A stretch of DNA of 64,000 nucleotides. Origin: Rhizomicrobium sp. (GTDB taxonomy: Bacteria; Pseudomonadota; Alphaproteobacteria; Micropepsales; Micropepsaceae). Location of the stretch: assembly GCA_035548975.1 (NCBI GenBank), contig DASZRY010000001.1, positions 1,439-65,438 of the forward strand. The letters are read 5' to 3'. Positions within the stretch are counted from its first letter, which is position 1. Every line of letters begins with the position of its first letter. The notes under the pieces were generated by a model that saw nothing but the letters and a program-made list of their open reading frames with translations, did not search any database and was not told the DNA's origin. Positions 1-64,000 of the stretch are shown here, one piece after another. Position numbers and translations under genes: made by a program.

Positions 1-1
1 G

Positions 2-226
2 AAGCCATCGATCGTCGCGGCAGGCCTCGATCCTGACAATCTTCCGCAATCCGATCCGTCGAAAATGAACTTCGGTTCGGGCGGCAACACGGAGAAGAAG
101 GCATGGAAAGACATTTGGGGCTGCGGTCAGGGCATCGGCCTTGTGAAAGATGTGGTTCCCGCCGCGGAATTCGTCGCTCGCCTCGAGCGAGAATACTACG
201 CAGCGAGGAAGCATCTGTGTGCTTGA
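2..226 (+). CDS. Nitronate monooxygenase (2-nitropropane dioxygenase) family protein, 3' end only
   Basis: Hand translation of frame 2: KPSIVAAGLDPDNLPQSDPSKMNFGSGGNTEKKAWKDIWGCGQGIG...ARLEREY, TGA at 224-226; typical NMO C-terminus. Runs off the window edge. Confidence 0.85.
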   Translation, partial: KPSIVAAGLDPDNLPQSDPSKMNFGSGGNTEKKAWKDIWGCGQGIGLVKDVVPAAEFVARLEREYYAARKHLCA

Positions 227-405
227 TTGGATTCCTCGATGATGCGGGCTGAATGCGCCGGGGAACTTGACCGGTCTCAAAACCCTTCCGGCGTAGGGCG
301 ACTACCTGTGCCGTGGGGCCGGCAGAGCTCACGCACCGTCAATAAAATGGATGATTTTTTTACTCGCGAGTTTTAGGTTGCCACTGTGGCAAGAATGGAA
401 AAAAC

Positions 406-1017
406 TTGAAAATCAAGCTACACAAGGGCGATCTGCCGGACGGCCTTGACCTCGGTCCGGTGGTTGCGATCGACACTGAAACGTTGGGCTTGTCCTATGT
501 CCGCGATCGCCTGTGTCTCGCGCAACTTTCGTCGGGCGATGACGTCTGCCATGCGGTCCAGTTTGCGCCTGGTGCATACAGCGCGCCGAATCTCAAGCGG
601 CTTCTGACCGATCCAAAGGTGCTGAAGATCTTTCATTTCGCGCGTTTCGATGTTGCGATGTTCCAACGCCATCTCGGCGTTGTGACCTCACCGATTTACT
701 GCACCAAGATCGCGTCGAAGCTGGTGCGAACCTACACTGACAAGCACGGCCTCAAGGATCTTGTGAAGGAGCTTCTCAACGTCGATCTGTCGAAGGAACA
801 GCAAAGCTCGGATTGGGGAGCGCCGGAGCTGTCTGACCGTCAGCTCGCCTATGCTGCCAACGACGTGGCCTATCTTCATCGGTTGAAGGATTCGCTCGAC
901 ACCATGCTGGTTCGCGAGGGTCGGACCGCTTTGGCCAAGGCGTGCTTCGAATTTCTACCAGCCCGCGCCGCACTCGATCTCGCCGGGTGGGATGAGGTCG
1001 ATATATTCGCGCATTAA
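406..1017 (+). CDS. rnd: Ribonuclease D (short DEDD 3'-5' exonuclease)
   Basis: DTET, FHFARFD, YAANDV exonuclease motifs; TTG start; usual neighbour of kdsD in Alphaproteobacteria. Confidence 0.92.
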   Translation: MKIKLHKGDLPDGLDLGPVVAIDTETLGLSYVRDRLCLAQLSSGDDVCHAVQFAPGAYSAPNLKRLLTDPKVLKIFHFARFDVAMFQRHLGVVTSPIYCTKIASKLVRTYTDKHGLKDLVKELLNVDLSKEQQSSDWGAPELSDRQLAYAANDVAYLHRLKDSLDTMLVREGRTALAKACFEFLPARAALDLAGWDEVDIFAH

Positions 1018-1096
1018 ACAGTTAATGCCGCCGAATCGGCTGTTAACTCCTTGAAAAATTTTAAGACTTGAACACCGTCGGGTGATCGGCCACATT

Positions 1097-1111
1097 TGGC
1101 ACGATTTTCGC
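1097..1111 (+). promoter_or_regulatory. Putative sigma54 -24/-12 element upstream of kdsD-lptCAB-rpoN
   Basis: TGGCACGATTTTCGC vs consensus TGGCACG-N4-TTGC; GG and GC correctly spaced; ~60 nt before ATG 1172. Confidence 0.55.
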
Positions 1112-1171
1112 GTGGGAAATATTCTCGCGCCTGCGGTAGCCCCGCTCCGCCAAGCACCCGAAGGATATTCG

Positions 1172-2164
1172 ATGCGTTCCGCCGCGACTGCTACCGCCAC
1201 TCCCGAGCAGGCCCCTGATCTGAAGGCCGCCCGCAGGGTGTTTGAAATGGCCGGGGAGGCCATCGCGGCGCTCAGCCAATCGCTCGATGGCGAATTCTCC
1301 AAGGCTATCGACGCGATTCTCGGAATTAAAGGCCGGGTGATCGTGAGCGGCATGGGTAAGAGCGGCCATGTGGCCCGTAAAATTGCTGCGACCTTGGCGT
1401 CCACGGGTACGCCCGCCTATTTCGTTCACCCGGGCGAAGCAAGTCATGGCGATCTCGGCATGGTCACGCGCGAAGATGCTGTGTTGATGCTCTCATACCG
1501 AGGAGAGACCGTCGAGCTTGGCGATCTGATGACACACGCCAAAAGATTGCGCATCCCTCTGATTGGTATCGCTGGCAATCCCAATTCTACACTTCTGCAA
1601 ACGGCTGACATCGCAGTGGTCCTGCCCAATGCGCGCGAGGCCTGTCCGATGGGGCTGGCGCCTACTACGTCCACCACTATGATGCTGGTGCTCGGCGATG
1701 CGCTCGCAGTTGCCCTTATGGAGCGTCGCGGATTCACGGCGGATCAATACCGCGATTTCCACCCGGGCGGTTCCCTTGGTAGAGCGCTAATTCGCGTAAG
1801 TGATCTTATGCACACTGGCGAAGAGCTACCGCTGGTGGACGAAGATGCATCAATGCAGCAGGTCGTACTTACAATGGTAGCGCGTCGCTTCGGCTGCGTC
1901 GGAATCACCGAAAAGAGCGGTACGCTGAAGGGAGTTATCACTGACGGCGATCTTTCCCGCCACATGGATCGCGAGCTTCTCGACCGCAAGCCCCTGGAAG
2001 TGATGACATCTAATCCGAAAATCATAGCGGCAGATCGCCTTGCCGCCGAAGCGCTCGCCCTAATGAATGAGAAAAAGATCACCCAACTGTTCGTGCTGGA
2101 CGAGTCCAAACGCCCTCTGGGCATATTGCACATGCACGACTGCTTGCGGGCCGGGGTGAACTGA
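1172..2164 (+). CDS. kdsD: KpsF/GutQ family arabinose-5-phosphate isomerase (SIS + 2 CBS)
   Basis: GMGKSGHVARKIAATLASTGTPA, HPGEASHGDLG, APTTSTT, HPGGSLG, C-terminal CBS pair; start taken at ATG 1172. Confidence 0.93.
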   Translation: MRSAATATATPEQAPDLKAARRVFEMAGEAIAALSQSLDGEFSKAIDAILGIKGRVIVSGMGKSGHVARKIAATLASTGTPAYFVHPGEASHGDLGMVTREDAVLMLSYRGETVELGDLMTHAKRLRIPLIGIAGNPNSTLLQTADIAVVLPNAREACPMGLAPTTSTTMMLVLGDALAVALMERRGFTADQYRDFHPGGSLGRALIRVSDLMHTGEELPLVDEDASMQQVVLTMVARRFGCVGITEKSGTLKGVITDGDLSRHMDRELLDRKPLEVMTSNPKIIAADRLAAEALALMNEKKITQLFVLDESKRPLGILHMHDCLRAGVN

Positions 2165-2826
2165 TGGTTGATCGTGCGGCGGCGCTTAAACCGAAACGAC
2201 GTGATTGGGGCGCGCGGCCGCGAGCTACGATGCTCGATGCGGAGCGTTATACCCGCTTTGTCACCTTGATGAAGCGCGCGCTTCCCATTGGGGCTTTAGT
2301 GTTGCTTGCCGTTGTTGCAATCTATGTTTTCCAGCCACGCCAACAGGATCGCGTTGCAATGACGTTTGAGAGCGTGGGCGAGGTTGCCAACGACCTTGCA
2401 ATGATCAAGCCGCGTCTTTCCGGAAGCGATAGCAAGGGTAATCCGTTCGTTGTCACTGCGGATCGCGCTATCCAGCAAGGTCGCAATTCGCGCAAAGCTC
2501 GCCTGGTGAACGTTGATGCCGACATGACGCTGGATCACGGCCGCTGGCTCAATGCCACTGCCGCCAGCGGATTGTTCGATGCCGATGCAAAATCCTTGAT
2601 GCTCGATGGCGGAATTTCCGTTTATTCCGACAACGGCTATGAACTGCACACAAAAAGCGCGCGGTTCGATTTGAAGAAGGGCTTCGTCCGTGGCGAGCAA
2701 ACGGTCACTGGCCAAGGCCCTCTCGGCACAGTGCGCGCAGATAGATTCGAAGTCGACAAGACATCCCAACAAATCCGGCTCTACGGAAACGTTCACACCA
2801 CAATTCTGAAAGCGGATAAGACGTGA
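2164..2826 (+). CDS. lptC: LPS export ABC transporter periplasmic protein LptC
   Basis: N-terminal TM (LKRALP...), beta-jellyroll-type sequence, position between kdsD and lptA. Confidence 0.88.
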   Translation: MVDRAAALKPKRRDWGARPRATMLDAERYTRFVTLMKRALPIGALVLLAVVAIYVFQPRQQDRVAMTFESVGEVANDLAMIKPRLSGSDSKGNPFVVTADRAIQQGRNSRKARLVNVDADMTLDHGRWLNATAASGLFDADAKSLMLDGGISVYSDNGYELHTKSARFDLKKGFVRGEQTVTGQGPLGTVRADRFEVDKTSQQIRLYGNVHTTILKADKT

Positions 2827-3350
2827 CGCGCAGTCTATCTTTGTTTGCCTTATGCCTGTTTGCAGCGCCCGCTTTTGCGGCGAACACGCCGCTCGACTTC
2901 GGTAAGCACAACGCGAACGAACCAATCAATGTCTCGGCGGATGCTTTTCTCGCCGACATCAAAGGGAAAACTGGCACTTATTCCGGCAACGTCATCGTCA
3001 CCCAGGGGAGTGTACGGCTGCGCGCCGACAAGGTTCGCGTAAAAGTGGTCGACAACAAGCCTGACAAGATCGAAGCCACCGGTCATGTTGTATTCGACTC
3101 GACGTCCGGCACGGCACAGGGTGATATTGGCGTGTACGATGTGGGGCCGCGAACGATCACATTGAACGGCCATGTTGTCTTGGCAAAAGACAAGAACGTG
3201 ATGCGCGGAACGACGCTCGTTGTAAACTTGGTGACGGGCGCCGCGACTTTGAAATCCATCGGCGCAAATGGCGGGCGCGTTCAGGGACTGTTTACCCCAC
3301 CGGCTCAGAAACAACCTCAGTCGCTAAAGCCGGCGCCAACCAATCCGTAA
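2823..3350 (+). CDS. lptA: LPS transport periplasmic protein LptA (OstA family)
   Basis: Signal peptide, PINVSAD...GNVIVTQG...LRAD motifs, GRVQGLF C-terminus. Confidence 0.88.
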   Translation: MTRSLSLFALCLFAAPAFAANTPLDFGKHNANEPINVSADAFLADIKGKTGTYSGNVIVTQGSVRLRADKVRVKVVDNKPDKIEATGHVVFDSTSGTAQGDIGVYDVGPRTITLNGHVVLAKDKNVMRGTTLVVNLVTGAATLKSIGANGGRVQGLFTPPAQKQPQSLKPAPTNP

Positions 3351-3376
3351 CCATTCATGGTTCCTTAAACACGAAT

Positions 3377-3391
3377 AGGCACAGTTCTTGC
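3377..3391 (+). promoter_or_regulatory. Putative sigma54 -24/-12 element overlapping the lptB start region
   Basis: AGGCACAGTTCTTGC matches GG-N10-GC spacing with CAC and TTGC. Confidence 0.5.
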
Positions 3392-3393
3392 CC

Positions 3394-4185
3394 ATGACCG
3401 CAAACGCTACAGAAGTCAGCACCAAGGCGCCCCGCGCGGAACCACCGCGTGTGGTTGAGGGCAGTCAGGGGCTCGTGGTGTCGCGCATTGGTAAGAGTTT
3501 CCGGAAGCGACCTGTGGTCCGTTCGGTTAGCCTGTCGCTTAGGCGCGGCGAAGTCGTGGGCCTGCTTGGGCCCAACGGCGCGGGCAAAACGACCTGCTTC
3601 TACATGATCAGCGGCCTTATTCCTGCAGACACCGGTACCATCGAAGTAGATGGCCACGATGTAACGCATCTACCGATGTATCGCCGCGCGCGCCTAGGTA
3701 TCGGATATTTGCCGCAAGAAGCATCGATTTTCCGCGGTCTTACGGCAGAGGAGAATATCCGCGCAACGGCGGAATTGATTGAACAAGACCCCGGCCGTCT
3801 CGAATCAATGGTCGAAGAATTGCTAGCCGAATTCGGATTGACGCATGTGCGTCACACACCGGCCATTGCGTTATCGGGAGGCGAACGCAGGCGTGTTGAA
3901 ATTGCCCGCGCCTTGGCGACCCATCCATCGTACATCCTACTCGATGAACCGCTCGCCGGAATCGATCCCATCGCTGTCGGTGAAATCCGCGATCTTGTGA
4001 AACATTTGAAGGATCGGGGGATCGGGGTGCTCATCACCGATCACAATGTGCGCGACGCATTAGAGATGATCGATCGTGCCTACATCATCCATGAGGGCCA
4101 TGTACTGAAAGAAGGGCTTCCGTCCGATATTGTGGGCGACCGCGATGTGCGCCGGGTCTATCTCGGCGAAAGGTTTTCGTTGTGA
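3394..4185 (+). CDS. lptB: LPS export ABC transporter ATP-binding protein LptB
   Basis: Walker A GPNGAGKTT, LSGGERRRVEIARAL, Walker B LLDEP; start uncertain (3388/3394/3451). Confidence 0.95.
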   Translation: MTANATEVSTKAPRAEPPRVVEGSQGLVVSRIGKSFRKRPVVRSVSLSLRRGEVVGLLGPNGAGKTTCFYMISGLIPADTGTIEVDGHDVTHLPMYRRARLGIGYLPQEASIFRGLTAEENIRATAELIEQDPGRLESMVEELLAEFGLTHVRHTPAIALSGGERRRVEIARALATHPSYILLDEPLAGIDPIAVGEIRDLVKHLKDRGIGVLITDHNVRDALEMIDRAYIIHEGHVLKEGLPSDIVGDRDVRRVYLGERFSL

Positions 4186-4209
4186 CCGGAGATTTGTGAG
4201 GCATAGGTC

Positions 4210-5727
4210 ATGGCGATTTCACAACGCTTGGAGATAAGGCAAGGGCAATCCCTTGTTATGACCCCACAGTTGCAGCAAGCAATCAAGCTACTGCAACTTT
4301 CGAATCTTGAGCTTGCTGCTTATGTGGAGCAGGAGCTGGAAAGAAATCCGCTACTCGAGCGCGATGATAGCACACCTGCAGAAGCTGAACGCCAACCCGA
4401 AGAAAATTCTACTGCAGCCGAGGCTCTCGACACCGCACTCACCCGAGATGATTTTTCCAAAGCTGAAGACATGGATGCAGGCGCCGACGATCTTTATCCC
4501 GACGAAGTGCCCGCTCGCGTGGAGAATGATGCGTCGCATCCATTGACCGATTGGTCAACAGTGCGCTCTTCCGGGCCGAGGTTCGAGGGTGACGAGGAAG
4601 GACTCGAAAATATTCTGGGATCCGGCGAGTCGCTCAAGGACCATCTGCTTGACCAACTATCCATTGCTGCGCTTGACCCCGATCTTCGATTGATTTGTCT
4701 TTCGCTCATTGATGCGGTTGATGAAACGGGTTATCTGCGCGGCGACTTATCGGAAATTGCCGAACGGCTAGGTACTTCGCTCGATCAGGTCCACTCGGTT
4801 CTTGAGGTCTTACAGGGATTTGATCCGCCCGGAGTTGCAGCACGCGACCTTGCGGAGTGTCTCGCCATTCAATTGCGCGCCAATAACCGTTTCGACCCTG
4901 CAATGGAGATGATGCTAGCGCGTCTCGATCTAGTGGCGCGACGCGACATAAATGGCCTTAGCACTGCCTGCGGCGTCGACCACGACGATATCAACGACAT
5001 GATTGCGGAAATTCGCGCGCTGACGCCGAAGCCCGGTCTCGCATTCGGTTCCGAACCGATCCAGCCTGTGGTTCCGGATGTGTTTGTACGCGAGGGTCCG
5101 GATGGCGGATGGCATGTTGAATTGAATGGCGACACTCTTCCGCGTCTGCTTGTCAATTCACGTTACTATTCCAAGGTTTCAAAAGAAGCTCGCGAGAAAG
5201 ATGCCAAGAACTATCTTACCGATTGTCTGAATAGCGCCAACTGGCTGGTTAAGAGTCTCGATCAGCGTGCGCGTACTATCTTAAAAGTGGCAACCGAGCT
5301 GGTTCGCCAACAAGACGGATTTCTTACTTACGGCGTCCGACACTTGCGGCCGTTGAATTTACGCACCATCGCCGACGCTATTGGCATGCACGAATCGACG
5401 GTGAGCCGCGTCACATCGAATAAATATATTTCGACACCCCGGGGTGTTTTCGAAATGAAATATTTTTTCACCGCTGCGATCCAATCGGTGAACGGCGCTG
5501 AAGCCCATTCGGCGGAGTCGGTGCGTGACCGCATCCGGGAAATGATCGACAACGAAGGCTGCGACGAGATCCTTTCGGATGACAGGATTGTGGCTCTTTT
5601 GACGGCCGACGGTGTTAATATTGCGCGCCGCACAGTGGCCAAGTACCGCGAAGCAATGCGCATACCCTCGTCGGTTGAACGCCGCCGCCTAAAGTCAAGC
5701 GAAATTTCGGCCCCGGCCCACCCCTGA
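4210..5727 (+). CDS. rpoN: RNA polymerase sigma-54 factor
   Basis: Region I QLQQAIKLLQL, HESTVSR helix-turn-helix, RpoN box ARRTVAKYRE. Confidence 0.97.
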   Translation: MAISQRLEIRQGQSLVMTPQLQQAIKLLQLSNLELAAYVEQELERNPLLERDDSTPAEAERQPEENSTAAEALDTALTRDDFSKAEDMDAGADDLYPDEVPARVENDASHPLTDWSTVRSSGPRFEGDEEGLENILGSGESLKDHLLDQLSIAALDPDLRLICLSLIDAVDETGYLRGDLSEIAERLGTSLDQVHSVLEVLQGFDPPGVAARDLAECLAIQLRANNRFDPAMEMMLARLDLVARRDINGLSTACGVDHDDINDMIAEIRALTPKPGLAFGSEPIQPVVPDVFVREGPDGGWHVELNGDTLPRLLVNSRYYSKVSKEAREKDAKNYLTDCLNSANWLVKSLDQRARTILKVATELVRQQDGFLTYGVRHLRPLNLRTIADAIGMHESTVSRVTSNKYISTPRGVFEMKYFFTAAIQSVNGAEAHSAESVRDRIREMIDNEGCDEILSDDRIVALLTADGVNIARRTVAKYREAMRIPSSVERRRLKSSEISAPAHP

Positions 5728-5749
5728 AAAACGTCATCGTTGACATTCC

Positions 5750-5784
5750 CGCCCGACGCGCCTACACGGCGGGCGCTTTTTTTT
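5750..5784 (+). terminator. Possible intrinsic terminator after rpoN
   Basis: cgcccg...cgggcg stem followed by a run of T. Confidence 0.45.
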
Positions 5785-5845
5785 GAAACGGCACGGGCTG
5801 AAAGGGATTATAGTTAAACCGGTACCTGAGGGCCGTGGTTGGAAC

Positions 5846-6175
5846 ATGCGCGTTCGCGTTTCAGGAAAGCAGATAGAAATTGGGGAAGCACTTCCGGAAC
5901 AAGTGAAAGCGCGGATCAAAACCGCCATCGAAAAACACTTCGACGGAGGCGCCAGTGCCAGTGTCGTTTTTTCGCGCGAGGGGGCTTTTTATCGCGCCGA
6001 CTGCAAGGTGCATCTGGATTCAGGTGCAGTGCTGACGGCGGTTGGAGAAGCAAACGATGCTTATCGAGCTTTCGACGATGCACTTGGCAAGGTTGAAAAG
6101 CAGGCTCGCCGCTACAAACGCAAGCTAAAGAACCATCATGAAAAGGGCCGGCCGAACAAAGGCGCCCTTTTCTAA
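5846..6175 (+). CDS. hpf: Ribosome hibernation promoting factor, short form (S30AE/RaiA)
   Basis: MRVRVSGKQIEIGEAL...DAYRAFDDALGKVEKQARRYKRKLKNHH; between rpoN and ptsN. Confidence 0.9.
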   Translation: MRVRVSGKQIEIGEALPEQVKARIKTAIEKHFDGGASASVVFSREGAFYRADCKVHLDSGAVLTAVGEANDAYRAFDDALGKVEKQARRYKRKLKNHHEKGRPNKGALF

Positions 6176-6193
6176 TTCAAGGCCCCCAGTCTC

Positions 6194-6667
6194 ATGGAAA
6201 TCACCGATTTGCTGACGCCAGAGTCCGTTATTGCGGCATTGAAGGCGCAAGGAAAGAAGCAATTGCTGCAGGAACTGGCGGCACGAGCCGCCCCCCTGAC
6301 AGGCCTGCCGGAGCGGCGCATCTTCGAGACGCTGACGGAGCGTGAACGTCTGGGCACGACCGGCGTGGGGCAGGGCATTGCCATCCCGCACGGGCGGCTG
6401 GCCGGACTGACCAAGATCACCGGACTGTTCGCGCGGTTGGAAACGCCCATCGATTACGACGCCGTGGACAACCAGCCGGTAGATCTCGTCTTCCTGCTGC
6501 TCGCGCCGGAACAGGCTGGCGCAGATCACCTCAAGGCGTTAGCGCGGGTTTCGCGGTTGCTACGCAATCAGACCGTTTGCGAGAAGCTGCGTGCGGCGAG
6601 CAAGCCGGAAGCTCTTTACGCCATTCTCACTGAACCAAGCGTAGGCCCAACCACTCAGGCCGCATAG
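6194..6667 (+). CDS. ptsN: PTS nitrogen regulatory IIA protein
   Basis: RERLGTTGVGQGIAIPHG phosphorylation motif, GADHLKALARVSRLLR. Confidence 0.95.
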   Translation: MEITDLLTPESVIAALKAQGKKQLLQELAARAAPLTGLPERRIFETLTERERLGTTGVGQGIAIPHGRLAGLTKITGLFARLETPIDYDAVDNQPVDLVFLLLAPEQAGADHLKALARVSRLLRNQTVCEKLRAASKPEALYAILTEPSVGPTTQAA

Positions 6668-6694
6668 AAGCGACAATTGCGCTTAGGAAAAACA

Positions 6695-6725
6695 AAAGGG
6701 CCGAAGCTCGATGCTCCGGCCCTTT
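6695..6725. terminator. Bidirectional intrinsic terminator between convergent ptsN and DUF1150
   Basis: aaagggccg...cggcccttt inverted repeat with A/T flanks. Confidence 0.7.
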
Positions 6726-6747
6726 GCATTTCAGCGATACGCAATGC

Positions 6748-7005
6748 CTAGTGAACGCTAACCGGCGTCATATCGTTTTGTACCGCGGCGCCGTAGGCGC
6801 TGTCCCAGTCATCCGTGAAGCCGAGCACGCTGCCGTCCATCGCATGCAGCACATACAGCATCGTTTCCTTCGGCAGCTTGATGCCTTGCGGCACGATGCC
6901 GAGCCTCTTGGCCTCTTCAAGCCCGGTAGGCTTGATGTAGGTGATGCGGGACGGATCGAATGTCATCCGGTCTTCGGCATCGTCGAATTCTTTTCTCACG
7001 GTCAT
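6748..7005 (-). CDS. DUF1150 family protein
   Basis: ITYIKP...LYVLHAMDGSVLGFTDDWDSAYGAAVQNDMTPVSVH; RBS AAGGAGG before ATG 7005; standard partner downstream of alphaproteobacterial Hsp20. Confidence 0.85.
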   Translation of the reverse strand: MTVRKEFDDAEDRMTFDPSRITYIKPTGLEEAKRLGIVPQGIKLPKETMLYVLHAMDGSVLGFTDDWDSAYGAAVQNDMTPVSVH

Positions 7006-7033
7006 TTTGACCTCCTTGGACGCTGGAAGCGCC

Positions 7034-7459
7034 TCATTTAGATGTGGCGTTCCCGCCACGGATTTCAATGGTTCTAATCTGCGGTTCCAATTTGCGCCGC
7101 TTTAGTTCCACAACAAGCAATCCATTTTCCAACGAAGCACCGTCGACCTCGATTCCTTCCGCGAGCACGAATGCCCGCTGGAATTGCCGCGCGGCGATGC
7201 CGCGATGGAGGAAGACTTTCTCGTCGGAGTCGACCTGTTTGCCTCGGATAACAAGCTGGTTTTCTTCGACCGTGATGTTCAATTCATCGCGGTTAAAACC
7301 TGCTACCGCAAGCGTGATGCGAAGGCGATCGTCCGACAGTTCTTCGATGTTATAGGGCGGATAACCGTCGCTGGCGGCCTTCGCCGTACGTTCCAGCAAA
7401 CGTTCCAGATGGTCGAAGCCCAGAAGAAATGGGCTGTTGAAATATACGTTTCGATTCAC
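7034..7459 (-). CDS. ibpA: Hsp20/IbpA small heat shock protein
   Basis: FNSPFLLGFD, YPPYNIE, LHRGIAARQFQRAFVLA, ASLENGLL; GTG start with GGAGG RBS. Confidence 0.92.
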   Translation of the reverse strand: MNRNVYFNSPFLLGFDHLERLLERTAKAASDGYPPYNIEELSDDRLRITLAVAGFNRDELNITVEENQLVIRGKQVDSDEKVFLHRGIAARQFQRAFVLAEGIEVDGASLENGLLVVELKRRKLEPQIRTIEIRGGNATSK

Positions 7460-7550
7460 GTCCAAAGCCCTCCAGGCGCTTTGCCGGCCCCAATTGCGGC
7501 CACCGGAAACTGTACGGGCGGCCTCGCGAAGGAGCGCCGCATCCACATCA

Positions 7551-7580
7551 AGAGATGGGAACTTGCGGGCCAGTTTCAAG
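7551..7580 (-). promoter_or_regulatory. Sigma32 (RpoH) heat-shock promoter of hsp20-DUF1150
   Basis: Minus strand CTTGAAA-N14-CCCATCT, near-consensus RpoH -35/-10. Confidence 0.8.
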
Positions 7581-7654
7581 CAGGGTGGAACTTTGCCTGC
7601 GCAACTTTATGTCCGGAGATTGCCCCCCTGCCCGGAACCGGGCAAAAGCCCCTC

Positions 7655-9400
7655 GTGAGCACCCCGATTGTCCTCCTGGATGGGCCTGAGAGCGGCCGAC
7701 TCCTGCGGTTTGCCGCGCCCTTGGCCATTGTCAGGGCCGACGATCCGGCTGATGTCGGGCCGGCTTTGGCCGTGTTGGAGGAGGTGCGCGCTCAGGGCCG
7801 GTTTGTGGCGGGCTACTTCGCCTACGAGCTGGGCTATCTGCTGGAACCCCGGTTGGCGCCGATGCTTCCCGAGGACCGGCACGGGCCGATGTTGTGGTTT
7901 GGGGTATTCGACGGAGTTGAGGCGGTCGACGCACCTCGGGCCGAAGGCAGGGCTTATGCGGGACCATTGCGGCATGAGTGGCCGAGCGAGGCTTATCGGG
8001 CCCGTTTCGACCGCACGCATCGCTACATCGCCGACGGAGACATATACCAGGCCAATCTCTCCTTTCGGTCGCGCTTCCGGTTCGCTGGCGATCCCATGGC
8101 GCTGTGGCTGGCTCTGCGGGCGCAATCGTCGGTGGCACACGGCGCGTTCGTTGCCGATGGCGAACGCCATATCCTCAGCCTCTCGCCAGAGCTCTTCTTC
8201 CGTATCTCTCAGTCGGGAGCGCTGACGGCAAAGCCCATGAAGGGTACAGCGCCGCGCGCGTCTGAGCACTCCGCTGATGCCGCCGCGCGTGCGCACCTGT
8301 CCATGAGCGCCAAGGACCGGGCGGAGAACCTGATGATCGTAGACCTCCTGCGCAACGATCTCGGTCGCATCGCACGGACGGGAAGCGTCGCGGTGGAGGA
8401 CCTGTTTGCGGTCGAGACTTATCCCACGCTCCACACGATGGTCTCGACGGTCACTGCCCAACTCAAGCCGCGCACGACCATATCCGAGATCGTACACGCT
8501 CTCTTTCCCTGCGGCAGCATCACGGGCGCGCCAAAGATACGTGCAATGGAGATCATCCGCGAGTTGGAGGCCAGTCCGCGCGGCGTCTATTGCGGCGCCA
8601 TCGGGTATTTCGCTCCCGATGGCAGCGCCAGCTTCAACGTCGCCATACGCACGCTTACCTTGCAGGGGAACGAGGGCGAACTCGGCATTGGCGGCGGAAT
8701 CGTCTGGGATTCCCACGCCGGCGCGGAATACGACGAGTGCCTGCTGAAGGCGAGATACTACGAGGCGGCGCGAAAGCCGCTCGGACTGATAGAGACATTG
8801 CGCTTCGATCCGGGCAAAGGGTTCACGCGGCTCCATCTGCATCTGGAACGCATGGAGGCGAGCGCAGAAGCCTTCGGCATTGCGTTCGATCGTTCGGCGG
8901 CGTTGCATGCGCTGGAGAATGCCGTTGCCGGCGCCGGCGATGCGCGCCGCGTTCGGCTGACGCTGGACGAGCAGGGGCTATTTGCCTGTACGACGGCAGC
9001 ATTGGACGAATGCATGCAGCACTGGACATATGCAGTTTCGCCGTTGCGCGCGAACAGCCAAGATCTGCTTCTTCGGCACAAGACGACATGGCGTGAGATG
9101 TACGATGCCGAACACTCAAGGCTTGCGCGCGAGACAGGCTGCGATGAGGTGTTGTTCCTCAACGAGCGAGGAGAGGTCACGGAAGGAAGCCGGACGAATG
9201 TGTTCGTGCGGATCGGCGGAATGCTGTTCACGCCATTTCAGTCTTGCGGGTTGCTGAACGGTTGCTTGCGGCAAGAAATGCTATCAAGCGGGAAGTGCGA
9301 GGAACGATCGCTCACGCTCGCCGAACTCGAAAAGAATGAAGTCTGGCTCGGCAATTCATTGCGCGGCCTCATTCGGGCTCAGCCGGTTTCTTCGGTCTGA
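7655..9400 (+). CDS. pabB: Aminodeoxychorismate synthase component I fused to a class IV aminotransferase (ADC lyase) domain
   Basis: GDIYQANLS, SPELFF, PMKGT, KDRAENLMIVDLLRNDL, FPCGSITGAPK; C-terminal HKTT...NERGEVTEGSRTN...GLLNG; GTG start 7655 (longer ORF overlaps hsp20). Confidence 0.9.
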   Translation: MSTPIVLLDGPESGRLLRFAAPLAIVRADDPADVGPALAVLEEVRAQGRFVAGYFAYELGYLLEPRLAPMLPEDRHGPMLWFGVFDGVEAVDAPRAEGRAYAGPLRHEWPSEAYRARFDRTHRYIADGDIYQANLSFRSRFRFAGDPMALWLALRAQSSVAHGAFVADGERHILSLSPELFFRISQSGALTAKPMKGTAPRASEHSADAAARAHLSMSAKDRAENLMIVDLLRNDLGRIARTGSVAVEDLFAVETYPTLHTMVSTVTAQLKPRTTISEIVHALFPCGSITGAPKIRAMEIIRELEASPRGVYCGAIGYFAPDGSASFNVAIRTLTLQGNEGELGIGGGIVWDSHAGAEYDECLLKARYYEAARKPLGLIETLRFDPGKGFTRLHLHLERMEASAEAFGIAFDRSAALHALENAVAGAGDARRVRLTLDEQGLFACTTAALDECMQHWTYAVSPLRANSQDLLLRHKTTWREMYDAEHSRLARETGCDEVLFLNERGEVTEGSRTNVFVRIGGMLFTPFQSCGLLNGCLRQEMLSSGKCEERSLTLAELEKNEVWLGNSLRGLIRAQPVSSV

Positions 9401-9750
9401 TCCGCAACGATCGCGCAAGCGAGCGCGAGCGATTCCGGCAAGACCCATCCGCCCGCTTCCAGCATTTTTCCCTGCTTCAGGTCGGCCTTCGCCAATTCGG
9501 CCAGCGTGCCGTTGCGGGTACGCAGACTATTGGCGGCTTTCGCGGACTCGAATTTGCCAAGGCTTGCAATCACAGTGCGGCCGACCTTTGCGGCCTGGTC
9601 CTGATCCGGGATTTGGCCGGTGATGTCGTCGTAGGGAGAGTGGATGCGTTTCCTGAGCAGGCGCGGGGCTTCGACCGCAATTCCTGCAGCCATGCCGACA
9701 CCGGCGATGGCCAGCGCGCTCAACACGATGGGTCTGCGCGTCACGCTCAT
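9379..9750 (-). CDS. Small Tat-signal-like protein, probable partner subunit of the adjacent GMC oxidoreductase
   Basis: MSVTRRPIVLSALAIAGVG twin-Arg-like leader; C-terminal GGWVLPESLALAC; ATGA overlap with GMC stop. Confidence 0.65.
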   Translation of the reverse strand: MSVTRRPIVLSALAIAGVGMAAGIAVEAPRLLRKRIHSPYDDITGQIPDQDQAAKVGRTVIASLGKFESAKAANSLRTRNGTLAELAKADLKQGKMLEAGGWVLPESLALACAIVADQTEETG

Positions 9751-11240
9751 TTGAACAGGCCTTTCAAATGGTCTGCAAGCCGCAATGTCAACGCCACCAA
9801 ATTCATTGTCGGATTCGATGCCCCGTAAGTCGGAAACAGGCCGCTGCCAGACACGAACAGATTGCCTATTCCATGCACGAGACCGTTTGCGTCTGTTACG
9901 CCGCGCTTCGGGTCTGCGTGCATGCGCGTGGTGCCCATGTGGTGATTGCCCCAGTCCAGCCCCTGCAGCCATTCCTCGCGTGTCGAATGATGAATCTGCA
10001 GCAGACCCGCGCCGGAGGCGAGAAGTTGGCGTCCCCATTCCTTCAACGTCGCGCGATAGCGCGCGAAATCGTCATCCGAGATCGTGTTGTTGAGACTGAC
10101 GCGCGGCATGCCAAGCGCATCGCGCGCCGCATCGAGCGTGACGCGGCGGCCGGGATCGGGCGCTGGCTCGAAGCCGCAGCCGATTGTGTAAGCATGTGCC
10201 CGGCTCGCGTCATATCCCATGGCCTCAGCCGCGGTTTGAACGGCCGCTTCGCCCAACGAGTCGAGTTTTGCGCCGCCATCCACGGTGATGAGCGAGCCAA
10301 GAACGTGGCGCAATCGGCGGAATTTTTCGGTCGGCGCAAAGGCAGCCCGCACATGTGCACCGCCCGCATGCTGTGTGCCGAGATAGAAAGGCGACAGCCT
10401 GCCGGCGAAAGTCACAAGCGTGGCGTTGTTGCCCGGTATCGGATGATCGGAGAAATAGCGGCCGACCAGATCGTTCGCATTGCCGACGCCGGATTTCATC
10501 ACATCGTTCGAGGCGAGCATCAGTCGCGCATTCTCGATGGCACCCGCGCCGAGCACGACATATTTCGGAACGACAGTAAATCTCACGCCGGAAAGCGTCG
10601 CAGCTTCGACATGTTTCAATAGCTTGCCGTCTGACGTCAGACGCAAGGCCGTGGCGTTGGCATGCGTATAGAGTTTCAGGTTCGGTATTTTTTTGAGGTC
10701 GTTCGCGTAACGCTCGCCAAAATGTGTCGGCAAAACGCTGCCGCGCATCTTGCTGAACTGAAACCAGACCGTTTCCAACCCGCCGTCCCCCATTGCAAGG
10801 GTGGTGACGGAGAACCTTTTCGGCGCATCGTCGTAGATGAAGGGCCCAGCTTCCACCAATTCCTGCGCTTGGGGGTAATAGGGTTCGAGAACCTCGCGCC
10901 CGAACGGCCAGCCGGAATGGGCGAGCCAATCGCGCTGTTCGAAGTCGATCTTTTCCAGCGGGCGGCACCAGCCACCCCAGTGGTTGGTGCTGCCGCCCAG
11001 GAAGCGCATGCGCGAACCGTTGAGCGGCAGATAGGGCGTGCCTGTTTCGGGGCCATCGTAGAGATTTTGTGTCGGCCCATCGAACTCCATGCCCCCGCTT
11101 TCGAGAAGCGTGACCGCGATCGGTGAGTCCTTCAGCGCAAGCGCAAGTGTGATCCCGGCGGGGCCGCCGCCGATGATGAGGAGATCGGTTTCCAGTGTGG
11201 TGCCGGAGGGGAGGGCACGGGCGTCGATAAAACTGTTCAA
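9747..11240 (-). CDS. GMC family FAD oxidoreductase
   Basis: GGGPAG Rossmann fold, RFLGGSTNHWGG, GAIENARLML, NHHMGTTRM, SNPTMNLVAL; TTG start. Confidence 0.9.
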   Translation of the reverse strand: MNSFIDARALPSGTTLETDLLIIGGGPAGITLALALKDSPIAVTLLESGGMEFDGPTQNLYDGPETGTPYLPLNGSRMRFLGGSTNHWGGWCRPLEKIDFEQRDWLAHSGWPFGREVLEPYYPQAQELVEAGPFIYDDAPKRFSVTTLAMGDGGLETVWFQFSKMRGSVLPTHFGERYANDLKKIPNLKLYTHANATALRLTSDGKLLKHVEAATLSGVRFTVVPKYVVLGAGAIENARLMLASNDVMKSGVGNANDLVGRYFSDHPIPGNNATLVTFAGRLSPFYLGTQHAGGAHVRAAFAPTEKFRRLRHVLGSLITVDGGAKLDSLGEAAVQTAAEAMGYDASRAHAYTIGCGFEPAPDPGRRVTLDAARDALGMPRVSLNNTISDDDFARYRATLKEWGRQLLASGAGLLQIHHSTREEWLQGLDWGNHHMGTTRMHADPKRGVTDANGLVHGIGNLFVSGSGLFPTYGASNPTMNLVALTLRLADHLKGLFK

Positions 11241-11384
11241 AGCGGGAGGTCCGTCAGCATGAGTTTTGATTTATCACATGATTCCATGCGGTTAGTCGTT
11301 TTTCAGAATCCGGATACCCCCCTCCCCCCGGTAGAGGTTCGGACCTCGCTTTTCGGGGAGGAGCCAGGGGCCGGCGTTGAACAC

Positions 11385-11452
11385 CGCCCCCACCCGAAAA
11401 ATCTTCGCGACGCTCAGATTTGTTCGATCTGCCCACAAGGGGGAGGTGGGCG
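11385..11452. repeat. REP-like palindromic intergenic element
   Basis: Nested inverted repeats cgcccccacc...cgaaaaatct/agatttgttcg...aagggggaggtgggcg; resembles alphaproteobacterial extragenic palindromes; one copy in window. Confidence 0.5.
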
Positions 11453-11522
11453 GGGGGAACTGGGAGGCCACAGAGCTTTTCCATCCGCCTATCCTAACCC
11501 AGCTTTCGAGGCGTTCGATTGC

Positions 11523-12548
11523 TCAGTGCGGCTGCGGGCGGTTGCGGATATCGAGGGCTGCAAAGCGGTCGCGGTACTCGGCAGGCGTCATGCCGGTCGT
11601 GCGCTTGAACAGGGAACGGAAGAAGGCGTTGTCGTCGTAACCCACTCTCATGCTCACTGTCTGGATGGGGGCGTTGCCGTGCTCCAGCAGCGTCTTGGCG
11701 GCTTCCATTCGCACTGCCTGGAGATATGCGCCGGGCATACGGCCGGTGGCGGATTTGAAGCGGCGGACGAATGTGCGCGGGCTCATGCCTGCCCGTTCGG
11801 CCAGGTCTTCCGTCGAATGAGTGTCGCTGTAGTTTTTTTGCAGGAAGGCTTCGATTTCGCGCACGCGATCGTCTTCGTGAGGGGGCGAGAGAGGCAGCAG
11901 CGCATAGCCATTCTGATGTTTGCGCGGCATATTCAGGAGAAGAGCTTTCGCCGTCTGCACAGCCACGTCGTGCCCGCAAAGTTTTTCCACCAGATACAAG
12001 CTGACATCTGCAGAGGCCATTACGCCGCCGCTGCACAACACGCGATTGTCTTCGGTGACAACGTGGTCGGATCGCCAGTCCACTTTGGGATAGCGCCGCG
12101 CAAAATCCCCCGCCACGGCCCAATGCGTGGTTGCCTTGCGCCCGTCCAGCAATCCCGCATCCGCCAGATAGAGCGATCCCATGCAAGCACCTGCGACATA
12201 TGCTCCACGTTCGTGATGTTTGCGCAGCCAGGGCGCGAGCAGGTGATTGTCGATCAACTTCTGTTCGATGGTGAGGCCGGAAGTCGGCACCACGATAATG
12301 TCAGTGCTCTCTATCTCAGCTATTCCGCATTCCGGCGTCATCTTGAGTCCGGCATAGGGACTGCGCACCGGTTTGCCGGTGATGGACGCCGCCGTGACTT
12401 TGAAGCGCGGCTCCGGGTTCTCACCGACGAGCGCGGCCCACAGCGTGCCGGCGGAATGAAAAACTTCAATCGGCATGATGGCGGTCGAGGCGTAACCGTC
12501 GTCCAGGAGGACGACGGTTACATCGTATTTGCGAGCCTCGTCCGCCAT
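11523..12548 (-). CDS. GlxA family transcriptional regulator (DJ-1/PfpI + AraC HTH)
   Basis: GACMGSLYLADAGLLDGRKATTHW, GMSPRTFVRRFK, VGYDDNAFFRSLFKRTTGMTPAEYR. Confidence 0.92.
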   Translation of the reverse strand: MADEARKYDVTVVLLDDGYASTAIMPIEVFHSAGTLWAALVGENPEPRFKVTAASITGKPVRSPYAGLKMTPECGIAEIESTDIIVVPTSGLTIEQKLIDNHLLAPWLRKHHERGAYVAGACMGSLYLADAGLLDGRKATTHWAVAGDFARRYPKVDWRSDHVVTEDNRVLCSGGVMASADVSLYLVEKLCGHDVAVQTAKALLLNMPRKHQNGYALLPLSPPHEDDRVREIEAFLQKNYSDTHSTEDLAERAGMSPRTFVRRFKSATGRMPGAYLQAVRMEAAKTLLEHGNAPIQTVSMRVGYDDNAFFRSLFKRTTGMTPAEYRDRFAALDIRNRPQPH

Positions 12549-12556
12549 GCGCCGGA

Positions 12557-12850
12557 TCAGGCGTTGGCCGTGGTGGGATCGATGATCCCGCCGATCTCGG
12601 TGATCTTGTTCGCCGGGAAGCCAGAGATTTTCGCGTGTTCGCGGATCACGTCTTCGTTCTCCGCGAGGTAGATGCAAAAAGTCTTGTCCTTCGCGACAAA
12701 GGATTGCTGCCACTGCACCGCCGGGCCGAGCTTGCACAGAGCGGCGTTCGAGGTATCGGCCGCGCCGCGGAGCTGGTCTTTGGTCATCGCGCCGACGCCG
12801 GGGATGTCGCGTTCAATCATGTAGCGTTTGAGCATGTGCGTCTCCATCAA
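12557..12850 (-). CDS. DUF4242 (SCO4226-like) domain protein
   Basis: RYMIERDIPG...KTFCIYLAENEDVIREHAKISGFPANKITEI. Confidence 0.85.
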   Translation of the reverse strand: MMETHMLKRYMIERDIPGVGAMTKDQLRGAADTSNAALCKLGPAVQWQQSFVAKDKTFCIYLAENEDVIREHAKISGFPANKITEIGGIIDPTTANA

Positions 12851-12898
12851 GTGAAGAGACTAGGCCACAGGCAGCATAGCCTGCATAAGAGGGTGATA

Positions 12899-12926
12899 CT
12901 GCCATAATGAGGGGACGGTTCTGCCA
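12899..12926 (-). promoter_or_regulatory. Candidate AraC/GlxA-type operator (direct repeat)
   Basis: TGGCAG repeated 22 bp apart upstream of the DUF4242-glxA pair. Confidence 0.35.
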
Positions 12927-12932
12927 GAGCAA

Positions 12933-13082
12933 TCACAGGCGTTTCCGGGAGAAGGGTCGGCCGGCGTGACTTTTCAGGTATTTCTCGACCGCAACGGTCC
13001 GCTGTTCGCCGGAGAAAGCGGTATAGACGTTCAATTTCAGGGGTTTGAGCTTGGAGGTGTGATAGACGCGGCCTGAGCTATG
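12933..13082 (-). pseudogene. C-terminal remnant of a small GIY-YIG nuclease (UPF0213-like)
   Basis: HSSGRVYHTSKLKPLKLNVYTAFSGEQRTVAVEKYLKSHAGRPFSRKRL resembles the family C-terminal half (HN.G...HT.K.RPW.L..Y.AF..E..A..FEKYLKS.SGRAF..KR); GIY/YIG N-terminus absent. Confidence 0.6.
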
Positions 13083-13138
13083 GACTTCGCCCGGACGGGC
13101 TACGCCGCGGCAGCCTCCACAACTAGCGCTGCGAAGCC

Positions 13139-13214
13139 TGGTGGAGCCAAGCGGGATCGAACCGCTGACCTCCTGCATGCCATGCAGGCGCTCTCCCAGC
13201 TGAGCTATGGCCCC
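13139..13214 (-). tRNA. tRNA-Ala (GGC)
   Basis: GGGGCCATAGCTCAGCTGGGAGAGCGCCTGCATGGCATGCAGGAGGTCAGCGGTTCGATCCCGCTTGGCTCCACCA, 76 nt with CCA. Confidence 0.97.
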
Positions 13215-13234
13215 GAACCCTGGGTGGACGACGC

Positions 13235-13723
13235 TTAACGGTCGTCCTTTTCTATGTCCGCGTCGATGATGTCGCTGACGTCGTCCTCGTCTTCGTCTTC
13301 TTCCAGAAGACCGGCCGCATCGTCGTCCTCGTCATCTTCGACTTCGATATCTTCGATCTCGGGATCGGCGTCGGCGTCGACAACCGTCATTCCCGCATCC
13401 TCTTCCTCAACCGCTTCGGCTTCTTCTTCGTCATCGTCGCCCGGAACGATCAAGGGCGCCTCATCGACCACTGCTTCTTCCTCAGCCTCTTCTTCGGCCT
13501 CGGTCTCTTCGGCCTCTGCTTCCTCGGCCTCTTCTTCTTCTTCCTCGGCGACCGGTTGCGGCGAAACGGCTTCGGCTACCCGCGGGCGCCGCTGCTTGTA
13601 CAGTGCCTCAGGCTCGAACGTGAATTCGCACTTCGGGCACTCGATGGGCCGCTTCTGAAGATCGTAGAAACGCGCCGTGCAATTGGGGCACACGCGCTTC
13701 GTTCCCAAATCCGCCTTGACCAA
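13235..13723 (-). CDS. TIGR02300 (FYDLN_acid) family protein
   Basis: LGTKRVCPNCTARFYDL...IECPKC zinc ribbon plus highly acidic tail; TTG start. Confidence 0.9.
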   Translation of the reverse strand: MVKADLGTKRVCPNCTARFYDLQKRPIECPKCEFTFEPEALYKQRRPRVAEAVSPQPVAEEEEEEAEEAEAEETEAEEEAEEEAVVDEAPLIVPGDDDEEEAEAVEEEDAGMTVVDADADPEIEDIEVEDDEDDDAAGLLEEDEDEDDVSDIIDADIEKDDR

Positions 13724-13802
13724 GGTCACTCTTCCCGCATGAAGTCGGTTTCGTAAGGCCGGGTCGTTTGCCACTTCCGGCCCCGCCTGTCAAAGGAGCT
13801 TT

Positions 13803-15128
13803 ATGAGCACGTCTCAACCCCCGCGCCCTCTCGCGGCAAGAGGTTCCCGCGTCCTGCGTGGAGAGGCCCCTGTGGCTGGCGACAAGTCCATTTCCCACCG
13901 GGCCCTGATCCTTGGGGCGCTGACAGTCGGGGAAACCCGCGTTACGGGGCTTCTGGAGGCAGAAGATGTGCTGAACACCGCCCAGGCCATGCGGGCATTC
14001 GGGGCGATCGTGACCCGCGACGGCCCCGGAAACTGGCGGGTCAATGGGGTGGGCGTTGGCGGTTTCGGTACGCCGGAGGCGACGCTCGATTTCGGCAATT
14101 CGGGAACCGGCTCACGGCTGGTTATGGGGGCGATGGCCACCACGCCGATCAAGGCTGCCTTCACCGGCGACGCAAGCCTGCGCAAGCGCCCGATGAAGCG
14201 GGTGCTCGACCCGCTGACGAAATTCGGCGCGACCTATGACAATGGAACGATGCCTTTGACGGTGACAGGCGCAAGCCCGGCACTTTGCATCGACTATGAA
14301 GTCACGGTGGCGTCCGCGCAGGTGAAATCGGCATTGCTCCTGGCGGCATTGAATGCGGCGGGGCGCACACGCATCGTGCAACGCGCACTCACCCGCGATC
14401 ATACCGAAAAGATGCTCAGGGCATTCGGTGCGGATATTCGCGTGAATGCGCTGGAGGATGGCGGCGAGGAAATTCTTTTGACGGGCGAGGCGGAGCTGAA
14501 GCCTTGTGCGGTAGAAGTGCCGCGCGATCCGTCTTCGGCCGCGTTTCCGATGGTGGCGGCGTTGATCGTACCAGGCTCCGAAATCACCATTCCCTCGGTG
14601 CTCCTGAACGCGCGACGCATCGGGCTGATCGTCACGCTGAAGGAAATGGGCGCCGATATTCAGGTCAAGAATGTGCGAGAAAGCGGTGGTGAGCAGATCG
14701 GCGATCTGTTTGTGCGCCATTCCCGATTGAAGGGTGTCGATGTTCCGGCGGCGCGCGCGCCGTCGATGATCGATGAATATCCGGTGCTGGCAATCGCGGC
14801 CTCGTTCGCGAGCGGCACGACAAGAATGAGCGGGCTGGACGAATTGCGCGTGAAAGAAAGCGACCGATTATCGGCCATTGTGGCGGGATTGAGAGCCAAT
14901 GGCGTGACAGTCGAGGAATTGCCCGACGGAATGATCGTGACGGGGCAGGGCGGCGTGAAGGGCGGCGGCACAGTGGTCACGCATATGGATCACCGCATTG
15001 CGATGTCGTTTCTGGTGATGGGGATGGCATCCGACGCGCCCGTCGCCGTGGACGATGTGACGATGATCGCCACGAGCTTTCCGGAATTCGAGCCGCTGAT
15101 GCGCGGGCTCGGTGCCCAGTTTTTGTAG
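13803..15128 (+). CDS. aroA: 3-phosphoshikimate 1-carboxyvinyltransferase
   Basis: [40 protein letters not shown]. Confidence 0.97.
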
Positions 15129-15191
15129 CCGCCATTGAGTGGTGAGCAGTGGCGCGCTAGGACAGCCGCAGAAGCGCCGCGCGACGTTCGC

Positions 15192-15854
15192 ATGCCCAAA
15201 CCTGTCGTCATTGCCGTCGATGGTACTGCCGCCTCGGGCAAGGGAACGCTCGCCAAGAAACTTGCGCGGCATTTCAATTTTCCGCACCTGGATTCGGGTG
15301 CGCTCTACCGGCTGACGGCGCTGGCGGTGCTGGAGAAGAAGGGCGATCCGGCCAACGAGGCCGACGCGTTGAAAGGCGCGCGGTCGATCGATCTTTCGCG
15401 TGCGGGCGATCCCGCCATCCGCCGCGACGATGTAGGGGCGGCTGCGTCCAAAGTTGCAGCGATCGGCGTGGTGCGGCAGGCACTGTTCGATTTTCAGCGC
15501 GATTTCCTGATGAGCCCGCCCGGCCATGCCGAAGGCGCGGTAATGGATGGGCGCGATATCGGCACCGTAATCGCGCCGGATGCGGCAGCGAAGCTTTTCG
15601 TGGATGCCGCGCCTGCGGTCCGGGCACATCGCCGCTGGCTGGAACTCAAGGGGCTCGGTATCGAGCGGGCGGAAGCCGAGGTATTGGCCGAAATAAATGC
15701 CCGGGACGCGGCCGACCGGAGCCGTCCGATCTCGCCTCTGAAGCAGGCCCCGGACGCTGCCTTGCTCGACACCACCAATTTGGATATAGACGCGGCCTTC
15801 GCGGCCGCCCTGTCTTTGGTCGAAACCAAGGTCAGGTCCGCTCTCAAGCGCTAA
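15192..15854 (+). CDS. cmk: Cytidylate kinase
   Basis: IAVDGTAASGKGT, LDSGALYR, DGRDIGTV. Confidence 0.96.
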   Translation: MPKPVVIAVDGTAASGKGTLAKKLARHFNFPHLDSGALYRLTALAVLEKKGDPANEADALKGARSIDLSRAGDPAIRRDDVGAAASKVAAIGVVRQALFDFQRDFLMSPPGHAEGAVMDGRDIGTVIAPDAAAKLFVDAAPAVRAHRRWLELKGLGIERAEAEVLAEINARDAADRSRPISPLKQAPDAALLDTTNLDIDAAFAAALSLVETKVRSALKR

Positions 15855-16006
15855 GCCACAGGGGTTGAAGGAGACCCGGCTTCGCTTCCTGGGCTGGTGC
15901 GCGAGAAATTTCCAAATCCGGAACCACCGCCTTGCGGACGCATGTCCGCCGGGAAGTCCGCCGCGAACGCGGCTGGCATGAATGTTCGAACCAACCAAGG
16001 AACCCA

Positions 16007-17725
16007 ATGGCAAGAGCCGCAACCGCCCCTTCCATCGCCACACCGAGCCGCGACGACTTCGCGGCCATGCTGGACGCCAGCTTCCAGAGCCAGACCCCCG
16101 CCGAAGGCAATGTCATCAAAGGCACTGTCGTGGCCATCGAAAACGATTTCGCCATCGTCGATGTGGGTTTGAAGACCGAAGGCCGCGTCAGCCTCAAGGA
16201 ATTCTCCATGCCGGGCCAGCCGGCGAATGTGAACGTCGGCGATGAGGTAGAGGTTTATCTGGAGCGGATCGAGAATGCGATGGGTGAAGCCGTGCTCTCG
16301 CGCGACAAGGCCCGCCGCGAGGAAAGCTGGATCCGTCTCGAGAAGGCGTTCAACGATCAGACGCGCGTGCACGGCGTGATCTTCGGCCGCGTGAAGGGCG
16401 GGTTCACCGTCGATCTGGACGGTGCTGTCGCGTTCCTTCCGGGTTCGCAGGTGGACGTTCGCCCGATGCGCGATGTCGGCCCGCTGATGAACCAGCAGCA
16501 GCTTTTCCAGATTCTGAAAATGGATCGCCGCCGCGGCAATATCGTGGTGTCGCGCCGCGCCGTGCTCGAAGAGCGCCGCGCCGAGGAACGCACCTCGCTC
16601 GTCGCCTCGCTTCAGGAGAAGCAGGTGGTCGAAGGCGTGGTCAAGAACATCACCGACTACGGCGCGTTCGTGGATCTGGGCGGTGTGGACGGGCTTCTGC
16701 ACGTCACCGATATCGCATGGCGCCGCGTCAGCCATCCGACGGAAGTTCTGTCGGTCGGCCAGACGGTCACCGTGCAGATCATCAAGATCAATCACGACAC
16801 GCAGCGCATCTCGCTCGGCATGAAGCAGTTGCAGACCGATCCGTGGGAAGGCGTTGCCGCAAAATACCCGCCGGGCGCCAAGTTCACCGGCAAAGTCACC
16901 AACGTCACCGATTACGGCGCATTCGTGGAATTGGAGCCGGGCGTCGAAGGACTTGTGCACGTTTCCGAAATGTCATGGGTCAAGAAGAACGTCGCCCCTT
17001 CGAAGATCGTGCAGCCGGGCCAGGATGTGGAAGTGCAGGTGCTGGAAGTCGATTCCAACAAGCGCCGCATCAGCCTCGGCCTCAAACAGACTCAGGACAA
17101 TCCGTGGCAATCGTTTGCCGCCAACCATCCCGTCGGCAGCGTTATCGAAGGCGAGATCAAATCGATCACCGAATTCGGACTCTTTGTCGGTCTCGACGGC
17201 GATATCGACGGAATGGTTCACCTGTCCGACCTGTCGTGGGACAAGACCGGCGAACAGGCAGTGCAGGACTATCAGAAGGGCCAGATCGTCAAGGCGAAGG
17301 TGCTCGAAATCGACGTCGAGAAGGAACGCATCGGCTTGGGTATCAAGCAGCTCGGCGAAGATCCCCTGGACAAAGCCGGCCCCATCAAGAAAGGCAGCGT
17401 GGTGACGGTCACCGTGACCGAAGTCAACGACGGGGGCATCGAAGTGCAGCTTGCCGACGGCATAAAGAGCTTCATCCGCCGCTCCGACCTCGCGCGCGAC
17501 CGCAACGACCAGCGCCCCGAACGCTTTGGCGTCGGCGACAAGGTCGATGCGCTCGTTACGAGCTTCGACAAGACGAGCCGCAAGCTGTCGCTCTCCATCA
17601 AGGCGCGCGAAATCTCCGAAGAGAAGGAGGCCGTGGCGCAGTACGGCTCATCGGATTCCGGCGCGAGCCTCGGCGACATTCTGGGCGCGGCGCTCAAACG
17701 CAAGAAGGGCGAAGCGGACGAATAA
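16007..17725 (+). CDS. rpsA: 30S ribosomal protein S1
   Basis: Repeated S1 domains (DYGAFVDLG, DYGAFVELE, EFGLFVGL); follows cmk. Confidence 0.97.
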   Translation: MARAATAPSIATPSRDDFAAMLDASFQSQTPAEGNVIKGTVVAIENDFAIVDVGLKTEGRVSLKEFSMPGQPANVNVGDEVEVYLERIENAMGEAVLSRDKARREESWIRLEKAFNDQTRVHGVIFGRVKGGFTVDLDGAVAFLPGSQVDVRPMRDVGPLMNQQQLFQILKMDRRRGNIVVSRRAVLEERRAEERTSLVASLQEKQVVEGVVKNITDYGAFVDLGGVDGLLHVTDIAWRRVSHPTEVLSVGQTVTVQIIKINHDTQRISLGMKQLQTDPWEGVAAKYPPGAKFTGKVTNVTDYGAFVELEPGVEGLVHVSEMSWVKKNVAPSKIVQPGQDVEVQVLEVDSNKRRISLGLKQTQDNPWQSFAANHPVGSVIEGEIKSITEFGLFVGLDGDIDGMVHLSDLSWDKTGEQAVQDYQKGQIVKAKVLEIDVEKERIGLGIKQLGEDPLDKAGPIKKGSVVTVTVTEVNDGGIEVQLADGIKSFIRRSDLARDRNDQRPERFGVGDKVDALVTSFDKTSRKLSLSIKAREISEEKEAVAQYGSSDSGASLGDILGAALKRKKGEADE

Positions 17726-17745
17726 TCCGCAACGTCTTACAAACG

Positions 17746-17777
17746 AAAACGCCCGGCCGAAAGCCGGGCGTTTTTTT
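17746..17777. terminator. Intrinsic terminator after rpsA (bidirectional)
   Basis: aaaacgcccggc-cgaaa-gccgggcgttttttt. Confidence 0.88.
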
Positions 17778-17796
17778 GTTCGGTCGGTCGCGCCGC

Positions 17797-18057
17797 CTAT
17801 TCCACCGGCATCGACATAGTGCGCAAAAGCTTTTCCTTCACGCTTTCCAGCCCGCCGATAATGCCGCAACCGTGGACGGCGCCGGCGTGCGAGTAGGAGA
17901 CGAAGTTGTCCCGGTGCAGATAAGAGCCGGCCAAGCCGACGATGTCGCCCGAACGGGCCGATTCCAGCAGGCGCTCCAGCTCTTCGATCACCCTCTGGTT
18001 CGGGCGCCGGCGTTCTGGTTCGTAAGGGCCGTACAGGCCAACCACTTCTGCAGACAT
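17797..18057 (-). CDS. Small hypothetical protein, phage-like
   Basis: 86 aa with GGAG RBS; VIEELERLLESARSGDIVGLAG resembles small alphaproteobacterial phage/prophage hypotheticals (from memory, unverified). Confidence 0.6.
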   Translation of the reverse strand: MSAEVVGLYGPYEPERRRPNQRVIEELERLLESARSGDIVGLAGSYLHRDNFVSYSHAGAVHGCGIIGGLESVKEKLLRTMSMPVE

Positions 18058-18711
18058 TCGGTCTCCCCCCAGGCCTTACGCCCCCCGCGCGGCCTGTTAT
18101 CAACAACAATGTAAATCAGTTTCGGCCAAATTTCAAAAAGAGCGAGCCGGCGATCCCCCATTTTCCTAAGCGCATGAAAATTGCCGGCGTACCGACGCTG
18201 TGCGGCTGGCCATGTTTGCAATTGGTCCACGGGACCTTTCGTACAGACTGCTATGAACACCCGAAATAATGTGAAAGCAGGGGCGATAGGCCCATGTTTT
18301 TTGCGGATCGAGATGGGGGAGACCGGGTGTTATCGCTGCAAGCAGGATGCGCGCGATGATGGTGCCGGACAACTTTGGGGCGCACGATCGTCGCCGACTG
18401 CGGCTGCGTCGGCGTCAATTTTTTCCTGCCGGTAGGGCGTTACAAAATCGACACACCGGCAGAGGAATTGAGCAGGACGACCTCTTGGCGCCGTCGGGAC
18501 CGCCAACCATCCGTTCGGACTTGCAGGGCGAATCGCGCGCTGTTGACTGTCGCGCAATCGGGGCGATGACAGGCCGCATCGCATTTCCTTCCAGCGCGGT
18601 CTGAATGCTGACGACGTGACGCTTTCGAAGCTTGCAGTGAAAGCAATTATTCCGGCAGATGAGGAAGCCGCAACCGCGGTACGCCGTCTCGCCAATGAGT
18701 AGAAAGCCGTT

Positions 18712-19488
18712 ATGGAAGCCGTATATCGCCTTGAAGGTACCAGAGCACACACAAGCAAATGGGCGGGCGGTCCGTGGGATCGCTCGATGCAGCACGGTTC
18801 CGCCCCAACGTCGCTGATTGCTCGCATCGCGGAGCACATCCCCACCCTTGCTCCCATGCGCGTCGCCCGCATGACCGTAGATCTCATGCGACCGGTACCG
18901 ATCGCGGCATTGGATATCGAGACCGAAATCGTTCGTGAGGGGCGCAAAATTCAATTGTTGTCGATTCGCCTGCTTGCGGGCAGCTCGGAAGTCGTCCGTG
19001 CGAGCGTTTTGAAAATTCGTAAGACAGACCTGCCGCTGCCGCCCGAAGCAGGTGAGCGAAGGGTGGGAGTGCCGCTGCCGGAAGAATTATCGGATGCGGT
19101 CTTCGGCGATGACCCCGTGCCATTTCTTGCAGGTCTTTCGTTGCGTGAAGCGAAAGGTGCATTTTGGGCGCTTGGACCGGCGGCGATTTGGTATCGCGCC
19201 AACCGTCCCATCGTCGATGGTGAAGCGATTTCGCCGTTGATGCGTGCTGCCATCGCGGCGGATTTCTGCAATGGCGCATCGAGCCCGCTGCCGTGGGATG
19301 CGTGGACGTTCATCAATGCGGATCTGACCATCACCCTCGCACGCGACCCGGTGGGCGAATGGGTGTTGCTGGATGCAGAAACCTGGCTGGGGCCGGAGGG
19401 GGGCGGGATCGCCTTCGCGAAGCTGGCCGATTCGCGCGGCTATTTCGGCAGGGCGGTACAAAACCTCGTCGTTGAGAAGCGCGGTTGA
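18712..19488 (+). CDS. Acyl-CoA thioesterase (double hot-dog, TesB-like) family protein
   Basis: GPWDRSMQHGSAP, RMTVDLMRPVP, ADFCNG, FINADLTITLARDPVGEW. Confidence 0.85.
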   Translation: MEAVYRLEGTRAHTSKWAGGPWDRSMQHGSAPTSLIARIAEHIPTLAPMRVARMTVDLMRPVPIAALDIETEIVREGRKIQLLSIRLLAGSSEVVRASVLKIRKTDLPLPPEAGERRVGVPLPEELSDAVFGDDPVPFLAGLSLREAKGAFWALGPAAIWYRANRPIVDGEAISPLMRAAIAADFCNGASSPLPWDAWTFINADLTITLARDPVGEWVLLDAETWLGPEGGGIAFAKLADSRGYFGRAVQNLVVEKRG

Positions 19489-19533
19489 TCTTGGCCGGAC
19501 GTCAATTTCACAGACATCCGCCGTCTCAAATTG

Positions 19534-19550
19534 TGTAAAAAGTGTAAACA
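19534..19550 (+). promoter_or_regulatory. Candidate enhancer (bEBP) site upstream of PEP-CTERM gene
   Basis: TGTAAAAAGTGTAAACA = TGT-N11-ACA in an AT-rich tract ~45 bp before the -24 element. Confidence 0.35.
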
Positions 19551-19593
19551 GTGTTGTCGAGATTAACAGTAAAAAGTGGCGGAAAACGGGGAT

Positions 19594-19609
19594 TGGCCCT
19601 CAACTTGCT
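19594..19609 (+). promoter_or_regulatory. Sigma54 -24/-12 promoter of the PEP-CTERM gene
   Basis: TGGCCCTCAACTTGCT with correct GG/GC spacing, ~38 nt before ATG 19647. Confidence 0.65.
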
Positions 19610-19646
19610 GCTTTTATTGCCGTAAGTGTTGGCGTATGAGTCAAAA

Positions 19647-20252
19647 ATGCTTAAGAAAATCGTAAGTGCGTTCGGGGGCCTGTCTCTTGCTGCGTTCGTT
19701 ACCGCAGCCCATGCCACGCCGGTCACTACCGCTCCTGAGGCGTTGTCGGTCAACGGCAATGTCCAGTTGGTTTTCATCGGATCCGATGCCGGCGACACCA
19801 GCTATCTGTCCCTCGTTGATGGTCTGCAGAACATTTTCTGCAACCACACGACATCGAGCTGCACCGCAGCTCATGCAGGCGATACGGTCGACCTCGGAAC
19901 CCTGAGCGGAGATCTCGTCTTCCAGCTGCGCGATATTACGGTCCCGAATACGTTCGATACCGAAAATACGAGCTCGGACGGCTACTACCACGCCAAGATT
20001 TCAACGAATTATACCGACCTCGGTGTGTTCAGCATTCCGAAAGCTGCAGCCGATGCGATCGCGGCAATCCTCACATCCGACGGAATTGTCAGATATATTG
20101 GGTTCGAAGATCGCCTCCACGGCGATTACGATTACAACGACTTCGTGTTTGCGGTCGTCGATCCTCCTCGAGCTCCGATTCCGGAGCCCGCATCGCTATT
20201 CATTCTCGGCGCGGGATTGGCAGGCATTGCCGCCAAACGCCGCCGGCGCTGA
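19647..20252 (+). CDS. PEP-CTERM sorting domain protein with DUF4114-like domain
   Basis: Signal peptide (AAHA), IGFEDRLHGDYDYNDFVFAV, C-terminal IPEPASLFILGAGLAGIAAKRRRR. Confidence 0.88.
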   Translation: MLKKIVSAFGGLSLAAFVTAAHATPVTTAPEALSVNGNVQLVFIGSDAGDTSYLSLVDGLQNIFCNHTTSSCTAAHAGDTVDLGTLSGDLVFQLRDITVPNTFDTENTSSDGYYHAKISTNYTDLGVFSIPKAAADAIAAILTSDGIVRYIGFEDRLHGDYDYNDFVFAVVDPPRAPIPEPASLFILGAGLAGIAAKRRRR

Positions 20253-20279
20253 ACCAACATAAGTTGGGGGCAAGCCTCG

Positions 20280-20317
20280 TGGCCCGCGGACATTGTCCGT
20301 CGGGCCATGATGCTTTT
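20280..20317 (+). terminator. Probable terminator after PEP-CTERM gene
   Basis: tggcccg-cggac-att-gtccg-t-cgggcca stem followed by tgatgctttt. Confidence 0.55.
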
Positions 20318-20608
20318 GGGGGATGATATCTGTCCTGGCCGGTTCGTGGGCGAGGCCAGAAGAAGTAGCGACAGTTCGAGGTCCCACAATATCTGGGGAG
20401 CTCACCGTCTTCAGCGGTCGGAAATTTTCCAACAGATTCAAGGGTGCGCCAGCCCCCGCGATTGCGTGAATTCGGCCACAGCGTGAAAAAAGCACTGGCG
20501 ATACAGGGGCTTCCATTGACGCCCCCGGTATGCTCTGACAACAATTCGCATCTGGAAGCGGCCCATTGGCCGATTCCACAGGAGGGGTGCCCGGCCGGGG
20601 CCTGGGGG

Positions 20609-20890
20609 ATGATCAAATCGGAACTTGTTGCGAAGCTCACGCAACGTTACCCGCATCTCTATCACCGCGACGTCGAACGGATCGTGTCCACCGTGCTTGA
20701 CGAGATCACGAAGGCCTTGTCCCAAGGCCATCGCGTCGAATTGCGCGGTTTTGGCGCCTTCTCGGTGAAGGTCCGGCCTGCGAGACAGGGCCGTAACCCG
20801 CGCACCGGTGAACCCGTCACGGTTGAGGAAAAGCGCGCGCCGTTTTTTCGCACCGGCAAGGAACTTCGCGAGCGTCTGAACAAGTCATAG
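20609..20890 (+). CDS. ihfB: Integration host factor subunit beta
   Basis: [41 protein letters not shown]. Confidence 0.96.
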
Positions 20891-20933
20891 CGTCAGCTTG
20901 CAGCGGGCGCGCGGGCAGACTACGACGCTGGCC

Positions 20934-21644
20934 ATGCACCCTGCGAGAATTGAGAACCCCATCTTTGTAGCGCTCGATACACCCGATCTGGGCCGCGCTC
21001 TCGAAATTGCACAGGCGGTCAAGCCGCATGTCGGCGGGCTGAAAGTAGGCCTCGAATTCATCACCGCACTCGGTCCGGATGCGGTCGCGCAAATCGTGGA
21101 AATCGGACTGCCGGTGTTCGCGGATACCAAATTCCACGACATTCCGAACACGGTTTTGGGCGCCTCGCGCGCCATTGCAAGTCTGGGCGTGGCGATGTTC
21201 AACATTCATGCCTCAGGCGGCCTCGCCATGATGCATGCGGCACGCAATGCCGCCGCCGAATCCGAATCCAGGCCGAAAGTACTGGGCGTCACGGTTTTGA
21301 CCAGCCTGGAAGATGGCGACCTCGAGATGGTCGGTCAGATGTGGCCGGCAACGGATCAGGTGGTCAAACTTGCGACCCTGGCAAAGGTGGCGGGACTCGA
21401 CGGCGTTGTCTGCTCCGCCCACGAAATCGCGCAGGTCCGCGCGGCGTGCGGACCCGATTTTCTGCTGGTGATCCCAGGTATCCGGCCTGCCGGGGCCGAT
21501 ATCGCCGACCAGCGCCGGGTCGTAACCCCGCGCGAGGCCGTGAAGGCCGGGGCTGATATTCTGGTGATCGGCCGGCCGATAACGGGGGCCAAGGATCCCG
21601 CGGCTGCCGCCCATGCCATAGCGGAAGACCTGTCCATTCCTTGA
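20934..21644 (+). CDS. pyrF: Orotidine 5'-phosphate decarboxylase
   Basis: VALD, KVGLE, DTKFHDIPNTV, PGIRP, VIGRPIT. Confidence 0.95.
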   Translation: MHPARIENPIFVALDTPDLGRALEIAQAVKPHVGGLKVGLEFITALGPDAVAQIVEIGLPVFADTKFHDIPNTVLGASRAIASLGVAMFNIHASGGLAMMHAARNAAAESESRPKVLGVTVLTSLEDGDLEMVGQMWPATDQVVKLATLAKVAGLDGVVCSAHEIAQVRAACGPDFLLVIPGIRPAGADIADQRRVVTPREAVKAGADILVIGRPITGAKDPAAAAHAIAEDLSIP

Positions 21645-21679
21645 TTTCCTGGCGGGGCGCGGGCGATAAGGCCCGCCCC

Positions 21680-22342
21680 ATGGCTCTGATGGTCAAAATC
21701 TGTGGAATTAACAGCGTCGAAGCGGCGGACGCAGCTGCGCGCGCGGGCGCCGATTTTGCCGGCCTCGTGTTTCACCCCAAATCGCCCCGCCATTTAACGC
21801 CAGATGCGGCGCGGGCGCTTTCCCAGCGATTGCGGGGACGGTTGCGGCTGGTTGTGCTGATGGCCGATCCGCATGACGAGGATGTACTGCACGCCGTGAA
21901 CAATACCGTGCCCGATTTTCTGCAGCTCCACGGGGCAGAGAGTCCGGCGCGCGTGAGCGAATTGCGCGCGAAGTTCGGGTTACCCATCATCAAGGCTCTG
22001 CCGATCGCCGATGCGTCGGACTTTGGCGCGCTTCCAGCTTATGAAGATGCGGCCGACATGCTCTTGTTCGATGCGAAGGCGCCTGCAAATGCGGAACGTG
22101 GGGGCGGGCATGGCGTGGCCTTCGACTGGCAGTTGCTCCGTTCACGGACGATTTCGCGGCCATGGTTTCTGGCGGGCGGGCTCAATGCGGAAAATGTAGC
22201 CCGTGCGGTAGCCGCTTCGAATCCGCCGGGAGTCGATGTGTCGTCCGGCGTGGAGACAGCGCCCGGCGTGAAAAACGCAGACATGATCCAGGCTTTCGTT
22301 GCGGCCGCGCGCAACGCCCATTTCGCCGGAGCGGCCGCATGA
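21680..22342 (+). CDS. trpF: Phosphoribosylanthranilate isomerase
   Basis: [40 protein letters not shown]. Confidence 0.96.
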
Positions 22343-23550
22343 CAACGCCCAATTCCTATCGCAGCGGACCTGACAATCGCGGGCATTTCGGCGCCTATGG
22401 CGGGCGCTTCGTCGCCGAAACTCTGATGCCGCTGATCCTCGATCTGGAACAGGCTTATGAGGAAGCGCGGCGCGATCCCAATTTCCAGGCCGAACTCGAT
22501 GGCTTGCTCAAGAATTATGTCGGGCGGGAAAGCCCGCTCTATTTTGCCGAACGGCTGACCGAGCATCTGGGCGGGGCGAAGATCTATTTGAAGCGCGAAG
22601 ACCTCAACCATACGGGCGCGCACAAGATCAACAATTGCATCGGGCAGATTCTGCTTGCCCGCCGCATGCGCAAGACGCGCATCATCGCGGAAACGGGCGC
22701 GGGCCAACACGGCGTGGCGACGGCGACCGTCGCGGCTCGGTTCGGTCTGCCATGCGTTGTCTATATGGGCGAGGTCGATATCGAGCGGCAGAAACCCAAC
22801 GTGTTCCGTATGCGCCTGCTTGGAGCGGAAGTGCGCGGCGTCACCTCCGGCTCGAAGACGCTGAAGGACGCAATGAACGAGGCATTGCGCGATTGGGTCG
22901 CCAATGTGCATGACACGTTCTACATCATCGGCAGTGCAGCCGGACCGCATCCCTATCCGCAAATCGTGCGCGATTTCCAATGCGTGATCGGCAATGAAAT
23001 ACGCTCCCAGATCGTTGCAGTGGAGAAGCGCCAGCCCGATCTGCTGATCGCCTGTGTTGGCGGCGGGTCGAACGCGATCGGGACATTCCATCCGTTTCTT
23101 GATGACAACGACGTGGAAATCCATGGCGTGGAAGCCGCGGGCGAGGGGACCGATACGCCGCGCCACGCGGCAACGATTTCCAAAGGCTCGCCGGGCGTGT
23201 TGCATGGCGCGCGGTCTTATCTGTTGCAGGACGCGGACGGGCAAATTCTCGAAGCACATTCGATTTCGGCGGGCCTCGACTATCCGGGCGTAGGACCGGA
23301 GCATTCGTGGCTGAAAGATATCGGTCGGGTGAAGTATTTTTCGGCGACCGACAAGGAAGCGATGGACGCTTTTGTGGCGTTGAGCCGGTTCGAGGGCATC
23401 ATCCCCGCGCTCGAATCCGCTCACGCGATTGCGCACGCCATGCGCGTGGCTCCGGAGATGGGCAAGGACAAGGTGATTGTCGTCACGCTGTCGGGACGCG
23501 GCGACAAGGACGTGTTTACCGCTGCTGCTGCGCTGGGTGAAAAGATATGA
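22339..23550 (+). CDS. trpB: Tryptophan synthase beta chain
   Basis: [15 protein letters not shown] (PLP Lys), [30 protein letters not shown]. Confidence 0.97.
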
Positions 23551-23813
23551 ATCGATCTCCAGACTCAATACTGCCCGGTGATGTTGTGAAGCTGAAATCG
23601 GGTGGTCCTCAAATGACTGTAAAGTCCGTTGAAGGCGACGAGGCCGATTTGGACTGGTTCGATAAGAGTGAGAAGCATCACACTCAGCGATTTAAGCTCG
23701 TTGAGCTCCAGGTAGTTACCGATTCAATGCAGATCAACTGGGATCGATGGTCCTCACAAGAACTGGAAACGCTAGAAGCCCTGATTTCGAAAGCGTTGGG
23801 AGAAAGGCAATGA
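23547..23813 (+). CDS. YodC/DUF2158-like small protein with extra C-terminal helix, inserted between trpB and trpA
   Basis: [15 protein letters not shown]...WF motif; ATGA overlaps with both trpB stop and trpA start. Confidence 0.8.
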
Positions 23814-24631
23814 GCCGGATTGCCCGACGGTTCGAAGAATTGAAGAGCGCAAATCGCGCGGCGTTCATGCCGTTCATTACGGCGGGCGATCCCGACTTCG
23901 AGACGAGCTTTCGGATTCTCGAGAAGCTTCCTGCGATGGGCGCCGACCTGATTGAACTTGGCGTGCCGTTTTCCGATCCAATGGCGGATGGCCCCTCGGT
24001 ACAGGCGTCGAGCTTGCGTGCGCTCGCGGCAGGCACGACGGTGGTGAAGGTGCTTGAGCTTGTGCGCCGTTTCCGCAGGCAAGACCAGAAGACGCCGATC
24101 ACATTGATGGGCTATTACAATCCAATCCATGCCTATGGAACGGCACGATTTGCGAAAGACGCCGCGGAAGCCGGCGCCGATGGGCTCATCACTGTCGATT
24201 TGCCGCCGGAAGAAGACGAAGTGCTGCGCGTGCCGGCGAAGGCGCAATCGCTCGATATCGTGCGTCTGGCGACGCCGACGACGAACGACAAGCGGCTTCC
24301 GACCGTACTCGATGGCGCAAGCGGATTTCTCTATTATGTCTCCATCGCGGGGGTAACGGGCACGAAGAGTTTCACCGAAAGCGATGTGCGCGCGGCGGTT
24401 GCGCGGTTGAAGGAAAAAAGCGGTCTGCCAATCGCGGTGGGCTTCGGCATCAAGACGCCGGAGCAGGCCCAGGCCATTGCCCGCTTTGCCGACGGTGCGG
24501 CGGTGGGGTCGGCCATTGTCGATCTCGTGAAGAAACATGCTGCGAACGGTGGAAACCGTGAGACTCTTGTCTCCGAGACGCTGAATTTCTGTCAGAAGCT
24601 TGCCAACGCGGTGCATGCAGCGCGCGGTTGA
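23810..24631 (+). CDS. trpA: Tryptophan synthase alpha chain
   Basis: FITAGDP, ELGVPFSDPMADGP, GVTG, VGFGI. Confidence 0.97.
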   Translation: MSRIARRFEELKSANRAAFMPFITAGDPDFETSFRILEKLPAMGADLIELGVPFSDPMADGPSVQASSLRALAAGTTVVKVLELVRRFRRQDQKTPITLMGYYNPIHAYGTARFAKDAAEAGADGLITVDLPPEEDEVLRVPAKAQSLDIVRLATPTTNDKRLPTVLDGASGFLYYVSIAGVTGTKSFTESDVRAAVARLKEKSGLPIAVGFGIKTPEQAQAIARFADGAAVGSAIVDLVKKHAANGGNRETLVSETLNFCQKLANAVHAARG

Positions 24632-24650
24632 CCTGTGCTAGAGTGAGCGC

Positions 24651-25565
24651 ATGAATTGGATCGCAAATTTCGTTCGCCCGAAGATCAAGAGCTGGATCGC
24701 CCGGCGCAGCGAGACGCCGGAAAACCTCTGGACCAAATGTCCGGGTTGCGGCGAGATGATTTTTCACAAGGATCTCGTAGCTGCACTTTACGTGTGCCCG
24801 CAGTGCGGATTTCACATGCGCGTGGGCCCGAAGGAACGTTTTGCGTGGACGTTCGATGCCGGCTCCTATGAAGAGCTTCCGCAGCCGCCTGTTGCTGCCG
24901 ATCCCCTGAAATTCCGAGACGAGAAGCGTTATTCGGACCGCATAAAGGATGCACGCGCCAAGACCGGACGGCAGGATGCTTTGGTAGCCGCGCGCGGCAC
25001 TCTGGACGGTCTTCCTGTGATGATCGCAGTGCAGCCGTTCGATTTCATGGGCGGCTCGCTCGGCATGGCCGTCGGCGAGGCTCTGGTGCAGGCAATGCAG
25101 GCCGCAGTGAACGAGCGCCGTGCGTTTATTCTCTATTCGTCCTCCGGCGGCGCGCGAATGCAGGAAGGCATTCTTTCGCTGATGCAAATGCCGCGCGTGA
25201 CCATTACGGTCGATATGCTCGACGAGGCGCGGCTGCCATATATCGTCGTACTCACCGATCCTACGACCGGCGGAGTGAGCGCGTCTTATGCGATGCTGGG
25301 CGATATTCAGCTTGCGGAGCCCGGTGCATTGATCGGCTTCGCGGGGCAGCGCGTGATTGAACAGACGATCCGCGAGAAGCTTCCGGAAGGATTTCAGCGC
25401 GCGGAATATCTGCGCGATCACGGCATGGTGGATATGGTCGTGCATCGCCATGAGATGCGCGCCACGCTTTCGCGCCTTGTCCACATTCTGATGAAGAAGC
25501 CCAAGCCCAAATCGCGCCAGCCCGCGCAGACCGTAACGGGTACGGCGCTTCGCGTGCGCGCATGA
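24651..25565 (+). CDS. accD: Acetyl-CoA carboxylase carboxyltransferase beta subunit
   Basis: Zn finger KCPGC...[29 protein letters not shown]. Confidence 0.96.
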
Positions 25566-26878
25566 GCGTGGCCGCCGAAAGCGACCTGATCCTTCAACGC
25601 CTGCTGTCGCTGCACCCCAAGAAGATCGATCTTGTGCTGGATCGCATACAGCGCCTGCTCGCCGATCTCGGACATCCCGAATTGCGGTTGCCGCCAATCC
25701 TTCATGTGGCGGGAACAAACGGGAAGGGATCAACCTGCGCGTTTGCGCGCGCAATGCTGGAAGCGCAAGGCCTGAAGGTGCATGTTTATACTTCGCCGCA
25801 TCTGGTGCAATTCAACGAACGTATTCGCCTGGCGGGACGTCTCATCACCGAAGAGGAGCTTTCCGCCACGCTTGCGGAATGCGAGAGTGTGAATGACGGA
25901 GCGCCCATTACGTTCTTCGAAATCACGACCGCTGCGGCATTTCTCGCTTTCGCGCGGCATCCGGCCGACGCGCTGGTGCTGGAAGTGGGATTGGGCGGAA
26001 AGTATGACGCCACCAATGTGATTGCAAATCCGCAAGCCGCCATCATCACGCCGGTCGGACTGGATCATGCGGAATTCCTCGGCACTTCGATTGCCGATAT
26101 TGCGGCGGAAAAGGCGGGCATCATCAAGCGTGGGATTCCGGTGATCGTAGGCGCGCAGGACGACATCCCGCGAGATGTCATCACGCGCCGCGCGGATGCA
26201 TTGGATGCGCCCTTGATCGCGTTCGGGCAGGATTTCTTTGCGCATCAGGAACACGGGCGCATGGTCTATCAGGATATGGATGGGCTGCTGGATTTACCGC
26301 TGCCGAAGTTGATCGGCCGGCATCAAATTGAAAATGCGGCGACAGCCATTGCAGCTCTACGCCACGCCAACAAAGGTTGGGGCGAAGACGCGGCGATTGA
26401 GAAAGGTCTGAGAACCGTCGAATGGCCGGCGCGGTTGCAGCGGTTGACACATGGGCCGCTCATCGATCTTGCGCCCAAGGGTTCCGAAGTCTGGCTGGAT
26501 GGAGGACACAATCCGCACGGGGCGCAGGCTCTCGCACGCGCTATCGCCGATCTCGAAGATCGCGCGGAGCGGCCGCTTTATCTGATTTGCGGAATGCTGC
26601 GCACGAAGGACGCGGTTGGATATCTTTCAGCGTTCCAGGGGCTGGCGCGACATGTCACGACTGTTCCCATAGAAGGCGAGGCCGCAAGCCAGGGATCGGG
26701 TGCGCTTTACGACGCAGTGCGCGAGGCAGGGCTTGAAGCCTCTCCCGCCGACGATCTCGAAGACGCGATGATGCAGGTAAACGCCTGGGCAAGGTCGCGG
26801 CCTTCGGAACCCGCACCCCGTATCTTGATATGCGGGTCGCTATATCTTGCGGGGCAGGTGCTGGCGGAAAACGGATAA
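25562..26878 (+). CDS. folC: Folylpolyglutamate synthase/dihydrofolate synthase
   Basis: [43 protein letters not shown]. Confidence 0.96.
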
Positions 26879-26985
26879 CCATACAGACCAGCAAGCTTGC
26901 AATCGTTACTGGTTTGTAAATCCCTAAAACTTTCAACAAATCTCAGCGTACCCGGTAAGCGGCTGGCATCGCATTTTGTAGCAGG

Positions 26986-29900
26986 ATGGAGCAGCGGCCG
27001 CGGACAACTCGCGGGCAGAACTGGGGCTTTTGCGCAATGGCGCAGCGCGCGACGAAGTTTGCCAAGAAGACGTCACGCCACGTTGAAGTGGGCGCGCTTG
27101 CGCGCGCGCCGTCCACTGCGAAAGACGAAATGCGCAGCGTGCCTCTCGATCTGCTGCCGTTGCTGCAGCCCTTCAAGAAGCGCGGGCGGCTCTCGGTGCG
27201 GGTCGAGAAGCTGCCGATCCAGGCACGCCTTTCCGCGGGCCGCAACAATGGCGACCGTTCCTACTCGTTGATGATGGACGAGTTGGAGGATCTCGAATAT
27301 CTCGCTCCCGAAGGCACCGATCCGCGGCCGGTTCTATCGGTGCGTGTGATCAGCCTCGATGACGGCGACGCTTCGACCATCGCGGTGAAGGAAATCACCG
27401 TGGAATTCGGCGAGGAAGAGAATTTCGGCGAAATAGATCTCGCGAACATCAGCAATGATGAGCTGCGCCGCCTGATCGAAGAATTGACGCGCGTGAAATC
27501 CACACTGTCGCTGCGCGAAGCGGAATTGAACGAAATTCGTTCCAAGAACAGCGCCAACGGTAAATTGCCGCCGGGAACTTTCGAGGCTGAACTCGCCGCC
27601 GCACGCGCGGCTTGGAAGGTCGAGATGGACGAGAAGATCGCCAAGGTCAAAGCCGAGGCGGCCGCAAATCTCGAACGGAGCTGGAGCGCCTGGCAGGCCG
27701 AGCAGGAAAAGAAATCCGGCGCCGCCGATATCGAGAAAGAACGCATCCGCTGGCAGCAGGAAAGCGTGGCAGCCATAGCGCGCGCGGAAAAGGAGTGGAA
27801 AGCGGCCGAAGAGCGGCGCTTCGTGGCGGCCGAAGCCAAGTGGCGCGAGCACACCGAAGCCCAGGTGGAAAAGACGCGCGCTTCCTCCCGCGCGATGCGC
27901 GAGCATGGCGATCAGATCGAGTTGCGGCGCCTGCGCGACGAATTGCTGGCAATGCAAAATCTGCTTGCCGAGCGCGACGCGGAAATTGCGCAGATGCGGG
28001 CGTCCGGCCCCAAAGCGGCTCCGCAGGGCAGGCAGGAGATCGAAGCCGCCGTCGCAAAGGCGCAGAAAGAATGGAAGGAAGCAGAAGCGGCTCGCTTTTC
28101 GGCCGCCGAAGCGCGCTGGAAGGAACTGACGGAGAAAGCCGTTGCGGAAGCACTGTCCAACTCCAAACCCGGGCGCGATCAGGGCGAAGCGGAATTGCGC
28201 CGCCTGCGCGAGGAGTTGTCCACAACACAGGCCAAGCTTGCCAATCGCGAAAAGGAGTTGGCGCAATCCCACTCGACGTCGAAGTCCGGCCGCGAGCAAA
28301 CCGATTCCGAATTGCGGCGCCTGCGGGATCAGGCATCCACGCTCCAGGTCAAACTCATCGAGCGGGAAAAGGAGCTGGCACAGGCACAGGTCGCGATACG
28401 CGAGGCGCAGGAAAGCGAGCGGCGGAACGCGGAAGCCGTTCTGAACAAGGCCGAGCAGAGCTGGAAGGCGCGCGAAGCGGAGCGCTTCGCCGCCGCCCAG
28501 GCGCAATGGCAGGAAAAGACCGCCAAAGCGATCGCAGAAGCGCACGCGCAAGCCAAAGCCGAACTTGCGAAGGAACGCGAGCGCTGGAAAGCGGAAGCCG
28601 ATGCGACGCTTGCAAAAGCCGAAGCGGTTTGGAAGGCGCGGGAAGCCGATCGCCTTGCCGCCGCCGAATCCCAGTGGCAGCAGAAATCGTCAAGCGCGCT
28701 GTCTGAGGCGCGCGCGCAGATCCAGGCGGCCCGCGATCAGAGCGAACTCGAACTGACGCGTCTGCGCACAGAACTCACCATCGCACAGACCAGGCTCTCC
28801 GAACGCGACGCCTCTCTGGCCGAGGCGCGCGCCACCATTGAGCGCGTGCGCGAAGAAAGCAAAGCCAATCTTATCAATGCTGAGAAAGCGTGGCGAACCG
28901 AAGAAAACGCGCGTGCCGCTGCTGTCGAGAAGCGGATGCGCGAACAGGCAGGCTCCGCGCTCACGGAGGCTGAGATAGCGCGCAAGGAAGCAGAGGCCGA
29001 ACTTCGCAAATTGCGGGAACACTCCGCGGTTATCGAAGCCACGCTAGCCGACCGCGAACTGGAACTCACACAGGCCATCGCCCGCATCAATGCCACCGAG
29101 CGCCAGCTCGACGATTTGCGAGAGAACGAAGACATCCAGGTGCGCCGCGTGAAAGGCGAGGTCGCCGCGCTCGAAAAGCAGCTTGCGGAACGCGACGAAG
29201 AACTCGCGCAGGCCCGTCTCTTTGCCGAACGGTCCTACGAGCGTTGGCAAAAACAGGCAGAAGCCGAACTTGCCAAGGCGCAGAAGGCATGGAAGTCCGC
29301 GGAAGCTTCGCGATTGGCTGCAGCACGCGCCGAATGGCAGGAAGAATCCCGCAAGGCGTTGCAGGAATCGCTAGAAGCAGAGCGACGTTCCGGCCGATTG
29401 CCGCCCGTGCGCGCGCCGGAAGAAGCCGTCAGCGTCGATATCGCGGGGATTGCCGAAGACCGTCCAATGCCGGAATTCGCGCCGCCGCCGCAGAACGCTC
29501 CTTATGCGCCGCCGAGAGCGCCCATCGTCGATGCGCGCCATGCCGCCGACGAGGCGCTCGACCGTCTGGCGATGGATGCGTATCAATTGCTGGCCAGCGC
29601 CGGTTCTGTGGATGCCGTCAGCCCCACCGATACGAAGATCATCAAGGGGGGATTCATCGAGCGCCGCAAGGCCGACCGCGCAAAGAATGACAACACCACC
29701 TGGATCATGGCAGGCGCGGCGGCCGGCGTTGCAGCCCTCGTTGCCGTCATCGCACTATTCTTCTTGCCATCGTCCTCGGGAAGCGATGTCGCCGCAATGT
29801 CGCAGCAGCCTGTTCCGAAAGCGGCGCCCGCGTCCTTGCCGCAGAAGCCCGTGCTGCCAAAGGCCACGATGCTGCGCACGATGAATGTGCGCTCAGGTCC

Positions 29901-30330
29901 TTCGACCTCGGACGAAATCGTCACCACATTGAAGGAGGGCGAGCTTGTCACGCCGGGCGAGCGTAAGGGGAATTGGATACACATCGATATCGATGCGGCG
30001 AACGGCATGCCGGCAATGAAGGGGTGGGTGCTGGCCAGCTCGCTGCAGCTGCCCGCTGGTCTGCCAGAGGGACCTGCTCCCGAGACTGCAGCCCCCGAAG
30101 CCGCCACAGACACTGCGGAGCCCGCCTCACCACCCGCCACAGCGCCGGAAAAGGTCGAGGCCCAGGCCCCGGAGCCTGCGCAAACGACCGCGCCGCCGCC
30201 CGAAGAGGCTCAGACGCCTGCACCGCCACAGCCGCAGGCCTCCACCCCGGAGCCAGAGCCGCAGTCTCCCGTGCCGGCCGCCCCGGCCGCAGACCCATCG
30301 GCGGCCCCAGCTCCCTCTCCGGCCCAGTAG
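26986..30330 (+). CDS. Giant hypothetical protein: Ig/cadherin-like N domain, long repeat coiled coil, single TM, SH3b domain, Pro/Ala-rich tail
   Basis: LSAGRNNGDRSYSL..ELEDL N-domain; repeated WK..E..R.AAAE..W and ELRRLR.E......L..RE.ELAQ units; TM at ~29701-29769; NVRSGPST...GNWIHI...GWV SH3b; start 26986 or 27037. Confidence 0.85.
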   Translation: MEQRPRTTRGQNWGFCAMAQRATKFAKKTSRHVEVGALARAPSTAKDEMRSVPLDLLPLLQPFKKRGRLSVRVEKLPIQARLSAGRNNGDRSYSLMMDELEDLEYLAPEGTDPRPVLSVRVISLDDGDASTIAVKEITVEFGEEENFGEIDLANISNDELRRLIEELTRVKSTLSLREAELNEIRSKNSANGKLPPGTFEAELAAARAAWKVEMDEKIAKVKAEAAANLERSWSAWQAEQEKKSGAADIEKERIRWQQESVAAIARAEKEWKAAEERRFVAAEAKWREHTEAQVEKTRASSRAMREHGDQIELRRLRDELLAMQNLLAERDAEIAQMRASGPKAAPQGRQEIEAAVAKAQKEWKEAEAARFSAAEARWKELTEKAVAEALSNSKPGRDQGEAELRRLREELSTTQAKLANREKELAQSHSTSKSGREQTDSELRRLRDQASTLQVKLIEREKELAQAQVAIREAQESERRNAEAVLNKAEQSWKAREAERFAAAQAQWQEKTAKAIAEAHAQAKAELAKERERWKAEADATLAKAEAVWKAREADRLAAAESQWQQKSSSALSEARAQIQAARDQSELELTRLRTELTIAQTRLSERDASLAEARATIERVREESKANLINAEKAWRTEENARAAAVEKRMREQAGSALTEAEIARKEAEAELRKLREHSAVIEATLADRELELTQAIARINATERQLDDLRENEDIQVRRVKGEVAALEKQLAERDEELAQARLFAERSYERWQKQAEAELAKAQKAWKSAEASRLAAARAEWQEESRKALQESLEAERRSGRLPPVRAPEEAVSVDIAGIAEDRPMPEFAPPPQNAPYAPPRAPIVDARHAADEALDRLAMDAYQLLASAGSVDAVSPTDTKIIKGGFIERRKADRAKNDNTTWIMAGAAAGVAALVAVIALFFLPSSSGSDVAAMSQQPVPKAAPASLPQKPVLPKATMLRTMNVRSGPSTSDEIVTTLKEGELVTPGERKGNWIHIDIDAANGMPAMKGWVLASSLQLPAGLPEGPAPETAAPEAATDTAEPASPPATAPEKVEAQAPEPAQTTAPPPEEAQTPAPPQPQASTPEPEPQSPVPAAPAADPSAAPAPSPAQ

Positions 30331-30443
30331 CTGCCGACAACACGGATTGCGGAAACTTCACCTGCGGGATAGCCGCTCGGGAGGTTGCTCTGCTAATCTG
30401 AGTCCATAGGTCCGCGCTTGCAGACCGCCGAGGAGGAGTTTGT

Positions 30444-30779
30444 ATGCTTCGCAAGATTTTTATCGGGGCTGCCTGCGGCCTTTCCATCGTGACGATTTCC
30501 TCGCCGTCAATGGCGCTGGACGCGCTGATGCTCCCCAATGCGCAAACTGCAAGTACGCCCAATTCGGCGGCGCTCATCCAAACACCGGATGACAAGAAGG
30601 ACGACAAGAGTTCCTGGCACTTCAGCGTTTCCGGCAATTCCGGCGGATATGCCGGTCGGAACATGTTCGCACCCGGCGCATTCGGCCCGAATTCCGATCC
30701 GTCGAACCCGATGGGACCGATGAAGACCTATGGCCCGCCGGATAGCCAGCAGACGAGCGACCCTTTTTTCCATAACTGA
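30444..30779 (+). CDS. Small secreted hypothetical protein
   Basis: GAGGAGGAG RBS; N-terminal signal peptide; Gly/Pro/Ser-rich body. Confidence 0.7.
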   Translation: MLRKIFIGAACGLSIVTISSPSMALDALMLPNAQTASTPNSAALIQTPDDKKDDKSSWHFSVSGNSGGYAGRNMFAPGAFGPNSDPSNPMGPMKTYGPPDSQQTSDPFFHN

Positions 30780-30903
30780 ACCAGCGGGCGTATAGTTGTT
30801 CCATCACGAAGGTTGCGGGTTTCTCGCGACCGACGGCGAGTTCGGCCGCCTGGCCAGCAGCGATTCCCGCATCCCGAAAGCAAACGCTTTGGGAGGAACG
30901 CTT

Positions 30904-31770
30904 ATGACCATCAGAAACCCCATCGAGTGGAGCGGTTCGCAATTGGTGAATGCCGCCAATGCCGTGCGTTACGCGACCGATTCCCTGCATCACATCCAGG
31001 AAACCATCCACTCTCCCGCCCCTGCAGTGCGCCACATCCATTTCGCCGATATCACGGAGTCGCTGAAGCAGGGCTTTGCGGATTTTCAGGCCTATCGCAC
31101 CGACGTGATCTTCCTGTGCGTGATCTATGTCGTGCTCGGACTTGTGTTCGCGCGGCTGGCATTTGGCATGGATCTGCTGCCGCTTCTCTTCCCGCTTGCT
31201 TCCGGGTTCGCGATCATCGGACCGTTCGCCGCGGTCGGCCTCTATGAAATGAGCCGTCTGCGCGAGCAGGGCATCGAAGCGAAATGGACAAATGCGTTCG
31301 ACGTGTTTCGCGCGCCCGCAGTGGGAGCGATTTCGGTCTTGGGTCTATTACTGATCGTAACCTTCCTTGTTTGGGTTGCCGTGGCCTGGCTTATCTATAA
31401 TGCCACGCTTGGGCCGGCCCAGCCGCAATCGCTGGGATCGTTCCTGCACGACGTGTTTTTCACTGCACCGGGTCAGATTATGATTGCGGCCGGCGTGGGC
31501 GCAGGGTTCCTTTTTGCGCTGTTTGCAATGTCGGTCAGCATTGTTTCATTTCCGCTGCTGCTCGATCGCGATGTTGGCCTCGACACCGCGGTGCGCACCT
31601 CGGTGCGCGCAGTAAAAGCCAACGTCCTGCCGATGGCGATATGGGGGATGATTGTCGCCGGGGCACTGGTGCTGGGTTCGCTTCCGCTGTTCGTAGGGCT
31701 TGTCGTCGTACTGCCCGTGCTTGGCCATGCGACGTGGCACCTCTACCGAAGGTTGGTTGCCTCCGCCTAA
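30904..31770 (+). CDS. DUF2189 family integral membrane protein
   Basis: LFPLASGFAIIGPFAAVGLYEMSR, VLPVLGHATWHLYRR; multiple TMs. Confidence 0.9.
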   Translation: MTIRNPIEWSGSQLVNAANAVRYATDSLHHIQETIHSPAPAVRHIHFADITESLKQGFADFQAYRTDVIFLCVIYVVLGLVFARLAFGMDLLPLLFPLASGFAIIGPFAAVGLYEMSRLREQGIEAKWTNAFDVFRAPAVGAISVLGLLLIVTFLVWVAVAWLIYNATLGPAQPQSLGSFLHDVFFTAPGQIMIAAGVGAGFLFALFAMSVSIVSFPLLLDRDVGLDTAVRTSVRAVKANVLPMAIWGMIVAGALVLGSLPLFVGLVVVLPVLGHATWHLYRRLVASA

Positions 31771-31778
31771 ACCTGGAA

Positions 31779-31792
31779 TTGATCGAAATCAC
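31779..31792 (+). promoter_or_regulatory. FNR/FixK-like box upstream of chaB
   Basis: TTGATCGAAATCAC (one mismatch), centred ~60 nt before the chaB start. Confidence 0.5.
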
Positions 31793-31845
31793 AGAAACCG
31801 CCTGCCGCGCGTGCACAAATTCCACGCCGGCTGACGGAGACGAAC

Positions 31846-32058
31846 GTGCCCTATCAGACCAATGCGGAGTTACCCATTTCGGTGCGCCATCATTTGCCCG
31901 CGCATGCCCAAAGCATCTATCGCGAGGCGTTCAACCACGCATTTGAGGCCCATGCCGGTGAGGCGGATCGGGAAATCCGCTCTCACAAAATCGCGTGGTC
32001 GGCGGTAAAGCGGTCTTACGAAAAGGTCGGGGACGATTGGGTTCCTCGCGGTACTTGA
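31846..32058 (+). CDS. chaB: ChaB family protein
   Basis: MPYQTNAELP.SVRHHLPAHAQSIYREAFN...AHKIAWSAVKRSYEK.GD.W. Confidence 0.92.
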   Translation: MPYQTNAELPISVRHHLPAHAQSIYREAFNHAFEAHAGEADREIRSHKIAWSAVKRSYEKVGDDWVPRGT

Positions 32059-32106
32059 TTTGATGAATCGCAAAGTGGCGCGCCCGGGCGGTGACAGTAT
32101 CCCCGC

Positions 32107-33828
32107 ATGACGATTCACAATCCCGAGATTGCAAAGCTGTTCGATCGTTACGCGGTGCTTCTGGAGATTCAAGGCGCCAATCCTTTCCGGATTCGTGCCT
32201 ATCGAAACGCAGCGCGAACGATCGAGAATTTGCCGCGCGATATTCCGGCCATGCTGGCGGAGGGCGCCGATCTCGCAGAACTTCCGGGCATCGGCGAGGA
32301 CCTGGCCCACAAGATTGCGAACATCGTCGCCACCGAGCAATTCGCAGAACTGGAAAAGCTCAAACATCGAATGCCGATCGCGTTGGCAGACCTTACCGAA
32401 GTACCGGGAATCGGGCCGCATCGCGTCAAGACGCTTTATCGTCTTCTGAAAATCAAATCGCTGAAGGATCTTGCCGCGGCTGCGCGCAAGGGCCGTTTGA
32501 AGGAACTCCCGGGGTTCGGCCCGAGGATTGAAGCCAATATCCTGAAGAACGTCGAACAGCAATTGACCGAGCACCATCGCTACAAGCTCTCCGACGCGCA
32601 ACATATCGCGGAGTCTCTTGTCGCCTATCTCAAGGCGATACCCGGCGTGGACAAGGCCCAGGTGGCGGGCAGCTATCGCCGCCGAAAGGAAACGGTGGGC
32701 GATCTCGATATTCTCGTGACGTGCGCCAGGAGTGCGACAGTCATCGAGAAGTTCGTTTCCTATTCGGAAGTGAAAGAGGTTCTCGCGAAAGGATCGACGC
32801 GCGCTTCTGTCAAGCTGAGATCTGGCATCCAGATCGATCTAAGGGTGGTGCCGGAGCGCAGCTATGGCGCAGCGCTCGTTTATTTCACGGGTTCCAAGGC
32901 GCACAACATTGCAATACGGGCGCTGGGCCTGAAGCGCCATCTCAAATTCAATGAATATGGCGTATTTCGCGGCAAGAGATGGATCGCAGGGCGCAGCGAG
33001 AAGGACGTATATGCGCAAGTGGGACTTCCCTACATCGAGCCTGAATTGCGTGAAAACCAGGGAGAGCTAGAGGCTGCAAAACTCGGACAGCTTCCCGAAC
33101 TGATCCGCATGGAGGACATAAAGGGCGATCTTCACGTTCACACCGATGCGAGCGATGGCGAAGCCACTCTTGAAGAAATGGTGAAAGCGGCGAAAGAGCT
33201 CGGCTATCGCTATATCGCCATCACCGATCATTCCAAACACATCGGCATAACGCATGGCCTCGACACGCGCAGGCTTGCAGCCCAAATGCGAGCGATCGAC
33301 AGGCTCAACGGCAAGCTGCGTGGCATCGAAATTTTGAAGTCGGCGGAAGTCGATATCATGGCGGATGGATCGCTCGCGCTGCCGGACGGCATTCTCGAAG
33401 ATCTCGATCTTGTGGTCGCCGCAGTACATTCGAAATTCGATCTCGATGCGCAGGCCCAGACCGATCGCATGATTCGCGCGATGGACAACCCTCACGTCAA
33501 TATCATAGCCCACCCATTCGGCCGGCTTTTGGAGGAACGGGCGCCCTGTCAGCTCGATATACAGAGGTTGATGAAAGCTGCGCTCGAGCGTGGATGCCAT
33601 CTGGAAGTGAACGGCCAGCCGGCGCGGCTGGATTTGTCCGACGTGCATTGCCGCATGGCCAAACAGCTCGGCCTGAAACTTGCGATCTCGACCGATGCAC
33701 ACACGCCTGAAACGCTCGGCTATATGCGTTATGGTGTGGATCAGGCCAGGCGGGGCTGGCTTGAACCTTCCGACGTGCTCAATACCCGCGATCTTTCCGA
33801 CTTGCGGCGCCTGCTCAAGCGCCGGTAG
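32107..33828 (+). CDS. polX: DNA polymerase X with PHP 3'-5' exonuclease/phosphoesterase domain
   Basis: GANPFRIRAYR, HhH LPGIG, GSYRRRKETVGDLD, IDLRVV, YFTGSK.HN; PHP DLHVHT, TDH, STDAH. Confidence 0.95.
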   Translation: MTIHNPEIAKLFDRYAVLLEIQGANPFRIRAYRNAARTIENLPRDIPAMLAEGADLAELPGIGEDLAHKIANIVATEQFAELEKLKHRMPIALADLTEVPGIGPHRVKTLYRLLKIKSLKDLAAAARKGRLKELPGFGPRIEANILKNVEQQLTEHHRYKLSDAQHIAESLVAYLKAIPGVDKAQVAGSYRRRKETVGDLDILVTCARSATVIEKFVSYSEVKEVLAKGSTRASVKLRSGIQIDLRVVPERSYGAALVYFTGSKAHNIAIRALGLKRHLKFNEYGVFRGKRWIAGRSEKDVYAQVGLPYIEPELRENQGELEAAKLGQLPELIRMEDIKGDLHVHTDASDGEATLEEMVKAAKELGYRYIAITDHSKHIGITHGLDTRRLAAQMRAIDRLNGKLRGIEILKSAEVDIMADGSLALPDGILEDLDLVVAAVHSKFDLDAQAQTDRMIRAMDNPHVNIIAHPFGRLLEERAPCQLDIQRLMKAALERGCHLEVNGQPARLDLSDVHCRMAKQLGLKLAISTDAHTPETLGYMRYGVDQARRGWLEPSDVLNTRDLSDLRRLLKRR

Positions 33829-33936
33829 GCGGCGGCGCAATTTAATTTCCAAAAATCCCGGAGGGATTTTGCCCGCCGATCCGTGGTTAGGGATGTGGAC
33901 ATAGCCGTAAACCCCGAAAGGCAGGGTGCCCAAGGG

Positions 33937-34533
33937 ATGGCAGACAGGCCAAAAACAGAGGCGGGAGAACCAGCGTTGCCGCGCATCGGCGATGCGCCGG
34001 GAATGGACGCGCTCAAGGCCTGGTTTGTTCGCGAAGTGCTGCCGCTGGAGGCCGTGTTGATTCAATATTTGAGTCGCGGTGGACGCAGCAAATCCGACGT
34101 CGAGGATTTGCGCCAGGACCTCTACATGCGCGTCTGCCTGGCGGCGCAGCAGGAGCTTCCACGCGCCACGCGGCCGTTCGTTTTCAAGATTGCGCGCAAT
34201 CTTCTGATCGACCGGGTGCGCCACGAGCAGGTGGTACCTATCGACCAGGCGGAGAACCTAGAAGACCTCAACATCGCCATCGATGAACCAACGCCCGACC
34301 GCACGGTTATCGCGCGACAGGAGCTGCGGCGCCTGCAGCGCATTCTCGACAAGCTGCCAGAACGCTTCCGCAACGCCATCGTGATGCGCAAGGTGGAAGG
34401 GTTATCCGTGCGCGAAATCTCCGAACGCACCGGCGCGGCTGAAAAGACCGTGGAAAAACATCTGACCGAAGGGATGCGCGCGCTCGCCGAAGAACTGTAT
34501 CGGGATACGGCCGAAACGGGGAGGTCGACTTGA
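33937..34533 (+). CDS. ECF (FecI-like) RNA polymerase sigma factor
   Basis: Region 2 DVEDLRQDLYMRV...FKIARNLLIDRVR; region 4 LDKLPERFR...EGLSVREIS. Confidence 0.9.
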   Translation: MADRPKTEAGEPALPRIGDAPGMDALKAWFVREVLPLEAVLIQYLSRGGRSKSDVEDLRQDLYMRVCLAAQQELPRATRPFVFKIARNLLIDRVRHEQVVPIDQAENLEDLNIAIDEPTPDRTVIARQELRRLQRILDKLPERFRNAIVMRKVEGLSVREISERTGAAEKTVEKHLTEGMRALAEELYRDTAETGRST

Positions 34534-35513
34534 CCGGCCTCGAACAGACATCACCCAGTTCCGCCGACGAGACCGACGCGCGTGCTGCGGCATTTCTCTA
34601 CAAGCAGCACGATGTCGGAACGTGGAGCGATGACGATCAGGCGGAGCTGGACGGTTGGCTTAATGAGTCGTTCGCGAACCGTACGGCCTATTGGCGTCTG
34701 GAAGCGGCGTGGGAACGCGCCAACCGGTTGAACGCATTGCGGCCGATGGCTCGCCAGCTAAGGGCCGCCAAGCCGGAAAAAACAGGTGGACTTCCAATCA
34801 AAATTGCGGCCGCCGCCGTTTTGATTACGGCAGTAGGGGCGAGTATCTGGAAATTTCCCGCGCGGGAGAGCACGGGGTCTTATGCGACACCGATTGGCGC
34901 GCATGAGCGTATCACGCTTGCGGACGGTACGCGTATCGAATTGAACACGAATTCCGAATTGCGTCTCGAAAAGAACGCCCGCAACCGCGTCGTGCGTTTG
35001 GTGCGCGGCGAGGCGTTTTTCGAAGTGCGTCATGACGCGGCCCGGCCGTTCATCGTGTTGGCCCAAGGCCATCGTGTGGTCGATCTCGGCACCAAGTTCG
35101 TTGTTCGCGAGCAACAGGGTGGAATTCGTGTTTCCGTGCTGGAGGGAAGTGCGCGGCTGGAAGCGGGAGAGGCGGGAACATCAGCCAAAGCTGCGGTGCT
35201 GAAGCCGGGTGACGTCGCGCTTGCCACCGAGGGCTCTATCAGGATCGAGAAGGAGCATATCGACACTCTGCAGACGCAGCTGGGATGGCAGCGGGGCGTG
35301 CTCGTTTTCCATCACGCCACGCTCGCCGAGGTCGCCTCGGAATACAACCGATACAACGACCGGCGGATTGTGATCGCAGATCCCGAAGTCGCAAAACTCA
35401 CGATCAGCGCCACGCTGCCAACCAATGACGTCGATGGTTTTGCCCGCATGGCGCAGAACTTCCTGGGACTTCACGTCAAGAACGGCACCGATCGTGTCGT
35501 CATCACGCATTGA
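34530..35513 (+). CDS. FecR family anti-sigma/transmembrane sensor
   Basis: N-terminal AAA..W helix, TM, LADGTRIELNTNS, LVRGEAFFEVRHD, WQRGVLVF, EYNRYN. Confidence 0.92.
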   Translation: MTGLEQTSPSSADETDARAAAFLYKQHDVGTWSDDDQAELDGWLNESFANRTAYWRLEAAWERANRLNALRPMARQLRAAKPEKTGGLPIKIAAAAVLITAVGASIWKFPARESTGSYATPIGAHERITLADGTRIELNTNSELRLEKNARNRVVRLVRGEAFFEVRHDAARPFIVLAQGHRVVDLGTKFVVREQQGGIRVSVLEGSARLEAGEAGTSAKAAVLKPGDVALATEGSIRIEKEHIDTLQTQLGWQRGVLVFHHATLAEVASEYNRYNDRRIVIADPEVAKLTISATLPTNDVDGFARMAQNFLGLHVKNGTDRVVITH

Positions 35514-35533
35514 GTCATCGAAGAGGGGGTAAG

Positions 35534-38500
35534 ATGAGCAACAGGTATCTTCATATATTGGCCGCGACGACGATGTTCACCGCGGTTGCACCGCCTGCGC
35601 AGGCCGGGACCTTCAATATTCCGGGCGGCGATCTCGATGCCGCGCTGGAGTCCTATAGCGCACAATCCGGCGTTCAACTGATGGTTCCGAATGCGGCCGT
35701 CCATGGAATTCGCACGAAGGGCGTGCGCGGCGACCTTTCGGACGGAGAGGCCCTTTCGCGAATCCTGAGCGGTACGGGATTCACCTCGCAACAGGATGAA
35801 TCCGGCGTGATCGGGATTGTACGAGAGCGGCACAGTCAATCCGAGATTCCCGACATTCAATTGGCGCAGGCAATGGCGCCGCGTGCTTCCGTGGAAACCG
35901 TAACCGTTACGTCGTCGAAACTCGGTGGCGCGGATGTGCAGAGCGTGCCGATCGCCATTACCGCGATGAGCCAGGAACAGCTTACCTCGACGCAGACTGC
36001 GGGCGGGCCCGACCTGGTGAAACAGGTGCCGAACCTCACTTTCACCAAGACGAATTTCACAGGATACAACATTCAGATCCGCGGTATCGGCACGCAGGCG
36101 ATTTCGGTTTCGACAGACCCCGCAGTTGCCGTGGCGTTCAACGACACGCCGTTCCTGCGCAATCATTTCTTCGAGCAGGAATTCTTCGACGTCCAGAGCG
36201 TGCAGGTGCTGCGCGGACCTCAAGGCACGTTGTTCGGGCGAAATGCAACCGCCGGCGTCGTCAATGTGATTTCGGCAAAACCCAGCGACCAGTGGGAGGC
36301 ACGCGCCTCCGTGGACGTGGGAAATTATAACAACCGCCGGCTGGAGGGGATGGTCAATATCCCTATTGTGGGTGACATGCTCGATCTGCGCATCGCGGGC
36401 GAATGGACGAAGCGCGACGGCTATGCCTTCAATGAAGAGACCGACAAATCGATCGATGGACGCGATCTTTGGTCGGGACGTGTGTCGTTGTTGATACATC
36501 CCATTCGGGAATTGTCGGCCACCTTCATCTGGGAACATTTCCAGGAAGACGACGACCGGATGCGTTCGACAAAGCAGTTGTGCAAGCGGGACAACCCGCC
36601 GTCCGTTGTGGACGGCCCCGGCGGCCCGATTGTACCCGACGTGAACAATTTCGGCGCGATGTGGTTGACGCAGGGATGCCAGGCGGAGTCGCTTTATTCG
36701 CCGCAATCATACGAAACGCCGAATGCTTCCGGCATTCCGTTCATCCTGGCGCTTGAGGCGTTCACGGGTTACCTGCCGTTCGGCAACGATCCCTATGGGG
36801 GGATCACTCAAACGCCCGATTTGCGCAAGATCAGCGCGCAGATCAATCCCAAATACCGCGCGCGGAACAATACGTATGAATTCAATGTCGATTACAATGT
36901 CACGCCCGATCTGAAGGTGACTTCGCAAACCGGCTATAACGGCGACACCCTCTATTCGACGGAAGACTACAACCGCTTCAACACTGCCGCCGGAATCTGG
37001 AGCGATCCGGGCGGAAACACGCTGGTCGGTCAGGACGGCGAATATTGCGATCCGCAGCTCGGTTGTTCGAGCAGGTTCATCGCACAGGACGTTTCCGAGG
37101 AAACCGCGAGCCAGTTCTACCAGGAAATCCGGATGAGTTCGAGTTTCAGCGGACCGTTCAATTTTGTGGCGGGTGGAAACTATCTCACCTATCACACGCG
37201 GGAGAACTACTACGTCTTCGCGAATGCCATCACGATGACGACGGAATTTTTCAATGCGGCATTTGCCGGTGGCGATCCGCCACCCGCCGATGCACCGCAT
37301 ATTCCGTTCGATCCTGTCAACGCCAATTCCTGCGATCCGCAGCCGGCCGATCCGCAGGCAATCTCGGCGCTGTTCGGACTGGGGTGCGCCTATGTCGATC
37401 CCAATCCGCTCGGCAGCATAGACGGGCAGGGCCACAACTATTTCCGCAGCAACAATCCCGCAGGCTTGAGTTCGTGGGCCTTGTTCGGCGAGGCGTACTA
37501 CAATGTTAGCCCGGATATCAAACTGACGGGCGGCTTGCGCTATACCGACGACAAGAAGAGTTTCGAAGTCATTCCGAGCTGGACGCTGGTGAACGGCATG
37601 GGCTATGTGGTCACCGACAGGATCAAGCAGGAGTGGAAGGAATTCACCGGGCGTGCCGTCGTAAACTGGACGCCGAAGCTCGATTTCACCGACGAGTCGC
37701 TCTTTTACGCATCCTATGCACATGGATATAAAAGCGGCGGGGCCAATCCGCCGGGCGTGATTCCGCTACCTGCATTCGATGGCGGATTTTACAGTTCGCC
37801 CAGCAATCTGACGCATCCGGCAACGTTCAAGCCGGAATACAATAATGCGTTCGAAGTGGGCACGAAGAACACGCTGCTCGACGGCGGGCTGACCGTAAAT
37901 GGGGATGTCTTCTTCTACAAATACAAAGACTATCAGATTTCGCAGATCGTGGACCGCACGGCGATCAACCTGAATTTCAATGCCACGGTCCGAGGTGCCG
38001 AAATCGAGACGAACTGGGAGCCGCTTCCTGGTCTGAAACTGGGATTCAACGGCGGTTATGAAAACGCGACGTTCGACGACAATCAGTATGCAATCGACTT
38101 GATGGACCGGACGGCAGGCCATCCCGGCTGGATCGTGTTGAAGCCGGCGATCACAGAGACTTCTAACTGTGTTCTACCGACCTATGTCATTAACGCAATT
38201 CTGGCCAGTCCGTTTGCTTCGCCTCTCGCGGTTGCCTGCGGCGTGGCCTATGGCGGCGGTTCAAGTTTGCTTGCCGGGACCGCAGGCGGTTACGATCCGG
38301 TTACGGCAAATCCGTACACACCGAACCCGAATCCGGTACAGTTTCCCAATTATCCAGGCTTCGACCCGCTGGCGGGAACAGCCGGCGATCCCTATACCGG
38401 ACAAAACACGTTCAACGGCGTGGACTACGGCCCCGTGCCCAACAGCGGTGAAGGATTTGAGAAAAGCGTCGGCGGCAATCAGCTTCCCAATTCACCGCAC

Positions 38501-38830
38501 TTCACCACCAGCATCTCGGCCGATTACACAATGCCTCTGTCCGCCGATTGGGCCGGAACGCTGCACGGCGATTTCTACTGGCAGTCGAGATCCTACTGGC
38601 GAATTTTCAACGACAGCGAGTACGACAAGCTGGAAGGCTATACGAACCTGAACTTCGCCCTGATCTTCACAAACCAGGACGGCTGGCAAGCAATGGCCTA
38701 CGTCAAGAATGTTCTCGATACCACTGCGATCACAGGCGCGTTTCTGAACTCCGACGACTCGGCATTGACGACCAACGTCTTCGTCACCGATCCGCGGCTG
38801 TTCGGCATCCGCATCACCAAGAACTGGTAG
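35534..38830 (+). CDS. TonB-dependent receptor with N-terminal signalling (STN) domain
   Basis: Signal peptide, STN domain, VETVTVTS TonB box, VLRGPQGTLFGRNA plug motif, C-terminal PRLFGIRITKNW. Confidence 0.93.
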   Translation: MSNRYLHILAATTMFTAVAPPAQAGTFNIPGGDLDAALESYSAQSGVQLMVPNAAVHGIRTKGVRGDLSDGEALSRILSGTGFTSQQDESGVIGIVRERHSQSEIPDIQLAQAMAPRASVETVTVTSSKLGGADVQSVPIAITAMSQEQLTSTQTAGGPDLVKQVPNLTFTKTNFTGYNIQIRGIGTQAISVSTDPAVAVAFNDTPFLRNHFFEQEFFDVQSVQVLRGPQGTLFGRNATAGVVNVISAKPSDQWEARASVDVGNYNNRRLEGMVNIPIVGDMLDLRIAGEWTKRDGYAFNEETDKSIDGRDLWSGRVSLLIHPIRELSATFIWEHFQEDDDRMRSTKQLCKRDNPPSVVDGPGGPIVPDVNNFGAMWLTQGCQAESLYSPQSYETPNASGIPFILALEAFTGYLPFGNDPYGGITQTPDLRKISAQINPKYRARNNTYEFNVDYNVTPDLKVTSQTGYNGDTLYSTEDYNRFNTAAGIWSDPGGNTLVGQDGEYCDPQLGCSSRFIAQDVSEETASQFYQEIRMSSSFSGPFNFVAGGNYLTYHTRENYYVFANAITMTTEFFNAAFAGGDPPPADAPHIPFDPVNANSCDPQPADPQAISALFGLGCAYVDPNPLGSIDGQGHNYFRSNNPAGLSSWALFGEAYYNVSPDIKLTGGLRYTDDKKSFEVIPSWTLVNGMGYVVTDRIKQEWKEFTGRAVVNWTPKLDFTDESLFYASYAHGYKSGGANPPGVIPLPAFDGGFYSSPSNLTHPATFKPEYNNAFEVGTKNTLLDGGLTVNGDVFFYKYKDYQISQIVDRTAINLNFNATVRGAEIETNWEPLPGLKLGFNGGYENATFDDNQYAIDLMDRTAGHPGWIVLKPAITETSNCVLPTYVINAILASPFASPLAVACGVAYGGGSSLLAGTAGGYDPVTANPYTPNPNPVQFPNYPGFDPLAGTAGDPYTGQNTFNGVDYGPVPNSGEGFEKSVGGNQLPNSPHFTTSISADYTMPLSADWAGTLHGDFYWQSRSYWRIFNDSEYDKLEGYTNLNFALIFTNQDGWQAMAYVKNVLDTTAITGAFLNSDDSALTTNVFVTDPRLFGIRITKNW

Positions 38831-38852
38831 GCCGACCCCAGACGGCCTGACA

Positions 38853-38887
38853 GGGGCGGCGGGCATTCGCCGCCCCTTCCTCTTTTT
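38853..38887. terminator. Intrinsic terminator after TonB-dependent receptor
   Basis: ggggcggcg-ggcatt-cgccgcccc stem followed by ttcctcttttt. Confidence 0.75.
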
Positions 38888-38993
38888 GAACGATCTGCGT
38901 TCCGGGCAATATGTACTCAAAAAGAAACTCCCGGTTCTGCGGAAGCAGAACCGGGAGAGTGATAGGCGCTAGATGGAGGGGGATTGAAAGCGC

Positions 38994-40106
38994 CTATTCG
39001 GCCGCCATGGCCTGCGGATTACCGCCCTCCATGGCATTGAGGATGCGCGGGTCGTCGAAGATCGGAATTCCCACTTCCTCGTATTTCTTGCGAACGGCTG
39101 GAGTAATGAGCCCGACGCGCGCGATGGCCGGCAGCATCAGGTCCTTCAGCGAATGCACCTGTCCGGGCGGCAGTTCCTGCAAAAGGCCCATGTCTTTGGC
39201 TTCTTCGAGCCCCTTGAAGAAATCATCCGCGTCGATGCCCGCATTGGCCAGAACTTCCATGAAGCCGGGGTCCATTCGATTGGCCAGCCCCTGTGCCTCG
39301 CCCATGCTCGTTGCCTGCACAATGATGTTGATGGCGTTGAAGGCGAATTCGGCGAGGTCTTCACGCGCGGCTTCGTCGAGCTTCGCGATCACCGGTTCCA
39401 GATAGACATATCCGAAGGAAACATGCCGCGATTCGTCGCGCATCACGTTGTAAGTAATGGCCTTCAAAAGCGGGCAAGTGGTGGAATGATACATGTTGCT
39501 GAAGGCGCCAAGAGCCAGCCCTTCGACAATCATGTTCATGCCGATCATCACCTTTTCGTAGCGGTCCGATTTCAGCGTCGCATCGATGATCGCCTTGAGC
39601 CAGGGCGACATCGGGTAGACCATCGCTATCTTGTCGCAATATTTGGCGTAAACCTCCACGTGCCGTGCCTCGTCCATGGTCTGCGACGCCGCGTACAATT
39701 TGGCCTTCGCATCCGGGACGGAGTGCGTCACGCATGCCGCCGTCATCAACGCACCCTGTTCGCCATGCAGGAATTGCGAAAGAAGTTGGGCGGTCGAGTG
39801 CGCAGTGAATGTTTCGCGTTGCGATTTCGACAGCTTGTTGAAGAACGGCATCTTGTGGAAAAGCGATGCGCGATCCGAAACCAGCGGTTTGGACGGATCG
39901 ACCTGCGTGTTCCACGGCAGGATTTCGTCGGAATCCCACTGCTGCTGTTTCGCCCGCTTGTAAAGATCTTCGACCTTGCCGCGCCCGAGCGCGTAGTCGA
40001 AAGTCCAGGCAATTTCCATCGGATTGCGATAGCAATCGTCGGGGGTCATCGTGACTTTCCAGTCGCCTTTGGTGACGATCCTGGCGGTGTTGTCCTGAGC
40101 CATCAT
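38994..40106 (-). CDS. Ferritin-like diiron-carboxylate protein (AurF-like/diiron oxygenase family)
   Basis: Ligand pattern HGEQGA / DEARH / VEGLA / DESRH (E...ExxH twice). Confidence 0.8.
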   Translation of the reverse strand: MMAQDNTARIVTKGDWKVTMTPDDCYRNPMEIAWTFDYALGRGKVEDLYKRAKQQQWDSDEILPWNTQVDPSKPLVSDRASLFHKMPFFNKLSKSQRETFTAHSTAQLLSQFLHGEQGALMTAACVTHSVPDAKAKLYAASQTMDEARHVEVYAKYCDKIAMVYPMSPWLKAIIDATLKSDRYEKVMIGMNMIVEGLALGAFSNMYHSTTCPLLKAITYNVMRDESRHVSFGYVYLEPVIAKLDEAAREDLAEFAFNAINIIVQATSMGEAQGLANRMDPGFMEVLANAGIDADDFFKGLEEAKDMGLLQELPPGQVHSLKDLMLPAIARVGLITPAVRKKYEEVGIPIFDDPRILNAMEGGNPQAMAAE

Positions 40107-40157
40107 CTTCTCCCTTCTGGCCGTGGAAATAGTTGACACCTGCGTCACGTTTAGAAG

Positions 40158-40171
40158 TTGATCCATGTCAA
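40158..40171 (-). promoter_or_regulatory. FNR/FixK box of the diiron protein gene
   Basis: TTGATCCATGTCAA (minus strand TTGAC-N4-ATCAA), centre ~58 nt upstream of start. Confidence 0.7.
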
Positions 40172-40214
40172 TCGCGCAACGATTTTCCGGATTTTGCGAT
40201 TGCTTCTCAGTGGC

Positions 40215-41726
40215 TTACTCATAGACAAATACCGGGTCATCCAGATTGATTTCTGGGAGTTCTTTCCTCTCCCGCCAATAGTCTTGCGTGTGCTGCCACT
40301 CCGGCTTGTCGCCGCGCTTGGGCAGAAGATGCATGGAGCGCATCAGGTAGTTGGGATTGAAATTCTGCGGATCCATCCACGGCAGAAGCGGCATATTTTT
40401 GTCCTCGGGCCTGAGTGCGACAGAGACTTTCTTCGCGCTCTTTTTCTGCATGTGCTTCAAGAGACGGCACACAAAATCGCCCAGCAGATCGACGCGCAAC
40501 GTCCAGCTCGCACGGAAATAGCCGAACACCCACACAAGATTTGGAAGTCCAGTGAACATCATCCCGCGATACGTCACGGTATCGGCGAAATCGAGCGGCT
40601 TGCCGTCCACAGTGAACGCAATGTCGCCCAAAATGCTTAAATTGAATCCGGTAGCGGTGATGACGATGTCCGCCTTCAGCTCTTTACCCGAACGCAGCAA
40701 GATTCCATTTTCGGTAAAGGTCTCGATTTCGTCAGTCACCATCGAAGCCTTGCCGGATGCGATGCCCCGAAAGAGATCGCCTTCCGGAACGAAGGCAAGC
40801 CGCTGCTGCCATGGCCGGTATTTCGGCGTGAAGTGAGTTTCGATGTCGTAGTCGGGGCCCAAATAGGCACGTACGCCCGCCAGCAGTTCTTGCTTGACTG
40901 CCTCCGGCTCCTCGATGGAGCGCCGCGTAAACTCATCCTGATCGCGCAGGATCTTCCTGCGGACGATTTCGTGAATCCACTTTTCATCGACTTCCAGCTC
41001 CCGCAGCTGATTTGCCAGATCATTTTCATTGCGCGCGGGAATGAAATAGGTAGGCGATCGCTGCAAGACCGTAACGTGCGCACAATCGGCGGCGATGGCC
41101 GGCACCACCGTTGCGGTGGTGGCACCCGAACCGATGACGATGACGTTCTTGCCCTTGTAGTCGAGGTCTTCGGGCCAGGTTTGCGGATGGACGATCTTTC
41201 CCTTGAACTTCTCCATTCCCTTCCACTGCGGCGTGTAGCCCTCCGAATGGCGATAGTAGCCCTGGCACATCCAAAGGAAGTTTGTCGTGAACAGCAATTG
41301 CTCGCCGGTGTCGGTCCGGATGACTTCCAGGGTCCAGAGGTTGTCTCTACTGGACCAACTTGCCGACACGATCTTATGACGATAACGGATATGAGGGGCG
41401 AGATCGTTCTCCTCGATCACCTCGCCCATATATTTGAGAATCTCGTCCGCAGTCGCTATCGGTGCGCCGACCCAAGGCTTAAAGCGATATCCGAACGTGT
41501 AAAGATCGCTATCGGAACGCACGCCGGGATAGCGGTGCATCCACCACGTTCCACCAAAACTTTCCAGGCCTTCCAGAATCACGAAACTCTTGTCAGGACA
41601 TTGCTCTTTCAAATGATACGCAGAACCAATTCCGGAAATGCCCGCGCCCACGATCAGGACGTCGAAGTATTCGGCCTTTTGCCGTGCGGCCGGTTGCGGT
41701 CTCTCAAGTGTTGCGGTGTCAGTCAC
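40215..41726 (-). CDS. Flavin-containing (Baeyer-Villiger, EthA-like) monooxygenase
   Basis: GAGISG, GGTWWMHRYPGVRSDSD, FKGKIVHPQTW, IGSGATT, QRSPTY, TATGF; GTG start with GGAG RBS. Confidence 0.92.
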   Translation of the reverse strand: MTDTATLERPQPAARQKAEYFDVLIVGAGISGIGSAYHLKEQCPDKSFVILEGLESFGGTWWMHRYPGVRSDSDLYTFGYRFKPWVGAPIATADEILKYMGEVIEENDLAPHIRYRHKIVSASWSSRDNLWTLEVIRTDTGEQLLFTTNFLWMCQGYYRHSEGYTPQWKGMEKFKGKIVHPQTWPEDLDYKGKNVIVIGSGATTATVVPAIAADCAHVTVLQRSPTYFIPARNENDLANQLRELEVDEKWIHEIVRRKILRDQDEFTRRSIEEPEAVKQELLAGVRAYLGPDYDIETHFTPKYRPWQQRLAFVPEGDLFRGIASGKASMVTDEIETFTENGILLRSGKELKADIVITATGFNLSILGDIAFTVDGKPLDFADTVTYRGMMFTGLPNLVWVFGYFRASWTLRVDLLGDFVCRLLKHMQKKSAKKVSVALRPEDKNMPLLPWMDPQNFNPNYLMRSMHLLPKRGDKPEWQHTQDYWRERKELPEINLDDPVFVYE

Positions 41727-41780
41727 GTGCGATGCTCCCGATAATTTGTCAGCATCTTCACGCAAGCCGCTCTGCGATCG

Positions 41781-41794
41781 TTGATCAGGATCAA
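41781..41794 (-). promoter_or_regulatory. Perfect FNR/FixK box upstream of the monooxygenase
   Basis: TTGATCAGGATCAA, centre ~61 nt upstream of GTG 41726. Confidence 0.82.
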
Positions 41795-41808
41795 ATGCGG
41801 TGAGACGT

Positions 41809-41961
41809 TCAGGCGCGGTCGTTATCGTCTTCGAGCAGGATTCGTTCGGCGGCGCCGTCGAGATCCTCATACTGGCCGCTGCCGAGCGACCACAAAAGCA
41901 AAACGAGTGCGCCAAGCCCCAAGATGAGGGCCGCACCGATGATTGGCGCAACCGCGCTCAT
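41809..41961 (-). CDS. ccoS: cbb3 oxidase maturation protein CcoS/FixS (absent from ORF track)
   Basis: Hand translation MSAVAPIIGAALILGLGALVLLLWSLGSGQYEDLDGAAERILLEDD; ATGA overlap with ccoI. Confidence 0.92.
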   Translation of the reverse strand: MSAVAPIIGAALILGLGALVLLLWSLGSGQYEDLDGAAERILLEDDNDRA

Positions 41962-44144
41962 TTTGCCTTTCCCGATGCAAGCCTGAGCGCGTTCGTCGTC
42001 ACGGCGAGAGAGGAGCCCGCCATCATGAAAGCTGCCAAAAGCGGTGAGACCAGCCCGAGCATGGCGAGCGGAATTGCGGCCACATTGTAGACTGCGGCGA
42101 ATCCGAAATTCTGGTTAACCAATCGGCGCGCCTTTCGCGCAACGTCGATGGATTCAACAATCGGCATCAAGCTGTCGCCGCGCAACACGAAATCCGCCGC
42201 CAATTGGCTGATATCTGCGGCGGTTCCCGGCGCCATCGAGACGTCTGCAAGCGCCAGCGCGCCGGTATCGTTCAATCCGTCGCCCACCATCAGGATTTTC
42301 CGGCCCTTGCGACGCAACTCTTCCAGATGCGAGGCTTTCTCCATGGGGCCGACGCGAGATTTCCAGATTGCGATTCCTGCCGCTTGCGCGATTTCCCTTG
42401 CAGGTCCTTCCCTGTCCCCGGTCAGCATTTCAACGGCCACGCCGCGTGACTCGAGTGCCGCGAGCATGCTCTTCAAATCGGGCCGCGGACTGTCGTGGAA
42501 CACAAATCGCACTGGGGGTTGTTCGCCGGCGCGATACCACAACTCGCTGCCTTCCGATGCCGTGTCCGCGCCACACCAGGCAGCGCTTCCGAGACGGCAG
42601 ATCGTTCCGCCAATCTTGGCTTCCAGGCCAAATCCAGGCTGTTCGATTGTGCCGAGGGCAACTGGCCCTTCCCCGGCAGCCTTTGCAAGCGCGCGGGCGA
42701 ATGGGTGGCGGCTCGCTCGGGCAAGCGACGCGGCGTTCTGAAGCGTGGCAGGCGAAATAGATGATTTGTTCTGCAGTTCCGGCTCGCCGAATGTAAGCGT
42801 GCCGGTTTTATCGAAGACTGCCATATCGACTGTTGCAAGCCGCTCCAGCGCGTCTCCCGATTTGACGAGCACGCCACGCTCGAACAAACGACCGGTTCCC
42901 ACAATCTGAACCGCGGGAACGGCGAGCCCCAGCGCGCATGGGCAGGTGATAATCAATACCGTTATCGCGTTCGTGATCGAGGTTGTCAGCGGTGCACCAC
43001 CAATCGACCAGACGGCAAAGACAAGAAGCGCGGCGCCGGTGACGAAGGGAACATAGGCCCGCGCCGCCTTGTCTGCGAGGCGCACATAGCGGCCTTTCGA
43101 TTGCTGGCCCGCCTCCAGCAGCCGCGTCAGATCGGCAACCAGCGAGTCCTCCACGCGCGCGGTGACTCGCAAGACCGTAGATCGCCCGATTACTACAGAT
43201 CCTGAACGCAAGACAGCGCCCGGCTTGATCGCAACAGGCGTTGTTTCTCCCGTCACAAGCGAAATGTCTGCGTCGGTTTCAGTTTCCGTGGTCCCGTCCG
43301 CCGGCACGCGCTCCCCGCTTGAAAGGACGATGCGGTCTCCCGGCAGCAGTTCGCGCGCCGCAACGGTATCGAGATTGCCGTCGGCCTTTAAGCGCCGCGC
43401 GAGCATGGATTGCATGGCAATCAGTTGCTGCGCGGCCCCGCGCGCGCGATCGCGCAGGTGAAAGTCAAGGTAGCGGCCGATCAGCAACAGGAATGCCAGC
43501 ATCACCGCCGCATCGAAATAGGTATGCTGCTGATGGGCAATCGTCTGATAAATGCTCAAGCCCAACGACAGCACGATGGCGAGGCTTATCGGGACGTCCA
43601 TATTGGTATGCCCCGCGGTCAACACACGCCAAGCGGATCGGAAAAAAGGCTGGCTCGCGTATAGGGCAACCGGGACCGAAATAATGGCCGCAAGCCAGAA
43701 GAATAGATTGCGCGTGGCCTCGCTCATGTCTTCGCCGCCATACCAGACGGCGTCGGTAAGTCCGACGACGAAGGCGGTGCCGAAACCCGCGACGGCCATG
43801 CAGCGGAGGAGGAATTTTCCTTCGCCTTGTCCGGCGGATTTCACAGCGCCCATATCGAATGGCTGCGCCTGATATCCCAGTGCACGCACGCGGGCCAGCA
43901 CCGCTGCGGGATCGGCGCGCCCCTTCCATGCCACCGCCAGTTTGCCGGTCGAAAGATTAAGTCGCGCTTGTTTTACACCCTCCAGCGCAGCGACGCCGGA
44001 TTCGATTTTGGCGATACAATTGGCGCAACGCGCACCCACGACTGCCGCCTCGAATGTTTGCGTTCCGTCGCTATCCTTGCGGATGAAGCGACTCAGATCC
44101 CGCAGGGGATACTCTTGATCGTGCGAAAGCGTTAAGGCACCCAT
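41958..44144 (-). CDS. ccoI: Copper-translocating P1B ATPase CcoI/FixI
   Basis: CANC metal-binding domain, TGE, CPCALGLAVP, DKTGTLT, GDGLND. Confidence 0.95.
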   Translation of the reverse strand: MGALTLSHDQEYPLRDLSRFIRKDSDGTQTFEAAVVGARCANCIAKIESGVAALEGVKQARLNLSTGKLAVAWKGRADPAAVLARVRALGYQAQPFDMGAVKSAGQGEGKFLLRCMAVAGFGTAFVVGLTDAVWYGGEDMSEATRNLFFWLAAIISVPVALYASQPFFRSAWRVLTAGHTNMDVPISLAIVLSLGLSIYQTIAHQQHTYFDAAVMLAFLLLIGRYLDFHLRDRARGAAQQLIAMQSMLARRLKADGNLDTVAARELLPGDRIVLSSGERVPADGTTETETDADISLVTGETTPVAIKPGAVLRSGSVVIGRSTVLRVTARVEDSLVADLTRLLEAGQQSKGRYVRLADKAARAYVPFVTGAALLVFAVWSIGGAPLTTSITNAITVLIITCPCALGLAVPAVQIVGTGRLFERGVLVKSGDALERLATVDMAVFDKTGTLTFGEPELQNKSSISPATLQNAASLARASRHPFARALAKAAGEGPVALGTIEQPGFGLEAKIGGTICRLGSAAWCGADTASEGSELWYRAGEQPPVRFVFHDSPRPDLKSMLAALESRGVAVEMLTGDREGPAREIAQAAGIAIWKSRVGPMEKASHLEELRRKGRKILMVGDGLNDTGALALADVSMAPGTAADISQLAADFVLRGDSLMPIVESIDVARKARRLVNQNFGFAAVYNVAAIPLAMLGLVSPLLAAFMMAGSSLAVTTNALRLASGKAK

Positions 44145-44611
44145 AGGCGGCGGCTCGCTTCGAACGGTTGTTTGGAATCCAGCGCGGTAACGACCACATC
44201 CCACGTTCCGGCGCTTACACCCGGAATCTCGGCACGGTAGCTGTCGGGACCAATTGCCGTCAGCGCAAAGGCGCGATCCTTGTTTTCGTCCGCCGGGTGG
44301 CGGAGCTCCCCTTTGAGCGCAACCTGCGATTCAGGAGAGCCATTTGGCCTTTTAAGTGAAACGGAAATCCGCACTGCACCCGACGCCTCGCGCACCGCAC
44401 CGATGGCCGCACGCCATCCGGCTTTTTCCTGTTCGGCGCGCAGCGCCAACGTTCGGTTGTATTCCACGCCCTGCAGATACGGTTTCTGCTCGTCCTCGCC
44501 GCGAAACGTCTTCAGCGACACCGCAATAAAGACCGTGTTTACGGCCATGACGAGCGCGAAGAACCCGACCAGCCAAATCAGAACCTGACGACCGGTTATT
44601 TCGCGGGTCAT
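44132..44611 (-). CDS. ccoH: FixH/CcoH family protein
   Basis: ITGRQVLIWLVGFFALVMAVN..., YLQGVEYN; in fixGHIS order. Confidence 0.92.
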   Translation of the reverse strand: MTREITGRQVLIWLVGFFALVMAVNTVFIAVSLKTFRGEDEQKPYLQGVEYNRTLALRAEQEKAGWRAAIGAVREASGAVRISVSLKRPNGSPESQVALKGELRHPADENKDRAFALTAIGPDSYRAEIPGVSAGTWDVVVTALDSKQPFEASRRLWVP

Positions 44612-46122
44612 TCGCCGTCTCCGGCAACGAACACTGCGGAAACATCCCGAGTCTCACGATTGGCTGCATCTCTGAGGGTAAACGTCAGCCGTTGCTCGCC
44701 TGGTGTGAGGTCAGGTTTGGCAACCGTCAAAAGGACACGCACGGCGCGCACCTTGTCGGCTTCGACATTCAATTTTACCGGCAGCGTGACATTGCCGAGC
44801 CCGATCACATTTACGGAACGCGCCCGAATTCCGGAAACCGAGAGCAGGAAATCGCGCGGCTTGTCGAACCGGTTCATCAATTTCAGCGTGTAGGCGTTGC
44901 GCACAGCGCCATCCGCCAGAACGACGTAATTGGGATTACGGTCGCGCAGCACGTCCAGCTCCAGCGTGTGCCGTGTCGAAAGGCCGAACAGCATGATCGC
45001 CGAAACAATTGCCAGCACGACCGCGTAAAGAACGGTTCTCGGCCGCACGAAACGGTAGCGTGCCTTGCGTCCCTGTTGCCGGAGTTTGACATTGGCATCG
45101 TTGTCGTAGGCGATCAGGCCCTTCGGCAAGCCGATGCGCGTCATCACGTCATCGCAAGCGTCGATACAAAGACCGCAATTTATGCATTCAAGCTGCAGCC
45201 CGTCACGGATATCGATGCCCATGGGGCAGGCGGCAACGCATTGGTTGCAATCGATGCAAGCCCCGCGGCCCTCCCAGCTCTGTCCCTTCTTATGGGGACC
45301 GCGCGGCTCGCCGCGGTCATAGCGATAGGTGACGGCAAGCGCTTCCTTGTCCACCATCGCGCCCTGAATGCGCGGCCACGGGCACATGTAGGTGCAGACC
45401 TGCTCGCGCATCAGCCCGCCGAGCGAATAGGTCGTAAAAGTGAATATGCCGATACCAGCATAGACCGTCGCCGGCGCCGACATGGCGAGAAGCTGCTGCG
45501 CCAGCGTGGGTGCATCGGTGAAATAGAACACCCATGCACCGCCTGTCGCGATCGCAATCAAAAGCCAGATCGTGTGCTTCGATACACGTTTTGCGACCTT
45601 TTCCGCCGACCATGGCGCGGCCGCCAGACGAATGCGCGCGCTGCGATCGCCCTCGATTAAATTCTCCACGTAGATGAAAAGATCGGTCCACACCGTTTGC
45701 GGGCAGGCATAACCGCACCACAGGCGGCCGAACAGGGCGGTGACGAGAAACAGAGATACCGCCGCAAGGATCAGGAGTCCCGTGATGTAATATACTTCCT
45801 GCGGCCAGATCTCGATGAAGAAGAAATAAAGGCGTTGGTGCGCCAGATCGACAAGCACTGCCTGATTCGGGGCGGAAGGGCCGCGATCCCATCTGACCCA
45901 CGGCAAAAGGTAATAGATGCCGAGCGTGACCGCCATCACCGCCCATTTGATCTTGCGGTATGTGCCATGCACCAGTTTCGGGTAAATCGGTATCCGCGCC
46001 TTGTAGAACTTTCGGTTCGCCGCGCTGTTGCTGGCAAGCGCATCCGAGCGCGCAACGCCTTCCGCCGCCATCGCCGGAAGGGGTTGCGTACCGTTCAAGG
46101 TGAATTTGACGCGCTCATCCAT
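44608..46122 (-). CDS. ccoG: cbb3 oxidase accessory ferredoxin-like protein CcoG/FixG
   Basis: GRLWCGYACPQTVW, CTYMCPWPR, CIDCNQCVAACP, CINCGLCIDAC. Confidence 0.95.
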   Translation of the reverse strand: MDERVKFTLNGTQPLPAMAAEGVARSDALASNSAANRKFYKARIPIYPKLVHGTYRKIKWAVMAVTLGIYYLLPWVRWDRGPSAPNQAVLVDLAHQRLYFFFIEIWPQEVYYITGLLILAAVSLFLVTALFGRLWCGYACPQTVWTDLFIYVENLIEGDRSARIRLAAAPWSAEKVAKRVSKHTIWLLIAIATGGAWVFYFTDAPTLAQQLLAMSAPATVYAGIGIFTFTTYSLGGLMREQVCTYMCPWPRIQGAMVDKEALAVTYRYDRGEPRGPHKKGQSWEGRGACIDCNQCVAACPMGIDIRDGLQLECINCGLCIDACDDVMTRIGLPKGLIAYDNDANVKLRQQGRKARYRFVRPRTVLYAVVLAIVSAIMLFGLSTRHTLELDVLRDRNPNYVVLADGAVRNAYTLKLMNRFDKPRDFLLSVSGIRARSVNVIGLGNVTLPVKLNVEADKVRAVRVLLTVAKPDLTPGEQRLTFTLRDAANRETRDVSAVFVAGDGE

Positions 46123-46131
46123 CGCAGCGCT

Positions 46132-47001
46132 TTATTCGCCTCCGCCAAGGCTGTGCACATAGACCGCCAGCGATTTAATTGTTTCGGGCGTAAGTCGTCC
46201 CGCCCAGGTCGGCATCACGCCGCCGCGGCCGTTCCAAATCTGGTCGTGAATGTTTTCCCGCGTCGGACCGTAAAGCCAGTCATTATCCGTCAGATTGGGT
46301 GCGCCGAATGCACGGTCGCCTTTGCCCTGCGCGCCGTGGCATTGGGCGCAATTGTCGGCGAACAGTTTCGCGGCCCGCTTTATCGCGGCTGCATTGGCCG
46401 GACGGCCGGACAGGTGAACGATATACTCCGTCAGATCGTCAATTTCCGCGGGCTTCAGGATTGCATCGCGGCCAAATGCCGGCATCTGCGATTGCCTGGT
46501 ATTCGGGTCTGTGGAACGCACGCCAACGGTGATCGTGTGCTGGATATCGTTGAGCGTGCCGCCCCACAGCCAGAAATCGTCGTTCAGATTGGGATAGCCG
46601 CGCGCCCCTTGCCCGCCGGATCCATGGCATGGCGCGCAGTTGTCGCCGAACGCGGCCTTGCCTTCAGCCATGGCGAATTGCTGCAAATCCGGATTGGATT
46701 GAATCTGTTGCAGCGTCGCGCCGCTCAATTCTTTTTCCTTCGCATGGCGCGCGATCTTGAGCGCCTGAACATTAGCCGTCACCGCATCGCGCTGGGAATG
46801 ATTGAGTAGACCGTGCGTGTAGCCGTTAATGGTAGGCCAGGCGGGCATCGCAATCCAGTATCCGATTGCCCACACGATGGTCGCGTAGAAAATAACCAGC
46901 CACCAACGCGGCAGCGGCGTGTTCAATTCCTTGATCCCGTCCCATTCGTGGCCGGTCGTCTCGGTACCGGAATGCTGGTCGATTTCCCTCTTGTCGCTCA
47001 C
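46132..47001 (-). CDS. ccoP: cbb3-type cytochrome c oxidase subunit III
   Basis: TTGHEWDGIKELN.PLPRWW; two heme c motifs CAPCH and CAQCH. Confidence 0.96.
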   Translation of the reverse strand: MSDKREIDQHSGTETTGHEWDGIKELNTPLPRWWLVIFYATIVWAIGYWIAMPAWPTINGYTHGLLNHSQRDAVTANVQALKIARHAKEKELSGATLQQIQSNPDLQQFAMAEGKAAFGDNCAPCHGSGGQGARGYPNLNDDFWLWGGTLNDIQHTITVGVRSTDPNTRQSQMPAFGRDAILKPAEIDDLTEYIVHLSGRPANAAAIKRAAKLFADNCAQCHGAQGKGDRAFGAPNLTDNDWLYGPTRENIHDQIWNGRGGVMPTWAGRLTPETIKSLAVYVHSLGGGE

Positions 47002-47168
47002 AGCGCATCTCCGTCGTCATTGAGCGGAATGCGCGCGGCCCTATCGAATCTCGATCTGTTCGAGGGCCACAGCGCATAGGCAAGCGCCGCCGCGAACATC
47101 AGAGTGAAATAAACGGCATCCCAGCTGCGGGTGAAAGCCAGCACGTCCTCATACGCCCAGTTTTCCAC
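46998..47168 (-). CDS. ccoQ: cbb3-type cytochrome c oxidase subunit CcoQ (absent from ORF track)
   Basis: Hand translation MENWAYEDVLAFTRSWDAVYFTLMFAAALAYALWPSNRSRFDRAARIPLNDD; GGAGG RBS, GTG start. Confidence 0.92.
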   Translation of the reverse strand: MENWAYEDVLAFTRSWDAVYFTLMFAAALAYALWPSNRSRFDRAARIPLNDDGDAL

Positions 47169-47170
47169 GT

Positions 47171-47899
47171 CTACCTCCGATTTTCCGGTGCGTCGGCGCG
47201 ATAGGATTTGAAATCGACCAGCGTGCCCAGCATCTGCAAATAGGCGATCAACGCATCGGCTTCGGTGATGCGGTTCGGATCGCCGTCGAAATCTCGCGCT
47301 TGCGCTTTTGGATAGCGCTTTTGCAGGGCTTCCACGCCGTCGCTGTTGGGATCGGCCTGCGCTTCGAGATCGGCCTTGGCGTTTTCGATCTGCTCTTTGG
47401 TATAGGGCACGCCGACGGCTTTGTTCGCTTCCAGTTGCTTTTCGATATCGCGATAGTCGAGCGGTGTGATCGATAGAAATTTGTAAGGCGGCATTACCGA
47501 TTCCGGAACGACCGAGCGGGGATCCTCAAGATGGGCGCGCTGCCACTCGTCGGAATATTTGCCGCCGACGCGCGCAAGATCGGGGCCGGTGCGTTCGGAG
47601 CCCCACTGGAACGGATGGTCATACATGCTTTCAGCGGCAAGGCTGTAATGCCCGTAGCGTTCCACTTCGTCACGCAGCGAGCGGATCATTTGGCTATGGC
47701 AGACATAGCAACCTTCGCGGATATAGATGTTGCGTCCTTCGAGCTCGAGCGGTGTGTAGGGCCGCATGCCGTTCACTTTCTCGACCGTTCCGTTTACCCA
47801 GAAGAGCGGCGCTATTTCCACCGCGCCGCCGATGGCGACGACGATCAGAATTCCGATCAGCAGGAGGATGGAGTTCTTCTCCAGAGCTTCGTGGTTCAC
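47171..47899 (-). CDS. ccoO: cbb3-type cytochrome c oxidase subunit II
   Basis: [36 protein letters not shown]. Confidence 0.96.
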
Positions 47900-49542
47900 G
47901 ACACAGCCTCCGCAACGAGCTGGGGCTGTGCCGTAGCGCTCACTTGCGGAACGCTGCGAACGGTGCGCCACAGATTGTATGCCATGATCAGAACGCCGGT
48001 GAGATAGAGAAATCCGCCAAGCGCTCGGATGATGTAATAGGGATGCATCGCCTGTACCGCTTCCACGAAGGAATATTCAAGGAAACCGAAGTCGTTATAG
48101 GCGCGCCACATCAAACCCTGCATGATGCCGGCCACCCACATTGAGGTGATGTAGAGAAGAATGCCCAGCGTCGAAATCCAGAAATGCCATTCGACAAGCG
48201 CATTTGAATAAAGTCTTTGTTTCTTCCACAGCCATGGCACCAGGCAGTACAGCGCGCCGAAGCTGACATATCCCACCCAGCCGAGCGCGCCGGAATGAAC
48301 GTGCCCGACGGTCCAGTTGGTGTAGTGCGAAAGCGCGTTGACCGTCTTCACGCTCATCACCGGGCCTTCGAATGTGCTCATGCCGTAGAAAGCAACTGAA
48401 ACGACAAGCATACGCACGACGGGATCTGTTCTGAGCTTGTCCCACGCACCCGACAGCGTCATCAAACCGTTGATCATCCCGCCCCAGGACGGCATCCAAA
48501 GGATTATCGAAAACGTCATGCCGAGTGTCTGCGTCCATTCGGGGAGCGCCGTGTACAGCAGGTGATGCGGGCCGGCCCAGATATAGATGAAAATCAGGCT
48601 CCAGAAATGAACGATGGAAAGCCGGTAGGAATAGATCGGGCGTTCCACGCGCTTCGGAATGAAATAGTACATGATCCCCAGAAAACCCGCCGTCAGGAAG
48701 AATCCCACGGCGTTGTGGCCATACCACCATTGCGTCAGCGCATCCTGCACGCCGGAGAACAGCGAGACGCTTTTCGACTCCCAAATGGAAACAGGAAGCG
48801 AAAGGTTGTTCACGATATGCAACATCGCAATCGTCACGATAAAAGACAGATAAAACCAGTTCGCGACGTAGATGTGCGGTTCTTTCCGCTTGATGATCGT
48901 GCCGAGGAAGGTGATCAGATAGCAGACCCAGACGAGCGTCAGCCAGATATCGGCATACCATTCGGGCTCGGCGTATTCTCGCGACTCCGTGATGCCCAGG
49001 AGATAACCGGTTCCTGCCAAAAGGATGAAGGTGTTGTAGCCCCAAAACACGAACCACGGCAGCGATCCGCCGAAAAGCCGCGCCCTAGATGTGCGTTGCA
49101 CGACATAGAAAGATGTCGCGATTAGAACATTGCCGCCGAACGCGAAGATAACAGCCGACGTGTGCAGGGGCCTCATGCGGCCGAAATTCGTCCAGGGCAG
49201 ATCGGGAAAGTAGAAGAGGTTAGGGAATGAAAGTTGCAGCGCTATGATGACGCCCACGAGCATGCCTGCGATGCCCCAGAACATCGAGGCGATGACGCCT
49301 GCCTTGACGACGTTGTTGGCATAGCCGCTGCGTTCGTCTTCCGGCAATCCGCCGCCATAGGTGACGAGATACCAGATGCCTATGCCAAGCATCGCGACGG
49401 CAAACGTCCAGCCCTGCACAACCATACGCGGGTCGGGCGAACGCGCAGCTTCGAAAATTCCGGCAAAGAACGAGAGTGTGATGATAATGGGAAACAGCGC
49501 CAGGTCGAATCGCCAGGGCTGTTCAGTTGCGGCGGGGTTCAT
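47896..49542 (-). CDS. ccoN: cbb3-type cytochrome c oxidase subunit I
   Basis: [39 protein letters not shown]. Confidence 0.97.
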
Positions 49543-49672
49543 CAGGTTGGTCCTGGCAGTGTTGGAGATTGAAGAAGCGGAATATTGCACCGGTACTGTT
49601 CTCGCCTGCCGGCTTTGCCCTTGCTGCTGAACAATAGGCAATCCATCCACCGCTCTCGCATGGAGCTGAATG

Positions 49673-49686
49673 TTGATAGCGGTCAG
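49673..49686 (-). promoter_or_regulatory. Degenerate FNR/FixK box proximal to ccoN
   Basis: TTGATAGCGGTCAG (two mismatches). Confidence 0.4.
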
Positions 49687-49757
49687 GCGAGGTAGAGTGC
49701 ATTGATCGAGTCCTTCACGTGACGTCCGGCATCGTGCGAAAATCGAGCCTTATGCGC

Positions 49758-49771
49758 TTGATTTGGATCAA
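49758..49771 (-). promoter_or_regulatory. Perfect FNR/FixK box upstream of ccoNOQP
   Basis: TTGATTTGGATCAA; cco operons are canonical FNR/FixK targets. Confidence 0.85.
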
Positions 49772-49833
49772 CGATTTCGAGAGTCGCGCAGGTCATGTTG
49801 TCGCTGCGCCACAGCGACATCTTTATCTTCCGA

Positions 49834-50112
49834 TTAATTGTGCACGGATGCAGGTGGCGCGATTCCGAAGGCCGAACAGATGCGGTTGTGACGGAGGCTT
49901 CCAAGCGCAGAATTCTGCGTCGAATAGGCATATGCAAGTCCGCCTCCCAGCAGGCACAACCCCAACGCCGCAGAGGCAATGGCCAGAAGGCCCATTCGTG
50001 GTAGGCCTTCACGCAGATGAAGAAATGTACTGTTCGAACGATCAATCTTCACGATGCCTGCAACGGCCGCGAGCTGCGTAAGAAGAAGTCCGATGAAGGT
50101 ACAGCAAAGCAT
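49834..50112 (-). CDS. Possible small two-TM membrane protein (or relic)
   Basis: Two hydrophobic stretches; lies just downstream of the perfect box at 50148; no family recognised. Confidence 0.35.
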   Translation of the reverse strand: MLCCTFIGLLLTQLAAVAGIVKIDRSNSTFLHLREGLPRMGLLAIASAALGLCLLGGGLAYAYSTQNSALGSLRHNRICSAFGIAPPASVHN

Positions 50113-50147
50113 TGTTAAAATATAGGCACTTCCAGTCAGTTAGGGGA

Positions 50148-50161
50148 TTGATTCGGATCAA
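50148..50161 (-). promoter_or_regulatory. Perfect FNR/FixK box
   Basis: TTGATTCGGATCAA in AT-rich intergenic DNA. Confidence 0.78.
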
Positions 50162-50166
50162 GTTTT

Positions 50167-51726
50167 TCAAAGGTGCTGCTTGGCCTGCCGAACAATGTCC
50201 CGGCTTTGTCCACTGGCTTCTATCATGGTCCAATTCTCAGGTTGGGAGAAGGTGGCAATCTGATTGGCCAGAACCCTGACATCGGCATCCGAAGCATCTC
50301 CTTGCCGCTTCCTGAGCCGATCCTCGAGAATCGCGCGAGGGGCCGTAAGCCAAAAGCCGCTGAAGGCAACAGAGTTGACGGCGGCCACCAATTCAATCGC
50401 CCGTCTTTCCTCATCGTCACCGAACGTTGCATCGGCAATGACCGAATGGCCCGCCTTAAGAGCCGCCTCGGCCAACAATCGAAGTCGCGCATATACTGCG
50501 CGGCTCGTTTTGCGACTGTACGCGCATTCCCCGAGCTTCGAGGTTTTGGGAACATTGAGCATTTCTTTGCGGATGACATCGGTGCGCAGCACCACTGCGC
50601 CGGGCGCGGCGCCAATCGTAGGCGCAAGCTCGCGTGCAACGCTGCTTTTTCCGGCTCCCGAGAATCCGCCTATAGCAATCATGACGGGCGTTTGCGGTTC
50701 AAGATAAATCGCCGCTTTCTCAAGAAGGGCGCGTGAATCCGAGCCTGATCCGGAAGACCGCGTCTTCTGCATGGCCAGCGTTACGTGGGCGCGTATACCG
50801 GCGCGGCAGGAAAGCAAAAGCGGCAAGGGCGCCAATAGCGAATAATCGCCAGAGCATTCCAGGTAGCGGTTCAGAAGCGCATTGGCATGCCCGCGGAGAT
50901 TCTTGAAGTCCAGATCCATGAGTAGAAAGGCGAGGTCGTAAGCCACATCGATGCAACTGAAGGCATCCTGAAATTCTACGGCGTCGAATGGTTGGGGGCT
51001 TCCGCCGATCATGCAGATATTGTTCAGATGCAGATCGCCATGGCAGCGTCTTACCAGTCCCTGTGAACGCCGATTGTCGAGAGTCGTTCGCAGTCGATTC
51101 AGCCAATGTTGCGAAAGCGCCGCATAGCGGTCGACAAGTCCAGCCGGAAAGGCCTCCGGGGTTGCACGCAGGATGGAAATGTTCTCTTCAACAACGGCTT
51201 GAATGCCCGCGCTTCCGCCGAAGGAGGGCGTCAGTTCAGCCTTCGCATGAAATTCCGCCAACACTTCGCCCAAACGTATCGCATCAGCGATTGCAAGCGT
51301 TCCGTTTTTCCGGCGTTCTTCCAGAAGATCGCGCTGGTCAAAACGCTTCATCACGACAACCCAATCGATGGCGCGAGGATCGTCCTTGGAACCGAATTGC
51401 AGGACGTTGTCGTCATCGACAATGCTATGAACGGTTTCGTACATCTCCGGAGCCATTCGCCGGTTGATTTCAAATTCCCGTTGACACATTGCTTTGCGAA
51501 GCGCCTGCGTCGAATAATCCATGTAGGGAAACTTGACTGCGCGTTTCAGCTTGTGCGCGTGCGTCTTGGAAAGGAAAACGATGGAACCGTGGGTTTCACA
51601 AATTTCAACGGGTTCGGATTGACCGTAGGTTGCTGAATTGGAGAGGAACGCGATGACCCTTTTCTGCGGGTCTCCCACGGAGGGCGAGGCAGAATACGTG
51701 GCAGGGGCGAATTGCGACTTGGCCAT
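50167..51726 (-). CDS. Bifunctional aminoglycoside-phosphotransferase-like kinase / AAA_33 P-loop protein (Rv2004c-like)
   Basis: HGDLHLNNI, DAVEF, DVAYDLAFLLMDL; C-terminal GGFSGAGKS and VIADATF. Confidence 0.9.
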   Translation of the reverse strand: MAKSQFAPATYSASPSVGDPQKRVIAFLSNSATYGQSEPVEICETHGSIVFLSKTHAHKLKRAVKFPYMDYSTQALRKAMCQREFEINRRMAPEMYETVHSIVDDDNVLQFGSKDDPRAIDWVVVMKRFDQRDLLEERRKNGTLAIADAIRLGEVLAEFHAKAELTPSFGGSAGIQAVVEENISILRATPEAFPAGLVDRYAALSQHWLNRLRTTLDNRRSQGLVRRCHGDLHLNNICMIGGSPQPFDAVEFQDAFSCIDVAYDLAFLLMDLDFKNLRGHANALLNRYLECSGDYSLLAPLPLLLSCRAGIRAHVTLAMQKTRSSGSGSDSRALLEKAAIYLEPQTPVMIAIGGFSGAGKSSVARELAPTIGAAPGAVVLRTDVIRKEMLNVPKTSKLGECAYSRKTSRAVYARLRLLAEAALKAGHSVIADATFGDDEERRAIELVAAVNSVAFSGFWLTAPRAILEDRLRKRQGDASDADVRVLANQIATFSQPENWTMIEASGQSRDIVRQAKQHL

Positions 51727-51767
51727 GGCTTGATCGAATATCTCATGCGCGTTCCATTCGCGAAAAT

Positions 51768-51781
51768 GTGACCTACATCAA
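51768..51781. promoter_or_regulatory. FNR/FixK-like box between divergent kinase and hsp20 genes
   Basis: GTGACCTACATCAA (perfect ATCAA half, variant left half), central in the 114-nt intergenic gap. Confidence 0.6.
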
Positions 51782-51840
51782 GAACGCGACCTCACTTCAG
51801 GCGCAGTCTTTCAGCGTCGTCTCTTAGGAGGAGATACCTG

Positions 51841-52365
51841 ATGGCTGAACTCGCAACCAAACTTCCAGCGAAATCCGAATCCCGTGGCATCTTTGCGACG
51901 GGCTTCAACCCGTTCCAGGCGTTGCACCGCGAAATCGATCGGCTGTTCGGCGAATTTGATGGGGACTTCTGGCGTGCGCCGTTCCGCGGCTCGGTTTTCG
52001 ACCGGCTTCCCATGACCCGCGTGGAAACCATCTCCATGCCGGCCGTCGATGTGGCGGAGAAGGATAATGCCTATGAAATCACGGCAGAACTGCCTGGAAT
52101 CGAGGAAAAAGACATCGACGTGAAACTTTCCAACGGCAGGCTGACGATCAAAGGTGAGAAGAAAGCCGAGAAAGAAGAGAAGAAAAAGGACTACTATCTT
52201 TCCGAACGGACTTACGGCTCCTTCGAGCGGAGTTTCTCCGTTCCCGATGGAATTGAGGCCGACAAGATCGCAGCGACATTCAAGAACGGCGTGCTTACCA
52301 TTACGATCCCGAAGTCGCCCGAGGCGCACAAAGAGGAAAAGAGGATCGCGGTGAAGGCTTCCTGA
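51841..52365 (+). CDS. Hsp20/alpha-crystallin family protein
   Basis: NPFQALHREIDRLF, PAVDVAE, ELPGI, SERTYGSFERSFSVP, ATFKNGVLTITIPK; AGGAGGAG RBS. Confidence 0.95.
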   Translation: MAELATKLPAKSESRGIFATGFNPFQALHREIDRLFGEFDGDFWRAPFRGSVFDRLPMTRVETISMPAVDVAEKDNAYEITAELPGIEEKDIDVKLSNGRLTIKGEKKAEKEEKKKDYYLSERTYGSFERSFSVPDGIEADKIAATFKNGVLTITIPKSPEAHKEEKRIAVKAS

Positions 52366-52372
52366 TGTGTAT

Positions 52373-52404
52373 GCCGGATGGCGGGCACTTGCCCGCCATC
52401 CGGC
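52373..52404. other. Perfect 14-bp GC-rich hairpin between hsp20 and the host-attachment gene
   Basis: gccggatggcgggc-actt-gcccgccatccggc; no U-tract, so more likely an mRNA stabilising/processing stem than a terminator. Confidence 0.6.
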
Positions 52405-52460
52405 GGGGAAGTTGGACCGTTCCCACGACGCTGGCGTATCCACTATCGCAGGAGGCATGA

Positions 52461-52913
52461 ATGCCCAAAATTCCACTCTCGAACGGCACATGGGTGGTTG
52501 CCTGCGACGGTGCCAAAGCCGTCGTCTTCGAGAATACGGGTGATTGGGAGTACCCCCATCTCGAATTGCGTCAGGAGATGGCACAACCCGATCCGCCCGA
52601 CCGGGAGATTTACACTGGCCCAAAGGGCCGCGTTTTCAATCGCGCCGATGGAGCAGGCAGCACAATCGAGCGCGATGATGCGCATCAGCGCGCCGAGATG
52701 CAGTTCATGAAGAGTGTCGCACACTATCTCGACAAGGCAGTGGCCGACGGCAAGATCAAAAAGATGGTCGTGGCGGCAGCGCCGCGCGCGCTCGGCGTTC
52801 TCAGGGCCGCGCTCTCCAAGCGGGCGCATGCCGCAATCATCGCCGAAATCGACCGGGACTATGTCAAGATGCCTGCCTATGAAATCGAGTCCGTATTGTC
52901 GAAGAAGCAATAG
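52461..52913 (+). CDS. Host attachment (AtsE-like / baeRF12) family protein, aeRF1-fold
   Basis: TWVVACDGAKAVVFEN, GRVF, F...VA..L, MVVAAAPRALGVLRAAL...I.AEIDRDYVK; no GGQ. Confidence 0.88.
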   Translation: MPKIPLSNGTWVVACDGAKAVVFENTGDWEYPHLELRQEMAQPDPPDREIYTGPKGRVFNRADGAGSTIERDDAHQRAEMQFMKSVAHYLDKAVADGKIKKMVVAAAPRALGVLRAALSKRAHAAIIAEIDRDYVKMPAYEIESVLSKKQ

Positions 52914-52939
52914 TTGTTTCCCATCCGGCGGGGGCAGAT

Positions 52940-54307
52940 ATGACCGTGACGCTCACATTCCTTGGCGGCGTCGGGACTGTCACCGGTTCGAAATATCTTC
53001 TGGAGAATAACGGCCGTCGGTTGTTGGTCGATTGCGGGCTTTTCCAAGGCTACAAGACTTTGCGCCTGCGCAACTGGGCAGCGCTTCCCGTCGCAGCCAG
53101 CAGCATCGACGCAGTGGTCTTGACCCACGCCCATCTCGATCACACGGGATACCTGCCGTTGCTTGTCAAGCATGGATTTGACGGGCCAGTATTTTGCACC
53201 GACGCAACACAAGATTTGTGTTCCATCCTGCTTCCCGATTCCGCACACCTGCAGGAGCGAGATGCCGAATCCGCCAATCGTTTTGGCTATTCCAAGCATC
53301 ATCCTGCGTTGCCGCTCTATACGGAAGAAGATGCGCAGCGCGCGCTCAAGCTGTTGCAGAAGAAGAAAATCGGCGAAACCTTCAACGTTCTGGAAGATGC
53401 GCGCGTCAAGTTTACGCGTGCCGGGCACATTCTCGGCGCTTCTTCCATTTCGTTAAACTGGGGCGGTGTGACGATCGTCATTTCCGGCGATATCGGACGC
53501 TATGACGATCCTCTGATGCCTGATCCAGAAACGCCGGAGCGGGCCGATTATCTGTTGATGGAATCGACCTACGGCGACAGAGTTCACGAAAAACGGGATC
53601 CGGCGGACGCGCTGGCCGAAATAATAGAAAAAACAATTCGTCGCGGCGGCACCATTGTGGTTCCTGCATTTGCGGTGGGGCGAGCGCAGATCTTACTTTA
53701 CCACATCGGACGACTAAGAGCTGCAAAACGCCTGCCGGACTGGTTGCCCATTTATCTGGACAGCCCTATGGCCATTGAAGCAACCGAGATTTTTCAACGC
53801 CATTTTGACGATCAGAAGCTATCTTCCACCGAACTCCGCTCATTGGATTCAAGCGTACAATATGTTCATACGGGCCAGGAATCGAAGGATGTAACCGACA
53901 ACCCGATGCCGAAGATCGTTATCTCGGCAAGCGGCATGGCGACAGGCGGGCGGGTTCTGCACCATCTCAAGCAATATGCGCCGGATCCGAAGAATGCGAT
54001 CATTTTTGCGGGCTTTCAGGCTGGCGGTACGCGCGGCGCATCCATGGTGGCGGGCGCGGAAAGCGTGAAAATACATGGAGCCTATATTCCCGTTCGCGCC
54101 GACGTGCACAATTTGAACATGCTGTCCGCACACGCCGACCGCGACGAACTCCTTCGCTGGGCGGGAGCGATGAAGGCGCCACCGCGCACGACCTTCATTG
54201 TACATGGTGAACCGTCAGGCGCGGACGTTTTGCGTCATACACTCGAGGAAAAGCTGCATTGGAACTGCGTGGTGCCGGATTATCGCGAAACGGTGATCCT
54301 CTCATGA
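52940..54307 (+). CDS. MBL-fold beta-CASP ribonuclease (YSH1-like)
   Basis: THAHLDHTG, GDIG, ESTYGDR, PAFAVGRAQ, SGMATGGRVLHH, SAHAD, VHGE. Confidence 0.93.
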   Translation: MTVTLTFLGGVGTVTGSKYLLENNGRRLLVDCGLFQGYKTLRLRNWAALPVAASSIDAVVLTHAHLDHTGYLPLLVKHGFDGPVFCTDATQDLCSILLPDSAHLQERDAESANRFGYSKHHPALPLYTEEDAQRALKLLQKKKIGETFNVLEDARVKFTRAGHILGASSISLNWGGVTIVISGDIGRYDDPLMPDPETPERADYLLMESTYGDRVHEKRDPADALAEIIEKTIRRGGTIVVPAFAVGRAQILLYHIGRLRAAKRLPDWLPIYLDSPMAIEATEIFQRHFDDQKLSSTELRSLDSSVQYVHTGQESKDVTDNPMPKIVISASGMATGGRVLHHLKQYAPDPKNAIIFAGFQAGGTRGASMVAGAESVKIHGAYIPVRADVHNLNMLSAHADRDELLRWAGAMKAPPRTTFIVHGEPSGADVLRHTLEEKLHWNCVVPDYRETVILS

Positions 54308-55824
54308 TCGATCCGACCGGCCAGCATCCGCAACAACTGAAGGTGCGCCACCTGGGCATTGACACCCATTCCGATGCGGTAGTCTTCATGCGAAAGGATT
54401 CGCCGGTGTGCCGGTCGGAAGGTTTTGCCTCCCACAATCGCATCATGCTTTGCGCCGGGGACCGCTACATCATTGCGACGCTCTATCAGGTGGAATCCGG
54501 TCTGCTTGCGGCCGACGAAGCCGGCCTTTCAAGCGCCGCCTGGCAGCGCCTGGAGGCAAAGGATGGCGAAATTGTCATCGCGAAACACGCGCCGCCGCTG
54601 GAATCGCTGAGCCTCGTGCGCAGCCGCATTTACGGACACACGCTCGGCGATGACGCGTTGCATGCAATTGTTGCCGATATTGTGGACGGCCGCTATTCGA
54701 CCATCGAAATTTCGTCTTTTGTCACTACCTGCGCCACGCGTCCGCTAGTCCGTTCTGAAGTGCTGGGTCTCACGCGCGCCATGGTCCGGACCGGCGGGCG
54801 TCTTTCGTGGGATGTTCCGGTTGTCGCTGACAAGCATTCCGTCGGAGGCCTGCCCGGAAATCGTACAACGCCGATAATCGTTTCGATTATCGCGTCGCTT
54901 GGTCTTATTATGCCAAAAACGTCTTCTCGAGCCATCACATCGCCTGCTGGTACTGCCGACACAATGGAGACGCTTGCACCTGTCGTCTTGGATGCCAAAA
55001 AAATCCATGACGTTGTTGAACGCGAAGGCGGTTGCATCGCCTGGGGAGGGGCAGTCGGTCTCAGCCCGGCCGACGACATTCTGATTCGTGTCGAACGCGC
55101 GCTCGATCTCGATACCGAAGGTCAGATGATTGCCTCAGTCCTTTCGAAAAAGATCGCGGCCGGGTCAACACATCTGGTGCTCGATATTCCCGTGGGCCCC
55201 ACCGCGAAAGTTCGCAATGAAGATGCTGCCAAATCGATGACGGCCGGTCTCATGGCAGTCGCAGAATCGTTCGGCATTCGCACGCACATTGTCTGCGGGG
55301 ACGGTACGCAACCCATCGGCCGGGGGATAGGACCCGCACTTGAAGCAAGAGACGTGTTGAGCGTGCTCAAGAATGAAGCGCACGCGCCGCAGGATTTACG
55401 GCAACGCGCACTGAAATTGGCGGGAGCACTTCTCGAATTGGGCGGTAAGGCGCAAGCAGGAATGGGCGAGGACGTGGCGGCCAAGACATTGGATGACGGC
55501 AGAGCATGGAACAAATTCCAGCGCATCTGCGAAGCGCAGGGTGGGATGCGCACACCGCCGATCTCCAGCCATCGAAGGGCGTTATCGGCGGCTCGTCACG
55601 GCGCAGTTGGAACAATCGACAATCGCAAGATTGCGCGGCTGGCCAAACTCGCCGGTGCGCCCGAAGACAAGGCCGCAGGCGTCGAACTGCACGTCAAGGC
55701 CGGCGACACCGTGGTGCGCGGACAGCCACTTTGCACTGTCCACGCGGAATCGCCGGGCGAATTGGCGTATGCGCTGAATTATGCCGAGGCCAATCCCGAT
55801 ATCTTCCAGATCGAAGATATATGA
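54304..55824 (+). CDS. Thymidine phosphorylase family protein of the AMP-phosphorylase type
   Basis: N-terminal extension (LGIDT...VFMR) typical of AMP phosphorylases; DKHSVGGLPGNRTT, KTSSRAITSPAGTAD, SVLSKKIAAGS, GRGIGPALEA. Confidence 0.9.
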   Translation: MIDPTGQHPQQLKVRHLGIDTHSDAVVFMRKDSPVCRSEGFASHNRIMLCAGDRYIIATLYQVESGLLAADEAGLSSAAWQRLEAKDGEIVIAKHAPPLESLSLVRSRIYGHTLGDDALHAIVADIVDGRYSTIEISSFVTTCATRPLVRSEVLGLTRAMVRTGGRLSWDVPVVADKHSVGGLPGNRTTPIIVSIIASLGLIMPKTSSRAITSPAGTADTMETLAPVVLDAKKIHDVVEREGGCIAWGGAVGLSPADDILIRVERALDLDTEGQMIASVLSKKIAAGSTHLVLDIPVGPTAKVRNEDAAKSMTAGLMAVAESFGIRTHIVCGDGTQPIGRGIGPALEARDVLSVLKNEAHAPQDLRQRALKLAGALLELGGKAQAGMGEDVAAKTLDDGRAWNKFQRICEAQGGMRTPPISSHRRALSAARHGAVGTIDNRKIARLAKLAGAPEDKAAGVELHVKAGDTVVRGQPLCTVHAESPGELAYALNYAEANPDIFQIEDI

Positions 55825-56708
55825 GCGTGCCGCTACTCTTCGCTATGCCCGGCAACGAGGCGATGACGCAGCGGCTCGTGCCGCTCACGCGGGGCGATGT
55901 GGGAACACTGCAGGTTCGCAATTTTCCCGACCGGGAAACCTATTTGCGATTTCGCGACAAGCTTTCCGGCCGTTCGGTTGCTTTAGTTTGCACACTCGCA
56001 GATCCCGATCCCAAAATACTTCCGTTGCTTTTTGCGGCCGACACTGCGCGCGAGTTGGGCGCAGTAAAAGTGGGTCTCGTTGCACCATACCTTGCCTATA
56101 TGCGGCAGGACCGCCGTTTCCATCCGGGCGAAGCGATCACCTCGCAGCGATTTGCGGCAATCCTTTCGCAATCCCTCGATTGGCTTGTCACGATCGATCC
56201 GCATTTGCACCGCTACAAATCGCTTGCCGAACTCTACAGTATTCCCACCCGTGTTCTGCACAGCGGCACGACTCTGTCGAAATGGATTGTCGAAAAGGTC
56301 CCCAATCCGTTCATTGTTGGACCGGACGAGGAAAGTGAACAATGGGTGGCTGAGATCGCAAGAGAGTCCGGCGCACCATATAGCGTGTTGCATAAACGGC
56401 GACTGGAAGACGAACGGGTGGAGATCGACGTAGGCCACCTCGGACCTATTGGAAACAAAACACCGATTCTGGTGGACGATATCATCTCAAGCGGCGGCAC
56501 AATGCTGGAAGCTATTCGAAAGCTTGCGGAGCTCGTTCGAATTCCGCCAGTCTGCCTTGCCGTGCACGGGATATTTGCAAATCACTCGGACCAGCTTCTC
56601 GTCGATGCCGGCGCACGCTTGGTCACTACCGACAGCATTGAAAATCCTCACGCCGAAATCGGCATTGCTCCTTTGCTGGCGTCTGCCATCTCCGAATTCG
56701 TGTCTTGA
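55821..56708 (+). CDS. prs: Ribose-phosphate pyrophosphokinase (accessory, archaeal-like short type)
   Basis: FPDRETY, PYLAYMRQDRRF, DPHLH, GPDEES, HKRR, VDDIISSGGT. Confidence 0.9.
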   Translation: MSVPLLFAMPGNEAMTQRLVPLTRGDVGTLQVRNFPDRETYLRFRDKLSGRSVALVCTLADPDPKILPLLFAADTARELGAVKVGLVAPYLAYMRQDRRFHPGEAITSQRFAAILSQSLDWLVTIDPHLHRYKSLAELYSIPTRVLHSGTTLSKWIVEKVPNPFIVGPDEESEQWVAEIARESGAPYSVLHKRRLEDERVEIDVGHLGPIGNKTPILVDDIISSGGTMLEAIRKLAELVRIPPVCLAVHGIFANHSDQLLVDAGARLVTTDSIENPHAEIGIAPLLASAISEFVS

Positions 56709-56724
56709 AGAAGCGGGAATATTC

Positions 56725-57183
56725 GTGCCCCAGGTCAGCGCAGGAATTCTTCTCTACCGGAGAAAGGGCGGCGAATTGCAGGTGTTTCTTGTTCATCCGG
56801 GGGGTCCTTTCTGGGCGGGGAAAGATGTTGCCGCCTGGTCGATTCCCAAGGGCTTGATCGGCCCCGATGAAAACACGCTTGACGCCGCCAGACGCGAATT
56901 TTTCGAGGAAACCGGATTTCGCCTGGATGGCGAGGCTCATGAACTTGGCGTTTTCCGTCAACCAAGCGGAAAGCGAATCCATGTTTGGATCCAGAAAGGC
57001 AATTGCAATCCTTCGCGCCTCGTGAGCAACAGATTTAAGATGATTTGGCCGCCGAAGTCCGGCAAGACGAAGACTTTTCCCGAAGTCGATCGTGGCGGGT
57101 GGTTCAAAAGGCAAGAAGCCATGGCGAAAGTCGCCAAAGGCCAACGGCCAATCATCGAAGCGCTTTTCAAAAAGTTTGGCTAG
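56725..57183 (+). CDS. Nudix hydrolase
   Basis: Nudix box GLIGPDENTLDAARREFFEETG; HPGGPFW, FPEVDR; GTG start. Confidence 0.9.
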   Translation: MPQVSAGILLYRRKGGELQVFLVHPGGPFWAGKDVAAWSIPKGLIGPDENTLDAARREFFEETGFRLDGEAHELGVFRQPSGKRIHVWIQKGNCNPSRLVSNRFKMIWPPKSGKTKTFPEVDRGGWFKRQEAMAKVAKGQRPIIEALFKKFG

Positions 57184-57186
57184 GGG

Positions 57187-59574
57187 TCATTGAGATGCAG
57201 GCTGCTCCGGCGAAAGGCCGGCTGCAATTGCATCCTTCAAATGTTCGAGCCAGATAAATTCCAACTTATCGCGCGCTTCGGTGGGAATGTCGTCAAAATC
57301 CTTCCGGTTGCGTGCAGGCAGCATGACGCGTTTGATACCGGCACGCGCGGCAGCAGCGACTTTCTCCTTTATGCCGCCCACGGGAAGCACCAGCCCCCGC
57401 AAACTGATTTCGCCCGTCATCGCGGTGTCGCTACGAACGGTGCGATCCGTCATCAAAGAAATCAGCGCCATGAACATTGCAACGCCTGCGCTTGGTCCGT
57501 CTTTGGGCGTGGCGCCCGCCGGTACGTGAATATGAATATCGCTCTTCTCGAAACGGGCGGGATCTATGCCTAGGGAAGCCGCCGAGCCTTTCACAACGCT
57601 CAACGCCGCTTGCGCACTTTCGCGCATCACTTCGCCGAGCTGGCCGGTCAGGATCAGCTTGCCGCTGCCAGGAATGCGCGTTGCCTCGATAAAAAGTATG
57701 TCTCCACCCACGGGAGTCCAGGCAAGGCCGGTGGCCACCCCCGGAATGCTTGTGCGCAATGCGACTTCATCTTCGAACACTGGCGGCCCCAGGATTTCTT
57801 TGAGATCGCTTGCACCAATGTGCACCGTGCCCGGCCGGCCTTCGGCAATGCGCACGGCGGCATGGCGCAATGCCTTTCCAATCTGCCGCTCGAGGCTGCG
57901 AACGCCGGCTTCGCGCGTGTAGTGATCGATTATGTCGCGAATCGCATCATCGCCAAGTTCCGCCTGACCTTCCTTCAGACCGTTGGCTTCCATTTGCCGT
58001 CCAACGAGGTAGCGTTTGGCAATTTCGAACTTTTCGGTGGCTGTGTAACCGCTGAGGTTGATGATCTCCATGCGGTCGCGCAGCGGACCTGGAACTGTAT
58101 CCAACACATTTGCTGTAGTTATAAATACGACGCGGCTCAGGTCGAACGGCACAGCCAGATAGTTGTCCCGGAATGTCGCGTTCTGTTCGGGGTCGAGTAC
58201 TTCAAGCAAGGCTGCACTGGGGTCGCCCTGTATACCTGCGCCGAGTTTATCGATTTCATCGAGCATCATCACGCAATCGCGTGAGCCCGCCTTGCGGATC
58301 GCCTGAATGATATTGCCCGGCAGCGAACCGATGTAAGTCCGCCGATGACCGCGAATCTCCGCCTCATCGTGCACACCGCCAAGGCTGACGCGCACGAATT
58401 TGCGCTTCATTGCGCGCGCGATGGACTGGCCAAGCGATGTTTTTCCCACGCCTGGCGGTCCAACGAAACACAAGATCGGCGCCTTGCCCGTTGGCGCCAA
58501 TTTGCGAACCGCGAGATATTCCACGATTCGCTGCTTAATCTTTTCGAGACCATAGTGGTCCGCGTCCAGAACGCGGCGCGCCTCCGCCATGTCGATAGGC
58601 GCTTCTTCCGGCAATGCCCAAGGAAGTTCGATCAACCAGTCGAGATAGGTGCGCACCATGCTGTATTCGCCTGCGGCTTCCGGCATGCGCTCCAGCCGCT
58701 TCAATTCCTTGCGGGCCTGGTCTTCGACCTCGCGCGGCATTTTTGCTTTGGCGATCGCCTCCGACAGTTCTGCTAATTCAGCGGCCTTGCCTTGCTCGCC
58801 GCCTTCGCCGAGCTGACGCTGGATTGCCGCCATTTGTTCGCGCAACAAGACTTCGCGTTGCCGTTCGTCCAGGGCGGCTTTCGTTTGCCGGCCGATTTCC
58901 TGCGAGAGGCGCTGGACCTCGATCCGGTGGGCAAGGAGCTTGGACACCTTTTCCATGCGCGCGGAAATATCGATCGTTTCGAGGATCTCCTGCTTTTCCT
59001 CCGGCTTGATATCCATGTAAGCCGCAGAAAGATCCGCAAGCGCTCCTGGAGAATCAATTGCTTCGATCGCAGCGATCAATTCCGTGGGCGCTTGCGGAAG
59101 CAATTGGACGGATTCCAGTGCCTGCTGTTTGAGTACCGAAAGCCGCGCTTCGATCTCGGATGATTTCGCAGTGGGCTCCGAAATTCGCAGGACACGCGCT
59201 GCCATGAACGGCCAACCGTCAAGAAATTCCGTAATTTGAAATCGCTGTTCGCCCTGACAAACGAGATGGGTCGACCCATCTGGCGCTGTGAGATAGCGCA
59301 CGATATTGGCGACGGTCCCAACTCGATGCATGTCCAAAGGAGACGGCTCGGCAACTTCGGATTCGCGTTGCAGCAAAATGCCGACGGGTGTCTGCAGTCG
59401 CACCGCCTGCTGCGCCGCGGCCAATGACCGCGGACGTCCAACAGTCACGGGAAATACAATTCCCGGAAACAGCACGAGATTGCGTACTGGCACGATGATC
59501 AAAGCATCCGATGGCAATGGCTTTTCTTGCGCCGTCCCGCCGCCGCCACCCGTGTCATTACGCAAATCAGCCAC
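57187..59574 (-). CDS. lon: Lon (La) ATP-dependent protease
   Basis: DADHYGLEKIK, GPPGVGKTS, RGHRRTYIG, PKDGPSAG catalytic Ser, VGGIKEK; GTG start with GGAG RBS. Confidence 0.96.
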   Translation of the reverse strand: MADLRNDTGGGGGTAQEKPLPSDALIIVPVRNLVLFPGIVFPVTVGRPRSLAAAQQAVRLQTPVGILLQRESEVAEPSPLDMHRVGTVANIVRYLTAPDGSTHLVCQGEQRFQITEFLDGWPFMAARVLRISEPTAKSSEIEARLSVLKQQALESVQLLPQAPTELIAAIEAIDSPGALADLSAAYMDIKPEEKQEILETIDISARMEKVSKLLAHRIEVQRLSQEIGRQTKAALDERQREVLLREQMAAIQRQLGEGGEQGKAAELAELSEAIAKAKMPREVEDQARKELKRLERMPEAAGEYSMVRTYLDWLIELPWALPEEAPIDMAEARRVLDADHYGLEKIKQRIVEYLAVRKLAPTGKAPILCFVGPPGVGKTSLGQSIARAMKRKFVRVSLGGVHDEAEIRGHRRTYIGSLPGNIIQAIRKAGSRDCVMMLDEIDKLGAGIQGDPSAALLEVLDPEQNATFRDNYLAVPFDLSRVVFITTANVLDTVPGPLRDRMEIINLSGYTATEKFEIAKRYLVGRQMEANGLKEGQAELGDDAIRDIIDHYTREAGVRSLERQIGKALRHAAVRIAEGRPGTVHIGASDLKEILGPPVFEDEVALRTSIPGVATGLAWTPVGGDILFIEATRIPGSGKLILTGQLGEVMRESAQAALSVVKGSAASLGIDPARFEKSDIHIHVPAGATPKDGPSAGVAMFMALISLMTDRTVRSDTAMTGEISLRGLVLPVGGIKEKVAAAARAGIKRVMLPARNRKDFDDIPTEARDKLEFIWLEHLKDAIAAGLSPEQPASQ

Positions 59575-59983
59575 GGCCGCGCTCCGTTTTGTGAAGCGTG
59601 ACGACGATGCAGCCGTCCAGTGATGCTCTTTCGACGCCGCTGTATCGTCCCGCCGGCACCACAATCCGCCGGCTGAACCGGCCTTGCGGAAGCTCCAGCC
59701 GGTGGATGGTCGCCGTCGCAAGTTCGCGCGGCAGATGACGCGCGCCCGAAATCACGAGACAGCCCCCGTCGATTCTCGCTTCCACACTTTCGGGATTGAC
59801 GCCTGGCAGGGCAGCGAAGATCAGAATCTTGCTGGCCGTTTCGATGATGTCGACCGGCGGTTCCCAACTGGGTCCCGCCGATCCATGTTGGGGCTCAAAA
59901 AATTGACGGTGCAAGCGCTCCGCGCGCGTGAGCATCTCCACGGCTTCGGACCACATCCAGCTTCGCGGATAGCGATCTTCCAT
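59567..59983 (-). CDS. Hsp20 family protein co-transcribed with lon
   Basis: WEPPVDIIET, AALPGV, HRLELPQGRFSRRI; GAGGAG RBS; overlaps lon start. Confidence 0.88.
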   Translation of the reverse strand: MEDRYPRSWMWSEAVEMLTRAERLHRQFFEPQHGSAGPSWEPPVDIIETASKILIFAALPGVNPESVEARIDGGCLVISGARHLPRELATATIHRLELPQGRFSRRIVVPAGRYSGVERASLDGCIVVTLHKTERGRG

Positions 59984-60094
59984 CGCGGCACTCCTCATTC
60001 CTTTGAACTTATTCCATACCTATCGCCAGAGCGGTTCAAGCCGGGTCGCACTTCCCCATCCCCAGGACAGGTTCCAGAATTTCAATTTGTGACC

Positions 60095-60310
60095 TTAGTG
60101 TTTGCTCAGATGACGCTCGACATACCAAAGCGCTCCGAGCCAAACAGCGATGCCAAGGCCGGCTGCCGCCACCAGCGCATACAAGAGATCGACGTCGCCC
60201 GTAATGCTGAATACGGCTAGAAAAACGAAGGCGGCAAAGCCAATTCCGATGATATGAGCGATCCGGCGAAGGCGCCCTCTTGCTGCTGAATGTTCTGCGT
60301 CGGGCGTCAC
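60095..60310 (-). CDS. Small two-TM membrane protein
   Basis: 71 aa with two hydrophobic helices; follows a perfect FNR box. Confidence 0.6.
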   Translation of the reverse strand: MTPDAEHSAARGRLRRIAHIIGIGFAAFVFLAVFSITGDVDLLYALVAAAGLGIAVWLGALWYVERHLSKH

Positions 60311-60364
60311 ATGAGCCGATCGTTAAACTCCATCACCATTGTGGCGGTTAGATGCCGGAGGGCC

Positions 60365-60378
60365 TTGATTCAAATCAA
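60365..60378 (-). promoter_or_regulatory. Perfect FNR/FixK box
   Basis: TTGATTCAAATCAA, centre ~61 nt upstream of GTG 60310. Confidence 0.8.
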
Positions 60379-60499
60379 CCTTTTCGAGCCCTTTGGGCGT
60401 GAGCAGGTCTCAGGTCCATTGCAGGCGGAAGAGATCGTATTTCATCGCCGCAGTTACCGATTTCTGCTGCAGGAGTTTTCGGCGATTGAAGATGTGGCG

Positions 60500-60690
60500 C
60501 TTGTCATAATTCTGGCCGACGAACCAACCGGGATTCTCGATACCACATCGGTTGCCACTGTTCGGGACATCCCAATGGTTTTGGCACGCCAGCGCGGGCG
60601 AACATTCGCATTCGTTACCCACGGCCAGCAATTCGCAAGCGAGGCCGATCGCACGATCATGGTCACGCACGGCCGCATCGCGCGACCTTC
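60500..60690 (+). pseudogene. Remnant of a LolD/MacB-type ABC ATPase C-terminus
   Basis: ILADEPTGILD...LARQRGRTFAFVTHGQQFASEADRTIMVTHGRI (Walker B, D-loop and H-loop) without Walker A or a start. Confidence 0.7.
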
Positions 60691-60713
60691 ATGCCGACTT
60701 CAGCGTGGAGGCT

Positions 60714-60788
60714 TGGCTGGGGCGGAAGGATTCGAACCTTCGAATGCCGGAATCAAAATCCGGTGCCTTACCACTTGGCGACGCCCCA
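60714..60788 (-). tRNA. tRNA-Gln (TTG)
   Basis: TGGGGCGTCGCCAAGTGGTAAGGCACCGGATTTTGATTCCGGCATTCGAAGGTTCGAATCCTTCCGCCCCAGCCA, 75 nt with CCA. Confidence 0.97.
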
Positions 60789-60964
60789 ACAGGCCCGAAA
60801 CTCAAGGGCTTCCGGGCAGATCCTTCGGCCCGGGCGGGCGCGGAGGCGGCGGACCATAGGGCCTCACCCAGCGCCGTTCAATGTGCCCTAACCACTCCCA
60901 CGCCCAGGCACTGACATTCCGTCACAGGATTGCTAAGGAGGCCCGCCCCAAAGAGAGGCCATTC

Positions 60965-61858
60965 ATGTCTGTCCAGCTTTTCGTCGCTGACAAGGTCGTC
61001 CGGCTCACAATGAAGCGCCGGTTCCGCCGAAATCCCAGCGTGATGGAACTGCGGGCCATTATGGCCCAGATGCCGATTCGCCCCGCACCCCGGCACATCA
61101 GGGTGGAGACGGTGGAGCTGGATGGCATTGCCGCCGAATTGCTGACTTCGCGGTCGGCCAACGAAAACCGGGCCTTACTCTATATTCATGGCGGCGGCTT
61201 CGTGGCGGGCGTCCCTGCGAACCACCGCCCGCTTACCTGGCGGTTGGCAGAGGGCGTGGGCGTGCCTGTTTACGCTATCGATTATCGGCTGGCGCCGGAG
61301 CATCCCCATCCGGCCGCGCTGGACGATTGTGTCACAGCCTATCGGGCGCTCCTTGCGAAAGGTTTGTCTCCGGAGAATATCGCCATTGGCGGAGATAGCG
61401 CAGGGGGTAATCTCACCCTCGCCACCGCGCTGAAGCTCAAGGCGCTTGGCCTGCCGTTACCGGCGGCGCTCGTCTGCTTGTCGCCCGTTACAGATCATGA
61501 AGGATTTGAATCACGTATCGAAAACATCAAGCGCGATGCGATGTTCGATGCGCGAATGATCCCCACCGTGTCGCCTCTGTATTGCCCGGACACCGATCCG
61601 GCGGATCCTTTCATTTCGCCATACCGCGGCGATGTTTCGGGCTTGCCGCCGACGCTGTTCCATTGCTCGCGCGACGAGCTGCTGCGTGATGACAGCATCC
61701 GGATGGCCGAGAAGATGAAAGCCGCTGGCGTGGATACGACCATCGAAGTATGGCCGGGCGTGTTCCATGTTTGGCAGGTCACTGCCGACGTGCTGCCGGA
61801 AGCGAAGAGGGCAGTCGCCAATATCGTCAATTTCCTCAAAGAAAGGCTTGGGCAATAA
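60965..61858 (+). CDS. Alpha/beta hydrolase, hormone-sensitive lipase family esterase
   Basis: HGGGF, YRLAPEHP, GDSAGG nucleophile, HVWQ. Confidence 0.93.
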   Translation: MSVQLFVADKVVRLTMKRRFRRNPSVMELRAIMAQMPIRPAPRHIRVETVELDGIAAELLTSRSANENRALLYIHGGGFVAGVPANHRPLTWRLAEGVGVPVYAIDYRLAPEHPHPAALDDCVTAYRALLAKGLSPENIAIGGDSAGGNLTLATALKLKALGLPLPAALVCLSPVTDHEGFESRIENIKRDAMFDARMIPTVSPLYCPDTDPADPFISPYRGDVSGLPPTLFHCSRDELLRDDSIRMAEKMKAAGVDTTIEVWPGVFHVWQVTADVLPEAKRAVANIVNFLKERLGQ

Positions 61859-62396
61859 ACCAAACACCCAGCGCCGCAAACAGTATGGCACCGCCGATGT
61901 GGATGGCACGCATCGGCAGGCTCGCAGCAAAGTTGTGACCCAGAAAAACCGCAGGCATGTTGGCAACCATCATGCCCGACGTACTGCCAGCCACCACGGC
62001 GAACAGGTCGTGATAACCGGCGGCCAGCGCTGCCGTTGCAATCTGGGTCTTGTCTCCCATCTCGGCGATGAAGAAAGCGATCAGCGTGGCCGTAAATGCG
62101 CTGCGGCCTTCGAGCTTTTCGTTTTCATCGATCTTGTCGGGAATCATCGTCCAGATCGACATGCCGATGAGGCTGACGCCTACGATCGAATTCAGTAAAA
62201 AGGGAGTGAGGTATTTCGCAAATTCCACGCCAATCAGTGCGGCAAGCGCATGATTGGCAATGGTGGCCAGCAAAATGCCCGCGATGATCGGCCAGGGCTT
62301 TCGGAAACGGGCGGCGAGCAGCATCGACAGAAGCTGCGTGCGGTCGCCCATTTCGGCGACGGCGACCGTCGAGACGGAAACGAGAAAGGCCTGCAT
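61836..62396 (-). CDS. TMEM165/GDT1 (UPF0016) Mn2+/Ca2+ exporter
   Basis: Two E-x-G-D-[RK]-T-Q motifs (AEMGDRTQ, AEMGDKTQ); preceded by Mn riboswitch. Confidence 0.93.
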   Translation of the reverse strand: MQAFLVSVSTVAVAEMGDRTQLLSMLLAARFRKPWPIIAGILLATIANHALAALIGVEFAKYLTPFLLNSIVGVSLIGMSIWTMIPDKIDENEKLEGRSAFTATLIAFFIAEMGDKTQIATAALAAGYHDLFAVVAGSTSGMMVANMPAVFLGHNFAASLPMRAIHIGGAILFAALGVWFIAQAFL

Positions 62397-62464
62397 TCAA
62401 GACTCCGGGCCGAGCGGTGAGCGCACAACGGTCGCTGCTTCCCGCTCGGCGCGAGGAAGTGCGA

Positions 62465-62585
62465 ACCGTTGGTCTCGCCAAGTCCCGAAGGCCCCGCACG
62501 CCATGGCTTGAGCTGCAATCGCTACCGCCAAGTATGTTGACGCGCGGCCCGATCAAAGCCGGGCGGCTACTCCCCAATGGGAGCC
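62465..62585 (-). ncRNA. yybP-ykoY manganese riboswitch
   Basis: Minus strand GGGGAGTAGC...CAACATACTTGG...CCATGG...GCGAGACC conserved elements, upstream of a UPF0016 gene. Confidence 0.92.
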
Positions 62586-62617
62586 CGCATTTAGCACGAG
62601 GCAGGTGGATAATCCAA

Positions 62618-63073
62618 TCAGCGGTAGATAAGGCTCATCGTCTCAGCGACGCAGGCCGGACGATCCTGGCCCTGGATTTCTATGGTCACTTCGTTGATGA
62701 GCTGCATTCCGCCCGACTTGGGTTCTGCCGATAGAAGCTTGGCGCGGGCCCGCACTTTCGATCCCACCGGCACCATATTGGTGAAGCGGATCTTGTTCGA
62801 GCCGTAATTGATGCCGCGCGTTACGCCTGCCACCTTCAAAAAGCCGCCCGTCAGCCAGGGGATGAGCGAGAGCGTGAGATAGCCGTGCGCAATGGTCTTG
62901 CCGCCGGGCATTTCCTTCTTCGCGCGTTCAACATCGACGTGTATCCATTGATGGTCGCCCGTGGCATCGGCGAATTTGTTGATCCGATCCTGCGTGATTT
63001 CCACCCAATCGGAAACGCCGGTTTCCTTTCCCACCAGCTTGGGCAGGTCTTCAAATGTCGTCGCGGTGCTCAT
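62618..63073 (-). CDS. MaoC family dehydratase (NodN-like)
   Basis: FADATGDHQWIHVD, IAHGYLTLSL, NYGSNKIRF..VPVGS. Confidence 0.92.
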   Translation of the reverse strand: MSTATTFEDLPKLVGKETGVSDWVEITQDRINKFADATGDHQWIHVDVERAKKEMPGGKTIAHGYLTLSLIPWLTGGFLKVAGVTRGINYGSNKIRFTNMVPVGSKVRARAKLLSAEPKSGGMQLINEVTIEIQGQDRPACVAETMSLIYR

Positions 63074-63795
63074 GATCCATTTCCTTCCTTTGTTATCTCT
63101 CTGACGAGACCGGCGATGACGTGCAGCGGTCCGTCCGTCACGCCGATCTCGCTCAAATGCGATACCGTGCGAAACAGGTAGTCGCGGTTGGTGCCGATGA
63201 AACCCTCCGCCTCGGCAATGCGTTGCGCAATCGTTTCTTCGTCCAGAATGCCTTCATAGCGCGGATTCTTGCGATTGACGGCGAAAGTCAGGGCACGTTG
63301 CGGTCCTTCGCCGTCCATCTCGGCGTCCACCCATACCGGAAGATACGCGCCGGAAAACATTTCACGGAGCCAAAGCACGGTGAGTTCGCTGTCCACGTGT
63401 TCCGGCGCCACTCTGTGCGCAATCCCGATGCAGTAATCACCTTCATCGAGGCCCAGCATCAGACCGGGCTTTTCCCGTGTCCCCCGGCCCATGCGGATAC
63501 TCAGGCAGAAACGCGCCGTGTATCCTGAAATGCGCGCCTTGCGGCTTTCGGCAACTTTTATGGCGGGATTCCACATCAGCGAGCCATAACCGAACACCCA
63601 TAGGTCTGCACCCGGCGCGATGGCGGCTCGGACGGTATCCAGAAGTTCGGCGCGCTCGACATCGGTGATAAACGGCGTTTCGCCCGACGCAGCCATAGCC
63701 TTTGCAATCAGCTGCAAACGATCGGAATTGAAATCGTCGCGCTGGAGCAATCGCCCCAGTGATTGCGGTAGTTCTGCCGGTGGTTCGTCAGACAA
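63070..63795 (-). CDS. chaC: ChaC family gamma-glutamylcyclotransferase
   Basis: WVFGYGSLMW, RGTREKPGLMLGLD, LWLREM, GTNRDYL; TTG start uncertain. Confidence 0.9.
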   Translation of the reverse strand: MSDEPPAELPQSLGRLLQRDDFNSDRLQLIAKAMAASGETPFITDVERAELLDTVRAAIAPGADLWVFGYGSLMWNPAIKVAESRKARISGYTARFCLSIRMGRGTREKPGLMLGLDEGDYCIGIAHRVAPEHVDSELTVLWLREMFSGAYLPVWVDAEMDGEGPQRALTFAVNRKNPRYEGILDEETIAQRIAEAEGFIGTNRDYLFRTVSHLSEIGVTDGPLHVIAGLVREITKEGNGS

Positions 63796-64000
63796 TGCGC
63801 GAATCGCGTTTCCCCCAATAACGGTCGCGGATCAAACGCTTGTAGAGCTTGCCCGTCGGATGACGCGGCAGCTCGCGCTCGAAATCGACCGAGCGCGGGC
63901 ATTTGATGGGAGAAAGGTGCTGGCGGCAATAGGCAATTAGTTCTTCCGCCAATGCAGGTCCTGCATCGTTCCAATTCGCGGGCTGGACGACGGCTTTTAC
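63788..64000 (-). CDS. Acyl-CoA synthetase (AMP-binding) 3' end, partial
   Basis: Hand translation VKAVVQP...CPRSVDFERELPRHPTGKLYKRLIRDRYW; TGA at 63788-63790. Confidence 0.9.
   Translation of the reverse strand, partial: VKAVVQPANWNDAGPALAEELIAYCRQHLSPIKCPRSVDFERELPRHPTGKLYKRLIRDRYWGKRDSRIV

Follow-up and report, generated by a model that had tools for sequence, protein, structure and literature searches.

A conserved membrane protein of uncultured soil Alphaproteobacteria with a predicted cytoplasmic helical rod and periplasmic SH3b domain

Results

The window, a 64,000-nucleotide stretch of a Rhizomicrobium sp. contig, contains a long forward-strand open reading frame whose features are listed in Table 1. 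Every homologue begins at Met18 (MAQRATKFAKK), as does the database gene call, and the likely gene is therefore 27037..30330, encoding 1097 aa. From the N-terminus, the product consists of a basic peptide, a beta-sandwich of about 90 aa (the head domain), a helical rod of about 650 aa, one transmembrane (TM) helix, an SH3b domain, and a Pro/Ala tail.

Table 1. Features of the open reading frame and its product. P0001 and P0002 are protein identifiers used for residue numbering.
Feature	Coordinates	Strand	Basis or remark
Longest ORF	26986..30330	+	1114 aa; coordinates include stop codon
Met18, the probable true start, with the conserved basic peptide MAQRATKFAKKT at the N-terminus	27037..27072	+	Homologue starts
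Predicted N-terminal beta-sandwich, diverged Big_9/Cadherin_4-type adhesin repeat, P0001 aa 50-138	27133..27399	+	AF2, reciprocal profiles
Alpha-helical rod, P0001 aa 157-801	27454..29388	+	AF2 secondary structure, helix breakers, periodicity
ELRRLR-type unit E0, degenerate (LRRLIEEL...REAELNEIR)	27466..27555	+	
W-unit 1 (W256/W271/W286)	27730..27885	+	Family profile
ELRRLR unit E1	27913..28005	+	
W-unit 2 (W363/W378)	28006..28170	+	Family profile
ELRRLR unit E2	28186..28278	+	
ELRRLR unit E3	28303..28395	+	
W-unit 3 (W493/W508)	28396..28560	+	Family profile
W-unit 4 (W534/W549/W564)	28564..28725	+	Family profile
ELRRLR unit E4 (ELTRLR)	28744..28824	+	
W-unit 5, degenerate (W636; second Trp is Met)	28825..28980	+	Missed by profile at E<=1e-5
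ELRRLR unit E5 (ELRKLR)	28993..29085	+	
ELRRLR unit E6, degenerate (IQVRRVK...ERDEELAQAR)	29128..29220	+	
W-unit 6 (W754/W769/W784)	29224..29385	+	Family profile
Disordered Pro-rich linker, juxtamembrane helix (P0002 aa 828-853), and basic RRKADRAK	29389..29700	+	
Single TM helix, P0001 aa 906-925	29701..29760	+	Hydropathy, AF2 helix, positive-inside bias
Predicted periplasmic SH3b domain (Pfam SH3_3)	29863..30045	+	Pfam, AF2, Foldseek
Disordered Pro/Ala/Glu-rich C-terminal tail, ~aa 1021-1114	30046..30327	+	Composition, AF2

The reading frame, originally predicted to be a protein gene, is real and conserved: 170 homologues were found, and at least 120 proteins belong to the family. Orthologues at 60-81% identity retain all modules, and conservation across the family is strongest in the head domain, the W motif of the rod, and the SH3b domain. 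The predicted layout of a coil, a single TM helix, SH3b, and a Pro/Ala tail was recovered by Pfam, hydropathy, and AF2. The label "trans-envelope" attached to it was too strong, as support is limited to spanning of the inner membrane. Scans of the whole protein against Pfam and NCBIfam returned SH3_3 as the sole family, and PADLOC and PHROG profiles (anti-phage defence and phage families) gave no match at E<=0.01. The full-length monomer AF2 model had a pTM of 0.30, and Foldseek with this model returned SH3 matches only. The claim that the protein is new was a fair one, since it belongs to no characterised family; our literature search found no paper describing such an architecture.

All members come from metagenome-assembled genomes of uncultured Micropepsales-type bacteria and a few other alphaproteobacterial lineages, and the family was not found in cultured model organisms. 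This soil alphaproteobacterial membrane protein is conserved yet unstudied. Within its order, 66 of 151 high-quality genomes (44%) carry the gene; any role is therefore accessory, and this patchy presence argues against a core polarity determinant. The trpA-accD-folC genes upstream and the genes for a small exported protein and a DUF2189 protein downstream are kept only in the five closest loci, and about 75 other loci yielded no recurrent neighbour or operon partner. Bactofilin is encoded in all 151 genomes of the order, the source genome included, and because it is universal its co-occurrence is uninformative.

Of 120 members, 51 carry the N-terminal peptide motif (family consensus MAQR[AV][TS]GFA[KR][KR]P) at residue 2. 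ParA partners use basic ATPase-activating N-peptides, and on one reading MAQRATGFAKKP would act like those of ParB, PomX, TlpT, and McdB. The protein could on this basis be a wall-anchored landmark for ParA/MinD-type positioning, anchoring or patterning the chromosome, a plasmid, a cluster of proteins, or some other cargo. Roughly half of the family conserve a basic peptide at the very N-terminus, in keeping with such a role, but the other half lack it as called, the resemblance is compositional only, and no inspected locus has an adjacent ParA-like gene. We give this reading a slim chance.

The head domain occurs once per protein and is modelled by AF2 with a pLDDT of 91-93 and a pTM of 0.82. 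The original prediction noted a likeness to the Ig/cadherin-like repeats of type I-secreted (T1SS) adhesins, and reciprocal profile searches turn this likeness into homology. A head-domain profile (alignment A1) matched giant adhesins over positions 3-95 at about 50 bits per repeat; the reverse profile, built from adhesins only, matched P0002 aa 35-116 at an E value of 1e-12 and recovered 119 of 120 family members. These matches show the head domain to be a real homologue, along its whole length, of the Big_9/Cadherin_4/Cadherin_5-type tandem repeat of giant RTX adhesins, with which it has the core motif LS.G..NGD.SW.L...L..L in common. The similarity lies below the reach of the Pfam models themselves: Big_9 and Cadherin_4/5 had no match at E<=10 in 36 family N-domains or at E<=1 in the full protein. 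The N-domain profile had no match among PDB sequences, and Foldseek with the N-domain model found nothing significant (best E 0.04, TM<=0.5, generic Ig/pilin sandwiches), so that a specific cadherin fold is unsupported although the repeat homology holds.

The protein nevertheless falls outside the giant RTX/T1SS adhesin class. Those adhesins carry 6-45 tandem copies of a repeat with an acidic, Ca-type loop, whereas here a single, basic copy is predicted to be cytoplasmic. In place of the acidic TDTDGSE loop of adhesin repeats, the head domain has a basic PFKKRGR/PYKKRGR helix, K+R number 11 in the head domain versus 0 in an adhesin repeat, and a GRNNGD loop is invariant. The Pfam scan detected no RTX nonapeptide repeats (HemolysinCabind) in the protein.

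Topology was predicted from the residues flanking the TM helix. The N-in orientation, first proposed from the basic patch RRKADRAK ahead of the helix, is backed by positive-inside statistics across the family: K+R average 3.7 on the N-flank versus 0.9 on the C-flank, and 100 of 110 members have an N-in bias. The reported absence of a signal peptide also stands; none is present at the N-terminus, and 116 of 120 members have no N-terminal hydrophobic segment. About 890 residues, comprising the N-domain and rod, are accordingly predicted to be cytoplasmic and the SH3b domain periplasmic. The opposite topology had been named beforehand as evidence against the original prediction, and the family statistics point N-in instead. 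It would correspond to an exported adhesin-like protein with its head and rod outside the cytoplasm and its SH3 domain and tail inside. All detected relatives of the head domain outside the family do lie in giant RTX-type, presumably secreted proteins. We nonetheless regard export as highly improbable, given the flank bias, the missing signal peptides and RTX repeats, and the loss of the acidic loop with gain of basic residues in the head domain. SH3b domains of this type, moreover, accompany extracytoplasmic wall enzymes, and we know of no route by which an 890-residue hydrophilic N-tail would be exported without a signal.

The SH3b domain, of about 60 residues, lies about 35 residues past the TM helix. 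SH3_3 (PF08239) matches aa 966-1020 with 31.5 bits against a gathering cut-off of 27, and most homologues have a precomputed PF08239 match. Solved structures match its sequence weakly; the AF2 model, an SH3 beta-barrel (pLDDT about 94), matches 4krt, 6biq, 4r0k, and 2kyb in Foldseek with a probability of 1.0 and an rmsd of 1.5-2.8 A. The nearest folds are the SH3b domains of endolysin, NlpC/P60, and DPP-VI proteins, and from its domain family this SH3b would be expected to bind peptidoglycan. The tail beyond it (aa 1030-1114: 31% P, 28% A) is mostly confined to the window protein's own clade and is found elsewhere only in P0030 and P0076.

AF2 models the rod as seven long helices, each of 32-143 residues and together contributing about 600 helical residues, split by short Gly/Pro/Ser breaks. 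Its building blocks are two conserved repeat types. Six W-K-x-x-E-x-x-R...W units are located at aa 271, 363, 493, 549, 636 (degenerate), and 769, and seven ELRRLR-type units at about aa 167 (degenerate), 312, 403, 442, 589, 672, and 717 (degenerate). A family W-unit profile independently recovers five of the six W units with E values of 1e-13 to 1e-17. The predicted helical region of about 650 aa with about six and about seven units of the two types was thus counted correctly. Their alternation held as a rough interleaving, and a strict order is broken by the doublets E2E3, W3W4, and E5E6.

Consecutive tryptophans are spaced by 15 residues in 708 of 1986 pairs across the family, and W-x3-E-x2-R-x7-W is invariant in the W units. 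Hydrophobic core positions fall at -15, -7, 0, 8, 15, and 23 in W units; in ELRRLR units they are 1, 4, 8, 15, and 22. Judged by this periodicity, the W units are pentadecads with a 15-residue core and 3.75 residues per turn, and the ELRRLR units are heptads. The Trp-rich tetramerisation helix of acetylcholinesterase was rejected as a W-unit homologue, the PDB profile match being nonsignificant (E 0.087). Family members vary from 422 to 1164 aa in rod length, a range of about 2.8-fold, and have 1-7 W units.

The rod could itself be the functional element, forming a self-assembling, intermediate-filament-like membrane skeleton comparable to crescentin, FilP, or Scy. Filaments or a lattice would line the inner membrane and be riveted to peptidoglycan by SH3b, and the head would serve head-to-head or lateral assembly, not cargo. 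A long, segmented, Ala-rich rod with conserved repeat motifs is what such a skeleton would have; invariance at the W, E, and R positions hints at specific contacts between helices, and the head traces back to a repeat type that stacks tandemly. The wide variation in rod length and W-unit number speaks against it, however, and the patchy distribution would be unusual for a shape-determining skeleton. We consider a skeleton unlikely.

Discussion

Our preferred reading, to which we give about even odds (roughly 0.5), is that this bitopic inner-membrane protein serves as a cytoplasmic scaffold or tether pinned to peptidoglycan. SH3b would hold it in place on the sacculus. Homo-oligomerisation of the rod, probably into a parallel dimer, would be expected, and its reach could be up to about 90 nm, either into the cytoplasm or along the inner side of the membrane. 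The partner-binding end would consist of the head and N-peptide, which would recruit a cytoplasmic component to a wall-fixed position. Because rod length varies so widely among members, a tether or platform fits better than a ruler.

A more specific and quite unlikely version takes the head to be an extracellular Ca-dependent adhesin repeat that was internalised, which would be the first recognised case, as the cargo-binding head of a peptidoglycan-riveted tether of about 90 nm at most. The protein would then represent a new class of spatial organiser. Its rod would alternate left-handed heptad segments with pentadecad Trp-zipper segments, and the tether would hold some cytoplasmic structure at a site defined by the wall in the prosthecate, budding Micropepsales. 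Candidate cargoes would be the machinery of stalk or bud sites, a storage granule, or something positioned by ParA.

Bitopic scaffolds that connect cytoplasm and wall, such as PodJ, Csd5, and FimV/HubP, are a bacterial means of fixing positional information, and each was, to our knowledge, discovered genetically in a model organism. On the scaffold or tether reading, the family may be a sequence-unrelated solution in abundant, uncultured Alphaproteobacteria of soil and peat. An adhesin repeat apparently re-engineered for the cytoplasm, its acidic loop lost and its surface re-charged, is of interest for protein evolution, and the mixed heptad and pentadecad packing with an invariant W motif is of interest for structural biology. 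The head domain and W-unit (alignments A1 and A3) are defined well enough for registration as new domain and repeat families. If localisation proves discrete, the protein would offer a new handle on Micropepsales cell organisation.

Several known envelope proteins resemble this one in architecture. FimV/HubP/TspA and YgiM are likewise bitopic, with a periplasmic wall-binding domain, a membrane anchor, and extended regions. In FimV/HubP a LysM domain lies N-terminally in the periplasm and the cytoplasmic region is acidic; the Pfam scan found no LysM in the protein, which sets it apart from FimV. YgiM (TIGR04211, "SH3 and anchor") was rejected at 14.1 bits against a cut-off of 65. The Rhizobiales growth-pole ring protein GPR/RgsE is similarly very long, mostly alpha-helical, and membrane-anchored with its bulk in the cytoplasm. 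Its two TM helices are N-terminal, apolipoprotein (PF01442) repeats span about 75% of its 2115 aa, and it is without SH3b, whereas the protein described here has one C-proximal TM helix, at aa 906-925, and no PF01442 match at E<=1; it is thus not GPR/RgsE.

PodJ, a polarity scaffold of Caulobacter and Sinorhizobium that recruits partners via its coiled coils, is the closest architectural precedent. The two share a cytoplasmic, coiled-coil-rich N-terminal region, a disordered region, a single TM helix, and a C-terminal periplasmic domain. The periplasmic part of PodJ consists of Sel1/TPR repeats and a PG_binding_1 domain, which are replaced here by SH3b and are absent from the Pfam scan at E<=1, and PodJ lacks the Ig-like head and the W and ELRRLR repeats. 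With these defining domains missing, the likeness is one of architecture alone and the protein is not a PodJ.

In function, the closest precedent may be Csd5, a cell-shape protein of Helicobacter pylori described as unique to Helicobacter. Its SH3 domain binds peptidoglycan in the periplasm, and it recruits the bactofilin CcmA in the cytoplasm. Both proteins are nonenzymatic, bitopic, and equipped with a C-terminal SH3 domain. Csd5 is small, with an N-terminal TM helix and just a short peptide in the cytoplasm; by description, it therefore differs in size, TM position, and cytoplasmic part from the present protein, whose roughly 890 predicted cytoplasmic residues include an Ig-like head and a 650-aa rod. 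The analogy we draw with Csd5 is that of a putative recruiter pinned to the wall.

The gene downstream of trpA, accD and folC, all on one strand, most likely starts at Met18 of an unbroken ORF, because every close homologue begins there with MAQRATKFAKK, as does the identical 1097-aa protein in the public gene call. The original length of 1114 aa is thus 17 residues too long; the 17 codons 5′ of Met18 (MEQRPRTTRGQNWGFCA) are open and conserved in no homologue. The flanking genes encode FolC, a small exported protein, a DUF2189 membrane protein, PolX and an ECF sigma factor, in an arrangement common only to the five closest loci. De novo clustering of flanking ORFs from 80 loci returned no recurrent partner gene, and no defence or phage signatures were found in the protein; the gene seems to stand alone.

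Feature coordinates in the window and in the protein. Positions from the AlphaFold2 (AF2) model follow the 1097-aa protein and are 17 lower than in the 1114-aa ORF.
Feature	nt	aa	aa (AF2 model)	Remarks
ORF	26986..30330			+ strand, 1114 aa
Gene start	27037			most likely
Codons 5′ of Met18	26986-27036
accD-folC through studied gene	24651-30330
Rod-coding stretch, AT skew	27500-29500
W unit 2	28006-28170
Small exported protein	30444-30779			111 aa
DUF2189 protein	30901-31770			integral membrane
PolX	32107-33828			HHH_8, Pol beta palm/thumb, PHP
Sigma factor	33883-34533			ECF type
W-K-x-x-E-x-x-R...W units		271, 363, 493, 549, 636 (degenerate), 769		regular expression, manual inspection
ELRRLR-type units		about 167 (degenerate), 312, 403, 442, 589, 672, 717 (degenerate)		regular expression, manual inspection
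Rod helices			140-171, 181-226, 232-322, 332-411, 419-561, 569-686, 697-784	pLDDT 65-83
Juxtamembrane helix			828-853	after disordered linker
TM		906-925	889-908	single hydrophobic segment
SH3b		966-1020 (Pfam SH3_3)	943-1000	confident in model
C-terminal tail, stretch scored for composition		1030-1114		disordered in model; 31% Pro, 28% Ala

Directly 3′ of the gene, the 111-aa protein (apparent signal peptide, no Pfam match) and the DUF2189 gene are co-conserved with it in loci L010, L012 and L013, and not in more distant family loci. The PolX and sigma factor genes beyond are unremarkable and have no bearing on the finding. The succession of accD, folC and a gene for a bitopic protein whose periplasmic domain would bind the wall resembles the E. 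coli order accD-folC-dedD, in which DedD is a bitopic SPOR-domain division protein; the likeness may be chance or an old habit of gene position. AT skew over the rod is very strong (0.35-0.41) because its Glu/Ala/Lys/Arg/Gln-rich repeats make the coding strand purine-rich, and this skew also gives rise to numerous long, spurious ORFs in either orientation.

Among 5.8 billion proteins searched, 170 homologues turned up, named, where at all, "SH3 domain-containing protein" or "hypothetical", or given generic coiled-coil labels. Their named sources are metagenome-assembled genomes (MAGs) of Rhizomicrobium, Micropepsaceae, Stellaceae and unclassified Alphaproteobacteria. The head signature GRNNGDx[ST][WY]S, scanned over 185,579 species genomes, occurs at 88 loci, every one from a MAG; cultured or characterised organisms yielded none. 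Four loci (L011, L017, L036 and L082) come from MAGs bearing the labels "uncultured Rhizobium sp.", "Acidobacteriaceae" and "Betaproteobacteria"; judging from where the family otherwise occurs, their contigs were probably mislabelled or mis-binned and do not represent genuine presence beyond Micropepsales-like lineages. Within the window's order the gene is common but accessory, being present in 66 of 151 high-quality genomes and three of seven genera. A full-length alignment of 57 sequences keeps every module (N-peptide, head, repeat units, TM and SH3b), with alternating units ELRRLRxEL...LAxRExELAxAR and AALAKAExxWKAxEAARLAAAEAxW. The protein belongs to a conserved family and is not an isolated case. 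Some genomes carry two copies or a much-expanded version (L029 and L030 in one MAG, MFD03726.bin.1.54; C3 and C4 of genome G352; C18 of G452, a genome with 14 W-unit matches, those listed lying within a 1316-aa frame), a sign that the family has undergone duplication and repeat expansion.

The rod contains the six W units and seven ELRRLR units originally estimated, at the expected place. Large hydrophobic residues fall at −15, −7, 0, +8, +15 and +23 in W units (8/7 alternation, Ala between), giving 3.75 residues per turn (pentadecad), and at 1, 4, 8, 15 and 22 in ELRRLR units, giving about 3.5 (heptad), so that the rod alternates two packing regimes. Family-wide, 708 of the 1986 pairs of consecutive Trp residues have a spacing of exactly 15, and an alignment of 32 units shows no variation at W, E(+4), R(+7) or W(+15). 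The W unit matched no solved structure. Of 301 alphaproteobacterial genomes drawn evenly, 6 were positive with its profile. The unit turned up in no proteins other than those with this architecture, the outliers all having the same head, W-unit, TM and SH3b layout. The best PDB match of the profile was non-significant (1vzj, the Trp-rich WAT tetramerisation helix of acetylcholinesterase; E 0.087). The WAT helix wraps a polyproline helix; the window clade's protein also has a Pro-rich tail, but across the membrane from the W units. The full-length AF2 model has pLDDT 68 and pTM 0.30; fully extended, its ~598 helical rod residues would reach at most ~90 nm (0.15 nm each). Across the family the rod varies from 422 to 1164 aa with 1 to 7 W units, which argues against a fixed-length ruler.

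As predicted, a single TM follows RRKADRAK, and an SH3b domain (SH3_3 above the gathering threshold) and a Pro/Ala tail come after it. Among 110 members with a clear TM, K+R averages 3.7 in the 15 residues before it vs 0.9 in the 15 after; the bias is N-in in 100, tied in 7 and reversed in 3. No hydrophobic segment occurs in the first 60 residues of 116 of the 120 members. These two features place the head and rod, by prediction, in the cytoplasm and SH3b in the periplasm, in line with the N-in topology proposed; an inverted, exported topology is very unlikely. The periplasmic part is compact (median ~116 aa), and "trans-inner-membrane" is supported where "trans-envelope" is not. The tail is confined to the window's own clade plus two further members. 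SH3b resembles in structure those of a phage endolysin, NlpC/P60 enzymes and DPP-VI (rmsd 1.5-2.8 Å, ~65 residues), with weak sequence matches only to solved SH3b domains; from its family context we infer peptidoglycan binding.

The head is the best-conserved part (mean column identity 64%; E28, G39, N41, N42, D44, S48, R74 and T85 invariant), with no match in Pfam or among PDB sequences. AF2 with a 36-sequence alignment gave a seven-stranded sandwich plus one helix (pLDDT 90.8, pTM 0.82), for which Foldseek found nothing significant in the PDB (best E 0.04, TM ≤0.5; PsaA pilin, FN3 and Ig domains). An exhaustive search of 1.84 billion representatives with the head profile gave 1891 matches, the top ones being proteins of 1000-7600 aa with up to 45 tandem copies. 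Five scanned giants carry Big_9, Cadherin_4 and Cadherin_5, and one (P0139) RTX HemolysinCabind repeats. Each adhesin repeat scores ~50 bits (E ~1e-17) over profile positions 3-95; conversely, a profile from 216 adhesin repeats alone finds aa 35-116 of the window protein (E 1e-12) and, with decoys as background, recovers 119 of the 120 family members. Because profiles match in both directions, the suspected resemblance to cadherin/Ig-like repeats of T1SS adhesins is, on sequence grounds, true homology. The head is single-copy and the only one in this genome. Where the adhesin repeat has an acidic TDTDGSE loop, no K+R and a net charge of −23, the head has a basic PYKKRGR segment (a helix in the model), ~11 K+R and about −3, changes expected of a Ca-independent, cytoplasmic version.

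The evidence best supports a cytoplasmic scaffold or tether pinned to the wall. The predicted periplasmic SH3b would fix it to the sacculus, the rod would oligomerise and project from the membrane or run along it, and a partner would bind to the head and basic N-peptide. Csd5 offers a precedent: its SH3 domain binds peptidoglycan, and it recruits bactofilin to the envelope. Bactofilin is universal in the window's order, and its co-presence with the gene carries no information on partnership. Rival readings remain: the protein may form a self-assembling membrane skeleton, or its N-peptide (conserved at residue 2 in 51 of the 120 members) may make it a landmark for a ParA-type system. No long-standing question depends on this protein of uncultured hosts; its anatomy is well defined and partly surprising.

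The putative scaffold shares with PodJ a coil-IDR-TM-periplasmic-domain layout. It is not a member of PodJ (Sel1 and PG_binding_1 missing), GPR/RgsE (no PF01442, differing TM arrangement), YgiM/TIGR04211 (14 bits vs a cut-off of 65) or FimV/HubP (LysM missing). In general kind it would be a bitopic coiled-coil scaffold of the envelope with a periplasmic domain for wall binding, from an unrelated, undescribed family with two unusual predicted features: an adhesin repeat brought inside the cell, and a rod in which heptad and pentadecad packing alternate.

Follow-up and report, generated by a model that had tools for sequence, protein, structure and literature searches.

The window, by which we mean the whole stretch of 64,000 nucleotides analysed here, lies on contig C1 of an uncultured Rhizomicrobium sp. 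MAG (2.92 Mb, 97% complete, 127 contigs), the genes of which were called with a crude in-house ORF caller. The ccoNOQP-ccoGHIS unit (41809..49542, minus strand) encodes a cbb3 oxidase with its assembly proteins, as indicated by the Pfam matches COX1, FixO, FixP_N, FixG_C, FixH and E1-E2 ATPase with HMA; the ccoN start was set by alignment with five relatives. An upstream ORF of 59 codons (49523..49702, minus strand) carries the motif GGW-x-A-[YWF]-C and overlaps the ccoN ATG by 20 nt. It belongs to no Pfam family; its conservation spans six genomes of the genus, the variation being at the third codon position. The gene orf92 (49834..50112, minus strand) encodes a small two-helix membrane protein of 92 aa (MLCCTFI...), also without a Pfam family, whose N-terminus is conserved in the relatives G001 and G003. 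It is followed by a gene for a 519-aa protein that fuses an APH-type kinase to an AAA_33 P-loop kinase (Pfam; 50167..51726, minus strand), which is divergent from an operon at 51841..57183 (plus strand). According to Pfam and NCBIfam, this operon encodes Hsp20a, a baeRF12/host-attachment protein, a beta-CASP metallo-hydrolase, a thymidine/AMP-phosphorylase-family protein, a ribose-phosphate diphosphokinase (PRS) and a Nudix protein.

Three further minus-strand genes are orf71 (60095-60310), hsp20b (59567-59983; Pfam HSP20) and the gene of a second Lon protease, Lon2 (57187-59574; Pfam Lon), which shares 46% identity with the housekeeping Lon of contig C4. Beyond ccoS lie the genes of a 503-aa flavin-dependent (FMO/BVMO-like) monooxygenase (40215..41726, minus strand; Pfam FMO-like, with only weak NCBIfam matches) and of a 370-aa AurF/R2-like diiron oxygenase-family protein (38994..40106, minus strand; Pfam AurF, 50.3 bits). 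The plus-strand pair chaB-polX consists of chaB (31846-32058; 70 aa, Pfam ChaB 77.8 bits) and a gene for a PolX-family DNA polymerase with a PHP domain (32107-33828; domains HHH_8, thumb, palm and PHP).

The first-pass annotation had listed eight FNR/FixK-type boxes in this region, and a check of the sequence found all of them in place. Four are perfect TTGAT-N4-ATCAA palindromes: 41781..41794 (TTGATCAGGATCAA), which lies 15 nt past the ccoS stop codon and is the predicted promoter box of the monooxygenase gene, 49758..49771 (TTGATTTGGATCAA), behind which the upstream ORF is the first cistron, 50148..50161 (TTGATTCGGATCAA) at orf92 and 60365..60378 (TTGATTCAAATCAA) at orf71. Two boxes carry one mismatch: that at the diiron oxygenase gene (40158..40171, TTGATCCATGTCAA), which still fits TTGA-N6-TCAA, and a weak one upstream of chaB-polX (31779..31792, TTGATCGAAATCAC). 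Two mismatches are found in a variant within the upstream ORF (49673..49686, TTGATAGCGGTCAG) and in a degenerate box in the divergent kinase/hsp20 gap (51768..51781, GTGACCTACATCAA). A core position is broken both in box 31779, whose right half reads TCAC, and in box 51768 (GTGA). In the window, 4 perfect boxes compare with 0.04 expected and 7 boxes with at most one mismatch compare with 1.97 expected, numbers that were reached in 0/100 shuffles each. With up to two mismatches, 29 boxes were counted against 22.2 expected, and 8/100 shuffles reached 29. Since this count is at chance level, two-mismatch boxes are uninformative from sequence alone. The first 27 kb are devoid of perfect boxes, as noted previously, and no perfect or one-mismatch box occurs before 29573. 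The statement that all eight boxes are intergenic holds for all but 49673, which lies inside the conserved 59-codon upstream ORF and is itself not conserved: its equivalent is not a box in G001, G003, G004 or G008. Box 49673 is probably a chance match, and the other seven are credible predicted FixK sites.

The concentration of boxes is also evident against the genome background: the 2.92 Mb contain 8 perfect boxes, and half of them (4) fall inside an 18.6-kb part of the window. Seven of the eight are intergenic, although intergenic DNA makes up 8.6% of the genome, and when boxes are dealt over intergenic DNA only, the probability of finding 4/7 within 18.6 kb is P ~5e-5. For the broader pattern TTGA-N6-TCAA, 23/66 occurrences genome-wide (35% vs 8.6% of DNA) are intergenic, and the clustering of 5/23 has P ~4e-4. 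A control with 20 permutations of the half-site having the same composition showed that only TTGAT forms more than one intergenic palindrome (7 vs a maximum of 1). The two-mismatch boxes exhibited no intergenic enrichment genome-wide (79/925). Elsewhere in the genome, TTGA-N6-TCAA occurs before hemN, an HPF-CSD gene, nitroreductase-FtsH2, pckA, a universal stress protein gene and others. The seven credible boxes in the window head ~8 transcription units with ~24 genes and thus, together with those genome-wide, agree with the earlier proposal that the regulon is far larger than the cco operon.

The centres of the five boxes 31779, 40158, 41781, 51768 and 60365, for which ~58-67 nt had been reported, lie 58.5-66.5 nt from a start codon: 60.5 nt from the chaB GTG at 31846, 58.5 nt from the ATG at 40106 (preceded by the ribosome-binding site GGGAGA), 61.5 nt from the GTG at 41726, 66.5 nt from the hsp20 start at 51841 and 61.5 nt from the GTG at 60310, respectively. 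On its other side, box 51768 is centred 48.5 nt from the kinase start at 51726. The centre of box 49758 is 62.5 nt from the ATG of the upstream ORF and 222.5 nt from the ccoN ATG. Box 50148 is centred 42.5 nt from the orf92 ATG at 50112 and is followed by CTATAT exactly at −12 to −7, which suggests that the orf92 mRNA is probably leaderless. The distance from box to start is generally about 55-67 nt, and among 19 intergenic one-mismatch boxes in the genome 9 lie 50-70 nt from the adjacent start codon, compared with 12% of background positions. When 23 boxes were oriented, the information content was maximal at +23 to +28 past the box, with A or T in 18/23 at +27. With the box centre placed at −41.5, this A/T-rich −10-like signal would occupy −12 to −7, which is where a class II promoter should have its −10 element, 29.5-34.5 nt downstream of the centre. 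The geometry is thus consistent with, but does not prove, class II activation.

Boxes also occur in relatives. A box is found in the same place before ccoN in G001, G003, G004, G008 and G073, and the second upstream box, 390 nt from the first here, is present also in G003 (310 nt) and G073 (401 nt). In G073, the closest relative, the cco boxes are kept in both sequence and spacing. The AurF-like orthologue in G004 (82% identical) adjoins cco and is preceded by the box TTGACGAAGATCAA, and G008 has a box directly past ccoS as well. Kinase orthologues in G002 and G008 carry TTGA-N6-TCAA immediately upstream, and G072 has an equivalent box (TTGATTGAAATCAG) 71.5 nt ahead of chaB-polX. Their position and the counterparts at orthologous genes of relatives support the predicted sites 31779, 40158 and 51768; for 51768, support comes only from its position and the proper boxes at orthologous kinase promoters. 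Box 60365 is not positionally conserved: the Lon2 orthologues in G050 and G072 are arranged in the order HPF-baeRF12-hsp20b-Lon2 behind the box TTGCGTTCGATCAA, so that the operon begins further upstream at HPF, and orf71 was not found there. The kinase gene is linked to the hsp20, baeRF12 and phosphorylase module in 8 distant loci, and these loci with the same gene families contain 0-6 TTGA-N6-TCAA per ~20 kb (at least one in 7/8) vs a background of ~0.45 per 20 kb in the present genome.

As proposed in the first-pass annotation, no fnr, fixK or fixLJ gene lies in the window and the regulator is encoded elsewhere. A profile search detected no Crp/Fnr gene on contig C1; two Crp-family proteins score well with HTH_Crp_2 genome-wide, neither of them on C1. 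This 97%-complete genome has a single FNR/FixK-type protein (PF13545, 78.7 bits vs a cut-off of 27), the gene of which belongs to a fixL-fixJ / fixT-fixK cluster on contig C14, and tblastn revealed no paralogue in the genome. Its best NCBIfam model is NF050806 for Caulobacter FixK (209.2 bits vs 113.9 for FnrL), although the score is below the equivalog cut-off of 300. Among solved structures, the best match is FixK2 (4i2o, 147 bits; residues 29-229 aligned, E = 4.8e-42), compared with 75 bits for FNR. The protein contains only two cysteines, C71 and C198, and has no N-terminal Cys cluster or C-x2-C-x5-C motif, which rules out its assignment as FNR or FnrN. Its recognition helix reads ETVCR instead of the usual ETVSR of the TTGA-reading E-x-x-S-R type, with Glu195 and Arg199 present and Cys198 at the Ser position; this cysteine is conserved in 13/13 FixK orthologues of the genus. 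The genes fixL (C14:169951-171087), with a heme-PAS motif, and fixJ (C14:171084-171686; NF006900 257.6 vs an equivalog cut-off of 255) precede fixK, which starts 3.3 kb further downstream and directly follows the gene of a FixT-like single-domain receiver. Four boxes surround fixLJ and fixT-fixK. In the second Crp-like protein, encoded on contig C62, the helix is of the CRP type (R-E-x-x-N-R) and the pocket of the cNMP type. These features predict TGTGA-type sites.

The boxes are most probably operator sites of a FixK-type activator of the Crp/Fnr family. The sequence data establish the boxes, together with their enrichment, clustering, start-codon spacing and conservation, as well as the regulator genes and the accessory nature of the block by its distribution; from these we infer FixK binding, activation, oxygen dependence and transcription start sites. 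At low oxygen, the heme-PAS protein FixL would phosphorylate FixJ, which would switch on fixK. The FixK dimer would then bind TTGA-N6-TCAA near −41.5 and recruit RNA polymerase by class II activation, giving mRNA leaders of ~15-25 nt, the putatively leaderless orf92 mRNA excepted. The cbb3 oxidase operon would be driven through the small upstream ORF, and the two oxygenases, the small membrane protein, the APH/P-loop kinase, the hsp20/baeRF12/beta-CASP/nucleoside-phosphorylase/PRS/Nudix operon and the hsp20-Lon2 operon would be driven as well, chaB-polX more weakly. The block is probably a lineage-specific assembly of modules, each bringing its own box.

An unlikely but tangible alternative is that the operators are real but are read by another Crp/Fnr protein, encoded in the unassembled ~3% of the genome or identical with the Crp-like protein of C62, or that they serve chiefly for repression or dual control. 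The incompleteness of an assembly in 127 contigs leaves room for another reader, and the target motifs of FNR, FnrN, FixK and DNR are nearly identical (PMC4999443, PMC2908626). Moreover, the kinase gene is retained in G002, where it has a box, and in G010, where no box was found at it; both genomes have only distant Crp/Fnr homologues (31-38% identity), and other family members may therefore read such boxes. However, the absence of a FixK paralogue in the tblastn search, the CRP-type helix and cNMP-type pocket of the C62 protein and the gathering of boxes around fixLJ and fixT-fixK themselves all speak against another reader. A precedent for repression comes from Bradyrhizobium, where the fixK2 gene is repressed by its own product (PMC9104804), whereas the spacing and the −10 signal observed here fit activation.

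It is less probable still that the boxes are inherited relics, horizontally transferred with the modules from FNR/FixK-controlled donors and unused in the present host. The modules are indeed patchily distributed and boxed in many lineages, and their GC content is below the genome mean (values given below), but four of the boxes are perfect 10/10 palindromes, whereas unused sites would decay, the fixLJ-fixT-fixK system of the host is still complete and itself boxed, and the conservation of the cco boxes extends to sequence and spacing in G073. That the palindromes are a product of chance or composition with no regulatory meaning is hardly conceivable. Such a reading suits the two-mismatch class, which is at chance level, and box 49673, which looks accidental; for perfect and one-mismatch boxes it is opposed by the shuffles, the permutation control, the intergenic bias, the clustering, the start-codon phasing and the conservation, and it is as good as refuted for every box except 49673.

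The description of the block as accessory proved correct, as it is patchy within the genus. Among the genus genomes, ccoN was found in 5/19 and the kinase in 6/19, chaB-polX/PolX in 3/60 and Lon2 in 2/60 (G050 and G072). The cco unit with its two boxes is all that the closest relative, whose CcoN is 93% identical, has in common with the block. Genomes of the genus with a FixK-like gene carry ccoN or the kinase gene in 9/14 cases vs 0/5 of those without it (Fisher one-sided p ~0.02). The block had been suggested to be assembled or rewired. Assembly fits better than rewiring: the same gene modules are FixK-boxed in other genera, other families and Bradyrhizobium, and they therefore appear to have arrived already wired. 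A tRNA-Gln gene (60714-60788) abuts the block, and the GC content at 35-60 kb is 0.56-0.585, i.e. 1-2.5 sd below the genome mean of 0.602 (sd 0.016). No repeat of at least 11 nt marking a second border and, among the annotated genes, no integrase were found. The block is accessory by distribution but not a demonstrable mobile genomic island (integrative element), for which an integrase, a tRNA-borne att direct repeat and sharp compositional borders would be expected.

The closest parallel is FixLJ-FixK2 of Bradyrhizobium diazoefficiens, with the same motif (FixK2 box TTGA/C-N6-T/GCAA) and a FixK without an Fe-S cluster downstream of heme-FixL and FixJ. Common target families include fixNOQP/GHIS, hemN, the thymidine-phosphorylase/PRS/MBL operon, Hsp20, universal stress, host-attachment and 'translational machinery' proteins and a nitroreductase operon (PMC9104804, PMC6515984). 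In B. diazoefficiens, bll3117-3116-3115, to which a unit in the 51841..57183 operon is homologous, hspC2, a universal stress protein, a host attachment protein and the nitroreductase operon are FixK2-boxed and FixK2-dependent (PMC9104804). The predicted FixK core regulon includes Hsp20, FixL, FixJ and a kinase (PMC2908626). However, B. diazoefficiens belongs to a different order, while the present genome is Micropepsales-like and has no nif or denitrification targets in view. The position of the redox-sensitive Cys183 of FixK2 is occupied by Ser here, and a cysteine of our protein is instead located at the position of FixK2 Ser199 in the recognition helix. Those reported FixK2 targets that are accessible include neither Lon2 nor PolX, nor the diiron oxygenase or the monooxygenase.

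Caulobacter crescentus FixLJ-FixK-FixT is similar in the best, though sub-cut-off, NCBIfam model of the regulator and in the FixT-like receiver directly before fixK, and a Caulobacterales reconstruction places boxes before fixL, fixK, cco and hemN, as here (PMC4999443). Caulobacter FixT has an Fe-S site (PMC7078487), which is not evident here because the FixT-like protein has two Cys only. Lon degrades FixT in Caulobacter (bioRxiv 10.1101/2024.02.05.579008), whereas a dedicated second Lon paralogue is a predicted FixK target in the present genome; no such report was found in the literature searched. Class II promoters of E. coli FNR have the same consensus TTGAT-N4-ATCAA (−41.5) in the same inferred position relative to the −10 element, but the regulator described here has no Cys cluster for [4Fe-4S] and oxygen would be sensed upstream by FixL.

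The gene families also overlap with those of the Mycobacterium tuberculosis DosR regulon, which contains alpha-crystallin, universal stress proteins, a nitroreductase, an aeRF1-like protein, phosphoribosyltransferase-type genes and an APH/ATP-binding fusion. DosR, likened here by gene families and not by sequences, is a functional analogue only, being a NarL-type regulator with an unrelated motif. The lxa locus of Burkholderia cenocepacia, compared by description only, is likewise a contiguous hypoxia-induced block (universal stress proteins, alpha-crystallin/Hsp20, nitroreductase-like and others) with a candidate FNR/FixK-type regulator encoded elsewhere under FixLJ, but it is betaproteobacterial, comprises 50 genes of partly different content and has no cbb3 operon at its core; its resemblance to the DosR regulon has already been pointed out (PMC6127331). 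For all its tight clustering, the block thus looks like an ordinary low-oxygen regulon; good descriptions of this kind exist for related bacteria, and Burkholderia lxa is a precedent for the clustering of low-oxygen loci.

More speculatively, the window block and the FixK-boxed units on contigs C14 and C34 might together constitute a programme of hypoxic hibernation driven by FixK, in convergence with the DosR regulon of mycobacteria, combined with an oxidant switch in the Cys-containing helix and upstream-ORF control of cbb3; we consider this joint reading doubtful, though possible. If it is true, HPF-CSD and baeRF12 would serve for ribosome parking, Lon2, FtsH2 and the two Hsp20s for dedicated proteolysis and as holdases, beta-CASP, the AMP/thymidine-phosphorylase-like protein, PRS and Nudix for RNA and nucleotide salvage, and PolX for DNA repair in non-growing cells. 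The genus-conserved Cys of ETVCR could make DNA binding by FixK directly oxidant-sensitive, as a switch of the FixK2-Cys183 type shifted onto the recognition surface. Cbb3 synthesis could be subject to additional control at translation through the genus-specific upstream ORF, which overlaps the start of ccoN.

As judged from the sequence, the boxed part of the window belongs to a predicted FixLJ-FixK (FixT) low-oxygen regulon, of which it forms a lineage-specific cluster, unusually dense and centred on the cbb3 operon. The perfect box TTGAT-N4-ATCAA was found four times (41781, 49758, 50148 and 60365; boxes are named by their start coordinates in the window), just as the first-pass annotation had listed it, versus a mean of 0.04 in dinucleotide-preserving shuffles. 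With up to one mismatch, there were 7 matches in the window versus 1.97 expected from the shuffles, including boxes 31779 (TTGATCGAAATCAC) and 40158 (TTGATCCATGTCAA). With up to two mismatches, the count (29 versus 22.2 expected) was near the shuffle level and was reached in 8 of 100 shuffles, so that boxes 49673 and 51768 are not callable by sequence alone. The one-mismatch box 29573 and the core-type box 55357 fall within coding regions and were counted as chance matches.

The assembly (2.92 Mb in 127 contigs, estimated as ~97% complete) contains 8 perfect boxes, half of which are packed into 18.6 kb of the window. Genes were called with a simple ORF caller based on a codon model (2839 genes; 91.4% coding). 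By these calls, the intergenic share was 7 of 8 for perfect boxes, 19 of 84 with one mismatch and 79 of 925 with two; intergenic DNA makes up 8.6% of the genome. The two-mismatch boxes were thus at background and were rejected as a class of evidence; 12 of the 79 lay at 50–70 nt from a start codon, versus 12% of background positions. For the less strict FixK2-type core TTGA-N6-TCAA, the genome has 66 sites (23 intergenic). When boxes were placed at random in intergenic DNA alone, the clustering of four of the seven intergenic perfect boxes within 18.6 kb had P ~5e-5 and that of 5 of the 23 core boxes within 20.3 kb had P ~4e-4. Among 20 half-site permutations, TTGAT alone gave more than one intergenic palindrome (7 versus a maximum of 1). 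The first 27 kb hold a single core box, the intergenic TTGACCGGTCTCAA (267–280), centred 132.5 nt upstream of a gene with a 3'-5' exonuclease domain (406–1017).

Annotation with Pfam, NCBIfam and ORF lists placed core genes (kdsD-like, rpoN, pabBC, aroA, rpsA, trpB, accD and folC) at 1–27 kb. Box 31779 precedes chaB (31846) and polX (32107–33828). On the minus strand, box 40158 precedes a gene for an AurF/R2-like diiron protein, box 41781 a flavin monooxygenase gene, box 49758 a 59-codon upstream ORF and ccoNOQP-ccoGHIS, box 50148 orf92, box 51768 an APH/AAA_33 kinase gene, and box 60365 orf71, hsp20b and the gene for a second Lon protease (Lon2). Box 51768 also faces a plus-strand series encoding Hsp20a, a baeRF12/host-attachment protein, a beta-CASP hydrolase, a thymidine/AMP-phosphorylase-family protein, PRS and a Nudix protein. 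Together with boxed units on contigs C14 and C34, these genes support the earlier reading that the regulon is larger than cco. No family was assigned by Pfam and NCBIfam searches to the upstream ORF, orf92, orf71 and several small FixK-boxed ORFs. An ECF-sigma/FecR/TonB-receptor cassette unrelated to the block (33976–38830) separates chaB-polX from the remaining boxed genes. At least 18 such paralogous cassettes (50–68% identical) are present in the genome, and they probably cause assembly breaks since many are located at contig ends.

The regulator had been expected outside the window, and an HTH_Crp_2 search of the genome bore this out: neither of the two good Crp-family proteins is encoded on C1, the contig of which the window covers positions 1439–65438. 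One of them, FixK (C14:174981–175691), lacks the N-terminal Cys cluster and has no paralogue in the genome. Its best NCBIfam match is the Caulobacter FixK model (209 bits, below the equivalog cut-off of 300; FnrL, 114 bits), and its best solved structure is FixK2 (4i2o, 147 bits; FNR, 75 bits). The other Crp-like protein, encoded on contig C62, was rejected as the box reader; it has a CRP-type helix and a cNMP-type pocket and would not be expected to read TTGAT. On C14, box 169705 precedes a 34-codon ORF, fixL (heme-PAS motif RRKDGSTFPMYLSVGE) and fixJ, whose product scored 257.6 bits versus a cut-off of 255. A divergent ADP-forming acyl-CoA synthetase/GNAT gene lies between fixJ and box 174418, which is followed by a FixT-like single-receiver gene, fixK and two small genes. 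Box 179034 precedes a universal stress protein gene, and box 181044 galT and a 91-codon ORF. The recognition helix reads E-T-V-C-R in all 13 FixK orthologues of the genus and ETVSR in paralogues. Its Cys198 aligns with Ser199 of FixK2 (4i2o), and the position of the oxidation-sensitive Cys183 of FixK2 is occupied by Ser; Cys198 may be a relocated redox switch.

The geometry of the boxes fits class II activation with leaders of ~15–25 nt. The centre-to-start distances previously reported for boxes 31779, 40158, 41781, 51768 and 60365 proved right (60.5, 58.5, 61.5, 66.5 and 61.5 nt, respectively), and 9 of the 19 intergenic one-mismatch boxes have a start codon 50–70 nt from the centre, versus 12% of random intergenic positions. 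In an alignment of the 45 nt that follow each of 23 oriented boxes, only positions +23 to +28 past the box rose above an otherwise flat information content (A-rich at +23 to +25; A/T at +27 in 18 of 23); they would correspond to −12 to −7 if the box centre is at −41.5. Box 50148 has CTATAT exactly at these predicted positions and ATG 50112 follows 7 nt later, so that the orf92 mRNA is probably leaderless. The distance from the centre of this box to the orf92 ATG is 42.5 nt.

A box is located 200–220 nt upstream of the ccoN ATG in the relatives G001, G003, G004, G008 and G073, genomes of the same GTDB genus. This long gap is explained by a conserved ORF (49523–49702, minus) sited between the FixK box and ccoN, whose ATG it overlaps by 20 nt; its own ATG is 62.5 nt from the centre of box 49758. 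The ORF has ~57–59 codons, a GGW-x-A-[YWF]-C motif and third-position variation. It is present in six genomes of the genus; in three other families, no such ORF precedes ccoN. Coupling or gating of ccoN translation is a possible role for it. Box 49673 lies within this ORF, is not a box in any relative and was regarded as a chance match; of the eight boxes proposed as sites in the first-pass annotation, the other seven stand. The orf92 gene (49834–50112, minus) encodes a small two-helix membrane protein with the N-terminus M-x-C-C-T-F-I, and in G001 and G003, too, it is conserved ahead of cco. Its box, the second upstream one (50148), recurs beside it in G003; in G001 only orf92 recurs, and in G073 only the box, with orf92 giving no match there.

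Since the arrangement of the whole block is common to no sampled relative, synteny footprinting of the block was abandoned and footprints were made gene by gene. The degenerate box 51768 is supported by full TTGA-N6-TCAA boxes immediately upstream of the kinase orthologues in G002 and G008. The box after ccoS is also present in G008, and in G004 the diiron gene (82% identical) adjoins cco and is preceded by a box. The chaB-polX pair of G072 has TTGATTGAAATCAG 71.5 nt upstream, with the right half imperfect in the same way as in box 31779. Lon2 (57187–59574) is 46% identical to the housekeeping Lon (C4:36056–38332), and its gene always follows an Hsp20 gene. Lon2 orthologues were found only in G050 and G072 (2 of 60 genomes of the genus), within an HPF-CSD/baeRF12/hsp20b/Lon2 operon having TTGCGTTCGATCAA 60 nt before HPF and a −10-like xATAGT at the expected place. 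In the genome under study, the orthologous HPF-CSD gene is on C34 with the matching box TTGCTTTGCATCAA; with Lon2 in the window and both boxed, this points to an ancestral operon that was split with a box on each piece. Two FixK-boxed units occupy C34:8028–12239: one encodes a fusion of HPF (S30AE) with a cold-shock domain, the other a nitroreductase and, after it, a second FtsH. The sequence of box 41781 recurs unchanged at one of these units as TTGATCAGGATCAA.

The host, labelled 'Rhizomicrobium sp.' by NCBI, belongs to a large and diverse GTDB genus of Micropepsaceae in which the block is patchily distributed: ccoN was found in 5 and the kinase in 6 of 19 sampled genomes, and PolX in 3 of 60. 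What the closest relative, G073 (FixK 84% and CcoN 93% identical), has in common with the block is limited to the upstream ORF, ccoNOQPGHI and the two boxes upstream; it lacks the phosphorylase module altogether, and G004 shares only cco and the diiron gene. The distance between fixK and the phosphorylase module or the kinase gene is 5–7 kb in G003, G005, G050 and G072. At eight loci of other families, the kinase gene is found together with hsp20, baeRF12 and the phosphorylase module, and these loci carry 0–6 TTGA-N6-TCAA boxes per ~20 kb (at least one box in 7 of 8); where the phosphorylase gene is first in the operon, a box precedes it. An integrative island inserted at an att site in the adjacent tRNA-Gln gene was considered and rejected, as neither an att-like direct repeat nor an integrase was found, and the block is not demonstrably a mobile element. 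The GC content of 35–60 kb is 0.56–0.585 versus a genome mean of 0.602 (sd 0.016). The patchy distribution and the boxes at the modules elsewhere argue for a lineage-specific assembly of already-wired modules, in line with the 'assembled' accessory block proposed earlier. The extended regulon would thus have grown by shuffling of ready-wired modules beside the core cco unit, the only part kept by the closest relative.

The FixK2 box of Bradyrhizobium diazoefficiens is TTGA/C-N6-T/GCAA, and its FixK2-dependent, box-associated genes include bll3117-3116-3115 (thymidine-phosphorylase family, PRS and MBL hydrolase), hspC2, genes for a universal stress protein, a host attachment protein and a 'translational machinery protein', a nitroreductase operon and ppsA (PMC9104804); the bll3115-3117 proteins are microoxia-induced (PMC6515984). 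In a comparative study, the FixK core regulon included FixL, FixJ, Hsp20, a CBS protein and a kinase, and the authors argued that extended regulons differ among close relatives and that core targets are often co-located (PMC2908626). Our pattern matches this core/extended-regulon model (PMC2908626) and thus confirms current understanding rather than overturning it. The reconstructed FixK regulon of Caulobacterales comprises cco, hemN, fixLJ and fixK itself (PMC4999443). A similar system is lxa of Burkholderia cenocepacia, a 50-gene low-oxygen block with a candidate FixK-type regulator encoded elsewhere, whose likeness to the DosR regulon has already been remarked (PMC6127331). Our literature search found no link between Rhizomicrobium and FixK. 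The present analysis adds an uncultured, Micropepsales-like soil lineage to those with a FixLJ-FixK circuit, here in a Caulobacter-like arrangement with FixT, and provides a clean, testable list of ~30 predicted targets. On sequence evidence, the less expected members, which go beyond the textbook regulon, are the dedicated second Lon, PolX and the two O2-consuming oxygenases as predicted targets, the ccoN upstream ORF and the Cys that is conserved in the recognition helix of FixK; these are of specialist interest and raise no new question by themselves. The probably leaderless orf92 likewise goes beyond the textbook regulon. Before an erythromycin-esterase-family gene (C10:3478–4640), TTGATTTCCGTCAA is centred at 91.5 nt from the gene's start, a position that the ORF caller assigns to the preceding coding region. 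This family is also represented in the mycobacterial DosR regulon.

Follow-up and report, generated by a model that had tools for sequence, protein, structure and literature searches.

A probable FixK/FNR-type low-oxygen island of mosaic composition beside ccoNOQP-GHIS in Rhizomicrobium sp.

In the 64,000-nucleotide stretch of Rhizomicrobium sp. DNA analyzed here (the window), the genes between ccoNOQP-GHIS and a tRNA-Gln gene probably form not one conserved machine but a lineage-specific island, mosaic in composition, that belongs to the FixL/FixJ–FixK (FNR-type) low-oxygen regulon. Judged by analogy with related bacteria, in which its gene families are already targets of the FixK switch, the island is of a known kind. 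Only two units within it are conserved: the trio encoding a beta-CASP RNase, a thymidine-phosphorylase (TP)-family enzyme, and a paralogue of ribose-phosphate diphosphokinase (PRS), and the Hsp20b–Lon2 pair. As far as sequence comparison can tell, the kinase, baeRF12, Hsp20a, and Nudix are single genes that recur in other alphaproteobacterial FixK/FNR islands in other combinations. The gene content claimed in an initial annotation of this DNA is real and was confirmed in place by Pfam, NCBIfam, PDB, and fold searches (Table 1).

Table 1. Features of the island and its borders, in window coordinates
Feature	Coordinates	Strand	Evidence or remark
Perfect FNR/FixK box TTGATTTGGATCAA	49758..49771	.	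0 mismatches; upstream of ccoN, outside the module listed initially
92-aa predicted membrane ORF	49834..50112	-	Gene call present in contigs of the same species; no Pfam match
Perfect FNR/FixK box TTGATTCGGATCAA	50148..50161	.	Upstream of the 92-aa ORF and ccoN, 3' of the kinase gene
Bifunctional APH-like/P-loop (AAA_33, Zeta-toxin-like) kinase	50167..51726	-	Pfam
Candidate degenerate FixK box GTGACCTACATCAA	51768..51781	.	Divergent kinase/hsp20 intergenic region
Hsp20a, Hsp20/alpha-crystallin small heat-shock protein	51841..52365	+	PF00011, E 5.5e-30
GC-rich 14-bp hairpin without U tract	52373..52404	+	Directly 3' of hsp20a stop; fold -52.6 kcal/mol, z -3.9
baeRF_family12 (baeRF12)/Host_attach, single-domain aeRF1-fold protein without GGQ	52461..52913	+	Pfam E 4e-37
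Beta-CASP ribonuclease, metallo-beta-lactamase fold	52940..54307	+	Beta-Casp, RMMBL, and Lactamase_B; HAHLDH motif
TP-family enzyme, archaeal AMP-phosphorylase-like type, N-terminal extension	54304..55824	+	NF003338, TIGR02645, PDB
Divergent second PRS paralogue, PRK07199 subfamily	55821..56708	+	NF005537
Nudix hydrolase, 152 aa	56725..57183	+	PF00293; Nudix box REFFEETGF intact
Lon2, second Lon protease	57187..59574	-	TIGR00763, 914 bits
Hsp20b, divergent second Hsp20	59567..59998	-	PF00011, E 8.5e-8
sm71, two-TM 71-aa ORF, reality uncertain	60095..60310	-	Between box 60365 and hsp20b
Perfect FNR/FixK box TTGATTCAAATCAA	60365..60378	.	Heads (sm71)-hsp20b-lon2 unit
tRNA-Gln, right-hand island edge	60714..60788	-	ARAGORN; Rfam tRNA, 66.5 bits

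At least four transcription units are predicted. The first would run from box 50148 through the 92-aa membrane ORF towards ccoN, and the second would consist of the APH/P-loop kinase gene alone. Diverging from the latter at a weak FixK-like site, the third would comprise hsp20a, the hairpin, and then the genes for baeRF12, the beta-CASP RNase, the AMP-phosphorylase-like enzyme, the PRS paralogue, and Nudix; the fourth would lead from box 60365 through (sm71) to hsp20b and lon2. The trio and the Hsp20b–Lon2 pair would thus be conserved modules recruited into the island. The baeRF12–Nudix unit is tightly packed, with successive junctions of 26, -4, -4, and 16 bp that include ATGA overlaps; hsp20b overlaps the start of lon2, and lon2 converges on the Nudix gene with 3 bp between the stops. 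The hairpin is possibly a partial terminator or stabilizer that sets hsp20a apart from the genes downstream. The genome has only two Hsp20 genes, both inside the island.

The perfect boxes of the region, the regulators encoded in the genome, boxed homologues of its genes, and FixK2 data from Bradyrhizobium make it very probable that the region belongs to a FixK/FNR low-oxygen regulon. Defining a perfect box as the palindrome TTGAT-N4-ATCAA and an exact core as TTGA-N6-TCAA, we counted 8 perfect boxes in the 2.9-Mb draft genome (about 0.7 expected) and 66 exact cores (16 expected). Four of the eight perfect boxes lie inside the window, a share that far exceeds chance. The genome also has a second boxed island, in which genes for a FixL-like PAS histidine kinase and a CRP/FNR protein are found with a USP gene and one for a Pat-like acetyltransferase. 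Of the three FNR boxes claimed earlier, those at 50148 and 60365 are perfect, but the site at 51768 (GTGACctacATCAA), the sole candidate for the kinase gene and for the six-gene unit from hsp20a to Nudix, has two mismatches, and sites of this quality number 29 in the window versus 22 expected, the level of chance. Its distances to the ATG codons of the kinase and hsp20 genes, 48 and 66 bp, fall within the range seen for the boxes of kinase homologues, and another locus (L120) has the same divergent kinase/Hsp20 arrangement with an exact core. At the level of the regulon, the low-oxygen control proposed at the outset is credible; it also draws on the boxed Hyphomonas locus and on the trio genes beside fixL–fixJ–fixK in the closest other species, both described below. 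The boxes do not wire the module in the way that had been implied: box 50148 lies 6 bp past the kinase gene, whose stop codon ends at 50167, on its 3' side. It points to the 92-aa ORF (minus strand) and to ccoN; no gene of the listed module can be driven from it, and ccoN (ORF start at or below 49650, minus strand) has a box of its own at 49758.

The orientation of box 50148 and the chance-level quality of site 51768 would both fit a general stress or heat-shock cluster that merely adjoins cco; its stress genes would answer RpoH or general-stress signals instead of oxygen, and the perfect boxes would serve cco and small ORFs. The same can be said of the Hsp20b–Lon2 pairs in five other genomes, at which no FNR box was found, so that this module is not intrinsically oxygen-regulated, and of sm71, which may be no gene: public annotation of this species leaves it out, and it has no family match in Pfam or NCBIfam and no detected homologue upstream of other Hsp20b–Lon2 pairs. 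We nevertheless regard this explanation as unlikely. Box 60365, the center of which precedes the start of the 71-aa ORF by 61 bp, has no plausible target except the hsp20b–lon2 unit, since the tRNA gene on its other side points away; the intergenic regions contain neither a sigma-70-like promoter nor a ROSE thermometer; FNR-type boxes lie 30 to 204 bp upstream in 8/20 kinase homologues; and homologous families are FixK2-dependent in Bradyrhizobium.

Within a mosaic FixK island, the trio is one of the two conserved parts: beside the TP-family gene at 80 loci across Proteobacteria, PRS was found at 70 and beta-CASP at 54, making beta-CASP–TP–PRS a conserved chromosomal operon or module widespread in this group. 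The best solved relative of the beta-CASP protein is the Thermus thermophilus RNase TTHA0252 (E 1e-78). For the TP-family enzyme, scores of 669 bits to NF003338 and 590 bits to TIGR02645, together with a best PDB match to the Thermococcus kodakarensis AMPpase 4GA5 (E 4e-101, versus 1e-37 for classical phosphorylases), bear out the AMP-phosphorylase-like nature first read from the sequence. The PRS paralogue scores 350 bits to NF005537 (cut-off, 322), finds its best PDB match in Methanocaldococcus jannaschii 1U9Y, and shares 25% identity with the housekeeping prs encoded elsewhere, on C75. Boxes accompany the trio at 7/72 loci versus 3.5% in the control, and a recognizable box directly upstream is absent from most trio loci. 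Around the 80 TP-family loci, baeRF12 occurs 3 times and Hsp20 6 times, while the kinase, Nudix, and Lon do not occur at all; the Nudix gene is a local addition to the operon.

This breadth across Proteobacterial chromosomes also argues against a horizontally acquired defense or toxin-type island at a tRNA gene, built from a Cas14-related beta-CASP nuclease, a Zeta-toxin-like kinase, a BrxL-like Lon protease domain, and Nudix. Such an origin would account for the tRNA-Gln at the island border, the slightly lower GC content (0.55 to 0.59 versus a genome mean of 0.60), and weak similarity to Cas14, Zeta_toxin, and BrxL models. However, every defense-model score falls far under its cut-off, PADLOC matches only the generic Lon protease domain, and we found no integrase and no match in a plasmid collection, which leaves this origin highly improbable.

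The other conserved unit of the mosaic island is the Hsp20b–Lon2 pair. Among 200 other alphaproteobacterial genomes, only five encode a protein of the Lon2 class (67 to 73% identity), and Hsp20b lies directly upstream in all five; the housekeeping Lon, on C4, is 46% identical to Lon2. The kinase, in which the motifs HGDLHLNN and GAGKSS are intact and whose relatives are annotated as [quoted passage not shown] is present in 64/201 genomes of the same order, and FixL, CRP/FNR, USP, and Pat-like genes are frequent in its loci. The AF2 model of baeRF12 (pLDDT, 76.8) has as its top Foldseek match Msmeg1130/Balon (8v9l_z; E 7e-6), followed by the aRF1/eRF1 M domain and Rv2629. This predicted structure upholds the aeRF1/Balon-like fold that had been assigned to the host-attachment protein; comparison with Balon chains gave no sequence-level match. 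In about 8/40 baeRF12 homologues, an exact core lies no more than about 250 bp upstream of the gene.

Conserved co-occurrence, on which the initial annotation had staked its reading of these genes as one system, fails for the whole set and holds only for the two sub-modules. It is consequently improbable that the ten genes are an integrated, co-evolving dormancy system, a FixK-controlled DosR counterpart with interdependent parts for ribosome parking, RNA recycling, and protein triage. Their clustering beside cco with perfect boxes and the Balon-like fold of baeRF12 would suit such a system, as would several partial parallels. In Hyphomonas (L040), a perfect box precedes Hsp20–DUF2267–beta-CASP–TP–PRS, with a convergent baeRF12 gene behind its own perfect box, an arrangement that by its sequence is an independent though partial replicate; a Rhizomicrobium locus (L001) likewise has the trio joined by Hsp20 and/or baeRF12; in L186, a FixK island of Bradyrhizobium-like type, a kinase relative is found together with Hsp20, DUF2267–baeRF12, and USP; and a beta-CASP gene lies within about 10 kb in 5 to 6 of 40 baeRF12 loci. 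Yet the full set was found nowhere else. The trio neighbors the kinase in only 1 to 2 of 20 kinase loci of the same order, TP/PRS accompany baeRF12 at 1 of 40 loci and Lon at none, and the pattern at the 80 TP-family loci and the box-free Lon2–Hsp20b pairs point the same way. In the closest other species the genes are split differently: beta-CASP–TP adjoin fixL–fixJ–fixK–USP–baeRF12, with no PRS beside them.

The comparison with DosR holds in part for a mosaic island. The Mycobacterium tuberculosis DosR dormancy regulon includes HspX, Rv2629/Balon, and Rv2004c, the last of which is given in the literature as a phosphotransferase-type protein, of presumed APH-AAA architecture. The DosR regulon answers hypoxia, as the island probably does; both include Hsp20-family, aeRF1-fold, and phosphotransferase-type proteins, and the modeled baeRF12 resembles Msmeg1130 and Rv2629 structurally; the regulator and motif, however, are those of DosR, not FNR/FixK. 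Rv2629/Balon has three domains (about 360 to 375 aa) and demonstrated A-site binding, whereas baeRF12 corresponds to the middle domain only (150 aa), without the N-terminal decoding domain or the C-terminal EF-Tu-binding domain; its ribosome binding is a prediction, and unlike Balon it has no HPF/RaiA neighbor here. Shared with the Balon/baeRF-1 clade are an aeRF1-superfamily RNase-H-like core without GGQ and a location among stress genes including Hsp20 (PMC10901736, PMC6514570). Burroughs and Aravind predict that such proteins, including core-domain-only families, enter the A site and regulate translation without catalysis (PMC10901736, PMC6514570).

The assertion that nothing of the sort had been described was too strong. 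In Bradyrhizobium diazoefficiens, the bll3117-3116-3115 operon (TP-family/PRS/MBL-hydrolase) is induced by microoxia at the RNA and protein levels, as are the host-attachment proteins bll4645 and bll5315 together with hspC2/blr4637 and blr7961; FixK2 dependence with mapped boxes is listed for bll3117-3115, bll4645, and hspC2 but not for bll5315 or blr7961, and USPs also belong to the FixK2 regulon (PMC6515984, PMC9104804). The likeness is drawn at the level of families (the TP-family/PRS/MBL operon, Host_attach, and Hsp20s) and extends to the box type, TTGA-N6-TCAA variants that include the degenerate ATGATCTGGGTCAA for bll3117. In contrast to the Bradyrhizobium genes, which are scattered over several loci, the Rhizomicrobium island has baeRF12 and Nudix in the trio's operon, with beta-CASP first in the trio, and adds the adjacent Lon2–Hsp20b pair with its own box; the portions of text and tables searched for the FixK2 regulon contained no Lon (PMC6515984, PMC9104804). 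The lxa locus of Burkholderia cenocepacia is likewise a low-oxygen locus of a proteobacterium; anoxic survival depends on it, and an explicit comparison with the DosR regulon has been drawn (PMC3721108). Besides a TGA-N6-TCA motif of the FNR/Anr type, it has an alpha-crystallin sHSP, a protein described as a "metal-dependent RNase," an ATP-dependent protease, acetate kinase, a cation ATPase, and genes for pentose/nucleotide turnover (PMC3721108). It differs in its size (about 50 genes, mostly USPs, PHA, and fermentation genes) and in its protease, a Zn protease and not Lon, and its tables do not report baeRF12, an APH–AAA kinase, or the TP-family enzyme (PMC3721108).

Ribosome parking, conversion of RNA to sugar phosphate, and protein triage are functions that we infer for the island. 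At low oxygen, FixK or an FNR-type paralogue would activate its promoters; the small heat-shock proteins and Lon2 could hold and clear damaged proteins; and the single-domain aeRF1-fold protein may bind the A-site region of the large subunit as a non-catalytic translation modulator. We found no biochemical test of baeRF12, the TP-family enzyme, the PRS paralogue, or the kinase in any bacterium in the literature. The archaeal pentose bisphosphate pathway consists of AMP phosphorylase, R15P isomerase, and RuBisCO. Compared with classical thymidine phosphorylases, the T. kodakarensis AMP phosphorylase is far nearer to the TP-family enzyme, and the two have the N-terminal domain in common; the PRS paralogue in turn comes closest to the archaeal class III enzymes. 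Against a close match, the TP-family enzyme scores 487.5 bits to the TIGR03327 AMP_phos equivalog, under the cut-off of 535, and the genome has no RuBisCO and a single IF-2B-family gene, located elsewhere. The partners here are instead the beta-CASP RNase, PRS, and Nudix, which with the AMP-phosphorylase-like enzyme might turn nucleotides from RNA into salvageable bases and phosphoribosyl compounds. Genes for phosphoketolase and acetate kinase often neighbor those of the trio in other Proteobacteria, and the salvage products may feed these enzymes there.

ORF listing and family searches confirmed every gene that the initial annotation had named beside the ccoNOQP-GHIS cluster (see the table). 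From baeRF12, encoding the single-domain aeRF1-fold host-attachment protein, to the Nudix gene, successive junctions measure 26 bp, −4, −4, and 16 bp, and for this reason we treat the stretch as an operon. The 95-bp gap between hsp20a and baeRF12 contains, directly 3′ of the hsp20a stop codon, a hairpin (52373-52404; z −3.9) that is very stable, with a perfect GC-rich stem of 14 bp and no U tract. By processing, stabilization, or attenuation, this element could decouple hsp20a levels from the five downstream genes. The stop codons of the convergent Nudix and lon2 genes are 3 bp apart (57183-57187) with no terminator-like structure between them, so that transcription of each of the two low-oxygen units would run into the other. 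The 71-aa ORF matched no family and is omitted from public annotations of this species; these call a plus-strand ORF of 182 to 200 aa at 60290-60859, which spans tRNA-Gln and is, almost certainly, a spurious call. For the island genes of this uncultured alphaproteobacterium, the nearest named relatives were Rhizomicrobium MAGs, and a megablast of the whole region against a plasmid collection gave no match. The island does not resemble an anti-phage defense island: PADLOC detected no defense system, its only match being that of a generic Lon domain to BrxL.

Genes of the island, the tRNA gene at its edge, and perfect FNR/FixK boxes (window positions)
Feature	Position	Strand	Remark
Kinase, 519 aa	50167-51726	-	APH-type kinase half (HGDLHLNN) plus P-loop AAA_33/Zeta-toxin-like half (GAGKSS)
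Hsp20 (hsp20a)	51841-52365	+	Divergent from kinase
baeRF_family12/Host_attach (baeRF12), 150 aa	52461-52913	+	
Beta-Casp/RMMBL metallo-hydrolase	52940-54307	+	
Thymidine-phosphorylase-family (TP-family) enzyme	54304-55824	+	
Ribose-phosphate diphosphokinase (PRS) paralogue	55821-56708	+	
Nudix hydrolase	56725-57183	+	
Lon protease (Lon2)	57187-59574	-	Convergent with Nudix
Divergent Hsp20 (hsp20b)	59567-59998	-	Overlaps lon2
Two-TM ORF, 71 aa	60095-60310	-	5′ of hsp20b
tRNA-Gln	60714-60788		Edge of island
TTGAT-N4-ATCAA box	41781		Perfect
TTGAT-N4-ATCAA box	49758		Perfect
TTGAT-N4-ATCAA box	50148		Perfect
TTGAT-N4-ATCAA box	60365		Perfect

Perfect TTGAT-N4-ATCAA boxes occur eight times in the 2.9-Mb draft genome against ∼0.7 expected, and half of them (4) fall within the window; for the relaxed core TTGA-N6-TCAA, the genome-wide count is 66 against 16 expected. 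The genome also carries the cognate sensor and regulator that characterize an FNR/FixK regulon: contig C14 encodes a FixL-like PAS–HisKA–HATPase kinase and a CRP/FNR HTH protein, and a second CRP-family gene is located on contig C62. Another trait of such a regulon, a palindromic box upstream of a transcription unit, is present at 60365 (hsp20b–lon2) and at 50148 (on the side of a 92-aa ORF and ccoN). The initial annotation had counted three FNR-type boxes, at 50148, 51768, and 60365. Two of these are indeed perfect, but the one at 50148 is located just past the 3′ terminus of the kinase gene, with the 92-aa membrane ORF and ccoN in front of it, and therefore drives none of the genes listed for the module. 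The center of box 60365 lies 61 bp upstream of the 71-aa ORF; for this box the hsp20b–lon unit is the only plausible target, and low-oxygen control of that unit is strongly suggested. The site at 51768 (GTGACctacATCAA) has two mismatches and is the only box candidate upstream of the kinase gene and the hsp20a–Nudix operon. Sites with two mismatches are found in the window at chance frequency (29 against 22 expected). On these statistics we dropped it as a third good box, and we keep it as a candidate by positional analogy with the boxes of kinase homologues, whose position it matches. Low-oxygen control of the kinase and of the six-gene unit from hsp20a to the Nudix gene is plausible but unproven. 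In the intergenic regions, no sigma-70-like promoters or terminators scored above shuffles; the absence of such promoters fits activator-dependent promoters. An Rfam scan for ROSE thermometers and other RNAs returned tRNA only.

Additional boxes were observed outside the island. Beyond ccoS, FNR-type boxes lie at 40158 (one mismatch) and 41781. In the region 9012-9696 of contig C34, a perfect box, TTGATCAGGATCAA, is identical to that at 41781. It precedes by 109 bp a 120-aa ORF that matches Pribosyltran_N weakly, and a second ORF comes next in a different frame; the pair may be a frameshifted additional PRS-like gene. A second low-oxygen island on contig C14 (169000-182000; L136) contains the FixL-like kinase, the CRP/FNR regulator, a tandem USP, several unknown ORFs, and a 907-aa Pat-like protein that joins an NDP-forming acyl-CoA synthetase to GNAT. 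Five exact TTGA-N6-TCAA cores are found there.

We surveyed gene neighborhoods in other genomes using three anchors: the TP-family, kinase, and baeRF12 genes. Around the TP-family gene (80 genome loci from Alpha-, Beta-, and Gammaproteobacteria, 10-kb flanks), PRS was present at 70 loci, the beta-CASP RNase at 54, Hsp20 at 6, and baeRF12 at 3; the kinase, Nudix, and Lon genes were found at none. Further frequent neighbors in these 80 loci were P-type ATPases (26), phosphoketolase (18), acetate kinase (10), USP (7), and CBS proteins (7). The core trio of beta-CASP, TP-family, and PRS genes is widespread: close homologues number more than 8,000, and no fewer than 599 loci in genomes were confirmed. 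The kinase occurs in 64 of the 201 genomes of the order. Its 20 sampled loci had the trio within 9 kb in one or two cases, Hsp20 in two, and ccoN in one; recurrent neighbors were FixL (5), CRP/FNR (4), USP (4), and Pat-like genes (4). baeRF12, found in 97 of 301 alphaproteobacterial genomes, was accompanied across 40 loci by beta-CASP in five or six, Hsp20 in two, the kinase in two, TP/PRS in one, and Lon in none. A Lon of the Lon2 type (67 to 73% identity) was detected in 5 of 200 other alphaproteobacterial genomes (G259, G264, G207, G364, and G344; L188-L192), in all five with an Hsp20b homologue immediately 5′; these pairs had neither FNR boxes nor the small ORF. We know of no description of the Hsp20b–Lon2 pair. 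In one of these genomes, the preceding gene resembles, as judged by eye, the C terminus of FtsH.

The initial annotation had proposed a candidate FNR-wired dormancy system, a counterpart of the DosR regulon, and had itself stated that a lack of conserved co-occurrence would refute it. The three surveys showed no set-wide co-occurrence, and by that standard the proposal fails for the whole set: the components do not travel together around the TP, kinase, or baeRF12 genes. Conservation is genuine for two sub-modules, beta-CASP–TP–PRS and Hsp20b–Lon2. The region is best read as a lineage-specific mosaic, assembled beside cco from members of the FixK/FNR regulon: these two modules plus several solitary, itinerant genes. 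In the closest other species (TP-family enzyme 77% identical; L193/L195), the beta-CASP–TP pair lacks an adjacent PRS and directly adjoins a fixL–fixJ–response regulator–fixK–USP series, with baeRF12 farther along; even the core trio can therefore lose PRS locally in close relatives.

At the level of the regulon, we consider the link to low oxygen real, with caveats. Kinase homologues had an FNR-type box 30 to 204 bp upstream of the start at 8 of 20 loci, far above a background of ∼1% per 400 bp, and these distances span the same range as that of the weak site at 51768. One homologue (L120) likewise diverges from an Hsp20 gene and has an exact core. An exact core also lies just upstream of baeRF12 genes in about 8 of 40 cases, and for the trio, 7 of 72 loci have a box no more than 450 bp away versus 3.5% in the control. 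Of independent partial replicates of the arrangement, the best is a Hyphomonas locus (L040), in which a perfect box precedes Hsp20–DUF2267–beta-CASP–TP–PRS and a convergent baeRF12 has its own perfect box. The DUF2267 protein between Hsp20 and the trio there (L040:8005-8463) is absent from the window. It also lies directly beside baeRF12 in a Bradyrhizobium-like genome (L186:10025-10504) and is another recurrent, uncharacterized member of such islands. In Bradyrhizobium diazoefficiens, microoxia induces a TP-family/PRS/MBL operon (bll3117-3115), the host-attachment genes bll4645 and bll5315, hspC2, and blr7961; bll3117-3115, bll4645, and hspC2, but not bll5315 or blr7961, are also listed as FixK2 dependent with mapped boxes (PMC6515984, PMC9104804).

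The remark in the initial annotation that it knew of no description as one system goes too far. The Burkholderia lxa locus, a published low-oxygen survival locus with FNR/Anr motifs and a parallel to DosR, holds genes for alpha-crystallin, a metal-dependent RNase, an ATP-dependent protease, and pentose turnover (PMC3721108). If the regulon reading is true, the island would be another case of aerobic Proteobacteria bundling survival functions under a FixK/FNR switch, a principle already documented in Bradyrhizobium and Burkholderia. Its greater value lies in its parts, each directly testable in culturable relatives: the trio is conserved in Alpha-, Beta-, and Gammaproteobacteria and repeatedly linked to hypoxia, the Lon2–Hsp20 pair is rare, and baeRF12 is a one-domain relative of the hibernation factor Balon with a predicted link to the ribosome.

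The TP-family enzyme passed the cutoffs of NF003338 (669 bits; cutoff, 434) and TIGR02645 (590 bits; cutoff, 434.6) and scored 487.5 bits against TIGR03327, the archaeal AMP phosphorylase, below the equivalog cutoff of 535. Among solved structures, Thermococcus AMP phosphorylase is its closest relative (E value, 4e-101, against ∼1e-37 for classical phosphorylases), so the label "AMP-phosphorylase-like" is fair, short of established membership in that family. No RuBisCO large subunit was found in the genome, and the one IF-2B-family gene is on another contig; the partners of the AMP phosphorylase pathway, R15P isomerase and RuBisCO, thus do not accompany the enzyme. We rejected an archaeal-type pentose bisphosphate pathway because RuBisCO is absent. 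The PRS paralogue belongs to subfamily PRK07199 (NF005537, 350 bits; cutoff, 322), contains the PRPP-binding loop DDIISSGGT, and has archaeal class III enzymes as its nearest relatives; the genome carries its housekeeping prs at another location. The beta-CASP protein has MBL, Beta-Casp, and RMMBL domains and the HxHxDH motif (as HAHLDH), and its nearest relative is the Thermus thermophilus RNase TTHA0252 (E value, 1e-78). Lon2 is a second copy with 46% identity to the housekeeping Lon. The kinase matched nothing in PDB. Of Rv2004c, the APH-AAA protein with which the initial annotation compared it, published work bears out only DosR membership and weak phosphotransferase activity (PMC8701281).

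From family membership we infer roles in sHSP/Lon proteostasis, in ribosome binding by the aeRF1-fold protein, and in RNA-to-nucleotide-to-phosphoribosyl salvage. A literature search on the biochemistry of the bacterial AMP-phosphorylase/PRS/MBL trio returned omics lists only. A speculative reading, to which we give rather low credence, is that the baeRF12–beta-CASP–AMP-phosphorylase-like–PRS(–Nudix) operon encodes an uncharacterized low-oxygen-induced pathway for dismantling surplus ribosomal or other RNA. The single-domain aeRF1-fold protein would engage idle ribosomes, and the beta-CASP RNase would produce 5′-NMPs. These would be cleaved by the AMP-phosphorylase-like enzyme to base and ribose-1,5-bisphosphate, which the PRS-like enzyme would convert to PRPP. 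In Proteobacteria with adjoining phosphoketolase and acetate kinase genes, ribose might be fermented for ATP instead. In many Beta- and Gammaproteobacteria and some Alphaproteobacteria (e.g., L016, L025, L041, and L045), the trio is interleaved with phosphoketolase/acetate kinase genes and flanked by a P-type ATPase gene, an arrangement that hints at fermentation of ribose to acetyl phosphate for ATP. At several TP loci, PRS lies ∼4.7 kb upstream of TP, an offset that, judged by spacing, fits a phosphoketolase gene between them.

Sequence searches of PDB with baeRF12, as a single sequence or a 27-sequence profile, gave nothing meaningful; matches came only from a fold search. With the AlphaFold model (pLDDT, 76.8), Foldseek ranked Msmeg1130/Balon first, followed by the aRF1/eRF1 middle domain and Rv2629, and the GGQ motif is absent from both the sequence and the family alignment, which bears out an aeRF1-superfamily fold without GGQ. 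Balon has three domains (N, M, and C) in about 360 to 375 aa, whereas baeRF12 has one domain in 150 aa. The model aligns to the middle domain only (TM, 0.23 to 0.28, target normalized; 0.63 against the isolated eRF1 M domain, 2hst), and the three-domain Balon architecture is lacking. The role of Balon is proven for three-domain proteins only (PMC10901736), and baeRF-1 families cut down to the core domain are predicted to be noncatalytic translation regulators (Burroughs and Aravind, PMC6514570). No biochemical support for single-domain baeRF proteins was found in the searched literature. Many baeRF12 copies (L148-L187) reside in housekeeping contexts without FNR boxes, with neighbors that by eye include rlmE/ftsJ, ppx/gppA, guaB, and guaA. 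The family appears divided between constitutive subgroups and others regulated by hypoxia.
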